This document shows positions 1 through 64,000 of a stretch of 64,000 bases of DNA, piece by piece. The notes below the pieces were generated by a model. The model was given only the letters and a program-made list of their open reading frames with translations. It was not told where the DNA came from and ran no database searches. Origin of the DNA: Blasia pusilla (lineage: Eukaryota). Position 1 is the first letter of the stretch; each line of letters begins with the position of its first letter. The translations under genes were made by a program, and so were the position numbers. The stretch lies in NCBI GenBank assembly GCA_050084515.1, contig CM114271.1:35650001-35714000 (forward strand), written 5' to 3'.

Positions 1-3000
1 TAGGAATTGACCCCTCTTTCGCATAAATATGATAATCAATATTAGTTTTGGATTTCAAATCCTAATAAGATATCTTTTTAAGATATTAGTGCATAGTGTT
101 CCATATTGCTTGCTTTAATGAAGTCCATATTATAAAACCCTATTTCTAAAAATACTAGTTGGGACTAGTGTAAAACAAGAGTCTTATTACTCGTAAACCA
201 TATGTAAACGAATGTAGTACCTTAGGTGAGATGGGGATTTTTTCATAGATTTCTATTAGATGTAGGATTTGATACATGTTCATATCCCAACCACATGTAG
301 CTCATTTAATAATACAAACATTGAGTTGATATGACTACATTTTGGGGGAAATTTATGAGTCCTTTTGGCTACAAAGCAATTGAAAAAAGCTCCAAAGTAC
401 TCTCATTTTTTTATTGCTACATTCGCAAAATACTTGTATACTACTCGTAACTTGCAAGCAAAAAGGGTTGCATTCTTACATACATAATACGCTCATAAAC
501 CACCGCCAAAGTAATCGAAAAAAAGAGGCTACTATGAGTACTAATTTTTTAAAGTCTCTTATGATTTCTAGGAGTCTCTAAGCCTTTGGAAAGAACTTGC
601 AAAATTTTCCACCACTATGTAAGTACGTGCAATTGTGTATTACATTCCTTAAGCACACACCCAATCTTCCAATCGTTTATGAGTCTTGATAATATTTTTC
701 TCCAAACTCATGAAGCACTCACAAAATTTTCCACTACATCATGAGTCTACGTAGGCGGATTTTTTTCTTGAGTAGGAATTTTTCGGATCCCTTTCTTGAA
801 TGTATTTTTTTTCTTTTTATGTGTTCTTGCCCACACCTATGTTTTTGTTATATCCTAGCCACCTACAATAGGTCAGGTAGTAGGGTGCTTTCCCACTTGA
901 CAACATAATACATGTATTTTTCTCCTCACCATTTACCTCTTTGCATGGTTGAGATTTCAACATGTTTTGCGCATAAAAAAAAAAAAACATGTTAGTAATT
1001 AAGCATGATAATTACTGGCAATGCAAGAACTTCTTATCTTCAAAATATGTCAAAAATAAGGATTTAGGCCACATACCAAATAATAACTTGGTTGGCAAAG
1101 ACACTCTTGTAGTCGATGGACCCCCCTTGACTACAAATGGTATTCATCTTGAGATACATAACATGTGTATAGCCATAACGCAACATAGTTAGTATGAAAA
1201 CCATATACAACTAGGACAAAAAAATACTTACTTGAAATCTTTGCTCCTTTTACTCCTTATCCCTCACCTCACTTTCAATCACCATGCTATAAGTATTTTC
1301 AAAATAAAGAAAAAAAGTTTGAAATTAAAAGACACGACTTAGCCATACTAGAAAAATGAAACTACTTTGAGAATAGTTGAAGTAGTCTTGGAAAGTTATG
1401 AGAAAATTGTTAAAAGTGAGGAACTATGGCGAAGGAAAGGGGATGTATTGATCGGTTCGGAAGTCTATGAGGATGTAGTAACTCCCATTTGTGACTATCT
1501 TTTTTTGAGTTAGTGAAAGTCCTGCAAGTGTAAGGACTCCAAAAACATTTCTTCCTAAATCAATCAAAAAGGGCTTGAATCCTTTTTTTAAACATATGGC
1601 TACTTACAAGTATACTATACAAGTTATGGATTAGTGCTTTGCAAGCATGTGTACTCATACTTGTAAGTGAATTCCAAAAATTTTCCACCCACAAATTGAC
1701 ACATATCTCGTCAAACACTTACAAGAGACTTAAAAATACCCACACAAAGTGGAATTGCAAAGTAATGGCAAACTCAACAAATTACCCCTAGCATTTGTGT
1801 AGAGTGATGCTCTATGAATTTTGCAAAACGTTTAAACTTGTGGACAACGTAAGAACTTTACAAAAATCACATCTTATTAATAAGGGTGATAAAAAATAAT
1901 ATAATGAAATATGAATTCTTTTCTCACAAATCGGAAATCCAAAATTCTATTTCAATTAAAAATTGTCACCTTAGGAGAGGAGCACTCAAATAAGCTCCTT
2001 GGTGGATGTCAACGTATATAGATTCACCAATAAACCACATATCTTTGAAGGGGGTTACTATATATTATAGTATGATGTGTTTGCATTGAAGGAGCATGCC
2101 AAATAATATAAGAACCATGTGTGTATAGAAAAAATAAAAATCCCCTCCTGATTTTTGTAATCTTCTCTTCGACCCATATTTCATGGACTACTAGTCTACC
2201 TACACTTGCCAAAATTTTATTAATGATGTAAAATTCTATAACACTATGTCCATCTCTTATACTCTTACATCCATATTCTCTATCATATCTACATACAAAA
2301 AATCTCTTTTTCCTCTCATGCCCAAACGTAGGAAAAATTCAGAACTCATGTTTTCTTTGTGCTTCCACAACTATCTCTTCCTTTTGTGCACACTAGTTTC
2401 AAATTTCCTTGTTGTAAATGGAGAATGTATCCCTTTTTCTTATTTCCATGTTCCATTTCCAACTTTAAACAATACACAATATTTCCCCTTTTTCTTCCCC
2501 TTCTCTTCATATCCTTTCCCAAACTTTTTCCATGTCATCCCCTCCTCTTGTCCATAGTTTGTCACCGGCCCCAATTCTTTCTTTCACTCTACTCCATTAA
2601 GACCTTCTCCATGTACTCTTTTTTTTTCTGTCCACCTTCAACTGCCATCTCTCATTCCATTTTCATGTTCCCAAGTCTTCCCTTCCTGCCTCTTGGTATT
2701 TCCTCTACTGGTTATAGTTATATGCCATCCACCGATGTTTAAACTGAGCTGACATACACATCGGGGGCTTGATTTGATGTGAGTGGATAAGAAGCAACAA
2801 TTCATATAAGAAGGGAGATATGGATACGACACAACTCTGGATTCGTTAAAACATGTGTTATTAGCACTCTCATTATAGGGATGGTGTGTGTGGCCTGGCC
2901 AAGAGAGTCTCAATGGTGGTGGGATGAAATGGTGGCTGGATATTCATGGGTTCTAGAGTTATATGGATGCAATAGAACACTCGATGGCGGTCTAGCAGAC

Positions 3001-3489
3001 TAGAGACTTTTAGGCATTCAGTTGAAGATGCTGCTTCGAGTTCCAACACAGATTTCGAATTGTTGCAAAGAAGCACTCCAGAGATTACCCGAACCGAAAC
3101 AGCGGAGAGTGGTAGTTAACTGTGATATGTAACAAACCTGCAGCACACAATCGAAGATAAAACCACTTTTTTTTTTCATGCACGCTCTTTTGCTGTGATT
3201 TCAGAGAGTGTGCCTTCCACATATTCACGCCCAATCATCAGATTCTGGTCCCAAGGCCAACGCTGTGCATTTAAAGAGTTCATCTACTAAAGGTCACAAT
3301 GTCAGCCTTGTGCCAAAATTCGCATCGGAGCTGAAACCAGATAAGCAAATTAGACTTGGTACTCCGCAACCTGCAACTGATTCCACTTGCCTACAGTGCC
3401 CAGAAGATGACTTAGCATGAAAGAAGAGTCTTCGAGCTATCAGCACCAAGATCACTCTTGGTCTCTACCACCTTCAACAAAGGAACGAG

Positions 3490-3565
3490 GGAATGTTCCA
3501 TGTCACTGCACAGGCAGATCAGGGCTCGAGCCCTGATCTGCCAGTGCAGTGACATGGAACATTCC
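3490..3565. repeat. 76-bp loop-less palindrome (38-bp arms, 1 mismatch)
   Basis: GGAATGTTCCATGTCACTGCACAGGCAGATCAGGGCTC|GAGCCCTGATCTGCCAGTGCAGTGACATGGAACATTCC, centred on CTCGAG. Confidence 0.95.
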
Positions 3566-3639
3566 ACGAAGACCCCTAGACTCACCTAGTATCGTCTGCT
3601 ACGCTACGCCTTATGCCTAGGGAAAGGCAAGAAACAACA

Positions 3640-3900
3640 GGACAGGTTCAAGGCCAGAACTTAGTGGCAACCATGAATAGAGAGACCACAGAGGACCACT
3701 GGTAAGTCAGGAAATTGTAGGAAATGATGATGAAAGCTGCGACAAATTGAAGAGGACAGGTGCATGACTAAAACTCAGTGTGAACCATGACTAGAGAGAC
3801 CACAGATTGCGAAATGACAATGAAAGCTGGGACTAATTAAAGAGCACAGGTTCATGGCTAAAACTCAGTGCGGGTCATGAATGGAGAGACCACAGAGGAG
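3640..3900. repeat. Diverged tandem repeat, about 90-bp unit, about 3 copies
   Basis: Recurring ...CAGGT.CA.G.C.A.AACT.AGTG...CATGA...GAGAGACCACAGA; the GAAATGA..ATGAAAGCTG block recurs at about 3721 and 3811. Confidence 0.8.
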
Positions 3901-4978
3901 CATGTTTAAGGCAAGAAAAACAATTCAGATATGAAGTTGTACGCCCGGGCTAATTGAAGACGAGGGTGGTTCCACCATATACTCAACCACCCTGCAAGTA
4001 GAAAACTTCTCTGCATTCTTCCTTCCTCTATTCAGCTTCCTCCTTCAGACATGTGGAAAGGAGGTTTCTACAATTATTGTTGACTTATCAAGCTGTATTA
4101 TAATTAAACCTTGCACCACAAAACCCAGACACACCATATGCTGAAAAATTGGGAACCCAGTGAAGCAAATGGACGTGGTAAACGGACATCCAGGGAAAGA
4201 GACAAAACATCCCACGCAACGACGTGCAATTCTGAATCCGGAATTCACATTCGACCTTGTCCGTTTTCCTTTATTGGTATGGAATAAGGCTGGCAATTGA
4301 TTGCATAAAGTTGACAAGTCGGACAGGGAAGCTAACCAACCAAACAGAAGTGACATTACAAACCTTGTGGTTTAACCAATATCAATGTAAAGATCAAGTG
4401 CTTCATAGTCATCGTGCTCGAAACTACAAAGACCTGTGCAAACTAGGAACATTGGGCAGCTCACGATTGAACAGAGAGACATAATTGACCTAGAGATTCC
4501 AAGATGAGAAGCACATCAACCGTTCACACTGAATCTGACCTACTCGTACATTGAACTGCGCCGATCTTGAACTTGTAGAGATACAAAAAGCGTCACAAGG
4601 CAGAGGGGCCTTGCTTGCTCGTAACGCCAAGCAGGGGCACTTCAAAGTCTGAATAATAGTAAACGACAACAATGTAAGATCCTTGTGACGTCAAAAATTC
4701 ACCTCAATTTGAGAGAATGACCCACGTTTCCTGTTCCTGTCCAATTTATTTGGAGGGAGCTGACTCATCAAGTCCAGCCAATTATCGCACCGCCATCTGT
4801 ATTTGAAGCAAGGGGGGATTTTTGTTCTGACAGTCTTGCCAGATCTTAGACGTTAGGGGTCCATTCCTAGACAGCTGATCTTGACGATGGGGGAATTCTC
4901 ATCTCTCAAGTGTGGGGCTCAAACTGTAATTAGGGAAGAATGTCGCAAACTTACAGTGTTTGAACCACTGACGAGTTC

Positions 4979-6175
4979 TCATCTTAGGGTGACTGTGACC
5001 TCCTTTCTATCCGCTCCAAAGGCTTCAGTATCAAGGCTCTTGGCGTAAACGTGAGAGAAAAGCTCAGAACTGTCTGGTTGAGAGCTCTCCTTGGCTTTGG
5101 CCAGAGCGTCATCGACTTCCTTCTTCGCTTCCTTCTCGATGCTTTTCAAGTCGGAGACGGTTGCAATTTCCTGTGCGATGAGCAATTTCCTAATCCTCTC
5201 GATAGGGTCACGCTCCTGTCGCACACCGGAAATCTCATCCCTGCTACGGTAAGTACTGCCTGGATCGGACATAGAATGACCGTGATAACGGTAAGTATCA
5301 AACTCAATCACAAATGGTCCGTTGGCCAGTGCATAGGACTTAGCGTAAGCGACCGCTTGCTTTACAGCTAAACAGTCCATCCCATCCACTTTAAGGCCAG
5401 GAACGTAGTCACCGCGCTTGTAATACTCGGGACTCTTGGCCGATCGCCACTCCGCCGTTCCCATGCCGTAGTGATTGTTCTCGCACACGAAGATCACTGG
5501 AAGGTTCCAAAGCGCTGCGATGTTCATAGCCTCGAAAAGTTGTCCCTGATTTGCAGCCCCGTCTCCGTACAACGCCATCGTCACGCCCTCCACCTTCAAG
5601 TACTTCTGCGCGAATGCCAAGCCGGCACCTAGAGGTGTCTGCGCTCCCACTATTCCGTTCCCTCCGAAGAAACCCCCGGCTTTGTTGTACATGTGCATAG
5701 ATCCACCCTTTCCGAGCGAGCAACCATCGATGCGCCCCATCAATTCGGCGAAAACTTCATACACAGTCCCTCCTCTGCCCAGATGCGTGCAATGGTCCCT
5801 GTATGCGGTGATAATGCAGTCTTTAGGGGTCAGGGACGCTTCCATGCCGACGCAGACTGCCTCCTGACCATCGTACAGGTGACAAAATCCTCTGATGAAC
5901 TTGGTCTTGTAAAGCGAATCGGCCGCAATTTCCATCCGCCGCATTGTGTACATGCTCTTGAAGAAGCTCATGAGCTCCTCCGCCGACGTCTCCACCGAAC
6001 CCGACGGCGCTTCGCATTTGTGAGCCTTGTACGGCGACGAAATGTCGATCGTCAGGTCCCGCGTGAAAATCCTCTGCACCGCTCCGCACACAGCAGGCCC
6101 TGCTCTCGCTCCGGCCACCCACGCCGGCGCCCCCCTCAGCAGCCCCGACGCGCGACGCCAAACCTGTGACGCCAT
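4979..6175 (-). CDS. PDHA: Pyruvate dehydrogenase E1 component alpha subunit, mitochondrial (398 aa, single coding exon)
   Basis: Uninterrupted ORF with [13 protein letters not shown], ThDP-binding GDGAANQGQ...ENN motif, phosphorylation loop [16 protein letters not shown], and an Arg/Ala-rich, acid-poor N-terminal presequence. Confidence 0.97.
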
Positions 6176-6896
6176 AGCTCAATCTCCTCGTCCGCCTCCG
6201 CACTCCAGAAGATCGCCAGAGAGGAGGACGAAGTGGAAACAGAAGAGAGGAGAGGGAGAGAATGGGGATCCGGAGGCGCAGGGAGTCCTTTGTTTCTTCT
6301 TATACGCAAAACGCACGGGAGAAATCACATGCGTTACAAGAACCCGATTCGCCTGTACAAGAGGACGACCTTATGCCCGCCATTCGGTACAAGAGTCTCT
6401 TTGGACGCTACCCTCATTATTATATCCTACTTTCATCGCTACTGCTTTAATGCTTTCGTGTTTGCTTCTTTTAGGTTGTTTGTGTTTCTTGTCACTAAGT
6501 TTGATTTTTCGAGATTGTTCTTTTTTCTTAGTCTTGGTCTAGTGAGAAAATAGACGACATGAATAAAGGAAGACTAGTGGTAAGAGTGAAGGTAACAATC
6601 ATGTTAAACACGATGTCTTTTTCTTGCTGCCCGAAGAGATGGAAATATTTTCTTGTTTCTCGATTGCCACATGTCAAGCAAAGAAGTGTTTGAAAATCAA
6701 GAAGGCACTCTCCAATGATGATATAGATCGGGAATCCATGCGAGATAATTCCCCTCTTCCTCTTCGAACTTGTTCGCATGTTCTTTCGATGGTTCCCCCA
6801 TATTCATTTATTCAGGTCTTACTTACGCGAATGTGTGGAGCTTTGGAGGAGAGAAGTTTGGACATAGAGGAACGTTGAGTCTTTCCTTATTAATCA

Positions 6897-7062
6897 CTAG
6901 TATAATACCCGTGCTAGCACCCGTTTGTTAATTTGAACTCAGCGGTTGTGTTATATTAATGAAACTTGTTACACGTGTCATAACGGGAGCAGCCCATAAT
7001 GTTTACGTGTCATCACCAGAGGATGGGGTCCTCGAAACCCTGTCCTCTTTTAATTATATAGA
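6897..7062 (-). mobile_element. Non-autonomous mini-Helitron (166 bp)
   Basis: Minus strand: A|TCTATATAATTAAAAG... 5' end, GTGC-TA-GCAC hairpin, then CTAG|T 3' end. Inserted between A and T with no TSD. Confidence 0.75.
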
Positions 7063-7984
7063 TTCTATTTCTTTTCCAATCTTAGACTCAATTTATTCAT
7101 CTCCTTAAGGTTGAACCTTAGGATTCTCTATTTTCCAATTAGGTGGAGGTTCCTCAAAGTTTTGTGATCTTTGGACCTCCTCTTTCTATGAATATGCTCC
7201 ATTGAACCTTAAATATAATTACACGTATTGTGTTCTACTTATGGTTTTTTTTATGCTTGTAATCATATTAAAGGATTATTCTTGCTTTTCTTAACCTTTT
7301 CTTGTTCGGAAATAGTAAGGGCATGTTGGAAAGCTTATCTTGAGACACTTCCAATGCACCAAAGATCTTAGAAAATGCATGAGTACAGGCTAAGATATTG
7401 GCCGAAAATGACTGTGAGAGCAATCGGATTGAGGGCCAATTTAAGGGGCCCGACTGTCTTTCCCTAAAGTTAGGGGGACCCCGGAGATCTCCAGAAGTAC
7501 TTGTAAGGGGGAGTCTCTCTTGGAACACGAACCCCACTTTGAGTACCAAACAACGTCTCAAGGGCACGGGATGGAATAGAAGTTTGGCGTTGGAACTTGA
7601 AACCCAAACTTGATCCAAGGGAGTCGACTTTGTACGCCACATTTGGATTCTCACATGTGATTCATTTTGTGTGAGTCTTGGTTAGGGACTCATTGGATGT
7701 CCATCGGACAGTTGAAACCACCAGGCGCGAAACGCCTGGTTCCTAAACTGACCAAAAAGTCTGTCCCAAGTCTTTCGAGACTTGCATGTGTTATAAACCG
7801 CCAAACTAGGAAGGTTGAGCTTGATGAGAGACCAAGACAAGAACTCGAAAAAGTTAGCTTGTTGATTGATCTAGATCCGACTAACCAGAGTGCGTGTTTG
7901 GATGTAGATCAGTGTTGAGAGCGTGACCTACTGAACGCACGCTTCCGCAACAACAAAGATTGATATTCAAGGAGAGTAGGCGCA

Positions 7985-8490
7985 CGACAGAAAGTGCTTG
8001 CAGGAGAAATTGATCTTGTGTATATAGGTACAAATCAGCAAATTGCTGACATCTTTACAAAGGTATAGTCTAGAGATAAGTTTGAGATATTTAGAAACAA
8101 TTTAGGTGTTAGAGATATCGATATGAGCTTGAGGGGGAGTATTGAAGATTGAGTTACAATCAAGCTCATGAGACACCTGAACTGCTACATTTGGTTCTCA
8201 CATAAAGTAGGGAATCTTAATCTTGGTTAGTCAGTTAAGCGCGATTATCTTAACTAGGGTTAGTTAATCACAGTTAGTCTAACTTTAGACTATGGTTAAG
8301 ATTAGGATTAGGGTTGCTTGTACATACCCTATATAATTGAGAAAGGGACCAACCTCCACTCATTCTCTCATTGTAAAATTTCGTTCTCCACGGTGGTGTG
8401 AGTGTGAGAGCCGTTTCCCACCAATTATGCTTCTTTAGCAGTTTTCTACACCAAAGAGGCGGAGAGGTTAAGTGCATTTGGTGCCCAACA
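7985..8490 (+). mobile_element. Ty1/copia relic: RNase H C-terminus, PPT and 3' LTR
   Basis: Frame from 7985 reads KVLAGEIDLVYIGTNQQIADIFTKV*SRDKFEIFRNNLGV (copia ADIFTK motif). PPT GAGGGGGAG at 8131-8139. Candidate LTR 8140 (TATTG, decayed TG) to 8490 (...CAACA) with an internal TATATAA. Confidence 0.8.
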
Positions 8491-8650
8491 AGGTATTTAC
8501 TTGGAGAGAGCGTATATGGATCTTAAGACGTCTAAGACGGAGAAGCCCACTATTGCAGAGACAACTCTACTAGAAAGATTTAGTGTAGAATAAAAAAATA
8601 CTCAACGTCTTTTTAAGTGACGTGATAGTTTGGTGGGGACGATATAGGTA

Positions 8651-9260
8651 GTGCCACATGGATGTATGTGGATTTTTAAGAAGGATGCAGTACTAGGACA
8701 TGATCTTGAGGATACTTTAGGCTCAGTTTTATTCGGAACCATGTATCATTTTATAGTAAACCAAACCCTTGGATTTAGTGAAGATATTTATTATTGCGTA
8801 AAGGTGTTTAAGGAAGCATCTTGGTTATATTCAAGACAATCAATGATGCATGAAGAGATGTTTGCAAATATTTTACATTGAGGGATGGTTCTCATAGTGG
8901 GAAGAATGATTGAGAATCCACCGCGTGCCATCTATCCATAGTGGAATGGTAGGCACCTTGAAAATTGGATGCGAGCATGCCATACCTTGAATGGAGGGCC
9001 AAGTTTAGGAGAGTTGCAGAAGATGAGATCTCTCGCAATGGCATCACATATCATCCAACTTGTGGTTACTCTACTTATTACCATGTAGACTATCCACAAG
9101 CGTGGGGTTCTTACACTGACCTTCATGCTAGGAACATTTTCGTCCACTTTGCATCCAACTTTAGGCCACACATTGGGATTCCAGATTGGGAAAATTCTTT
9201 ATGGGATGATCAATGTTTAGTCTCGCCTCATATGGATGCTTTTTCACACTTCCCATAGTA
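8651..9260 (+). pseudogene. Decayed protein kinase domain
   Basis: Ordered kinase motifs: LGSVLFGTMY (Gly loop, 8717-8746), YCVKVFK (beta3 Lys at 8801), IHKRGVL/xTDLHARNI (catalytic loop, 1-nt frameshift near 9112), IGIPDWE (DFG position, 9184). Three in-frame stops. Confidence 0.7.
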
Positions 9261-9749
9261 CCTGTTGTCTCATATGTTAAAGAATGCTCATTACGCTAAT
9301 AATTCCAATCATAGTCACCTTTCAAATTGTATAGGTACTTCCACTTGCAAAAATGTTTTTTTCACATATAGACCTCTATTGAGGCCATGTCACCTATGCA
9401 GTTCATGACTCAATAAGAGGTAGTTGTTACACTTAAACTACATGCACTCATGCATGTAGGCTTGTATCCATCCCGCAATGGCTTGTAGAGGGCTTGAGAT
9501 AGGCCTGCATTGGGGGGGTTCCAAGCTCTCACCCAACGCGCAAGGCCCATAGAAGGTATCCTTGGGGCCCGCGGTTGGCCCGCACGGGCAGCCCCCGTGG
9601 AGACGCACATGCCATCAATTATTGCCATGTGGGTAACTATTCCCATGGTGTAGAGACCTCTTCAAGCTCGTGAGGCAAGCGTGGAGTCACCACAGCAAAT
9701 AAAGTCAAGTGAAAATTTTGCTCTTAGAGTGGGGACTTGATATCTTAAG

Positions 9750-10820
9750 ATACCACACTTATTATATGGAAACGTCTAGAGAAGGGTGCAAGAGTGTAAG
9801 ATCTCTTTGGAGGGATCGACAAGGAGGTTAGCTGTAGTATAGCAAGACAATAGATGGATACATCAATCTCTCTTTGGAGGGATCGGCACTAGTTTGGTCG
9901 CTATATTGTATGTAGGAGTGAGTGCCCATTGGGATTTCTCTATGGAGCGTGATGAGGTTACAAGGCATGTCTCACTCCAATTTTTGGAGCACTTGTGCCT
10001 TCTTTTTCCCAACTTGTTACCCACGTCGGCCATACAAGGTTACTAGAGTTCCTTATCGAGGAACATTTCCTTATTGCATTTGGGGGCGTAGGTTTGGATC
10101 ATATGCGGATCATTCATTTGGTCGAAGAAAGTTGGCCTTGTGAAGTAGTTAAGTGCTAGACGAGGTGATAGTTTAGTTGACTCTATAGGTCTATATTATT
10201 TTGGGAGATGATGAAGATCTTGCAACACTTGCAAGAGAACATCAGTCCTATTCTCCAACTTACCTTATGGAGAATGTACTAATCTTGGATGATTCTTGGG
10301 TACAAGTTGTGACACGTATACATGAGGTTGGTGCATAGATAAACCCAACGGTGTTTTTTTAATATGCAAATGTAGGTTCATAAGTACTCTATCCACGTTT
10401 GTGGTGGACTGGCTTAGTGCCACATAAGGTTTTGAGGAGGGCCTATGCAAGAATGGAGTGTCCCTCCAATTTTTTTATGGATTCCATTCTGGATTGTGGA
10501 CCTCCATCAAAAGCAGTAAGGCACAATGATGGACCTCTATTGATAGTGATCAACAGGGTTGGCATGCCATGGGCAGCCTTTCACACCTTTGTGAATTTCC
10601 TCGCTTCCTATGTATATAAGGAGGCCAATTTTGGCTTGGTTTGGGATGACTAGGCACAATGGTTGGTGGAGCCCAACATTGATGAGAGAGAGTATTTAGG
10701 GTGTGATGGGATTCCTCACGGGAGTAACAACAATATTATTACTATCATAGGCTTCCCAATGTCATGTCTTGGGTTAGGCACTCGACTTGAACTTCTTGAC
10801 ATGGATTCTTAGCTTAGGAG
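9750..10820 (+). pseudogene. Decayed C5-cytosine DNA methyltransferase domain, probably retrotransposon-borne
   Basis: Motif I DLFGGI (9800-9817) and a duplicate LFGGIG (9870-9887); motif IV SWPCE (PC at 10136-10141); RSILFWEM; motif VI YLMENV (10261-10278); motif VIII GS*VLYPRLWWT; motif IX EPNIDERE..MGFLTGVT; motif X LG*ALDLN. Several stops and frameshifts. Confidence 0.85.
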
Positions 10821-10894
10821 TAGGGTTTGGTTTGACATTGAGAGTGCACACATGTGAGAACTATGGTGTTGTGAGAGAGATTGGATCTTATTTT

Positions 10895-11022
10895 ATTGGA
10901 GATATTTTGGTATTTCTTGTCTCGTTGTTTGAATGCCATGAGTTAGCATGGGATCGTACGTGTTTATGTGTGTGTTCGTTGATAGCCATATATGTTGTAT
11001 AGCGATGTGTATGCGCACGACA
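10895..11022 (+). repeat. LTR-like 3' terminus ending ...GCGCACGACA
   Basis: About 12 substitutions and one 2-nt indel versus the reverse complement of 15193-15318. The last 30 bp or so also match 60031-60062. Confidence 0.85.
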
Positions 11023-12267
11023 GATTAGTTTGAGGTGATATGTCGTGGTCTTGATGACTTCATCTCAGATTTTGACATGTGGTATGATTTTCAAGAGATA
11101 TGAGCTCATAAAAATGTGTAATAAGCATAAAGTTGGATGAGCAGGAAGAAATTAGTTCAACATACCATAAAAGGACTACTCATAGCAAAATATCTTTGAA
11201 AGAGGATCAACAAGTGGCACCATTATCATATAGAAAGCAGATGTCATGTAGTTGTTTAGGCCAAAAAATATTTGGCTTTCAAAGTTGAAGCAAATATCTA
11301 AGAACAATTTTTTTAAGTGCAAGAGAGAGTGTTGGTAAAAAAATTATGCAATATTTGTAAAAACTCCACTTGCGAAGCCAATACGTGAAACAAAACTGAT
11401 GTTGTTAGATCATAATATTGTTGCGTGAACGTATGAACCAGAGTGTGCTAATCTTAGGGCAATGTCAATGAAAATTGAAAGGAGTGTGTTACTAGATCAT
11501 GAACATGTACACTTGCGTTTATTAGGTGACTAAGGCAAAATTTGACTACGATAGCCCATGGCAGCAAGAGAGGATGGATTGTCTGACTACTTTAGAGTGG
11601 ACATGATCTTTGCACCACCTTTGGGCACTATTGACTTACTTTGGAGCTAAGTTTTATAACTAATTGAAGAAATGCTTGGGGAAGTGAAGAAGTTTGAGAT
11701 GGCACCATTATCCACTACAGAATTTTATTCATATGAACAAATAATGTGTTCTTGCAGGCAAGGACTCTACTCTTACTAGTATAAACAATATGAGGAAGGA
11801 ACTGGCTTGAGAATATGAATCTAGGAAATCCTTCAAGAGATGGGGTATGTAGATAACATTGATAAACTAAGAAAGAATTTTAAATGAAAACTGTATGAAA
11901 TAAATCCGTCCATCAAATTAGGTTTTATTGCATTGGAGATAGCATAAATACAACAAAAAATACTTGATATAGAAACGATCTAGTTTTCCAAGATGATGGT
12001 AACAAGATGAAATTTGCCGAAAATTGATATTCAAGGAGAAAGTAACAAAGGAAATTCGATGCACGAAACATGGGATTTGAAGAGAAAATGAAAGTCACCC
12101 CACAATCCTGGGCATAATGGATGATGGGGTAATGTTTAATTTGTGACCCACCACAACTCATTTCCCGCGCGTGCATGTACTAATCATTCCCTCATGCACT
12201 AAATCTATGTTGATCATCAGGAATACAAATCTCCTCACTGTTTTTTAATGTGTACTAGGTCCCTGCT

Positions 12268-12882
12268 ATGAGTGATGAGTTTGCTAGACTACTTCTTGCT
12301 AATATACCACGAGAAGAAAATCCTATTCTAGTACTGGACACAAAGCCAACCAAAGCCCAAATGCAATATGCAGATAACTTGGGTGTACTCCCAAGTGCCT
12401 GGGAGAATGGTATAACAAAACAACGAATGTTCAAACTCATAGATGAAGCAAAATGATGGATTGAGGAATTCAAAGTTGTCCATAACGCACTACCAGCATC
12501 AGGTGATAAAATAGCCTTTTTCATTCATTTTACTATTGTTATCTTAGAAAAATCTGGTGCTAATTTTAGAGAATGTGTTCTTTGGTTGCAGGTGTGCAAA
12601 AAAGAAGCTCTGGTGTTCAAATCAATACAATTCGATCCTTCAAAGTTAACTAAGAGAGTTGCTACAACTAAGTTGATGGCTATTTCAGGAAAGATAAGAT
12701 TTCCCCAACTTACTAAATTGAGACATTTGCTTCTAGTTCCACTTGAGACAGTTATTGATTTAACATCCGCATATGCTACAATTCTCATTCAGAAGATGGA
12801 TGAAACACGTAGAGCTGGACTGCTACTTAATATGCAGCCTGATCCAACACCTCCAACAATCATTAACCTTGATGATTTATAG
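12268..12882 (+). pseudogene. Unassigned 205-codon frame broken by one TGA (probable decayed exon)
   Basis: ORFs 12268-12456 and 12586-12882 are in the same frame with only the stop at 12454-12456 between them. A T-rich tract plus TAG|G acceptor lies just upstream. No family recognised. Confidence 0.4.
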
Positions 12883-13621
12883 ATACTATCCACCTTTGTT
12901 ACTATATAGGTTACTTCCTTTTCTCCACACATTCAATTTCTTTCAATCCTTCTTAAAATGATTTAAAATCATAAGTTTACTTTTGTCCAACTAAAATTCT
13001 CTCCATCTAAATTTCTTCTTGGTGAGATCCATCATTTTCATTAGGGATCTTATAATTTTTATTTTATTTTTTTATTGTTGTTCAAATTTTCCCTCTTATC
13101 TTAAATGGTATCCTCTATCCTCACCTTATCCCCTTCTTTACTTTTCACAATAATCATAATCATAATCTATTATCATTAAATTTCACTTCTTTGTTATTAT
13201 CAAAGATCTCGTATGATCCTTTGCTTTGAGCTCCCATCTTTTCTACCCTTATCTCTCCTCCTCCTTCCTATTTCAACTAAAAAATCGATATAAATACCTC
13301 TATAATAGCCAAAAGGAAAACACTAGAAGAAGGCTTATCATGCAAATCCAAATTGGAAAAGAGGATATTTGAGCTTTCAATACTTACATCAGAGGTATTA
13401 TATCACTTGGTTAGTTTGGTGGTTGCAAGGTTTTCATGATGGATCATGAGAGATAAATGCCGGACTTGACATTCACCGTGATTTGGTGGCTATTCAAGTC
13501 GATGAGGCCAATGCAATTCAATTTCTTATATGCATTTTTTGAGAAGTTATACATGCAACTAAAAAATCAGCAAGTCTTCTTGGATTTTTTGGATCCTTCT
13601 ATGTATAAGAGACAACCATTA

Positions 13622-13870
13622 TCCATACTATTAACATAGGACGGGGTTAGAGATTCCCTCCTACTCATATCGACACTTGTCACATGGGGGATTTCTTGGT
13701 GGTGACACATGGCAACATATGAATTAAATATAATGAATGAATGAAAGGGGTGGAGACGTTAGATTGACCTTCTACGAGTCTCGAAGGATGGAGGTGCGTT
13801 TCGTTCCTCTGTACCCTATTTTTTTTCCCAAGTTTCATGTCATCCGTGCATAGCACGGGAAACGCTCTAG
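13622..13870 (+). mobile_element. Non-autonomous mini-Helitron (249 bp)
   Basis: A|TCCATACTATTAAC... 5' end; CCGTGC-ATA-GCACGG hairpin followed by CTAG|T. Confidence 0.8.
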
Positions 13871-15192
13871 TCTATTCTCATCATGCTACTTTTTTAGAAT
13901 AAAATATTCTTAAATCAACATCTAGCACACATCAAGATTAACCCATGGGTTGCCCACTTTTTACTATTGCATAAGATCATATGTCTCACTTTTAAGTTAG
14001 TTCTTGCTTATACCTATTTGTGAAGTGACTCTCTATCTTAAAAATCCAAGCCCAACCGAAGAAATATTAGGTGCAATCTTTAACTTGCAATTGCCTTACC
14101 TCAATATTCACCTTAACTTCCTAGATTGCATACAGACAAAGGTCATTTTTATAGACTTGATTTGGTTCATGGACTTAAGCCCACCTCATGGACCAACAAG
14201 TCAGTTAATAAAATCCATGGTAAGGATGAAAAAGTTTGTGGGGATAGAAAAGGAAAGTCCATAGTAATGTATGTTCATGTCCATGTCATTAAGGGACTTG
14301 TTTCTTTTTATGCAATCATAACAACTACTCTTGATTTTACTATCTGTATTGAAGGTATTCGGGTTCTTGATATCCCAATTGGATTCATAAGATATGTATA
14401 CATGCTCTTTGATGAGGCCTCACTATGTCATCTAAAGGATCCCTAAGTTGCTTATACAATTCTCTCCCAAGGTTTTCCTCAACATACTTCCTACTTTCCT
14501 TGCTCTTGTCCTCCCACCACATAATTCTTTCATCAATTGGCCTTTTTTGACACATCTTTCATTGCAAAACTTGGTCAACTTCTTCATCCAAATACTACTC
14601 TTCATGGAGATAACAGGGTTTGGATTTCAAAAAAAGCTACTCGGCCTATTGCCTTTTGGAGGCATAGGATTTCCCAGGGTTCCTCCCTACTCATACCTAC
14701 GCAAAAGCATAGACAAGTTTTTGGCAGCGTTAGGCTTTGGTTTCCCCTTTCATGACTTCAAGGTTTCTCCAAGGATATACACCTATCTTGATGGTGCATG
14801 TGGCCCATGTCTAGGAGGTAGATGTATCCTTCCACTAACAATTGAGATCTACTTGAGATCTTCTTCTACATCCTACACAAGTGATTCTACCTCCTTTTAT
14901 TCAATTGCTCACATTAAATCTTGATTAACTTTTGAGAATTTGCAAGAAATCCTATTTTCCAACATTCTCTCCAGAACAACCTTTGACACTTATTAAACAT
15001 GTATAAGAGCGCACATCGCATATTTGAATTTTTCTTATTCTTTCTTTTCATCTTTAATTTCACAAAGTCTTTTTTTCGCAATATCTCAGTTACGTTTTGG
15101 ACTTCCTTATCCTTCTCATCTAGATGTGCCTAATTTTGTATGTAGGGTGCTTATTGATTTGAAGGATATTCATCATATTCTTTGATGTGCAT

Positions 15193-16814
15193 TGTCGTGC
15201 ACATACACATCGCTACACAACATACATCGCTGTCACCGAACACACACAAACACGCATGATCCCATGCTAACTCATGGCATCCAAACAATGAGATAAGAAG
15301 TACCAAAATATCTCCAATCTACCCTTAACCCTAAAAACTCTGACGAGTGCAATCACGCTGACGTGAACTCCGAGATAGGTCGATTGTGGCACCACGAGCT
15401 CAAGGAGGATACCGAGAGGCCGTGCCACAGAGACCTGCGCCTTCATATGCGGCTCAGCAGCAGCCCCTTACGATTACTTGTTGGTCATGTGGTGGAGCCC
15501 ATCATCAGCGTGATTGCACTCGTCAGGGTCATGGACGTGTGCCTCAACATGGAGGAGGAGATGGTGCTGCACCAAGAGGTTATCAGTGTGACTATTGTTA
15601 GAGGTATGGTCATACACGCGCCACGTGTTTCAGTTTACACCTTGAGATACGTCTGGACCAAGGGCCAGAGAGGGCACCAGAGCAAGTAGCCGGTCCGGGT
15701 GGGCCTAGAGATCATGCTCCGGGCGGCTGGTTTAGGGTTTGAACAATTTAACCCTAAAAATTGCCTAGCAATGGCAGTTTTGCAAGATTGATCATAACTT
15801 TTTGCTCAAAACTCTAAATTGTGCACTGTTTGTTGCACAGCGTGCACAACTTCATGATCTACGACGACATTAAAAAATATTTTGAATCTAACATTGCAGT
15901 AAAAACTGACAGGGACTGTCGTAAAGCCCAATGTTTCTTTCTCCTACACAAAATTTGGCAGCGCTTCCTTGCTGATTTCTCCCAACGAAAATGTAAAACC
16001 TGTGAGAACACAAATCAGAAAGCTACATGGTGCTCCCGAGAGCACGGGCATGGAGCAATCCACCCCCATACTCAATTCCTATCGAAAATTCGGCAGTGCT
16101 TCAGTGTGCCACTCTCCCATACAAAAAATCAGCAAAGCAAAATAGCAAACTCGCACGGCTCTTGCTCCGGTGAGCACTCCCATGAGCCATGAAGCGGGGA
16201 ACACGGTCCCCCAACCTGCACCAAACATTGATCAACCAGCGAGCTCCCCCATAAAGCTCTCTCACTCACTCATTCTCTCTTTGTAAAATAAGATCCAATC
16301 TCTCTCAACACCATAGTTCTCACATGTGTGCACTCTCACATGTCTCTCTCAATGTCAAATCAAACCCACTCTCCTAATGAGAGGCTTGGGTTACACACAC
16401 AAGGCAAGCAAGACCATAGCTCCGCCGCCTCATGCCAAGAGGTTCAACAAAGAGAGAATGAGCTCTCAAGCTTTCTCTCCTTGAGGTATACCCCTCCCCT
16501 CTCCCAAGCTCTCTCCATGGTAACCTATGCTCCCAAGTCACCTCCTTGGCTCTTGACCTAATGTAGGAGGTCAAGGGCCACTTGCCAAAAATAGAGAGTT
16601 GATCATATACTCAAAATGGTACTTATCTAAAATAGGAAGTTCCTCAAAATGGCTCCAAATGAGCTGAAACGAAGGGGAGAGCAGGTTTCTCGGGGCCTGA
16701 GAGAGCAGGTTTCCCAGGGCCTGAGTAGGTCATCCTCGACCTACTGAGCCTGTCCACCACTACTCACGAAGGCGCTCTACTAGATCTCACCGATCTATCC
16801 TAAAAGACGTGACA
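15193..16814 (-). mobile_element. Ty3/gypsy-type LTR relic containing a gag fragment with two zinc knuckles
   Basis: TGTC...GACA termini flanked by a 4-bp direct repeat GCAT (15189-15192, 16815-16818). Plus-strand frame from 15386 gives CWSCGGAHHQRDC and CDYC*RYGHTRATC. Shares its terminus with 10895-11022. Confidence 0.7.
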
Positions 16815-16859
16815 GCATACAGAGGAGAATGAAAAAAACCCATGATACAATTTGAGAGG

Positions 16860-17280
16860 AAATGATATCAATGGCTCGTACTTTAGGATATACTTTAGGG
16901 CAAGAGAAACTACATGTTCTAACTTCAACAACACAAGGAACTTATCTAGTATAAGTTACATCTCAAGATGACTTTCATCTATTTAGTGATATGATGGTTG
17001 TTAATCCCATACGTTTCGACTTTCGTGTGTCGAGTTGTACATTCAAAAGATTCTATAGCTTATGTATGAATAATAATGAAGGAGTTAACTTAAGTAATTA
17101 GTATGCATGTGTGTTTTCATACTTTCCTCAAAACATATGCTCACCATCCCTCGGAGAATCATCAACTCATTCCTTCTTATGCGTTTTTCAACACTTTCAT
17201 AGTATAATCCAATGATTTTCTAGGCACCTTGTCGACAAAAAAAAGATATTTCAACTCAAAGATTGAGGCCGAAGCATTTA
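16860..17280 (+). mobile_element. Heavily decayed RLE-type non-LTR retrotransposon 3' fragment
   Basis: Nucleotide similarity by eye to 21150-21620 (GTACT.TAGG.TA.AC..T.GGG.AAGAG.A.CTACATGT; ATACTTTCCTCAAAACA). Confidence 0.45.
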
Positions 17281-20200
17281 ATTAGTTTTTGTTGGTATGT
17301 TAAAGCATAGCGCCTGTAAGAAATATATTTTAGTTTGAGACACATAATGGTAAGCTACTTTGAATCACCCCATCAAACAATTGTTGTTAACAATCAACAC
17401 ATTTATATTACGAATGCCCAAAAAGTTTAGAGTATTCAACATGACTAAAAAGAGGAAAATTCAAAGACAATAGAAACACTCATTACGTGAAAGCATAAAA
17501 GTGATGAAGATAGCCCACTAGGTCCAAAAAAGGAGGGAAATTAGGGCATGCAAATAACTCACCTTCACCTTCAAAATTTCTATTTTACTAAGAACATCTG
17601 GATTTTTAAATTTTCAAGAGCTTCAACACTCCAACACATGTCCCTCAAAAAATATTTATGCAGATAATGAATGAAAGAAAGAAATGATTAAACAAAAAAC
17701 TTATGTAAATAACAAAAAATGCAAATGCAAATGCAATTACAAACTATTTTTAAACTAAAAAATAAAATTAGCTGACAATTAAGACGAGTTGTCCAATACA
17801 CCAAAATTCAACTCGCAGTCGAAAAATTAATCTTAATTTCAGAAATTAACATGAAAGAATAACCGTTCTCCAAACGAAATGGGAAGAGAATGCGAGAAGT
17901 TAATTTATTCATAATTAATTATTAAATATTCCACCCCTCACTGCGCACGTTCTTGTATCCAGCGTTCAACTTCGGCTCAAGTGTAGGAACTAGGACCCGA
18001 AGGACGCACGCGCGTCCCTTCAATTTCCTCCCAGTCAGTTTAACGTACGGAGTCAAGGCTTGTGAGTGTCAGAGTGACTGACTCTTATGTCAGGGAATCT
18101 CCGACTCTCCGAGACGTCAAGGGAAGCAAAACAGTCATTCCTGCCATGTCAGCGAGTCCGCCTCTGGGAAGAACGGCTGACGTGGTCGTCGCTGGGGTTG
18201 CTGCCCGTTCCGTCATGTCGCCCACCGAACCGTAGCGCCGCTCCGCTAAATTTCGTCACAGCCAAACCGCCAACTTTAGAGCCATTTCGAAAACAATGAC
18301 ATGCACTATAATTCGATTCGAGGACAGTCTTCCATCGAGCGCTTGTTAGATCACATGCTCCAGACTAATACTTCAAAGGTGCCATCTGTCTACCGCTAAT
18401 CTTCTCTTCTCCTTATTTAGTTTAGTTAACCCATTAGAAATGGAGGTTCCTCTCTGGTTTTTATTTTGTTTTCCCACTTGTATTTCTCAAATAAAATGCA
18501 TATTTTAGGCGGATGTGGATTAAATGTATTGTGTAAAAATTGGTCGCAAAGCAAGCTTTTCAAGGGGATGAATATTTTTTAAAGCATTGTTTAGGACAAT
18601 TTCTTTTTCCGTTGTGAAGCACATGGTGCATCCTTCCACAAGAGTTTGAATTAAATGCCTTCAATTCCTACTAAGTGGCCAGACGTCTTTATAGCACCAA
18701 AGGTTTGTGCTTGTGAGGTGACAAAAATCAAGGTTCGAGAAGTTTTCGACTCGTTGATTATTCCTAGATATATAAAAACCGGGTGGTGTTTTTGAGGATT
18801 ATTACAAGTTTCTTGAAATTTTTACAAAATAAAAAAATTCCCTTTTAAATCTCTATATCTTAATTTGCAAATCCTCCCTACTTCCTCTTGAAAGAACCCC
18901 ATCTCCTCATACCCTACTAAGATTAAAAAAATAGCAATATCCTCATTCCATCTCGAAGCTCCAAAGGTGCCATGAATTTATATTCTTACGCCACTCCAAA
19001 GGTGCAATAAATCTACACTATTAATCGGCACCGTTTTGATTTTTCCAAGTAGAAAATAAAATCTCTGTCCAACGTGGACAAAATAACCCAAAAGAAATAA
19101 AGAAAAATTCAGAATTTGACGTGAACGAAATGCATGGATGGATCACAATATCCAATTATTATTTCCGATTACAATAAAAATGTATGTTCCCTACGAAACC
19201 CAATGCAATGGACGTCACGCAACGAAGGATTAATAAAAAAGAATATTCTACCTAAAGCCAAAATGCTATAGATATCGCTTGAGTATATGTGGCATAGGAA
19301 GGAGCGCACGATGAGCTTCATAGCTCCCCAGTACATGACGTGAGAGACAATAACATTAAAATAAAAATAGAATAAAAAATGGTAGCGCTCCATACAAGAG
19401 CACACCACACATGAGATACAAGAGAGACTAGTAAGACTGCCCACATCAATTCTAATCTCAATGTGACTTTTTTTAATTTTAACCTAGTATTTCAAAAATT
19501 TAATTTTTTAGTTTTAAATTGATTTGTTTGCTATTCTTTCTTTCTTTCTTTCTCTTATAGCGGAGAACAGTGGTTGGGTCTTCCTCTCCCTATTGACCGG
19601 CCCCGACAGATTAGAAGCTCTTGGGAGGTCACAAGACATGTGGGATAATGCTAGTGCATGGAGTGAAGGATTCGAAAGATAAAGGACATTGAATGGACGA
19701 GTTCGCATTATCTTGCAGCCCATTGGAATTTAGAGCATGGCCAAGAAGTTTAGTATGATATGTAGCCGACCTTTGTCTACAAACTTCCGAGCCTAATTGG
19801 TCAAGTATCCCAAGAATCTTTGACACTCGAGAACATCGATAAGTTGAGAGCGATAGAATCCAAGCCTAATTGATTAGGTGGGTCGATTCCTGGGCGAGCA
19901 AGTTCTCGATCGCTAAAGCTCCCACATCATGGATTTCTCTAGGTTAGACACAGCGAAGTTTGTGGGCGAGATAAAACACACTGTCGACCAAGATGATCAG
20001 ACATAGACCTCTGAATCGACAATCAAATAATCGATTCAACTGCAAAGCAAAGATTCTTGGGACACACATGCCTGCGAGGCGAACGAGGAGACTCCGATTC
20101 TTACTTGGAATTCATCTCCTCATATTTCGATTTAGTATGATGACAAGCAAGGTACTCAAATTCTGGGGCTCAGGATCAAATAGCCCAAAAACTCCAGAAA

Positions 20201-21052
20201 TTTCCTATGCAAATCGGTCGATTACCTTTGATTACAGTTTTCTAGCCACACCCTCCTCCGTGTGCAATTTCAGCGCTTCCACTCGCTCCACCACCGTTAC
20301 AGTAGTAGTTCTCCCGCCTCCATTCCCTTCTCCTATTGTAGAGTTGACAACTACATTTATTTGCTCTCCATGAGGTTTGAAAGCTAACAAGTGGCTGCCT
20401 CCAAGACGACCAAAATTTTCAGAAATAGACACCGACGAAAATTATCCCTCCTTCCAAGCAAAATAAAGTCAGAAAACCAAATCAAATAAGATCAACCAAT
20501 CACACCACGACACAAGTCAGGAAATAAAGAAGCGAACATAGGGTCCTTCTTGCCTATTCAACCCGTAACAGGTAAGTAAATATTTTTAGGGCCCCTTAAG
20601 GTGAAATACAAGGATTGTTTTAAATCTAGGCTTCACTTCTTATAGGTAGCAAGTCTTTTTCTTCTCCTTTTCTCGTTTCGTCGCATAGTAACCCCCCCCT
20701 CCTCCCTTGTCTCAGTAATAGTATAGATTATGCATTCGATAAGAGAGGAGACCACAAAAGATTTTGTGCGCTCAATACAAGAGGAGGCCACAATAGAGAG
20801 TGTGAAATTATGCATTAGAAACCGGGGGAGGCACTCCTCAAATAAGTTTTTTTCAATTGTAAAGGTGTTTCCATCACAAATTTTAAATGTTTATTAGTAG
20901 AAAATTGGGAAGTAAAAGAATTTGGGTCTAATGGTATTTTGAATGTCTGACTTATGAATTAATTTTTTTATTATCACATGATAGTCTTATTTTCCAAATG
21001 ATTGAAAAAATTAGTGTAAAATATGAACCTTTTCGAAAAATATTTGATGAAT

Positions 21053-21620
21053 TGTGTATGTGGGGAGTCTATTGATGCCAAGGATATTGATGTTTTTCGA
21101 TATGCACATGGTGGAAAACGGATGGTAACCCTGCCAAGATAAGTAAGAGCATTGGTGGTCTGTACTCTAGGGTACACCGTTGGGGAAGAGTATCTACATG
21201 TCATACCTTCTACTACATATGCAATATATCGTCAAAGAATTGATCTTATTATGTCTCGGGGTGGCTTTTGTCTATTGGATGATGTTGTGATTGTCGATCT
21301 CACACGCTCTCACTTGATGTGTTGGTGTGCACACACTAAGGGTTCGACGGCCGATGCAACAACAAGAATCGAGGAGTTAAAGTTATGTAGTGAGACATGT
21401 GGTCGATGGATTTATTCCTTTTATAGTGGAAGTTTTTGGGCACTTCCATGCATCTTTTGATACTTTCCTCAAAACAGGAGCTCACACATCTTCGAAAATC
21501 ATTAACTCGCCCCTTCTCATAGTACTTTCCCTTTTGTTGCTACTATTTATTTTCGAAAACGCATCTCCATATCATCACAAGTTGCACAAGCATTGGTGTT
21601 GATACGTCGAACTAAAGCGG
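21053..21620 (+). mobile_element. RLE-type (CRE-like) non-LTR retrotransposon 3' relic
   Basis: Decayed CCHC-like CVCGESID...RYAHGG, then RIDL...DVVIVD...EELK...FIPFIVEVFG, the layout of a restriction-like endonuclease domain. Frameshifted. Confidence 0.55.
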
Positions 21621-23460
21621 TTTAGGGTTTAGGCCCTAAACCTTAGGCACTCATCTCGATCTCCATTCATGGATAGCTAATCAATATTATTTATCTCAAA
21701 TTTTTATGAGTGATTAATCGAAAAGGAGTTGAATTAGTATTTCTAATGGCTTGTTGCAAGTTTATTTTTGCATTCTTCTATGTGTTCCCTTTATACTCCT
21801 TCCCTTCTAGAGATGATGTTGTCTTTTCTCTTTTTCTCTCTTTTTAAGTTTACTTTTATATTAAAATAAAATTGGTATTCTCAAAAAACACTAAAAATGA
21901 TTAAAGACATCTTCTACTAAACACAAACTATGGTATACAAAATAATTATACATTTTTAAAATTCTCATTTTTTTAAGAAAATGGAAAAGAAACCGGATAA
22001 GTAGGCTTGTTTCGTTGCTAAGGCGTCTTTGTAACGAGGGTACGGACTCCTGTAACTGTAACGAGGTGAGTTGGGACGCCCTGATAAAATGGCGTATTTG
22101 CTCGTATGTGGTACGGCGTGGCGAAGAAAGACGTGACAGGAATACCGATTTTGCTGCGATGGAAGGAAGCGCCATCGATCTGCCCTGCGATTTGGAGCTC
22201 GTGCTGCGCAGCGAAGAAAGATGCGACGGGAGTTTTTCTTTTGCTCCGATGGAAGCGAAATCGATGAGCTCAGCGTCAAATGGTGGCGTCCGAGTTTTGG
22301 GTCACTTTGAGCCGCGTGTTTTCTCGAGGAGGGAGGTGGAATTGCATCGAATGCGGGTGCGGGTGTTTGGATTGAGTAAGGGCCGCTGGCCGAGCGCAAT
22401 CCTCACGGATGCGCCATCGGTCTGCCGTCCGGGCGAGATCCGGATGAATTGGTGGCGGCCTCGGGTTGTGGACTACTCTTTGTGGAGGAGAGAATTGAGA
22501 TTGGTGCCAGTTGTTGCGATTGAGGAGCCATGGTTGGTTGGTCGGCGTTAAGAGGTAGTCCATGGCTTCGTGATTGTCTTGCTTCGCAGGTGCGACGCAT
22601 GAAGAACTGCCGGAGCCCCGGATAATCGTTTCGTCGCGCGTGATGAGAGAAAGAGGAGGGGAGAAGGCATCGCTGGTGCGCCTGTCCCTGTTTGTGTGCG
22701 AGTTCGCTACATGCCCAATCCTGTGAGAATTCACAGGGTGTGAAAGGGGAGGAGCTTGCCTGTGCGCGAGTTCGTGGGCATGTAGAATCCTGTGGGAAGT
22801 CGAAATCGTGGCCAATTCAGATGTTCCTCGCATGCCTGTCATGGATAGGATTGGACACCGACTTCAAATCGGAAAATGTGAGTCCCCTAGAGTTATGTAA
22901 TGGACTCCAATGGCCGGCGCATAACTCCAATGCTTAGACACATTTTCCAACGGTGAAAGGCGGGAAAGTTAGGACTACTCGAAGGGTCCTGTATGTCGAT
23001 CCAACAACCCCTACATGATGTACAAAGACTACTATAGGTGTCCATCAAGGTAATTTATCCGGATTACCAAAATGGGAATCCTATGAGCTGGGCATGCTGT
23101 TAGACTCATACATCCTGAGAGTCGCATTTGGTAGTCCCAGGCTTTCAAAAGCTGAAATCATGAAGCTGCATAAAATAAGAAGGTAACTATCAATCACTTC
23201 ATAACTGGGACCCTGTTTCTGTTTACTGGTTTGGAAGTCAGCTGGCTGAAGATGCTGCACATGGAGTGGCACTGCTGAGAAAGGCCATGCAATTGGGAAA
23301 CCATCCGATGAAATCTCATGGCAGTAAGCATTCTGGTCCTGTGATTCTCATACAGAAGTGCGAGGAAGGTGACCAATAGCAAAGTTATTGCTCGATTTAT
23401 AGAAGATGTGCAAAGATGGAAGCCATATCTATGGAGCATGTACAACAGGAGCAGAGTATA

Positions 23461-26400
23461 TCACTCCGCGCCCGTTTGCTTGCATAAACCTGTGCCCTCA
23501 TCACAGAAGCCGTTTCTGTCAAGCAGTTGCTCGGGTGGTGCACTCAGCAGTGGAGAAGATGGACTTCCATATGCATTTCTTCGGCTGTTGCCGCAACCAA
23601 GGCTTTTCCTTGTGTCCATACCTGTGGTTGGATTGGTTCCACTTGCATACTTGCACAAGGCCTGTAGCCAGGTCACAGGAACAAGAACAGCATCACACAA
23701 CTGGTCCCAGAACACCGACACTAACGTGACAAACCATCACCAGCAACTCTCCAACAAAGAGACTGTTGTTCAATACAAAGTGATCGGTAAGTTGTTCATG
23801 GTAGTTGCAAAATGGTGACGAAATTATGGATGAGATTGTAACTTCATCCACATTGGCAAGTATTGACGACACTGGTGGAATACATGCCTGCTTTTGTGCC
23901 AAGTCCAACACTGCATCACTGAAGTCGGCCCCTACTATCGTCGCCTTGCCAAGGTCACTGCGTGTTAGCACAGCTCTGACAAGAATTGCATCCGTAAAAT
24001 TTGCCTCATTCAAAACCTGCAACAGTCCATTACGATGTCATTTGCTGCCTACTATGAGAAAGTGCAGAGAACATCTTCTGAAAATTGGTAGCAAGGCATT
24101 GGTGGAATTTCTCTGAAGATCTATAACTGGCAGGCACAACAGTAGTGTGTCAGAGTTTTGACCTTATCATTAGTTCTTTGTTTTTTTGTAAAGACGGGCA
24201 GATTCTTTGAAGACCATTTAGCGTGCTCAATTTGCAGGGCAGAATCTGATGTACCCAAGTGAAGAAGATAAATGATTGGTACTAAGGTACCTCTATAGCA
24301 CCGTGAATAACCTAGATGAAGTCATCCCATAACTTGCATATAAATCAACAAGAGCTGGCAACCACATCCAATTCTCACCATGCGATCCATCAAAGTGTCA
24401 CTCAAGTCCGCTCCTGCAATTGTTTAAACACTACGTACATGAGATGCAGTCAAACTCAACCTTTCTAATCTTCAATTGTGTTGATACTCCCCTTGAATCT
24501 TATTCCCAGTTCACTTAAAAAAGGTAGCAGACACCAAGACCTCACAAAATTGAAGTTTTCGGAGACTGAAGTACAAGACTCAATACCAGACTTATCAAAT
24601 ATGAGCAGGAAAACTAATTCCAGGAATACTTGGTTTTCCATGAAGCTGGATTAAATATTTACCTGAGAAGTTTGTCTTGAATGCGACAGCCTTCTCGAGA
24701 TAAGCTCCATTGAAAGGGCAGTTACTGAAGTCTGCTTCCCTCATGTCTGCTGATGTGAAGTTCGCCCGACTGCATCAATCCCAACTCCCTTCGAATCAGT
24801 AATCTAACCAACTCTTTTGCTCGATTATCCCAAGCATCTATCCCTCACAAAAATCGAGTTGCAACTTTGGGACGAGGACAATTTTTTTCAGATCCTTAAG
24901 CAACAAATCAGGACTTATCAGATGTCAACTCAGCTCATAGACATCTATCCACTAAGACCTGAAGTGTACCACAATCCCTTCAGCCTTATCCCAGATATGG
25001 ATCACCAAACTCACACCCTTTCGGAATGTAGGTTAACTTCTCATTACCTGCTTACTTATATAAGGGAAGAGAACAAGCAGATCCCTATAAGATGAAACGA
25101 CCAAATCTCACCAGAAAGAGGGTAACCGGATACTTTGGCAGTCTGAGCACGGCAGGAATCAGCCAACAGCTGGGAAGAGAAAACAGCCATTCAGACTGGG
25201 TATGATAATCTTGCTTGCAGATCATATTGTTGCAGAGCTTTTTTCTTTTGATCAAGACAGTGGAGATCCCATAAAACCAAACCTTCGAATGTTAAGACAC
25301 AGAAGGTCTTTGGGCAGACTGAACACAGCACCATTACCAGTCATCTTCACAGCTGGGGAGAGAGTTGGAATTTGAGTTCTATTTTTTGGTCCACATGAAG
25401 AATATAGGCCTACGAGACCCATTCCATGTGCCTGTAGATTACATTGCTTCCGACAGGTACCCTTATGTTGAGGTTTTCAAGCACATTTGTTTGGGTTTCC
25501 CCTTAAAAGGGATTTCCTTTTTCAGCGAAGGTCTTGGAGAAAATCCAAGTTCTTAACCTGGTACCATCATCAAGTCACACGCACGTAATGCACGTAAATG
25601 TTCTCTCTTCCTCGCAAGGGTCATCCATGCCCTAGGAAGGGGATGCTACGCTCCTGGGGTTGAGACCACCACACTAGGCATTGAACGCGTGAGCTCCTCC
25701 ACGAGGATCTTCAACGAGTTCAGTTCCACTAGTTGGCGATGTACTGCCCGAGAGAGAACAGCTATTCTGACTCAGTATGGTTAACTTGCTTCCAACTTCT
25801 ATGGATCCAGAACTTTTTCCTCTTAATCAACAAGCAGACTAGCTTATTGCTGCCTCTACTACGGCATCAATGCGCGGGTTCTGTCGAGCAGGTGTGGTGA
25901 CATGAGCAATCATAAGAAGAGAAAGGTTGACGGATTCTGTAATTAGTGATGTATGAGGTGCATACCGGAAATTTTCTTTGGCATGTACTGTCTTCCTGTT
26001 CCACACACATGAGCTCCAGTTAGCAGATGGCATCCTCATTCCCATTTTCAAAGTGCTGGTGTGTACAGAATCCACATACGACTGAAATCGACAGAAAACG
26101 AAGCGTATGGATGAAGGTTAGGAGCTCTTCGATGCACATGCATTCCACAGTATGTCTTTCTTAAAAGTTGATCGAATTAGCATCTGGGAAGCCGAGTTAT
26201 CAACAAAATTGGAGTCCTCCACCGCAAGAGATAAAAGGTTTCGAATTGGCTCCGGGAGGAGTTCACCTGAGATCGGCAGACCCATACTGAGCGGCAGAAC
26301 CCACTCCAAATTCCCCCCGGATGTCAGCTTCCAACCTATTCAGCTCGGCACCAGCTTTCATCCCCGTGCCCATCACTACCGCAGCCAGCATTGCTGCCAT

Positions 26401-27254
26401 ACCTCTTTGCCAGACCTTGCTTTTACTGCCAACCACTTCTTCATCCGTCCCTGCAAACCATCCCCCCAAACCGAAACCCATCAAAACCCCGCCCCATTCT
26501 CCCGTCCACCCCAATCTCTGCGCAAATTGAAGCTGTCAAACACGCAATTCCTCCGTGTCTACCTCAAGCTACCGATTCTCACAAATTCAAACTCCCTTCC
26601 CATGCTTTCCTTCAGAAGACTCTAACCAAAACCTGCATCCATTCATCCATCCGTCCCGTAACAACCCCTGAAGGTCCTCAGAGGCATCATCATCCTTCAA
26701 TTATCACAAATTGATGCCATAAGTCCTATCTAGTGAGCTCCGAGCCTCAGCCCATGTCAACTCCATGACAAATAGCCCACAACTGCAAAACTCTGAGCAT
26801 TCATCTCACGGCCCCGCTCCGTCCGTCCATCCATCAATTCATCCCGCAGCAAGCACTGGGTGGAGGTCCCAAGACATCACCATGCGGCAATGATCGAAAC
26901 CGATTCCACAATTCCCCGCGAGCTCGCTCTGAGTTCCAGCGTATGTCAGCTCAATCACAAAACTCTAAACAGTCAGTCAGTCAGTCAGTCAGTCAGCTCA
27001 CGGCTCCGCTCAACCCAAACGCAATTGGCATCACCTTCCGCAGCGGGCGGCGGCGATCCACCGGCGGCCTCACACACAGAGGACACCGACGAGGAGCGGC
27101 AATTCCTCCTCGATCTGTTGCCCCCACCCCACAACTTCAGCTGCGTCCCGCGCGTGGGAAACGCAGCGAGAGAAGGCGCACAATTGAGATTCGCAGCTGC
27201 GGGCACCGCCAGAGCGCAAGGATCGCACACCAGAATGCCGAACACAGGAGCCAT
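23461..27254 (-). CDS. TL20.3: Thylakoid lumenal pentapeptide-repeat protein (TL20.3/At1g12250-like), 7 exons, about 301 aa
   Basis: Exons 27254-27035, 26450-26267, 25995-25966, 24769-24663, 24413-24379, 24016-23888, 23661-23461 join in phase (906 nt). Contains RGEFGVGSAAQYGSADLR, A(D/N)(F/L)xx repeats, and ALCKYASGTNP...SLGCGNSRRNAYGSPSSPLLSAPP. Exon 1-2 junction is the least certain. Confidence 0.92.
26970..26996. repeat. (CAGT)6 microsatellite in intron 1 of the TL20.3-like gene
   Basis: cagtcagtcagtcagtcagtcagtcag read directly. Confidence 0.9.
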
Positions 27255-30200
27255 CGCTGCGGCGGGTACTTAGCTCGATCGCGAGGAGGGCTCAGCTATG
27301 GCCGCGAGCATTAGTTGGGGCTTCCGAGTCCCCTGTTATCTCTCTCTCGCTCTCGCTCTCGAATTTCAGCTCCGGAGAATCGAACTCATAATCACAAGAG
27401 GACTGCGAAGGAAATGTGGATAGATGAGGGGGAGAAAGAGCTTATGATAACGTGGCATGCTGGGGTGCGAGATGAGCTGGCAGCTTCTTATTGGTTCCGA
27501 TTCCAAACCCATAGGGGCATCTCCACCCTACTCTATTATGGTAGGATGGTTTATAACTTTCTAGATTTACAATGAGGTATAATAAAAAAGTATTTGGATA
27601 AATGGATAATAAATTTTTATTTTTTTCAGCATGATTATTCAACCCATTTCAATAATCATACAATGTAACTTTATACTTGCATTTTAAAAATGGAAATATT
27701 AACATAGCAATTAAGGCAATGGTGTGCGGCCCTTTTCCTCACCCCTTCTTAACCCCATCCCCTTATTGATCCGTTTCTAAAAATATTTATAAAGTGTTAA
27801 GAATATAAAAAATAATATTTATAGAATCACACTTCCATGGTCTTGTGGCACAGCTGAAAAATTTTTATTTAAAAATCTCAATATAATTGGGGTCATAAAA
27901 AATATAAAATTGGAATTACATATTCAGAAATACAAAAAATTCCCCGCACTGAAAGTTATGAATATAGTATTTTTAGAGATAATGATATATTTGAAATTTT
28001 TTTCATATGAACATTAAATTTTTTTATTACGTTTTGGTGGTTTATCATATCTGTGTTTTTATGAGCGAGTGTTCTATTGATTTTCGAACATCTCTCCTTT
28101 TGACACTAGGAAATTTTTACCAATAGGATTATGACACTTGTCCTTAAATAACTCGAGGTTTATTTTGGGATTACTTTTATTAAAAGTCAATCATAGGTTC
28201 GGTTTCAATTAGTTAGTGGTAATGATGGTTAACTTAAATTACCCATCATGAACCTATGCATCGCACAAGTGGCCACCAATTGCTTATCACTAGTAATTTG
28301 GTTTCATTAGTAAAAGAGGAATGAGGAGATGTGGATAGATGAGGGCATGGTTGCACACAAACGGACAAATCCTTGGGCACAAAATAGGTCCCTCCCATGT
28401 ATTTCTTACCATATTTTCAAATTATGTTAGTTTTCCCTCCGTTTGCTCACAACAAATTATCCTGAAACTCCTACTAAGACCTTTACTAACCCCCACTAAA
28501 ACCCCTACTAACCCCCTTACAACAACCCCCCAAAGGAGGATAAACAAGGCAAGAGATGAGTAGAAGTGTGAACAATCAGGAGAATGCATGGGGAGCTTAG
28601 CGGCTAGTAGAGAAGAGGTTCATAGAGAGTGAGCACTCGGGATCGGGAAGACCCATATGACTGCTGCTGAGCACCTTCATCCCTTGATTGTTACGAGGAT
28701 AGGAGAGTGTGGGCGACCGGAGTGTATGGAGGTGTTGGATTTCAGGGATCAATATCTAGAGCTCGGGGGAGTTGACGAGAGCCATAGCCCGTTCTCCTGG
28801 AGAGTTGGGGGACTGGCCTGCAGTTTGAATGTTAGCAGATTTGTAGCTTCAGTTTTTGCGGGTTCTTCTTGTGTCTACAGGACTTTGGGGACAGCACCTT
28901 CTTTGCGAGCCACCCCCACATATATCTTCCTTGTCCAGTAGTTTACTTGTGTTGAAGACGCCCAAACCTCAATCTCTACAGATGTAATTTGTAAAATGAA
29001 GAAAATATTCATATCATCAATTCACCTACATCGCTTCTGTTTTCATCAGTATTCGAAGTTTGAAGTTCTTGAACGCACAGGTTTGATGCGCTCTGATGTG
29101 CGTATGGGCATAAATATCCCAGGGGTGGAAACTGAAATCACTTCGCAAGATTGTCGCACTTGTGTGAATTTTTAGGGTAGCGCTCATGTGAGTCTCTAGG
29201 AAACGAGAGAGAATCGTGGAAATTCGAGATAGGATAATAACATCTCGTGGAAAGATCAGTGCATTGTTGCAAATCTTAGATGATGGATGGGTAGTATTTA
29301 ATTTGAAAAACCAATGCTCAACTGATTAGCATACAATGTGGCTGATACGGCATTCGCTCTGCTCCTGACTAGGAACGCTCCGTAGATGTGAACTGCTTTG
29401 GCACTTGGATTAAACATTCCACTCCTTACATGTGATCTGTTGTTTGAGACTAGATTCCACCTGACTATGAACACTGCTAAGATGCTGACAGCATTTTGGA
29501 CTTCGACTATGAACACTCTTTACATGTGAGCTACGTTTGAGATCTGGACTGCATCTGACATATATGAACACTTTTACATGTGAGCTGCATTTGGTAAGAT
29601 CTCCCATATTGGGCAACGCCCCCACCTATCCCAGGGAAAGTTCAGCTTTCTGTGAGTGAGTAGCCTGGCTGCTAGGTTGCCTACAAGTAGTGAGGATGGT
29701 ACCGCTTGGCATTTGAGGACATTTCTCCGGCTGAAGCTTTCCCCGAGTTTGGAGTTGGCTTCAAACCGTTTCTTATGTCGAAAGATACATCGTAAAGCCC
29801 ACTCGGATCCGAGTTGTTGTGAACTCGGAAGTCTCCTGCACATAGACAAGAGGGAGATGAAGTTCCAACCAGATATCCCCGAACATAAGTTCTTTGTTTC
29901 ACCCTTTCTCTGCAGTGGTGGGTTAGACTCCACTCTTGTGGTCATGGGAAGGAGAAGTTGTACAAACAGTAGGCTAAAAAAGTAGGGTAACCAGCATCCT
30001 TGAAAGATTCGGGAAAATGTGGTTTTCGTTTGTGCGACTGGATCTCTGAATTTTGAGAGTTTGTAGAGCTCCAGGTCGGATGTAGTCGGCCATGAAGAGA
30101 ACTGTCTTTTCCACTGCATGAGAGGCAAAGGGCTTTCCTCAAATTGTTGCAGGCTGCTTCCCTCTCATTGAGTGTCACTAGCGAAGCAAGGTGGAAGTAG

Positions 30201-31156
30201 AGAATTTTTAACATTGGTGTCCGCGCAGGCACTAGAGAGAGATGGTAAATCCATCCAGAAAAGTTGGTTTCTGACTACAGCTCTAGTTGCAGTCACTTTT
30301 CTCGATTGCCATGATCAGGTCACCATAAAATCTGCAATCAGTGCAGTTTGAAGTCCCTTGACCGTCTTGTGTCCACGCTGACCAAAAATCATTTCATTCA
30401 TTCTTCTCACGTTGCGGCGTACCCAGATTTTTACATTGCAGCAGAGCTCCTTCGTTACCAGAAAGTACCATCCCACTCTTAGTAATGTCTACGACCCAAC
30501 AGTTTCCTCAGCAGATTAGAAATATTGCTGATCGAAACCCCCAGTCAGCTCCCCTGCTAATCTAACATTGTTGATCGATGCATTTTCTTACTGGCAAGTA
30601 TCAATTTGCTTAAACCAACTCCTCGACTTGCCTCGTTTGTTGAGTAATCCTTTTGCACTCCCAGAATTCCTTTCAGAATCCAGTTTTCAGGCACTTTTGG
30701 ACAGGGAAGTAACCGATCTCTTTACTGCGAAATCATCATTGTTCCTGTCGGGTCTCATTTCTGTGAAGTCTTCGATTGGATCTTATCCAGAAGCAAGCTT
30801 TCTGCACTAAACTTCCTCATTCAAAGGCGTAGCTTACACATTGTAAGGATACAGCTACTCCAGTTCGAATATCAAACAAAAACCTCTCGTGTTTGTTTGT
30901 AACTGCAGGATCTACACAGCTGTCTAGTGATAGTTTGAAAAAGTGGCAGGGCTGTGGATTTCTAAAAGACCCAGTGGATCATTGAATTTTACGCCACCAA
31001 CCCCTACTGCATAGCCACATCTCTGTTGCCAAAATGCCAATCATTACTCCAATAAATTGTAGGGCTGCAGTAGTTTACCCTAAAAGGAGAAGTCGTAAAT
31101 CTGGAATTGAATCAGTATGTGGGTGGAATCTAACTACAGGCTTGGGAGAACGAGGT

Positions 31157-34100
31157 TTACACACGATGTGTGGGCACCGGCACTGGATGGGCAGGCTTTT
31201 GACTAACACGCACAGAGCGCTGGCGCTGAGAACTCCCGGAATGAATGCGCCGGGTCTCCTTCGACATCGTACTGTGTCTGATACCATATACGGCATAGAT
31301 GAACAATCCCAAAGCAAGCCACACAGATACTCGAATCCAGGTCCACATCCTGCGAACGAGCGTCGAGTGTTAGAAAGTCTCACATCCAGCTGTTATTGAT
31401 TCATACCATGCATCAACTGCTTTTCTTACACTACATTCCACTTCTCTCAGAATGATAACTGGAGTGATCAGACCCTAAACGCCCTGTTCAGCAGGTTTCC
31501 TGAGCTCGTTCCCTTAATCCTTTAGGAGGAAACCACATTTGTGATCAGACAATTATCGTCCTGTCCAGCAGGTGAGTATAACCATCCTTTCCTGAGCTCG
31601 TTCCCTTGATCCCTAGGGAGGAAACCACATCTGTAGTTTACAAAGACTAACGATCTTCATTTCAAGCATGCTAGCAATCCCCCATGGAACGAGCCAAACG
31701 CTAGAGACTTACTCCAAATTTACCAACAGATACACATTGATGAAGATTGAAGCAACAGGTAACACAGGAACCCAGGGACATTGGAAACCTGCAATTCAAT
31801 GAGCATCCATAGACACAGCTACAGTGTCAGTATGTATACACACTCCATTTGCGCTAGTCACAGATTTCAGAATTAGCACTGATCAACTGTAAGCATAACA
31901 CACGTGCTACAATGGCTGGGTTTAACCCTTTGGACGGGTGCTTGCATTTGGAATGTCAGTTGTTTAAATAAACACGCTCTTCTGACGAAAAATGACGAAA
32001 AATGACGAGCAATTCAATACGAAGTTCGGGGTTATTGAAAGATAACAAACTGCTGGAAGAGACCATGGACTACCTCCTGAGTCACCAAATTTATGGCGGC
32101 CTTCATCTTGTTCTATCAAAGATAGAATGATTATCCCAGCAAGAAGACCAAGGCAACCAAACCCCATCATCCCCCATTTAATAAACCTGAAGAGTAACAG
32201 TCACCAAAAATGAGCCTCTGTTTCCATAATGGATGCTTCAGGTGAATAAATTCATCAGCCTACGGCAGAGAATGATGCACATACAGAATCAATCTCAATG
32301 TTCCTCTCATCCCTCGACATATCAATTATCGTTCCTCAAATTCCTTTTTAACAAGTATCTCCAGATTCCAGATGCAAGAAAAGAATATGGAAATCGGTAT
32401 GTAAGATGGAAACGCACAGCAAAAACAAGGGACTTGATGGGTCTATGGGAAACAAATCCAAAAAAACAAAAAACAAAAAAGAGTTTGATAATAGAAAGAA
32501 GGTGAACTTCTTCCCAAATACAAGAGTTTGGTAATAGTTGAAAGGTGAGCTTCTTCCCACTCATAATTGAATGGGAACTTTATTCGGGCAGCAAGAGAAG
32601 TCAAGTAAAGGGTTCTTCCCCAGTTTACCTCGGAAAGTCGAGAGAAAAACCGACACTGAACAGCAGTACCCCAACAAGGACAGATCCAATGCCAAGAGCA
32701 GCAGCCCATCGGCGTGCTTCTTCCCTTGTCATTTCTGCAAGGATCACAACTTTCACTATCAATCATTACAATTACTTCTGCGGCTCCGTTGTACGTAGAG
32801 AAGATCCCCAAGGTCAATTGCAGTTTCACCACATGATCTTGATTGAAAAGAGCCCTTAACGTACTGAAGACTAGTTGGAATTCAGCCAGTTTTAGCATGC
32901 TGCAGAAATTCAACTGGGTCATTTGTCCACGCTCATCAGCTACATTCTGAAGTTTCGAATATTTTGACCTAGTTTAAATTCCTGACAAGTGTAATTTTCT
33001 TATTCCAGCGACATCTTTCACCCTAACTTCATTTAAGTGAAAGACTGCCTCCCTCTGTATTACGCTCTTGTTGCCAAGGACTATCCTCATGTCCCAAATA
33101 CAAAAAGCCTCATTTTGAAGTGAAAAGAAGAGAAGAAACCTCAGAATCGATCTATTGCAAACTCACACTGGAAGATAGACAGGACAGTAACATCAAGTAC
33201 CTGGGATTGGGGACACCATTGGAAGTAGTGGGTCCTGAAGGTTGCTCTCCGATATCTTTGTTATATCTGAGATGTGACTTTCGTCATCAGAACTGGCACC
33301 TGAATCCGATGAATCTTCAAAGTTTTGCAAGAATGACGGCATTGATGACATGGAGGACTCTGACAGCAGCGAAATAACTGGAGAGAAATAGCTTGGCCTT
33401 CTCGCCAACATGGCCAGAAAGGTTGGCTGTTTTTGGGGTGCTTCCTCCACAGCTGCAATCTGTGCCTGGGTTGACGTAGCGATTTGTTGAGGAGCAGCCT
33501 CGGTAACAGTGACAGGATCCTCAGGTGGAGCGAATCTCAGTATCAGTATAGACACCCCCACAATAGTGAAAGCGAATAGTGTACCCACACTGACCTGTAG
33601 TTCACAAGAAGAGCACAGACCAAGAATCTTACTCTCGGATCTATATAACCTTGCAACTCTGAGCTCAGTTTTCTCAAGCGGCGGTTTAAGAAATTACGCA
33701 GAACAAAAAAGGGCGGAATAAAATTACATACTTCGTATGAAGACACAAGGGGGCAAGGAGCTTGTAGTTTTTCCTGAACTATAAGAATTCTTTCCAGAAG
33801 TCGTGACAGAGAAAATGAAACCATTTCAATTTCCTCTGAAAGCCATGTTAAAAACAGTTGCTTGGGTTACCCCAAGAGGAATGATTACTTTCCATGTTAA
33901 AAACCGGGCAGATTTGCAGATGTGAGAAGGAGAATTTCAGACAACAAGACCAAATTCAAGATGCTAGAAACCATCAAAGGTGCCGGACACAGTACACAGG
34001 CTAGACTTCCAATGTGATGACACCCTCAACCAAAACTATATCTGAGAGAACTGTTGAGACACACTAAAGATAGATGTGCGTTAGACAAAATTTACCACTG

Positions 34101-37100
34101 GAAGATGTTCTCACCATTCCAGCTAGCTGGTCCACGTCCATTGAGAAGGCCATAACCGATGCTACTAGTCCAGAAATAAGTGTCCCGTTAACTGGCACTT
34201 TAGTGGCCCTGTTTATTCGCGAAAAGAACCGTGGTAGTAGTCCATCCCTTGCCATTGCCATCAGTATTCTAGGCTGCATGAGCAGCAAAGCAAGTTGAGC
34301 TTACACAACGTCAGATTAAGTTATTATCCAAGTTTCCGATGTACTCGTTCGGCTATACCAAAGAGCAGACAGGAAGGAGTTCGAAGCAAGGTTTGAGAAA
34401 GTAGTTACTCTGATCAGATTACTCGTGTTCTTCATTCTTCATAAATATTGAAAGAAGACGATGGACTATGAGTATTGTTCCGTTTAATGAAACTCACAAA
34501 CCTGTGGTAGAAGGGACCCCATCAAAGTTGTAGACAAAGCTGCCACTGCACCAGCCGTCACTATGTACCTGAACGTAAACGACAGTGCACAGTTAAAAAA
34601 AATTCTTGGTTGTTGTCACCCAAATTGAGTAAGCTTTCCAGGTAGAAAAGTGAGCTTCTCTGCTATCATCTGTACTGTAGATCATCTACCCATGTAAATT
34701 CCACAAAAGGCATTGATCAGATATCAGCCGCATTCAAACACAATGTTAGGTGAATCTTGTTAACATCTTCCATATCTGAAAATAAAATTTAAAACCTGGA
34801 GGACTCTGCCAGATATCCGAACATTAATCCATATAGCAAAAGAGGCAGATATCAAATTTCCACACAGCACTTTCAGACTTTCAGTTAGCATGGGATCAAG
34901 AGTCTGCTTACATAGCCCAAGGCATGCCTGTACTGGAGAATGCACTTGACATAGGAGTGTCAGGGTCCATCATGTCGTAAGGAACAAGGCCCACAATTAC
35001 CACTGACACCATCATGTAGAGGGTGCTGCAAATCAAAAGAGAAAGAGCTATGCCCCAGGGCAAATCACTTTGTGGGTTCTTGACCTGCAAAATTTTCATT
35101 CACAAGGTGAGGTCATGCACTAGCTTGTAAGGTTGGGAAGTAAGGGATCCTAGCATTTTACGATATATATCTACATGGACGATTACCAAACAACATCACA
35201 AATTTAAAAGTACCGACTTGAGGTCACTCTTATTAATCCACTAACCTAAGTAATGCAATCTTTATTTCCTTCTTGAGCCAACACGTATTTTGAGTGGACA
35301 GGATGTTCAATTGGTTAAACCCCAAGAATCTATGTCTTTCAGTACCCTTGCAATGACTGGTGTAAAGATGAGCATCCAGACCTCTTCTGCTGTGCTGGCA
35401 ACCGTGTCAAAACCAATGTAAGCAAAGAACAGAGTGGCTGCACCTCCAAGCACACCATTGACTCCATATGGCAGATACCTGCAACATGAACCACACGGGC
35501 TGCCTTATTCTCTCCTCAAAGGTTTGTGGGAATCCGTCGCTACACCTTAGCCATTGGGAGGAAAGACGCTATGGATAAAAGAGGAGGGATGACCCACCAA
35601 GAACAAAAAAATAAAGGAGACCCGAAGAGTCAACCAGATCCAAGGCCACGACCGGCTGAGGTGGAAAGAAAGACTGGGAAACATGTGCCAATTAATTTCA
35701 CCCACAATAGAAAGAATATCACCTAAAACAGAGGAAATCTGACTATTAGAAAGAGGACCTCTAGCAGTGGCGTCTTCCACGGCCTGAGCGTGCCTCAAAA
35801 GCTCATTAGCCTGGGCACGCTGCAACACAATGGAGAAACGCTCTGCAATATAGAAGAGCAGTATCATGAGACAATCCATTTCTCACACAGAAAAGTTGAA
35901 CGCACCGGAAGAGGTGTTCAAGTTGTCTTCACATAAAGAACTTTCTACCAAATGACTCATACCTATCGGCAGGGATCCCCATAAAATTGTATACCATTCG
36001 TTTTTTTTTGGGAAGAATTGCATGCCATTCATTGATTTGTGGGGGCCTGTAGTTTGCAACACCGGTTCTACAGTCCTGGTTACGGACAGATGCGTTCTCA
36101 TCCGCTGCTAGATCGGTGTATGGCAGTACTTTTTAACAGACATCAACTGAAGATTTTGGGAAGCTTCTAAACAATTGGCCACACAATCAAATGAATGAAT
36201 GCAAGAGGCAATACCCAGACTGCTGACCATATCCTTGCCAACCAGTTCGGAACCCAGAATACGAGCCGGCCCCGACCACGAACAGAAGAACGAGCACGTT
36301 GGCCATTGTCATGACTGTCTGCACCGCTGCACTCTGCGTATTCACAAACAAGCGATTGAATTTCATCTTGATGAACTCCTGATCTGCATTTCGAGGATTT
36401 AGTGCCCCAAAACAGGAAGCATGTCTCGTCTGGAAATCTCACAATCCTATGAGGAGCAATGGTCATATCTCAATTCGATCTGACCCGCTCCCGTGGTGAC
36501 ACACTTATTTGATCGAAGTTCAATGGTGAAAATTCCATGGAGTCTTTGTCCATATTCGAAAGCCGCACACTTAAACACAGAGCAGAGCAAACCGAACAGA
36601 AGATCTAGCAAAGCATTGCGAAAGAACTCGGCTGTACGTTGAGGACACAAACCTCTCTAATGCCGATGCATAGGAGTACGGTTACGACCAGCACAAGGAG
36701 ACCAGCACATGGATCGACCACAATGCCATTCAGCTCTCTTCTGATCAGCCAAGACGGAAGCTTATCTACCCCTCCGAAGAAGATTGCCTGCACAGATGCA
36801 CTGCTCACAGTCAGTCCCTAGACAACTGTTGGAGCCGCTAAAAAATTTCCGGAACAATTGAAAGCAACAACCCTCTCCTTTCCGATGCGCACAGACCAGA
36901 TTCGGGGATATTCCTCGTGCGACTGTTGAACCACCCACGGTATACTCCAGAATAAGCGCCCAGCCGATCATCCATGCCAAGCTGTCGAACAATGAGAGAT
37001 TCAGCTAGTGGTCGTGAATCGAAATGTACGTGCGCGAGAAGATGTAACTGGAATTGCACGACGCACGAACTCTGGAACCAGAGAAAACATGGCTAAAAAT

Positions 37101-38509
37101 GCAGCAGAATTCAAGAAAAAAACGTGAGCTCGAAACTTGAGCAACCACGGCGTCCAGAATCGAAGGGCGGGAGAAGCATGCACGGACGGTAATCGCTATT
37201 CGAGAATGTGGTCAACAGCTACGATCTTATCGCCGAACCTCCTCTCAGTTACAATTGGTAATTGTAAGTCTCCCCGACGAAATACGCAAGGACACCAATA
37301 TGAACCTCAAAGAGTTCAGCTCACGAATCGCGCCTTCATCGATGGCAGGAGCGCTTACCCCTCTCCAACGCAGGTGTAGGCATAGTGATATGCGCTCCCG
37401 GCAGAAGGACACCTGCTTGCGAGCTCGGCATAGCACAGAGCCGAAAGAGCTGCAGCGATACCGGCGATCAGGAAAGAGAACGGAAGCGCTGGGCCAACCT
37501 TCTCCCTCGCCACAGTACCCACAAGAACGTAAACGCCTGCTCCAATTGTCGATCCAACACCTGACAACACGCCCCACTTCATTCAGTACAGACTCTCGAG
37601 TCGGAGTAGGGAGAATGGACAGGAATTCTAGACACCGGGGGTTCTAACTATGGCACGATCTCAAGAGATAATGATCGGAGTCCAGATTCAAGGCCCGCAA
37701 CTCGCAATCGATCGAGCGTGATAAGAAACCCTCGCCTACTGCCTCGACCAGCGACCGTCAAGAAAAACTTACAGCCTCACTCGTACAGAGACCTACAGAT
37801 GCATCACACGATTGCTCTGTAATCACAATTTGCCTTTCCGAGGGAATTTGCATGCATCTAAAGCTGGCAAAGCAGAAGGATCCTTGAGAGCAAAGACGCG
37901 GAGCGATTTCGGGAGTGGAAGTAAAATGACCACCACGCCATCAACGGAACTTCCCGGCGCTAAGTGAACGCTTCCGAAACAGCAGGACAAGACATCCCAA
38001 ATCAGCAACCTTCAGAGCGACAAAAGACGAGTTCCCTAAATGAATCCGCGAAGCCCTTCAATCTCCTGTCCTATACACCGACTTGCAGTTGTCGCTCCAG
38101 CAAGCGTTCTACGTCTACTCATCCCCAGATTCCGGCGACATCGAAGTCGCAATCCTCTTCGCGAAAGCACACGATTCCCAGCATCCGGTGGTGAAAAAGA
38201 TCAGTTGACCTCCGGTACAGTTCAGAGTATGATAAGAGACGAGGATTACACCTCTACCTCACGTCACTGGCATCACAGGAACGGTGAGGACAAACACTAC
38301 AGAAGGACAAGGTATGGTTACAGCGCGGCGTCGTGAGGGGGGCAAATTATCCATGAAACTCTCATCACACAGGAAAATTGGCAATGTGATCGATGCACAC
38401 CGATTGGAACCAGCTGAATTGCTGTGAGATGGCGGTGCAGTTGGTGTGCAGCGCGGGGGAGATTCACGGTCTTCCGTCTCCAAATTCTTGAAAGCCCCTC
38501 AGAGCCCAT
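31157..38509 (-). CDS. CAT: Cationic amino acid transporter (APC superfamily, CAT2/3/4-like), 14 exons, about 675 aa
   Basis: GT-AG exons 38509-38401, 37560-37359, 36981-36897, 36787-36653, 36333-36215, 35478-35382, 35084-34912, 34568-34502, 34273-34115, 33594-33201, 32734-32629, 32186-32074, 31788-31713, 31349-31157 join in phase (2028 nt). Motifs [65 protein letters not shown]. Confidence 0.95.
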
Positions 38510-41500
38510 GTTGTCTGTAGTGGTAGAAAAGGCAGTGGTCGCCACCGACTCAACTCCTCTCTTCTCCACTCCACTCCGCTGCCACCTCTCTCTCCTCTCC
38601 GTCGTCCCCTCTCCTGTACTCCTCTCTCTCTCCCCTACCCTCGTGTCTCCTCAGCAGTCAAATCGTTCCCCGGTCATCGAAGCGCATCTACGTCGTTGAC
38701 AGAAGCCCAACACAGTCTCCCCAGGCTTTTCGTCCGTCCATCGGTGAAGAGAAGAAATCATCGGTGTGAGACGAGAAAAATCGGGTAACCTATCAGGCGG
38801 GCTGCGAGGCCCGACCTGCGATCAACTTCGCTGAGCTGAGATAGAACCGTTGAGCGACCGTCGACGGGAGCGATCGAAAGGAAGATCGTTCAGGCTAGCT
38901 CCAAGGACAACACGGCCGAATTGCGTTATTAAAGAGGTCGCGCTCGAAGATGAGCGAGAGCAGCTCGGGGACGTGACACTGTGCATAGAGTACCCTGCCG
39001 ATTTAAAGGGGCCAAGAAGCCCCCCAGCGATTCCGTGTGCGCCAATCTACGGCGCCCCTGGACGGCATGAATGAAGCACAATGGTGCGCCAAAATATCGG
39101 TCGAACTCCCAGCCTCCACAGATCCCCGAGGGCCGCTCGAAAACGGCGATCCGATCCCCTGCTCCGTGGGCCCGACCATGCAGTACTCTCAGACTACGTA
39201 GACTCCGTCGCTGTTTTCGCCTCTCTCACTGAGATTACCAGCTGGATAGTAGGCAGGCAGTTGAGCAGGGCGGCCCCGGCGATTGGAACCGACGATCCCG
39301 CGGCCCCGAGGACTGGGGGTACGAGCGCGGTGCGTACATAGGAAAGGAGCCGATGGAGCTGGTCCACTCCCGAGTCCAGACGCGCACTTTGGGGCTGCCC
39401 GACAGGAGCTTACGCGAAAACGCGCCGCGCGGTGGGCCCCCCCCTCTTCAAAGTTCACAATGATCTTCCCTCGGCTCCCCCCCGGGGAGTCCTCCCATCC
39501 GCGACTCTCCAATGCCACAAGCGCGTCTCACAATCATGGCCGTCCCAATCATCGGGTCGTCGACAATCGGAAACGTGCCCCCGCCGGCCGCTCGCTCATA
39601 TGTTCAGCCCCCCGACCCAGCGGTGAGAGAGACTCGCTGCACACGTCCGCGACGGATTTGTTCCATCGCCGGTGTACGTTTCCTCCACAGATTTCCGCAC
39701 CGGAATTAGAAAGAAGCCTCTGGAGTGAGCAACGATCCATTCTCCCGCAGACTTCAATACCGAAATCCGAAATAAGTTTATGTTAAATAAAGGACGCTGT
39801 CTCATCGTTCCTCGTCGTGGTCGGAACACGTTTCCAAAGACGGAGCCCGTGGAACTACTACTACGCACTCCTCCTAAAAAAATCATCCGGGCAGATCTTA
39901 GCGGAGTATTATCATCACTTACCCTCACACGAAAGCCGCCTCGCTTGTTCATCCTCCATCGTCTTCCTAGTCAGCTTGGCTGATGTCTGAACGATCCAAA
40001 CACCACGGTGAACCCGGCAGGAAGAACTGGAAGTGGATCGATCCATGACTGAAGGGGATGAAGCTGGGGAGTACTTTGGTGATCGATCCATTCGCTCTCT
40101 GTGTCCGTTTTGCTGTCAGGGTCCAGAGTCCAGACGTCTAGCGACGACGAAAATTTCGCATGAAAACAGAGAGACGTACACGACAAGGATTACTGCTCAA
40201 CGGCATGTGATCCCTGTTCCGGATATTGGAGCCATTCATTACCTGTGTTTTCTGGAACATCCGTTCAATCCAGGTCTTGATTACCGAGCGATGTTCCGGA
40301 GCGATGAATTTCACATCTTCACAAGTTTCCGCTCGCCCCGCTACATCGAAAAAAGTGTCGCCATATCCGTAGCCCCGGTGGACTCTTGACAGCGTGCCAT
40401 TTCCGAAACGGCCTGCTCAGCCTCCGTGAGTCAGTGCTCAAAGGTCGGAATCGAAGGCCTCGAATATGCAACCCATCAGGGTCAGATTCTTACCGCGCAC
40501 GCAGATATCGAACGCAGCGCAGCCGACAAGCTTTGAGGGAACCTGACGGGATTACCGAGTACAGGAAGGCCACCGCGGCTCCAAGAAATCGCTCGCATAT
40601 CACACAAGACTGCGCGGAAAAAGATATCGGGAGCAATAATCAATAATCAAACAAAGCTATTCATTGCTCTGAAACAGCGGAAGGAAGCTCTTCAAAAGGA
40701 AAAGGAGTTAGAGAAGTCAAAACTCCTTTTCAAACCGACCGCGCAGCGCCACCCCACGCCCAATGATCAGGGAGATCCGGGCTAACAATTACGGAAAATC
40801 ACAAATATCAGTTTCGTTTAAAATTGCCCCGGGAAAAAGGGTTTTTCTTTGTAAGAGGTATCTGCAAACCGGTTCGAGTTCCAGACAATGGAATACCGGT
40901 TACCGTTCAAAACTCCCCGGACCCTGCCAACGCACGTTCTTGGCCGGGGACTCGTCGGAAAGTGAATTAGGGTGGGGTTAGGACTGCGTAGTTAACACAT
41001 CTCCACTTTGTTATATACGAAACTAGTCTGAGCATCCTTTCAAATTTTTTATAACTATTATTTATACTATATAAATAATAGTCTTTTTAATCCAGAAGAT
41101 CATATGTGGATAAGGGGGTATTCAAGTAGCGGGCGGTCAGTCAGTATTTAGGGGTGGGGTGGGGAACATGGAAGGGACACTGCATCTATGGTTAGGACCC
41201 TTCACTTCCATAACTAGTAAGGACCGGTGAAATAGATATCCTACCTAAAATTGAGGTTTCCAAGCACATATTATCATAAGATGTTGCCATTGGTGCATTA
41301 GAACTAAATTCATTGATATTGAGGGTGAGTTTGGCTCACTTGCTACATAAAAAAAACCATTTTTTCCAAAAAATAATTTCATAGAAAGATCAAAGGGCCT
41401 TAAAAACATAAAATTACTTTAAAAAAATATATGCAATATCAAGAAGCTCTCGAGAAAACCACCTCAAAAAGACATATATATATATATACATATCACAAAG

Positions 41501-44500
41501 GGAGTTCAACATGTCAATCTTAGCTTCTCCGCTTGTAACAACATCCATAATAGTTTATTTGTTCCTACTATCTACTCTGGTTTAATTACAAGTAGCATGA
41601 AAAAAAAATATCTATGTCTTTCTCCTCCCATTTTTCTATTGCGTGTAGAAAGTTAAAATGTACTTCATCCCGTGTTTATCATGGTTAGGTGTTGACTAAA
41701 TATTACCTATTAGAATAAGCATACATATTGTTGCAGACAAATTTTCTAAGAGTCATGTTATAAGATATATTTTTAGATATATGCAATTTTTCAGTACAAA
41801 AGAGATTATTATATAATATAGTCAACTTTTGAGCATGGTGAAAGTCATCTCCATATCCCTTGTTATTAACCCTTGAAGGCCAACTTGCATTGAAGGCTAT
41901 ATGTTTGGTTTCTGCGCATGGATTTTCTACGCACGACTTGCTTGTTGGAAATGGGAGTTATGATCTTTTACGAGCAATGTAGCTTAGAAGTATCCTCTAC
42001 CATCTCAATTCCCATATTTTTTTTACTAAACCATAAACATCTACAACTAAAAAATGAGAAAAAAGGATGGGTTGAGAGAACATCATGCCGACCTTGTAAA
42101 CATGACTCCTTTAAGCCCACTCATGAGCATCTTCGTGTCGTCTCCTTATCTCCTCCCCCCACCTTGGCCAGTCCCAAGTAGACCCCGAGTCCTAAATGAG
42201 TGCATAGAATAGTGCCACATGGGAACATGATGAACGTATGGTTGTGCAAAGGTTGGATCCATTATTTGCTACTACGTGTTGTATAAGAAGAGGTTGTGGC
42301 TACGTCGTCAAGTCTCACATTAATGCATTGGTATTGCATTCAAAGTTTCAAAAGTTGTGACTCCCTCCTTCATTCATCCAAGTTTCTATTAAAAATCTAT
42401 ATTCCTCCTTCATCCCAATACACATCAATAAGTCTGCGACGGAACCCTCCAACATCATCCACCTCTTACAGCACAACCCGTACGTATATCATAACCATGG
42501 TCTCAACTCCGGTCGAGTGTTCTTGTCCCGCTCTGAGCTTGAAAAGCAAATGCACCAGCGTTCTTTCTAAAACTATTCAGTTGTGCCGGGATTACTTACC
42601 CGGTTTCGCCGGGGAAACCGGAACTTCCCGGGCTCTTTCTCCAGCCGGGGGGGTACTTGTCGGGGCGATGACCGACGCGCGGGTTCACATGCGCTCCGCA
42701 ACGCAGAATATTCTCCGCAAGGGGTAAAAATACAGGACGTGAAAAAAGGAATGGACTTTCTGCACGGGTCATCTTTTAAATGACTCCCCCCCCCCCCCAA
42801 CTGCAGAAGGTGAAACGGAGAGGGGGAGAAAAAAAGGAAATAAGAAACCGAAGTTACCTCGCCCAGTGTGAAAATGTCGCGATCAGAAAAAGGCTGACGA
42901 TAATCGCGAACGTCGGATGCTGGATTGAATGCAACTATAAAAAGATGCTTACTGAAGATAAACCTACGCGAGAAAGATACACTTCGAGAAATAAGCACAG
43001 TATGAGTTTTGAAAGACGGCTTTTGGAAAGAACCGATTCCTAAAGATAAACTTCGACAAATTTTCAAGCGGAAGTCACAGTCTTACGAATCTCTAGCACA
43101 AAGCACCGGAGCGAATCGGGCCACGGTATAGAAGCCCAATTAGGTTCAGATAATGTCAGCGTAATTATTATCTATAGTATTATTAGCAAAAGGTCTCAGT
43201 AACAAACATCTCTACTCAACACCTGTTTCCGGTCTTTACACATGTCTCCTCTAACTATAACTTAGTTTCAACTAACTAGACGAGAAAGAAGGTTTCTTTC
43301 ACCCGCGGTGCACCGACTACTCAGTTGAAACTCGGAAATATCGATTCTAAAGCCAATACCCCAAAACCGGACCGCTTGAGCTGGCAGCGGCCAAAGTAGA
43401 GTAATAAAGAAATGGATCCGTCTCTTTCATCACATGAGTCGTATCTTTCAAGGAGATCTCTCGCGGCTGTCCACATCGACGAGATACCGCCGACGCCTCG
43501 CAATCAAATCGATCAATGGCATGAGAGGAGGCGTATTAAGGGCTAATCTTATTTTAGCAAGAAAGATGCACTTCGATAAAAACGAGTGATGGAAGGGGAA
43601 GAGTAGAGACAGCACTATGCTATTTCGGTGAGTGACAGTGTGTCCTTGTCTATTTTCAGATAATCATTTTCCCCTGTTTTGTTTCATGTGAGAACTAATG
43701 CCGCAGTTCTGTACGTGACGTTTGTCAGGTACAAACGAAGTTACACAAGTAGAAAGTTCAAAGGACAGATTCTTTCTTTGTCTTCTCTTGTGAAGTTTGT
43801 TCATATTATGATGTGGATGTGTATGTATGATATTTTTACTATGATATTATATGGTATTTAAAAGAACTAATTTGTGGTCCCAAGTGGTATTTCTCCGGGC
43901 TAATACGGGGATGACATGTGCATCGTCATACCTAGTTTGATACTACCAGTAAGCTTCTTGTTGGATCGACCTCAAATAAATATCGATTTAATTTTTTTTC
44001 ATTCTTAGCAGCTTACCTGTACAAAAATGCATACGTAACATTCAAAATAAAATAAAATGCATACTTACCAAAATAGAATAGATGTGCTCTCTTTTCTAGA
44101 TTTGAAGATACGTTCTAGATTATGAAGACGCACTGGGTACAAGTTTTAATTTTCATGGATCCCAGGTCCGTTCGATGCACCTGGACGCTTCTTCCCCCGC
44201 CTACTCAGGTAGAGCTAACGCATTGATAAAGAGCACGAAAGCCCCGTTTTTCGTTTTAGTCTGAATCGAGCCTGAGCCTAGAAGCCCAAAACCTCACTAG
44301 GCCTAAGTGTACAGGATGATACTCATTCCTGGAAATCAATCCACCTATTTGATTTAATTTAATTTAAGTAAAACCGAAGGACGATCCACAAAGATGAGCT
44401 GATTAGTTAAGCCTGCTTTCCCTCTCACAGAAGTAAAAACTGTCACTTTTGCCAGCAATCCTCCGATTCCCGCCTCGTGCCTTCTCCACATCGAATCGGT

Positions 44501-47500
44501 GCTAATGATAGACGTCCACCCCGAAGTCGGTCCCCGCAAGACTCACTCTGTTGTTCGCTTTGGGGGTAAAGTTGGTCTCAATCATACGTGTACAGAAACC
44601 GAGTCGAGCGACTGTCCGTCCAGTCGACGCGTGACGAGCGTTGTGGCGTCTCCGATTGCCGCACTCCAAAGTTTGTGGAACGTATTCCCAAAGCCGCAGA
44701 GGAGAGGAGTGAAGAAGATAGGACAAAGGACAAGAGCAAAGGAGGAAATCAAAGTGAGAAGAGTCGTAAAATAGAAACGAGTCAAAGGACAAGCTTTTCC
44801 CCTCATTTTTCTTACGCCGTTCCACGGGACGGGTAGTTTTATTTCGGAGCCGTACCTTCCCGGTAGGTACAAGCTCAGACGGTAATTCTGTTTGAAGTCC
44901 AGACCTCTCTCACCCAGACCCAGAATTCAAAAAGACACGCAGAAAGTTTCAGATTTCAACGGGACGTTCTCCACGGACTTTGGTACAGAGTCAGCCATTG
45001 GTGCGGCGATTCGTGTGGTTGCTACCTTACTAGGTAACAAGATCGACTCCATTAAATTAGGGCCACTGAACATGTGGGGACGCTGCAATCCGTTCCGTGA
45101 CTTTACGGTCGCGGGTGGAGGGTCACAGTGTCAAAAAGGGTAAGACAACAGTTAGGGTTCCATGGTCCCGGCGCCTGCGTTTCTTGGAGCCCACTGGATT
45201 TAATTAATCATAGGTTTCGTATTAGAAGATAATACGAATATGATTATTTCTGTTGGGCATACAACGCATTATAATCCAGTAACTCAAATCTCATATGCAA
45301 TTCCGGTTCGAAGTTGCTTTGGGATCTGCATTTTCGTGGTTCCATTCGGCTTCCGTTATTTTAAGACTTAGCCGTATCCATTTCACCCGAGCATGTATAG
45401 GACGGGTGATGTAAATACGAGTTCTGCAAAGAAAAAAATACATCTATATTCTAATACTTAACGTAATTTGTAAATAAAAAATATGCATATAAATAGAAAA
45501 TAGGATGGGAAACGCACGAGGGGCATAGAGAGCAAAAAGAAATAGGAAATACCTTGAGATTTTGTATCACATTTTGACATGCTCTGTTCCCTTAAAACAT
45601 TTTAAGGGTGACTGGGAAAATCACTTTTACTTTGGGGAGGAAGAGTGGCTTTTCTTGTTATTTGGAGGGAGGGAAAGGATTTTTTTTAACTTTAGTAGGG
45701 GAGGACAGTCACAAAATTTCGAAAGGAATGAAATGTGAATTAAGAAAGTCCTGGTTTAGTGTAAAGATGCGAATACGTGCTAAATTGTAACCCGCAAAAT
45801 GAATAACATTTCTTCACGCGAGAGTCGGGGAAAATTCCTCAAATTTTGGACGCTTTTACGAGACTCCCTATTAACGGGCGACAATTGTCATGTGCTGACG
45901 GTCGGAGGTGTGGTGGCGGATTCCGGAGCTCGCCGTTGGCGTAATCCTGGCACTCTCCCCCGGTGGGCGGAATCTCGATGCTGATCAGCTGCTGTTCGGT
46001 GGACGTGGGCCGAGCGAGATACTGAAATAACCCCAGAAAAAGCAATAAAGCAAATGCTGAAAACGGAAACGTAAAGAAAGGAACAAGGATCGAGTAGTAG
46101 CGTCCGCCCGACTCCGCCGTCCATTCGGGCCCCGAGAGTCACTCCTACCCTCCCGTTCGCCCTTGCTTGGGATAGGAGCCCTGGTCCCAGCGCCAGAGGT
46201 CCCGACCCTGCAGCAGTTTTCACCTTCCCTTTCATGTGTCAGCGGGGGAAAGACGAAGTCTTCCGATCGGAGGGCGAAGACTTTGTTGTCCTTCGGGGTG
46301 GGACAAGAACAGCCGGCCCTATCATTCTCTCACTGTACCTGACCGACCCCAACTGGAAGCGCTTGTCCATAGAACTCCAAATTTTGCGAGTATTTGGCAA
46401 ATGGCAAAAAACTTTGTTGCCATTCAACGTTTTGTTGGCACTTTTCTAATTATCCTCCTACAATCATATTAGAAAAGTAATTATCAATTTTCACATATTT
46501 CGGATAGATTTGAGACTTTGTGAAGATTGGTCACAAAAATTAGAATTAAATGCAAATATATAAAAGAGACTATGCCCGTATTTGCGCATGAACATTATTT
46601 CTTGATAGTGTATTTTCATTTCAAAATTGAAATATCATTTCCATTTTTTAAATCTTAAAAAATAAGAACATTTCATTTTTAAATAATACCTAATTCTTCC
46701 AAATAATTTCACTTCTTAGCAAAATTTTGAACAATATTTACTTTTTCCTCTCTCCTCACCCATTAATTTTCATTAATGAAATCATTTCTCTTTTCCATTA
46801 AAATTCATTTTCATTTCCTAAAATATAAAATACGAATCAGCAATCAGAGAGAAAAAGAATATTTTTCATATTTTTTGAACTTCTATGAACATAACATCGC
46901 ACTAGCATGAATTATGTAATAAAATTATTTGTTAAGAAGATTTGCAAAAAACTAGACGAAAGAAAATGCCTTCAAAAGCATTTCAAAGTTAACCGAAGAG
47001 ATGGACGGGCAACGTGCAGTCCCGCTGGGCTCCAGGGCCCCACGGTCAGAGCAGGAGAGTCTGTGGGCCCATGGATTCCATGTCCTATGTCCTGTAAGCG
47101 AAGCGGAGGAACTCCGGAAGAAGCGGAAATTAGTCACATCGTTCCGTGTCGACTCTCGACTACGAAGAAGGCAGAGCTACGATCCGGTCAAATCCCATGG
47201 CGCTGCATCTCCCCTGTGCAGTGTGCAGAAGCGAAGCGGAGGTGCTATGTTTGGATCAGGTACCATGCATGCGTGCGTGCGTATGGCAAAAGGAATCGTA
47301 TCAAACGGATAGTGAAGACCCGGAACAAGACGAATGGTGAGTGACCTTGAGAAGCCGATTCCTTAGCAGCGCCGAGGCTAAGTATAGAAGGCAAGAATAA
47401 TGAGAATCGACGCCTGAGAACAGGATTCCCTGTTATTTTATCACGACATCCTTTCTTCCCTTGCTTTTCATCTGTGCCGTTAGGTCGCTGTGATAATGCC

Positions 47501-47726
47501 GTCACGAGCGTTTAGCGATTATTGTGCGTGATAAGAGAGTGAATAATTATGTTCACTGGTCACTTGGTCATATTTCTTTGAGTGCAAAGAACTATTTCTT
47601 AGGGCATCATCGTGTGCTCGTGGGCTTAGAGCAGCATTCACGTTCTTTCCTATGGTTGGATTTGACGAGGAGATGGAATCTTTTGACCCCGTTATCTGGG
47701 GATGGTCTCGAAAGAGAGAAAGAAAT

Positions 47727-48323
47727 AGAAGATGCTGAGAGTCCCAAAAAGAGATATGGACAGGTCCATGACCCTCAGAGTCACTCAACGAGCAACTGAC
47801 TCAACTGACAATAGAATCGATCACTTGCTACAATGCGTCAATAAGAAGTAGACCAAATGGAGCAGGTTTACGCGTCAATTGGAAGATACATCAATTCGGC
47901 ATATTAAATCGAAATGAGCAGGAAGACAGATAGAAAAGGAATTTAGTGAGGAGTCGCACCTTACAAGATAAATGAGAAAACGTGCGTGGATTAATTTTTC
48001 ATTAGGAAGGTAGAAAGGTAGAGCAAATGGAGAAGATGCTGAGTGTTCCAAAAAGAGATATGGACAGGTCCATGGCCCTAAGAGTCACTCAACGAGCAAC
48101 TGAACTGACAATAGAATCGATCACTTGCTACAATGCGTCACTTAGAAGGTACAGCAAACGGAACAGGTTAACGCGTCATATAGAAGATACAGCAATTCAC
48201 CATATTAATGCGACAGGAGCAAGAAGACGTAGAGAGAAGAAACTAGTAAGGAGTCGCAACTTACAAGATAAATGAGAAAATTTGGTAGCTTTATTTGTCG
48301 TTTGGAAGATAGAGCAAATGGAG
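47727..48323. repeat. Tandem duplication, about 304-bp period, 2 copies
   Basis: AGAAGATGCTGAG..CCAAAAAGAGATATGGACAGGTCCATG starts at 47727 and 48031; both copies end TAGAGCAAATGG. Confidence 0.9.
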
Positions 48324-49733
48324 CAAGTCATGCGACTTCACACGCCCCGATCATCGGGCATAGAGAGTTACAGCAACGTATTTCTCTATTAGCGTATAAT
48401 ACTTACGAAACTCAGACTGTATAAAATACACCATGCCTTTCTACATCCACTGCTTGCAACCTCCAAGATGTTGGAGGATCCGGTCACTAGTTCTAGAGAA
48501 GGCGGAAGCCGCAGCTTGCTTAGTCTTACACGGTTACACGAGTACCTGGTCCGAGGAAAAGGAACCGGCGAAAGTCTCAATTTATTTTAATGTTCTAGAA
48601 TGTTTGAAGCTGTCTGACAAGAGGCTCACTGGGTACATCGTACATGCCCTAACCGATGGATTTGTTACACGTTCTGGGGATCGAACTAAGTTGAAATGGT
48701 GAATCCTCCAGGGAGAATCCAGGGGAAAAAGTAGTTATTGTTGAAGGTCACTTTTAAGTCCTTCTCGAATCAAAGCAGTCCAAAGTTCGTGGACAGACAA
48801 ATGGTGCACATAGACCGGAGTTACCGCACTGTACGTGTAGGCTCGAGAGAGCTCATTACAAACTGTTGGAATCATCGGGGACCTTGTTGTCTCTGTTCAT
48901 CGGGGCGGATGGGAGGCCGGGTCAGCGAAGGAATGTCCCTTTTTGCCTGCGGAAGAGCGAGAGGCTTGGATTTTGATCAGTGGAAAACCTGAGAAAGGCG
49001 CAGAGTGTGACAATGACGGAGAACCCTGCGAGACACAGGCGCCTTTGACAAAGTGGCCATTTGCCTGACCTTCTACGTGAGAGAGGAGCCAAGAGAATGA
49101 ACACTCCTCCCGCCACTAAGTTGCTACGAGACGTGGCAGTGAGTTCTACGCTACCATAACAACCTGGATTCGGGATGAGACAAGAATTCGGTGCAAAGAC
49201 GATGTTTAGCGTGAGAGGTCGAAACGTAAGCTCTGGGAGGTAAGCTCTGGGCATCTTCACCAACCATGCTAGTCTTAAGAAGAATCTTTAAGTGCAACAG
49301 ACGATAATGAAATTGTCAAGTAGCGTCCATATCAAGTATCCAGACTCTTGACAATTCATAGTTCCTAATTAAACTTCCACGGAATTTCTGTGTTTGCGTG
49401 ATTATCCTGATGGCTATCGATCTTCAAGTTGGGAAGTGCTCGGATACTTCTTGTTTATAGTCGGCTACTGTAACAAGAGACCATGATTCGGAAGTCTTCG
49501 GGAGGTCCTTCAGCAAATCATCAGTCAGCAGACCCAGACCTAACGTGCTACATAGTTTTAGGAAACGCTCAAAGAAGTACGTAACTCGAGCGACAAGCAG
49601 GATCGAGAGATGCCAAGAAAACTTAAGGCGCACAACACATGTGACCTATCCACTGCGACGGAATTGTAAACTTGTCACTTAAGGACTTGGAGAAGATCAA
49701 ATACCATCACCTTAGGATCGAAAACCTCCGTAG

Positions 49734-49804
49734 AACGGTCTTAAAAGACTTGAATTGATGACTCTTAAATTAAGAGTCATCAATTCAAGTCTTTTAAGAC
49801 CGTT
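49734..49804. repeat. Perfect 71-bp palindrome (35-bp arms, 1-nt centre)
   Basis: AACGGTCTTAAAAGACTTGAATTGATGACTCTTAA-A-TTAAGAGTCATCAATTCAAGTCTTTTAAGACCGTT. Confidence 0.95.
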
Positions 49805-52800
49805 GCAAGCTTCATTGACTCGAGTAGTCGGTGCAGAAGCTGTTGAATCTACGTGTTAGGATCATCGGTCATATGGCGCAAGAGAATGAAAACCGGCTTA
49901 TCGTCATAAAGCTAGATGACATAGAGACGGAAAAGATAGGAATGGTTTGCAATCTTTACAGGTGGCTTATAACAGGAATCCTCAAACCCTTTGGCCGAGA
50001 GGAAGGAAGTACTAGGCCATCAATCGTCTCCTGTATTCAGTTTTCCAGGCAAAGCTCGACAGGATTGGATAAAAGGAGTAGACGTGATATCATAATTTTA
50101 TTGCAAAAGCTGTCTTCAAGATTCGTGGAACGTTTCCTACATGCTGAAAGTCGAACACAAAGAGCCAGCCTAAGAAATAACTACAGGAGACATAAACTCA
50201 TTATCATAATCGATCGAAAGTCTCATTAAGAGCTTCTAAATTATCAGAGACATCAAACTTTAAACCATCGCTCCAGCGCGTGAATGTAATGGTGAGGTCT
50301 AGTTGTCTGACTTCAGGATCTTAGAATCATACCTTTTGATATAGAAGCACACCAAATGACTCATTGTTGTGAAGAGAGGAACATGTACCAGAGAGATTGT
50401 GTTGATTGTGCACAGGTGCAGGTCATTTTTCCCGTCCATGAATCGTAATTCTAAACTCTAAACTTTCCGCTGTATAACTAGTTAATGCACAGTTTCAGGT
50501 ATTCGCCGTGCAGATCAGGATAGTTGAGTGGAACATAGGCTTGCCCTCAACAATAGTGAAAAAGTGTATGTTCAATAATTCGTGCAATGTAGAGAAAATG
50601 TTTTGCTGCTTGTAGAGTTGTAAGGCCGGCATTATGTAGACTTATCCTCATCAGTTAAATCGGAAATTAATTGATTCCTTACCAAACCTTGGATTTTGCT
50701 CGCTCAGAGAGCAGGCGTTCACATATCTTTTGTTATGTTACGGGGCGCCAGGGATCAGGAGATGAGTGCCAGCCGCCAAAGCTGCTTATGGGAAGGCATG
50801 CACGATCATTGGTCCATACCAATTTTCATGTCCTGTGAGGAATCGTATACACTATACTGGAATGCAGTGAAGGTTTAGGTACACATCTCAATCATCGTGG
50901 ATCTATAGTACAAATACGGCCAAAAGATCTCATGGAGCCCCTCCTTAATTTTTTCTCTTCCACAGATCAAGTACTTCTTCCCACATACGAACATTTACCG
51001 CCCCTGAGCTTTTATCAGCTGCGAGCACGTGACCCGTTTTTCATTGGGAAATTCCGACAATTCCACTTGGTATGTTGTTTTTTTTGTATATGAACCCAGC
51101 AATTGGAGCTCCATTGTGAGAAGAAGCCGAAAAAGTCCGAGAGCGAACTCAGTTTATGGATGAAACGGAAGCCTGCCAATGTAGAGAAAGTACGAATGCG
51201 GAGGGAGCTGCTTAGCACATGGAGCTGGCAGCAATTACTGATTCATAAGATGGATCGTTTGCGACAATTGCAAGGTTTTAAGAGGGTATTGAGTTGTCAT
51301 ACTTCTACTTGTAGTTCTTCACATTATGACACTGAAGAAATTGAATTGGATTCCAGTACAGGGCTTTTGTTTTTTGGAATGGTGAAGGCCATTGAAGAGG
51401 TAGGTGTGCTCTATTGAATGCGAGGGCAGGATGGAAGGATGGAAGAATCTTGGAAGAACGAACAGGCTTTGCGTTGGAGGTTACGTTCTTGAATTTTTGT
51501 TTGATTGGTCCTTGAAGGATGCAGACGTTAAGAGTTCGTCAATCGAGTTCAGCAGTTCCTCCAATGGCCTGATGATAACACAGCAAGAAGAATAAACAGG
51601 CAATGGAAAGAATTCTTCCAGGAGAGATTCGAGCCACAATATTAATGTTATGATAGCTGTGCGGGAGTATCATTGAGTACTGCGCTCAACGATACTGTAC
51701 ACATTAAGTAGTGCCTGTCGTAGCCTTGCGACCAGAGACTCCCGGTTGGTCGCATAGCCTTGCAACCATAGGTTGGACGGTGCTAGAGACTGGGATGGGA
51801 GTAGAGAGAGGAGGGAGACACTCTCATAAAGGCTGATTGCTGACCGCTCTCATATTGTGTTGGTGAGGAGATTCCAAGTGTCAACCAGGAAGCTCTTTAT
51901 AACGCCATCTACTCTACCTGATTGGGATCCCCTATACACATTACTTACCAGTGCAGCAGCTTTGGGCATCTACGCTGCTGAATGTTTGGACAGTTCTGGT
52001 GTTACTTGCTTAGCAAAATCAGCATATGCTTCTGCTCTGTGTGTCATGAGTTTTGTGCAGGAGACCGAGTAGTGACTAGAAGTTCGACGAGAGAAAAGAG
52101 GAAGAAGGTATACCTGCAAAACTTAGAAATAGTCTGTGGTCTGGTGTTAGAAGATGGAGCCAGAAGGCTTGTTTTTGTCAACTGTGTCCAGATGCAGAAA
52201 ACAAAGTGTAGTTCCTGGTAACCTGATCGTTTTGTTGCAGGCTTCCACTCTGTTCATCATGAGTTGAGATGTGGATCGATCATCGCTTTGCATTTTATGT
52301 CCTTGCCATGCATCTTTTCTTCGGAACATCGTACTCATGTTTCTCTTGGCTTTGGACCATCAGGCTCTGTCAATTCATATTTCCATCACCGCTTCCTCCA
52401 TCGGATGAATGAGGACATCTCATGATCTCAATGTCATTTGATTGATGACAGAGCTTGCTATCAACGACAGCGAGTTGGGATCAGCTAGTTCTCGAAAGTG
52501 AGAAGGACTGCCTACTGATGGCCTTTCTGCCAAGCAACAGCATAAGCCACTGAGGTGCGCGCTTGCAATATTCTATGTGATAGCTTCTTTTCACATGTTC
52601 CTCCACTGCTCCATCCAAAGCCCCTCAACGGTTTCATCTGGGATCTTTTGTCTGCGGGGCAAACACCGCTACACTGTCATTATCCAAAGGTGTGCAATCA
52701 CTCAAAGCAAGGAGCCAGCTTAAAAGTGCTGCCAGTAGAGTTTTGACTTACTTGATCGAAGTGCAAGTAGAGGGGCATCAATCAAGTTTTGGTCACGATA

Positions 52801-55800
52801 CCTTGCTCACTCCAGGGTGGGGTAATATTCAGCTAACAACAGATGACGTATATGATCACGGAACTGAAAGTGTAGAAGGCGACATTGCTTTGATCCCAGG
52901 CACCGATGGTAAGTGTAGAGCTGATGTGATTTATGTTGAAGGAAGCTCTGTTGGAAATACTTCAAAGTTTCATCGTTGTCGTGATTCGTCGATATCGCCG
53001 GCAGGTACATTTTGATGACAGTTGGTTGTACATTTTCGACATCGAACATGGATGTCTGTGTACCGCATTAAGTATCTGTCATAAGTTGGAACGAGCCTCA
53101 AATCAAGATCTTATGAAGTTGACCTCAAGATGACGTTTAGTTGAACAGTTCGTAGCTCCGCAGTCGAATACGGCATTACAATACTAGCTAGCCTTGTAAA
53201 AAGCAAATGAGAAGAAAGCAACACATGAGATGGACAGAGTCTTTTGAGCTTACCGATAGAACTTTCATATCCTGCTCAACAGCGCGTCGGGATGCAAGAT
53301 CGCAAGCGCTTGCGCAATTTCTCACACCCTCTTGTTTGTGAGATTTCAGGGACTATTTCACCTTCACTCCGGCAATCCCGATGGACATTGCAGCACAGAT
53401 TTGAATGAAGACTTATTTCACCAATTTTCGTGAATTCAGGTCTCTTGTCATGAACGCCACGAAAGTAACAATGATAGTAACAAATGACACGAAAGCAACA
53501 AAGTAACCTGCTGTTGTAACGTTAATGGCTTCCAAAACCAATCAACATCAAGTTGTAGGCTTCATTCAAATAGCACCGCCAATGTGACACAATTTCAACT
53601 AGATTCCTGCTCATATGTGCTCGTCGTCACCACTCATCCGTTACCCCGGTAAGTTACCACGATGCCCTGGCTCCAGGAGAAGGCCTTGCGTTGTAGCATT
53701 CAACTTCGGTTGTAGTTTTCCGAATAGACAAATGCAACTGCGCAATTGCAATTGCGCTTCAAACTGAAAGATGAGTAGGGAGAGGGTAGGTGTAGACCAA
53801 ACAAGCGCGATAGACACCGGAGGATGGAGGCAAGTGCTTCATTCGCGATACGGCTGTATTGGACGTCGAATCTTGGCACCTGCTGCTTGCGCATGCGCAA
53901 CATGGCAAGCGATGGTTTGGACCAGGTGTACTATGAGACGTACTTTTCTAGAGCGAATTCCACATTTTAGATGGCAAGTACTTACAGGTTGTTTGCAGAG
54001 TGTAGTCTTGCACGATGGAGCCATCGAAGACTCGTCGGCCTGCCTCGGAGATCTCATCAATGAGGGTAAGAATTTCGTATCCTGCTATCGCCAGTGAGTC
54101 CAATTTCTATCATCGAGCAGATTCGTAGGTTCTCACGAATCATTTGGTCGGCGAGAGTCTTACAAAAGTTCTAATCCTTGCAAGGTGTCAGCGTGTGAAG
54201 CCAGAGCTGTTCGTGTTCCGTGATATCTTTACACACGAGAGATTACTCGAAAGAGTGTTTCTGTCTTGAAACGTTAACATAGTCTTTGACTGGGAAACAC
54301 CTTCGTGGCCATCGGCTGAACTTTTCAAAAAAAAATTCTTCTTTCTTCACTTATTGTCTTTTGATATCACCGATCTCCGCCTCATTCTTGCGCTGTTTTC
54401 TCCGTGAGTCAGCTGATCTGCTGTAGGGTCTTGGTATCGGTGGAAAACGCATGTCGGGGACGACATTGGTTAAGTTTTCTCGAAGGGACTAGCTCCTGAC
54501 AACCTCTACAGCATGACATCGGCTCAGAGTACAAAGTAGCTCAGGATTCCGGAGCTGAGGAGTGTCTAAACGTCGGGAATGGCATCCTCCCTTTCGATTT
54601 CTCCATAATATCAACTTTTACTTGTAGACGAAACGGAAACGGTACGACCATATTAATGTCGTGTGAATCGAGATGTTTCAACTTTTTCACCGCTGAAATT
54701 ACGAGGGCATACGCTCAAAAAGTATGATTGTATCATAGTCGGGAGGAAATTCAGGGACGATGATCAAGGTTTTCTATGTGCACTAGATGCCCTGAGGCCA
54801 GATCTATATACGGCGAAGTGATTTGCTGCTTTTATCTGACGAACACTTCAATCATAAGGTTGGAAGCACACGCTCTGCCTAGATATAGCGCCCCGTTGAC
54901 TTTAAATTATCGAGCCATTCTCTTTGGGGAATGATTGTTATGTTATATTACTTGAAGGTCTGTAATAATGTTGAATTGTGAGCCGCCGTATGTCTACTAT
55001 ATCGATATTCTTTTCGAAAGTGCTTGACGAATGCGAATGTGTCGAAAATTCTTTCATCGACTGGACCGCATAGGAAGGAGAAGATCTCTACATAGGCACC
55101 TATTTCAATAAAGCGACTGACAGCACAATTGCATATGACGGGTAAAATACTCGCTCTTTTCGCTGCACGAGAGCTCAGTTCTGTTGATCTAGCGCTTGAC
55201 CACAAAAGTTTATGCATTGATCACTTATCTTCGTTCAAAGAGTGCAGCGTCGTCACCTTGTGCGACAGCTTCTGTTGTGCACATGCCGCGACCTGGGAGA
55301 GACGCTGACGAGTCATCTCCCGTGTCCGTCTGGAGGCAGAGGCAGACGGTGCATCGACCCGCCACATCTCTCAGACAACCTCTCCACATCAGTTTCAAGG
55401 TTTCCGCTCAAGCGTCGGTGTGCTGGCTCCACGAGCAACGAACTTGATGTGCTTATCCTGCCACTGAACCTAACTGTATGAGGTGAATAAGATCAGGCCA
55501 GGCTTGCTCGTTCACATCAGATGGATTGGCAAAAGTTGCAGTTTGCAAGTTCAGGAATGGCCGCAGCGCAGAGTGCTTTTCACCCTCATTCTCCAAGACT
55601 CCTGAATATTTGGTAATTCAGGCTGACCTACTCTTTGTTGCTCTTGGACTTCACGAAATAGTTGGTGCGAAATTGTGATCGTATTTAGTCTAGGCCTTGG
55701 AATCGTCACACAGACTGATAGACAGACAGATTGAGCAGTAGTCCTACAGTCTATGAACAACGCAGAAAAGAATCCTCACATGCATTCGTTTTGTCGATTT

Positions 55801-56180
55801 CACAGCTCATGCTAGTCCGCTTGAGACTACCTTACGAAGGCCCGGTCCAGATAAGCTCCAGCGTCGTCACCGGGCCACGGATCGCAATTTCTCTCCATTG
55901 CGAAAGGTCACGCGCATCTGGACGGGGGAGCTGCGATCTTCTACAGACTCGCTCATCCTCTTCAGTTTCGTAGACTATCTTATTCTTGACGGGTAAGCCC
56001 TGGCGCCATACGTGCGCAGATTATTTCATTATACCGCATGATTCCAATTCCATCCACTTCCGCGTGTCCACCGGTCAGACCTGCAAGCGCACGCGCGTTT
56101 GAACTTTGAAGAGCCGCACCCATGTGCGTCGACCAATACGCAAGATGACAGAGGTGACTGATGAAATCACGCACATTCTC

Positions 56181-56334
56181 GGATATGCACTACCTCGAAT
56201 GCTTCACGGATATGCTTGCAGGGAATCCCATCATCGGATATGCCTGTTATGAATCCCATGATCGGATATACCACTGCCTGCCTACGATACGCGTGTCTTG
56301 CGACATAAGCGGATGTACTTGTCCAAGCATATCC
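56181..56334. promoter_or_regulatory. Cluster of five P1BS (GNATATNC) PHR-binding motifs
   Basis: GGATATGC at 56181, 56208, 56236; GGATATAC at 56264; GCATATCC at 56327. Motif match is direct; function is inferred. Confidence 0.55.
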
Positions 56335-56506
56335 CGGGGACAGAAATGGGATACTACAGTATTACTACAGTATCCTCTTTCTTCCTCCTTTCCGGGGTCA
56401 ACTTTTTTTTAATAAATAAATTTATATGTTTCAAATTTTTTTAAAGATGGCGAGCGAATTTGGGGTATTTTAAGGAAATTGAGTACAATTCCAAAGACTA
56501 GGCATA

Positions 56507-56694
56507 TCTATATTATTAAGAGAGTATGGGGTTAAGGAAATTGGTGTTGACATTTGTCCAACATAAATTTGTCCTTTCAAACCCTTCTATTGTTGACAAG
56601 TGTTTAAGGAGTGCTTAAATTAGAAGGACCAAAGACTTAAAGGGTGCCAAGGAAATGTTCTTCTCGGCGGTGCGTAGCACCGGCATCATAGTAG
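56507..56694 (+). mobile_element. Non-autonomous mini-Helitron (188 bp)
   Basis: A|TCTATATTATTAAG... 5' end; CGGTGC-GTA-GCACCG hairpin followed by GTAG|T (one change from CTAG). Confidence 0.7.
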
Positions 56695-57055
56695 TGTTTT
56701 TTGTACTTTGGACTAGTGTAGAGCCTATGCTATGGAGGGAGAAATAGTCATATTGCTCATAAACATTTTCTTGCCCATTGAGTGTTTTGTGTAAAGTGAA
56801 GAGACTCTTGTGAATTACTAAGCCATCCTCCCTTAATAGAAGAGATTCATGTAGGGTTTACAAAGATTATTTAGGATCCCCCTTACGAATTGTATGCTCT
56901 TCTAAAGGGTTGTTAAAAGCAGTGCTCTTTATCACATCTGAGTAGCCGATAGGCCGAGATCTATCGTGGATAGGCGTAGGAGCCAGCGGACTATCTTGAG
57001 TGTAACTTTGTCCCACGGTGTCGGATGAGGTTGAGGATAGGTCCATTGTGTCAGG

Positions 57056-58691
57056 GTACTGAACCTGGAGTAAGCTGTAGGTACGCTTTACTCCGAAATG
57101 TCCCAACTCCTCATGGGCATGTCGCACTATACGTGCTCGCTGGGAAGGATGAGGTACCACTCGTATCCTACCATCTCCCCATACCCGCAAAATATGAGTC
57201 CCCTCCCACCTGAACCTCTTGGCTCTCTGTAGGATCCGATCCCGCTCCCTAGCACTCATTGTACTCGCAATGACGCTAGTGCGCAAGAACTCCACAACCT
57301 CCACATCGTCATGGATATCACGACCACCTGTCGCCTCCTCACTAACCTCCGGATCCAAAGACTCATCATCCAACCCCACCACTGGAGTCATCACCTGTGG
57401 CTTACCTGCCATAGTTAACCAACAAAGATAGGCAGATGCATGCCATCCGGGCACCATCTCCTCATCACTCTCTCCGTGCCATCGAGCTCCTGTGTCGTCT
57501 CTCTGACTCGGACATGGTTTACGACTCAACCCATCCGCATCCTAGTTCAGCCGACCTAGCCTATGAACCACCTCAAACTCATACTCCTGTAGTAATAGAG
57601 CCCACCTCCACTTGGAAAGCTTTCCCGTAAGCTTGTCGGACTTCATCAACCACCTCAACGGCTGATGATCAGTGATAAGTGTGAAAGGGTTTCCGAATAA
57701 ATAGCACCTGAAATGTGCCACGGCCCACACTGCAGCCAAGCACTCTCCCTCGTAGGAGCTGTACTTCGCCTCTGCAATGTTGTTTGATCGGCTCGCGTAA
57801 GCCACAACGAACTCCCTCTCCTCATCATCCCTCTGAGTAAGCACTGGTCCTAGACCCAACATGCTCCAATCCGTAAGTAACTGGAATTGGCAACCCCTAA
57901 GCGGTCTTGTAAAATGGGTGAGGACGTCAACCTGTCCTTGAGCTCCTGAAATGCTCGCTTCTGATCATCTCCCCACAACCAAACCTAATCAAGTCTCGTC
58001 AACAAGGTCAAAGACTTTGCGATCGCACTAAAATCCTTGACATACCGTCGATAGAAGTTCGCCAGTCCAAGAAATGCTCGGACTTGACTCACATCTGTAG
58101 GGCGTGGAATCTGCGCAATAGCCTCTACCTTCGTCTGCTGAACGCCTAACCCACTCGGGTATATGGTGTGTCCCAAGTACTCAATCTGCTTCTGAAAGAA
58201 TCTGCACTTGCCTGGATGTAACTTTAGTCCATGTAACTGCAATCGCCGAAACACCTCCTCCAAGTGTCGCTCATGCTCCTCAACCGTGGAACTGAAGATA
58301 AGAATATCATCTATGTAACATCGTACAAAATCCAAGCCAGCCAGAATCCTATCCATCACTCTCTGAAACTCTGCATGCGCGTTCTTCAACCCAAATGGTA
58401 AGAACCGCCACTGATACAAGCAATCTCTCCCGAATCGATCTATCCCCCAGAATGCTATCTTCTCGTTGTCTTCCAACCTGATAGGAAGCTGATGATAGCC
58501 AACACAGAGATCTAAAGTACTGAAGATCTTTGCATGCCCTACCGCATCAAAGATCTCCTCAAGAGTAGGCATGGCGTACCGATCTGACCTCGTCTATCGG
58601 TTGATAGGACGGTAATCTCCACACATCCGCCTATCCGTCCAATTGCCATACATATCCTTCTTCGTCGGCATGACTGTGGCAGATGCATACT
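57056..58691 (-). pseudogene. Gypsy pol fragment: reverse transcriptase, RNase H and first half of the integrase zinc finger
   Basis: YASATVMP.KKD...RMCGDYR, LDLCVGYHQ, LPFGLKNA, YIDD, VAYASR...YSSYEGECLA...TDHQPL, HEELGHFGVKRTY. Stops and frameshifts present. Confidence 0.93.
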
Positions 58692-59850
58692 GGGGTACAG
58701 CGGTTTGTGGCTAGATGTATAGTATGTGACAGAGTGCGAGCATCCTTCAATACTCCCACTCCGCAGTTATATCCTTTGCCGATTATGGGTTTAGGTTATC
58801 GATGGAGTTTAGACTTTGCGGGACCTTTGCCATTGACGGGGCGTCATCATAGGTACGTGTTGGTCATGGTGGAGCATTTCTCCAAGTGGATAGAGTTGGT
58901 GGCACTACCAAACAAGGCGAGCAAGGGAACAGCTTATGCGTTTCTAGATCGTGTGCTTAGTCACTTTGGTGCACCGGCGGAGGTGTTGACTGACCAGGGT
59001 ACCGATTTCAGGGGAGAGTTTCAAGCCTTGTGTGATCAGGCACTGATAGATCACCGCACCACGTCCAGAGATCATCCTGAGGCGGATGGGTTGGCGGAGA
59101 GAGTGGTACAGACGGTGAAGAGAGGATTGCGCAAGTATGGCTTGCAGCGGGGACAGTTGAGGGAGTGGGACCTACAATTGCCATGGTTGGCCATGGGTTA
59201 TCACTTTAGTCGGCAGGCATCCTTGGCGTCATTTTCACCGTACTTTTTGCTCTTTGGGAGAGAGCCAGATTTACCTGCAGCGATTTGACGTGGCATGGCG
59301 GAGGTGTTAGATCTTGATGATCCAGATGTGTGGGTACAAGCATGTTCTCAGAGGGCGGAGGTTTTTCGTAGAGTTATGCCTATGGCCTTTGAGAACTTAG
59401 CTATTGCTCAGCATAGAGATACATTGAGGTACGCGACCATTCATGGAGGAGGTTATCGTCCAGGGATTAGGAGGTTTCATCTTGGAGATTACGTGTATTT
59501 ACAGCAAGCGGCACCCACGACACTAGATGTCAATGCAGGGCGCACGGTCCTACGTGTGCGCAAGGTATTACCGATCGGAGTCCTCATGTTGGAGGGACGG
59601 GATAGTATGGTTTGGAAGGATCATGTGCGCAATTGTGCGCCATGTCATCTTCCGAACGTAGATGGGACGGTGGATCTGAGCTTGGCAGTGGTACCTGCAG
59701 GGTTGAGGTGTATGTTGTGCGGATCTGCGAGGGGTGTAGCCACCATGTTGGTATGTGATGGTTGTTCTCGAGGGTGGCATATGTCATGTCTGACCCCCCC
59801 TCTTGATGTGGTTCCCACATGACGATGGACGTGTCGGAGATGTGTATAGG
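58683..59850 (+). pseudogene. Gypsy integrase core with C-terminal PHD finger
   Basis: CIVC, SLDFAGPLP, TDQGTDF, HPEADGLAER (DDE); then CMLC...LVCDGCSRGWHMSCLTPPLDVVPT*RWTCRRC (C4HC3). Two in-frame stops. Confidence 0.92.
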
Positions 59851-60699
59851 GTAGTAGGTCATGTTAGAGAGATATGATATTTTCTATCTGGAGTTGGGGG
59901 GATCCAACTGCCAGCTAGGGGGGTGGTTGTGTGATCTCCATGCATATGTATGAGTTGATTTTTGTACATGTGTGGATCGACCGTGTGTGGGGAAGATCGG
60001 TGTTGTGTGGTGTAGATGTGACCAGCAATCTATGTTGTGTAGCGATATGTATGCGCACGACATCTTCTATAGTGTTGAATCTTTCCTTGCAAGCAACGTA
60101 CATTGATTGTCAACTTCATTGGAGGATGGCAGGAATATAACGATGACTCTGTGAATTGGTATATATGGCAGGTTCTTTTCCTTTTCCAACCCTCCATCAT
60201 ATTCTCCACAAAGTCCTTTCTTCCCTAAAAACTCCAATTAGCACCATGGACTCTCTCCAAGGGTGTGGGCGTTGTGTTTTCCTTGTCTGAAAAGTGAGTA
60301 TTATTCAGCTCACGTTCGGCTTTCAAGTCAAGGACTTTTTAGACTACATCTTGCAACAGAAGTTCAACTATAGCCTTTACCCCTCGCCATAGTGTGAGAA
60401 TACAAAGGATTTATTGCTCCCTTTATTGCCTTGCGCAATAAAGGCTATCGGGATTTGAAATTGGAGTGGACGTTGAAACATGAGACTTGTTTACAAATAA
60501 AAACCAAACTCCAAATTAGACGTGGTCGAAAGTAGGCAAAGTTGCCTAGGTCAGATCGTTCAAATCACGGGATCGAACCATGAGAGTGTGGCACTAGCGT
60601 CAGAATAGATTCCATGAGATTTTTACATAAAGCATTTCGCACTCTCAACACAACCTCCACGGACGCGACCATCTAAACAACAATAAATGTTATCGATTC

Positions 60700-62800
60700 T
60701 CGGTCTATCAAGAGTCGATGTTTACATGTGTTCCCCTAAAAAATGTGGGGGCACGTGCAAGTGTTGTCATCCTTGTCATAATCAACCACTTCAGGAGTTT
60801 GGAGGAATTTAGATTGACTTCCCACAAATGCATTTTTCCTTCTTCAAATGCAAGTACATGTAACATGGTTATTTAGGATGGACTTCGCATTCTTTACTGC
60901 TATGAGCAGATTTTTCTCCAGTGTTTGATTCTGCACACACACTCTTGCATCTTCAAATTGAGTAACACCAATAGTACAACTCTAATATGTCCATTAACAC
61001 ATGCAATAGCCATGATAGGCGATATTGACATTTAGTTCTCCTTGAAGCTTTGAAGTTAGTCTTCACCATGGAATGCCAATGCTCCATGGCACTAGTTGTA
61101 TTATGATTTTCTCTCCTTACAATGCTCCGATATTGGGTGGCCCAACCTTGAATCTTGGGAACCCAATATGCTTCAAAGTAGTCATAAAATACAAGTTCTT
61201 GACCCTCCCACCGAACAGTTAAACCTTTAGCGGATACCACAGGATCTGTAAAGTCACAAAAAAGGCCTTGATTAAATATTGCATATTTTTATCATTTGGA
61301 GAGTGTTTTGGAACACTTATTCCCATGTTCTAAATACAAGTTCAATTATTTTGCAGTAGATGCTCTTCTAGTATGATGGATAAAGATTTGTACATATATT
61401 TATGATATACGTGACTTGAGCAAGCTTTTTCTAATCCAAGTCTTTATAATGGGATCTCTAACCTTCATACGCAAGTTAATGTTCTTGATCCATGCTTTGA
61501 GGATGTGCCATATGCAGAGAAACATCATGACATTCGGGAAGACATCTCTATATACAATGGAGGTGAGAGAATTAAACTTTTAAAGGAATCAACCCTTTGA
61601 AAGTGTTTGATTATAAAAATTTTACTATTCAAATTATACAATAAAATAAAAATAAATTAGAATTTTATTGGAGAGAAAACACATATGTAATTACAGCATG
61701 TTCCTCCTTGGACTCATCCATTATGAAAAAAGATGGCCTCCGTAACTTTGAAGATTGAAGTTCTTCCCTTATGTATTAATTGACTTTCAATTTGACGGCG
61801 CTTAACACCTTTGCAATATCAACTTGTTTGTCTTTACATCAAAGCCCAAGCATACATATGGAATTCCATTTTGAAATTCATTAGAGCAAAAAAGTGTAAA
61901 TAGTTGGAACTATAAACATAAGGAGAAAATTCAAATAGATAGTTGGAATTGGCAGCTTCCATATTCTTACATGAATATTTACTACCTACCGTGTCCATAT
62001 TTTCACACCAAATTAATGGAGAGATGAAATGTATTACCTTATAAAGGTTACTTCCAAAAGTTGAATCCATTCCTACTATGTCTCCTTGGTTCAAAGTAGC
62101 AAGCTTTTCAAGCATCCATGGTGTTCCGACTACTAAGAAAAATGGATCATATTCTGGTTTGTTTTGTTCTCGATACAACAAAGCCAAACATGGATGTTGT
62201 TGGACCCACATTCTTATTGCAGTTACATCATTGGATTGTAATGATGTGAATTTAGCTTCAATTGTAGTTTGATGTCACAAATATCTATTATGGTGAGGTT
62301 AATATCCCTTGACCATATCACGTTCTCAACTATACTTCTGAACACCTCTCTCTGATGTATTTGTAGTGTTCATTTAAAATGTATGTTGGTTGAACACTAG
62401 CTCTCAACAGACATTCAACAAACTCGCGACATCTATTAGATAGATGTGACACGATATGAGAATTTGCTATAATTGCACTCTTATCCAACATACTATGACA
62501 AAATTTGTTATTCTTGTCAATGTGTTCCCAATGCATCCACCAAATCAAACACAAATTTGATCTTTCTACATACACCATCTTTGCAAGGTGGCATTGACAT
62601 CCTCGAGATATAGATGTACCAAGAAATGTTGATCGAGCTAGGGGTCAACTGTTCATACCTTTCTTTATCCCTTTTTGTACACTCTTGGGGAGATCTTTTT
62701 TAAAAATGTTCCGAAAGTCATTTGGTCCATATGCACACCAATATTGGATTATATGGCAAGATTTGTCCTCTCATTGGAATTTCTAATCTTGAAGGCATAA
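60700..62800 (-). mobile_element. Decayed Mutator-like (MULE) DDE transposase
   Basis: Ordered minus-strand motifs: RGCQCH (about 62600), GMDSTFGSNLY (about 62065), FFIMDE (about 61720), LCIWHILKAW (CxxH, about 61510), NTTSAMEHWH (about 61085). Fragmented by stops and probable introns. Confidence 0.8.
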
Positions 62801-64000
62801 TGGAAATTCTCTCTGTTTCTCTCCCCTTCAAGAAAATTTTTGAACCTATCTAGAGGGATCCTCTTTTGTCCATTTAAGATGAGTGGAAAAAAAGGGTCAT
62901 GGAGGAGGGATCTGAAGCACATGCTAAGGCTGTTCGAACATGTTTACATCCAATATTCAAAAGTGACATGATATTACATATAATATCCCCATAAAGAACT
63001 AAGTTAAAGACAATAATTGGAAAATGAATTGATGTAGAGAACTAAAGAGGGAAAAATATCAAAGCTCTGACATTGCCATAATGTGATATCCGCAATTTTG
63101 CAATTTTGAAGATTAACACATTCTTGTATTCAACCAGGGTATAGATCTCTTCCAAAATGAAGATTATTTGAAGTAAAGGTTGTATATACAAGACTATGTT
63201 GAAGATTATTTTTGCGTATTGGAAGAATGAGGCCTATTGGAGTGGATCACGAAGCTCCTAGGATAAGGCAGAGAGGTGGAACATCAAGGATTTGCCTTGG
63301 AGGAAAGGGAAATAAATTCACTAAGTCTAAAGACCAAGAGCGAAGCTCAGCAAAGACAATGAAGCCTAATAAAGAACCTATTTATGAAGTGCTTCGCTCT
63401 TTAACGAAGCACGAAGAAGAAGCAGAAGTACTTCGTTCGTCAACAAAGCACTAAGACAAATCAGTAGTGCTTCGCAGAAGAATGAAGAGGGAAGAACGAA
63501 GCACTTGGAACAAACGTGAAGAATGCAGCGCTTCGTCTTGGAGAGAAGAGGAAGAGCTTTGTCTTTAAAGGAAGAAGAAGATGTCCCGACTTCGCAATGA
63601 AGATAAGACTATCCGTGATTCCAAGCGGCACACTGTTAGAGTTGTTAGGCTAGGAAGAGGCGTAACTTTCCGGAACAGATAGGAATTAGGACAGTTACAA
63701 CCAGCAGATTGCTATGAATCATAGGAAAAGATCAGAGAACCATAGATCAAAGTAGTTAAAAGATGCCAATAGGAACCATCTTAGCAAGAAGCCCTTCAGG
63801 TCTTAAGTACTCGTACCATTTGGAAGGATATTTAAGGAGCATAAACGTAGCTCTAAGCATCATTCTCTTACGCTGTCGTTTTGGTGTAGGAGTGGTCCGG
63901 GCAAGGGAGTAGTACCCTCTCGTACTTATATACACTTTGAAGCTTTTCATTCTTGATGGAATAGTAAAGAACTCAATTCTTTTATTATGATGTACGGCTT

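Follow-up and report, generated by a model that had tools for sequence, protein, structure and literature searches.

Three stretches of the 64,000-nucleotide piece of Blasia pusilla DNA analysed here (the window) appear, with a probability that we put at roughly 0.85, to be dead, rearranged copies of one high-copy retrotransposon family of the Ty3/Gypsy type that carries a DNMT3 methyltransferase and has split direct repeats, TGTC/GACA ends and 4-bp target duplications. As judged from near-intact relatives, ORF1 of the intact element would encode Gag with CCHC knuckles, an aspartic protease and a Dnmt3-like cytosine methyltransferase (DNMT), and ORF2, which follows a stop codon, would encode reverse transcriptase (RT), RNase H (RH), a DDE integrase (INT) with an H2C2 finger and a C-terminal PHD finger. 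Each copy in the window keeps a different module, as a preliminary description of this DNA had held: the DNMT in copy 1, gag in copy 2 and RT-RH-INT-PHD in copy 3. None of them is intact, and the earlier caveat that none unites DNMT and RT stands.

A 31-nt terminus occurs exactly three times in the window, at 10992–11022 (+), 15193–15223 (−) and 60032–60062 (+), and ends the DNMT, gag and pol relics, as had been described; there is no further match in the window at up to three mismatches, and 0 are expected from 100 shuffles. The related opposite ends attributed to the gag and pol relics were located as TGTCACGTCT at 16805–16814 (−) and TATCACATCT at 56930–56939 (+), and copies 2 and 3 are both bounded by TGTC...GACA. 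Three extra matches to the 10-mer 5' motif in the window (22138, 50089 and 62451) show no further element likeness and were set aside as chance. The 4-bp flanking repeats reported earlier, GCAT for copy 2 and TCTT for copy 3, were confirmed at the coordinates given in Table 1. The related locus L019 is flanked on both sides by TACA, and a 4-bp target duplication is thus present in all three elements with both ends visible. For copy 1, neither a target duplication nor a 5' end was found, and its 3' flank is GATT. Copies 1 and 2 have 209 nt in common, and the likeness of copy 3 to them is confined to the last 40–45 nt and the first 10 nt or so. The limited sharing noted previously for the 60-kb copy therefore holds, its extent being 40–45 nt and not about 30 bp, and at least two subfamilies must be involved; copy 3 belongs to another subfamily than copies 1 and 2, in keeping with the caution expressed at the time.

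Table 1. Features of the three copies in the window
Feature	Position	Strand	Evidence or detail
Copy 1, degenerate DNMT3-like domain	9749..10846	+	tblastn, L010 DNMT ORF, E 7e-53 / 2e-54
Copy 1, 3' region common with copy 2	10814..11022	+	repeat B ~10895-11022, terminus 10992-11022; terminus aligned with relatives
Copy 2, 1622-nt internally deleted unit, TGTC...GACA ends	15193..16814	−	GCAT (read on the + strand) duplicated on both sides, 15189-15192 and 16815-16818
Copy 2, repeat A	~16814-16378	−	
Copy 2, shared 3' region	16377-16284	−	
Copy 2, rearranged segment, 965 nt	16283-15319	−	
Copy 2, repeat B	15318-15193	−	
Copy 2, gag zinc-knuckle relic, CCHC knuckle CWSCGGAHHQRDC	15395..15727	+	tblastn/tblastx, E 1e-8 to 6e-14
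Copy 3, repeat A, first 126 nt, starts TATCACATCT	56930..57055	+	TCTT 56926-56929
Copy 3, inverted RT-RNase H-first half of H2C2	57056..58692	−	Pfam; tblastn P0003 aa 102-636
Copy 3, second half of H2C2 (CIVCDRV), rve core, C-terminal PHD finger	58683..59819	+	Pfam
Copy 3, purine run AGGGGGG (59917-59923), then B-like repeat ending in terminus	59917..60062	+	TCTT 60063-60066

Pfam gave no DNMT and no gag among the 131 ORFs of at least 25 aa in copies 1 and 2 (E ≤ 1), nor among all 362 stop-to-stop ORFs of at least 60 aa. Pfam lacks the sensitivity that such relics demand, and queries from relatives in the family were needed. The DNMT relic of copy 1 is collinear with positions 9962–10972 of L010 and retains motifs I, IV (WPCEV) and VI (ENV) and what follows as far as the C-terminal MGF/DLN region; several in-frame stops and frameshifts interrupt it, motif I shows a small duplication, and its 5' side is cut off. 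The interval 9852–10828 is also matched by seven DNMT-bearing database relatives and by P0041, which has no Pfam DNMT call. Copy 1 would be a remnant that kept the DNMT plus repeat B. An ORF at 12457–12879 was considered as a fourth relic and rejected; its match to the integrase C terminus of P0003 is weak (23% identity, E 3e-5 in a single comparison), and it has none to L001.

In copy 2, repeat A opens with 28 nt that are identical to the consensus found in genomic reads after B plus 2 nt (loose ends at 60062). The gag relic was detected with the gag-like ORFs of L010 (8162–8443), L019 and L004 as queries. Its assignment to this minus-strand copy was correct as to the module but not as to the orientation, the relic being on the plus strand and antisense to the ends of copy 2. 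The 965-nt segment lacks clean TGTC/GACA boundaries, which gives no support to a simple nested insertion as its source. Copy 2 may have originated as an A...B unit with an inverted gag scrap.

In copy 3, RT-RH-integrase-PHD spans 56942–59855, and Pfam detects RT, RNase H, H2C2, rve and PHD. The RT begins at profile position 59, and the inverted segment, which has one frameshift and an in-frame stop, resembles L019 11313–12936, reversed, at the DNA level. The modules named earlier for this relic are all present, but it had been overlooked that the RT-RH segment is inverted relative to the element ends; the order RT-RNase H-integrase holds once this segment is read from its own strand. The rve-PHD ORF is 76% identical to P0002 over 99% of the query. 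Copy 3 has an in-frame TGA at 59286–59288 and a premature stop at 59820–59822 inside the PHD finger, and the purine run that precedes its B-like repeat also precedes B in L006 and L001. Among reads from the same organism, 3122 DNA reads abandon the window sequence at 57055, 648 DNA reads connect 57057 on one strand with 58683 on the other, which corresponds to the uninverted arrangement, and RNA reads switch strand exactly at the inversion breakpoint. Copy 3 has probably lost gag, protease, DNMT, the start of RT and A2-B2 and undergone a single inversion, which broke within the H2C2 finger.

The relatives in which DNMT and pol occur together are metagenome loci with about 70% DNA identity to copy 3. 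ORF1 of L001 includes two zinc knuckles, a DSG protease (Asp_protease_2, E 2e-4, below the Pfam cut-off) and a PF00145 DNMT; after one in-frame stop comes ORF2, which comprises RT, RNase H, H2C2, rve and PHD. In L019, gag-like ORFs, DNMT, RT, RH, INT and PHD lie between a TGTCATGACC start and a ...GCACAACA end. L010 has, on one strand, DNMT (PF00145, 7e-9), a stop, RT, RH, H2C2 and rve. Pfam made no PHD call in L010 and no DNMT call in the broken ORFs of L019; PF00145 was also found in L003, P0012 and P0047. The parent element with gag, DNMT, RT, RH, INT and PHD that the preliminary description had assembled from the three relics is supported by single elements, L001 and L019, with a protease added between gag and DNMT. 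That description had also named a finding that would count against it, namely the consistent absence of a DNMT from full-length elements that end in this terminus; this was not observed, because L001 and L019 bear the terminus and contain one. The stop before RT is at the same place in six of six loci (TAG in five, TAA in one) and is followed by CAA or CAG. The nearest solved structures to the DNMT are those of DNMT3A, 3B and 3C (best 29 matches, E 2e-7 to 5e-5), ahead of the bacterial M.HaeIII and M.HhaI, and the PHD finger is nearest to the fingers of CHD4, PHF12, PHF21A, KDM5, ATXR5 and UHRF1.

The rve-PHD ORF has 297 database relatives, and in seven of the 120 listed PF00145 accompanies RT/RH/INT. 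The closest proteins, P0002–P0011 (62–76% identity), have no DNMT in the ORF. This, together with the short stretches that copy 3 shares with the other two and the predominance in the reads of the copy 1/2 type of B before the last 40 nt (loose ends at 60023 and 60031), would agree with an origin from sister families, copies 1 and 2 deriving from a DNMT element that had no RT-INT-PHD of its own, or else from some non-autonomous derivative, and copy 3 from a DNMT-less element that shares the integrase recognition ends. However, L010, L019 and L004, which have about 70–74% DNA identity to the pol of copy 3, carry a DNMT upstream of RT in the same element, and it is exactly these three that the copy 1 DNMT most resembles (44% identity versus 27–31% for others). 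The absence of DNMT from P0002–P0011 also fits ORF calls that comprise ORF2 alone, starting after the conserved stop, and we regard separate sister families as quite improbable. A link between DNMT and pol in the host genome is suggested by the metagenome relatives and by the adjoining of the copy 1 DNMT to the family 3' end.

That the terminus belongs to a small independent element, such as a solo repeat unit, inserted by chance beside unrelated coding scraps, is hardly credible and already largely refuted. Copy 2 is mostly non-coding, and the coding scraps of copies 2 and 3 run opposite to the element ends, both of which such an element could accommodate, but the terminus lies 180–450 nt 3' of the PHD stop in six independent metagenome loci, coding content lies between the target duplications of copy 3 and of L019, and all three scraps match proteins of one family.

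The relatives do not have ordinary identical LTRs at both ends but A on the left and B-A-B on the right, in the layout A1-coding-purine run-B1-2 nt-A2-B2. Repeat A begins TGTCA and B ends ...GCACGACA, and the 31-nt terminus is the conserved 3' end of B. In L010, A1 at 5859 corresponds to A2 at 14606 (94%), in L014, B1 at 3207–3322 corresponds to B2 at 3663–3777 (95%), and L006 has both pairs. The junction ...ACA + GC/AC/GT + TGTCA... is present in L001, L006, L010 and L014, in L001 as a junction only. No direct repeat was found within copy 2 or copy 3; the window copies have only A...B. The split repeats might be ordinary LTRs misread, the true LTR being B-NN-A (TG...CA, about 450 nt, preceded by the purine run) and the A...B units being circular or tandem forms opened at the palindrome GACA-GC-TGTC. 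The purine run does stand directly before B1, CA is found at the end of A and TG near the start of B, the palindrome GACAGCTGTC at the junction is perfect and recalls the junction of a circle, and A-int-B and A-int-B-A-B forms both exist. Nevertheless, no integrated copy starts with B or ends with A, the left ends seen being starts of A with unrelated flanks and the right ends being ends of B; the target duplications are at the start of A and the end of B in three of three elements, and no usual TGG-type primer binding site follows A1. We therefore consider misread LTRs unlikely and retain the split-repeat assignment. Standard two-jump reverse transcription predicts B-A-int-B-A, and an attempt to obtain the A-int-B-A-B layout from it failed.

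Read depth over 56835–60174 is 4000–10000 as compared with about 2–40 in the flanks, which suggests about a thousand copies of the family in the genome, a rough figure, since it comes from Hi-C reads sampled at about 1 in 100 and accepted at a likeness of at least 80. Junction reads of the B-NN-A type are abundant: about 1029 reads join 60062 to 56932 with GC, AC, GT or AT plus TG between, and 7325 continue from 60062 into NN+TGTCACGTCTTTTAGG.... The family is transcribed, as seen in raw RNA reads that cross the B-to-A junction (93 and 71 reads). The host PDH E1-alpha is most like bryophyte proteins.

In the intact element, the integrase would insert the unit at its TGTC/GACA ends and so generate the 4-bp duplications. 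ORF2 would be made by read-through of the stop, and the methyltransferase would therefore be made with Gag and protease, in excess over RT and integrase. The enzyme may methylate the element's own new DNA, as has been proposed and tested in print for retrotransposon DNMTs, and the PHD finger may anchor the integrase to chromatin with a certain state of the histone H3 tail and so bias the landing sites. A wider picture is offered tentatively and is open to considerable doubt: the genome of a bryophyte-like land plant would hold about a thousand copies, with transcripts, of a Gypsy lineage in which split repeats joined at the palindromic GACA-GC-TGTC have replaced ordinary LTRs. Its Dnmt3-type enzyme would be included in the plentiful Gag-protease product, encoded before a leaky UAG, and its integrase would bear a PHD finger of a type for which the closest solved structures recognise the unmodified H3 tail. 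If true, the element would deposit 5mC on its newly made DNA and also select chromatin in a given H3K4 state, the same two functions as those of host DNMT3 enzymes (ADD/PHD-type reading and Dnmt3 catalysis), and could have supplied early land plants with de novo methylation machinery or have taken such machinery up from them. As for the copies in the window, they are dead and have no functional weight. Retrotransposons with a cytosine methyltransferase are rare, and such elements bear on the co-evolution of mobile elements and host silencing.

DIRS-like elements of the Ngaro and PAT types have A1-internal-B1-A2-B2 repeats and a tyrosine recombinase and are not known to make a target duplication. 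The present family has the same split-repeat layout but a DDE integrase, TG...CA ends and a short (4-bp) target duplication, as in Ty3/Gypsy elements. No Phage_integrase (tyrosine recombinase) match was found in copy 3, L001 and the relatives scanned, in which rve and H2C2 are present; the 4-bp duplications at split-repeat ends show that these units, despite their resemblance to DIRS, are inserted by a DDE integrase rather than by a recombinase. The relatives also have the Ty3/Gypsy pol order RT-RNase H-integrase (H2C2 + rve) by Pfam and, in L001 ORF1, Gag with a CCHC knuckle and aspartic protease upstream of RT, of which the window holds only the knuckle relic. Chromoviruses are Gypsy elements with a chromodomain at the integrase C terminus, presumed to tether integration to chromatin state. 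Here the histone-tail reader at the same position is a PHD finger (PF00628), and no Chromo family match was found by Pfam in L001 or 15 relatives scanned.

A Dnmt3-like methyltransferase inside a Gypsy-type polyprotein is described for KnitGypsy-Dnmt3 of the streptophyte Klebsormidium (de Mendoza et al. 2018, PMC5890265), whose repeats, A-coding-B-A-B, are "same as a DIRS retrotransposon" according to the Fig. 4 legend. By that description the Blasia family is alike in both respects, the methyltransferase being present in the polyprotein of the relatives (in the window only as a dead relic) and the repeat layout in L006, L010 and L014. The host of KnitGypsy-Dnmt3 is a charophyte alga with few copies, whereas a bryophyte-like host gene and about a thousand copies, as suggested by the reads, are found here. 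In the main text of PMC5890265, neither a PHD finger nor target duplications nor a stop that separates DNMT from RT are mentioned, all of which its figure may draw, and one supplementary file gives 0 hits for PHD, KnitGypsy and PF00628, a PHD finger possibly being in Fig. 4c or other supplements. None of the literature texts examined was found to mention the integrase PHD, the in-frame stop that precedes RT or a host resembling land plants. The kind of element is thus already published as Gypsy-DNMT3, and the additions relative to those parts of PMC5890265 are the C-terminal PHD of the integrase, the stop before RT and the 4-bp duplications at split-repeat ends, together with the placing of this streptophyte kind in a bryophyte-like host at very high copy number, with family transcripts. 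REM1 / Gypsy-7a_cRei of Chlamydomonas is described as having a PHD accessory domain in a Gypsy polyprotein, for which insertion targeting was suggested, and LTRs built of "subparts", the left shorter than the right (PMC9940879). The text available for it reports no DNMT, and in its figure legend PHD precedes INT, in contrast to the position at the integrase C terminus found here; chlorophyte relatives of the rve-PHD ORF have 45–50% identity among the matches listed. EpiLTRs, as far as described (bioRxiv 10.64898/2026.05.21.726589), are likewise LTR elements that pair a DNA methyltransferase with a chromatin reader, but their enzymes (DAM and a DNMT4-like DNMT) and reader (a chromodomain) differ from those of the Blasia family.

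The three relics in the window carry real gag, DNMT and pol-PHD modules and belong to one element family, as the preliminary description had proposed. The modules are identified in copy 3 (56930–60062, plus strand) by Pfam domains and in copies 1 (the DNMT relic ending at 11022) and 2 (15193–16814, minus strand) by family relatives: the DNMT ORF of the metagenome locus L010 matches the relic in copy 1, and gag-like ORFs of L010, L019 and L004 match that in copy 2. A pattern search placed the 31-nt terminus at the 3' end of all three copies; the window holds no other match with up to three mismatches allowed, and none is expected by chance. The opposite ends of copies 2 and 3 were also located, and the 4-bp repeats that flank these copies are genuine (see the table). 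Three extra window matches of the 10-nt 5' motif are without extended likeness and are attributed to chance. In a self-comparison, copies 1 and 2 have 209 nt in common (10814–11022 versus 16377–16284 plus 15318–15193), a stretch that is split by 965 nt in copy 2, and the likeness of copy 3 to the other two is limited to its last 40–45 nt.

Features of the element family, with side features of the window (window positions unless a locus is named)
Feature	Position	Strand	Source or remark
RT	57988–58593	-	Pfam, copy 3
RNase H	57545–57964	-	Pfam, copy 3
H2C2 finger, first half		-	Pfam, copy 3
H2C2 finger, second half (CIVCDRV)		+	copy 3
rve core	58674–59285	+	Pfam, copy 3
PHD finger	59289–59819	+	Pfam, copy 3
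Conserved stop, L001	5083–5085		locus position
Conserved stop, L010	11198–11200		locus position
Terminus, copy 1	10992–11022	+
Terminus, copy 2	15193–15223	-
Terminus, copy 3	60032–60062	+
Opposite end, copy 2	16805–16814	-
Opposite end, copy 3	56930–56939	+
GCAT flanks, copy 2	15189–15192, 16815–16818
TCTT flanks, copy 3	56926–56929, 60063–60066
Pyruvate dehydrogenase E1-alpha ORF	4982–6178	-	intronless, 399 aa; E1_dh, 4.6e-114
Amino-acid permease exons	31160–37582	-	AA_permease, AA_permease_2, AA_permease_C; across ~6.4 kb
G+C-rich stretch (56%)	38001–40000		upstream of first permease exon
Pentapeptide-repeat ORF	23696–24037	-	PF00805, 1.3e-7
Near-perfect palindrome, 76 nt	3490–3565		97% self-complementary
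Near-perfect palindrome, 71 nt	49734–49804		99% self-complementary
Repeat of ~80–110 nt	3636–3918		three copies
Tandem unit of ~300 nt	47727–48313		two copies, 84% alike

A Pfam search of every stop-to-stop ORF of at least 60 aa in the window (362 ORFs) found retroelement domains in copy 3 only, where they lie on both strands. This copy is damaged by an RT/RNase H frameshift, by in-frame stops at 57542–57544 and 59286–59288, and by a premature stop within the PHD finger. Its left part appears to comprise the first 126 nt of A, one of the two split direct repeats (A and B) of the element, followed by a reversed segment running from RT (aa 102) through RNase H to H2C2 (aa 636), in the numbering of the database relative P0003. 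The right part would run forward from H2C2 (aa 641) through rve and PHD to a purine run and B, the whole being enclosed by the TCTT duplication. Since the two pol pieces adjoin in the protein (aa 636/641), a single inversion of an already 5'-deleted copy explains the arrangement.

The rve-PHD frame of copy 3, with its single in-frame TGA read as X, was searched against a protein collection and gave 297 longer relatives, the best with 76% identity. Nearly all of the best 120 of these combine H2C2, rve and PHD, and seven of the same 120 also contain PF00145 (C5 DNA methylase family). The methylase occupies two positions: upstream of RT (P0012 and P0047), or between RNase H and integrase (P0039, P0055, P0072, P0077 and P0106), which suggests that domains were shuffled, or captured repeatedly, in the PHD-integrase lineage. 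Carriers of the second layout are more distant, chlorophyte-like relatives, and their DNMT still matches the copy 1 relic. The relatives with names are green algae (Pleodorina, Volvox, Tetrabaena and Chromochloris). Metagenome contigs, scanned with an alignment of 11 relatives, yielded 562 confirmed stretches, from which 80 loci were retained. The near-intact L001 has an ORF1 of 1369 aa with two zinc knuckles, a DSG protease motif and a DNMT (FAGIGTG, GWPCQG and FENV), then a single in-frame TAG and an ORF2 of 1047 aa with RT, RNase H, H2C2, rve and PHD. L010 carries on one strand gag-like ORFs, DNMT (PF00145, 7e-9), a stop, RT, RNase H, H2C2 and rve, and L019 has gag-like ORFs, DNMT, RT, RNase H, integrase and PHD inside an A-internal-B unit with a single B. 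Two other DNMT-bearing loci, L035 and L047, are more distant (their DNMT parts are 35% identical to the L010 DNMT ORF) and have an internal direct repeat of 0.9 kb, 80% identical (7231–8142 versus 12206–13122), in a layout unlike that of A and B.

Searching copies 1 and 2 against Pfam with 131 shorter ORFs revealed neither DNMT nor gag, a result that by itself would have refuted the module assignments of the preliminary description. In tblastn searches with 16 database relatives, however, the DNMT parts of all seven DNMT-bearing proteins, and also P0041, matched 9852–10828 on the plus strand (E 5e-12 for P0039). With the L010 DNMT ORF as probe, window 9749–10846 is collinear with L010 9962–10972 (E 7e-53 overall, 2e-54 on a sub-region; 36–52% identity). 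This relic is thereby unmistakable. It retains recognizable motifs I, IV (WPCEV) and VI (ENV), as well as the MGF...DLN region at the C-terminal side, and is broken by several in-frame stops, frameshifts and a small duplication of motif I; the latter (LFGGI) is matched twice in succession, at 9749–9832 and 9867–10076, which points to a small internal duplication. Copy 1 thus appears to consist of a DNMT truncated at 9749, a deletion through to the 3' region, and B; neither a left end nor a target duplication is recognizable in it. Copy 2 was matched by none of the 16 database relatives in tblastn, and its gag relic was found with the gag-like ORFs of L010, L019 and L004, which match 15395–15727, including the knuckle CWSCGGAHHQRDC. 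The gag module of the preliminary description is therefore real, but it lies on the plus strand, in the opposite orientation to the ends of this copy. This copy probably comprises A (16814–16378), 94 nt from the 3' region, a rearranged piece of 965 nt with the inverted gag scrap, and B, all within the GCAT duplication. A 141-aa ORF at 12457–12879 (plus strand) was considered as a fourth relic; its match to the integrase C terminus of P0003 is weak (23% identity) and L001 gives none, and it is probably not one.

Outside the relics, the best named relatives of the E1-alpha ORF are from Riccia (85%), Sphagnum (85–86%, over 89% of the query), and Calypogeia and Ceratodon (77%); lycophytes and seed plants rank behind liverworts and mosses, and there is no near-identical match. 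The host is accordingly regarded as bryophyte-like.

An in-frame stop stands at the same place between DNMT and RT in all six loci compared (L001, L002, L003, L004, L010 and L019). It is TAG in five and TAA in one, and the next codon is CAA or CAG (CAG TTA in L001). A stop followed by CAA or CAG resembles known read-through contexts, and to judge from sequence this one looks like a programmed read-through site, which would place the methyltransferase on the Gag-protease side. The closest database proteins, of about 1030–1100 aa, start ~100 aa upstream of RT and show no DNMT, which the conserved stop explains; they resemble calls of ORF2. The first 29 solved sequences matched by the L001 DNMT are DNMT3A, 3B and 3C (E 2e-7 to 5e-5), with M.HaeIII and M.HhaI ranking behind, a ranking that agrees with the published Dnmt3 origin. 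The L001 PHD matches fingers of CHD4, PHF12, PHF21A, KDM5A/B, ATXR5, KAT6A, DPF3, UHRF1 and AIRE. Many of these similar fingers read the unmodified H3 tail, which is a lead only.

The ends of the element are split direct repeats rather than LTRs. The terminus is also found in L006, L010, L011, L014 and L019; L001 has a more diverged version. The conserved sequence is ...GATGTATGTTGTATGACGATATGTATTCGCACGACA, at a distance of 180–450 nt downstream of the PHD stop in the metagenome loci. Comparison of the loci with themselves revealed a repeat A of ~340 nt, starting TGTCATGACC, with one copy at the left end and a second near the right, and a repeat B of ~115 nt, with the terminus at its end, on both sides of the second A. 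The A pairs are 94% (L010) and 86% (L006) identical, and B pairs are seen in L014 (95%) and L006. The inner junction reads ...ACA, then GC, AC or GT, then TGTCA..., and with GC it forms the perfect palindrome GACAGCTGTC. A purine run, AGGGGGG, directly precedes the first B in L006 and L001 and is present in copy 3 at 59917–59923. L019 is bounded by TACA on either side, so that a 4-bp duplication occurs in all three elements with both ends visible (L019 and copies 2 and 3), consistent with insertion by a DDE integrase at TGTC/GACA ends.

Reads from one Hi-C DNA run (sampled at ~1 in 100) and three RNA runs (X22–X24) under the same species label were mapped on window 56000–61000 at a likeness of at least 80. 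DNA depth is ~4000–10000 across 56835–60174, compared with ~2–8 in the cleanest flank bins and at most ~40 in the others, which suggests, as a rough figure from sampled Hi-C data, on the order of a thousand copies' worth of the family. Positions 57057 and 58683 are joined on opposite strands by 648 DNA reads, corresponding to an uninverted, contiguous H2C2 finger, and the inversion is therefore restricted to a minority of copies, or to copy 3 alone. About 1029 reads connect 60062 to 56932 with inserts of GC (435), AC (249), GT (230) or AT (47), each plus TG; C-to-T decay affecting either strand of an original CAGCTG would produce this spread. Differences among copies are mostly transitions, chiefly C>T and G>A. 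A further 7325 reads continue past 60062 into a consensus of two letters (NN) and the first 28 nt of copy 2, so B-NN-A junctions are frequent in this genome as well. The preferred read direction switches exactly at 58672 in each of the three RNA runs, indicating that the RNA has the same orientation to the coding strand in the two segments and derives from uninverted copies; with libraries of the usual type, it would be sense. Most RNA reads are less than 90% alike to copy 3 (2051 of 2688 in X22) and thus report the family and not this copy. The B-to-A junction is crossed by 93 (X23) and 71 (X24) RNA reads.

A mechanism can be proposed around the observed gene content, conserved stop, repeat layout, 4-bp duplications, abundance and transcription. 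If ORF2 is made by read-through of the stop, the methyltransferase would be produced together with Gag and protease, in larger amounts than RT and integrase. The methyltransferase may act on newly made DNA of the element itself; published work proposes that retrotranscribed DNA is self-methylated and demonstrates, with assays in yeast, that retrotransposon DNMTs methylate CG sites de novo (PMC5890265). By analogy with chromodomains, the PHD finger might bias integration; PHD fingers have been noted in retrotransposons (PMC6673714, PMC8557442, PMC9940879 and 10.1101/2021.11.30.470311). From the standard two-jump scheme, with the purine run in front of B, one would expect B-A-internal-B-A, a form never seen. 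A candidate route to the end forms that are seen would be circular or multimeric cDNA opened at the palindromic B/A site.

Copies 1–3 are dead relics of a kind of element that is already known, the streptophyte Gypsy-DNMT3 (PMC5890265), so named in a 2026 preprint (10.64898/2026.05.21.726589) and mentioned in PMC12344493. Green-algal Gypsy elements with PHD fingers are represented by REM1/Gypsy-7a_cRei (PMC9940879). In the literature searched we found no combination of DNMT3 with an integrase-PHD, no DNMT in ORF1 before a conserved stop, no target duplications of Gypsy-DNMT3 elements and no land-plant host for them; the figure and supplements of PMC5890265 may show some of these. The A-coding-B-A-B layout of the metagenome relatives is the one described by de Mendoza et al. 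for KnitGypsy-Dnmt3 (PMC5890265), where the legend of Fig. 4 equates it with that of a DIRS retrotransposon, and is common to both.
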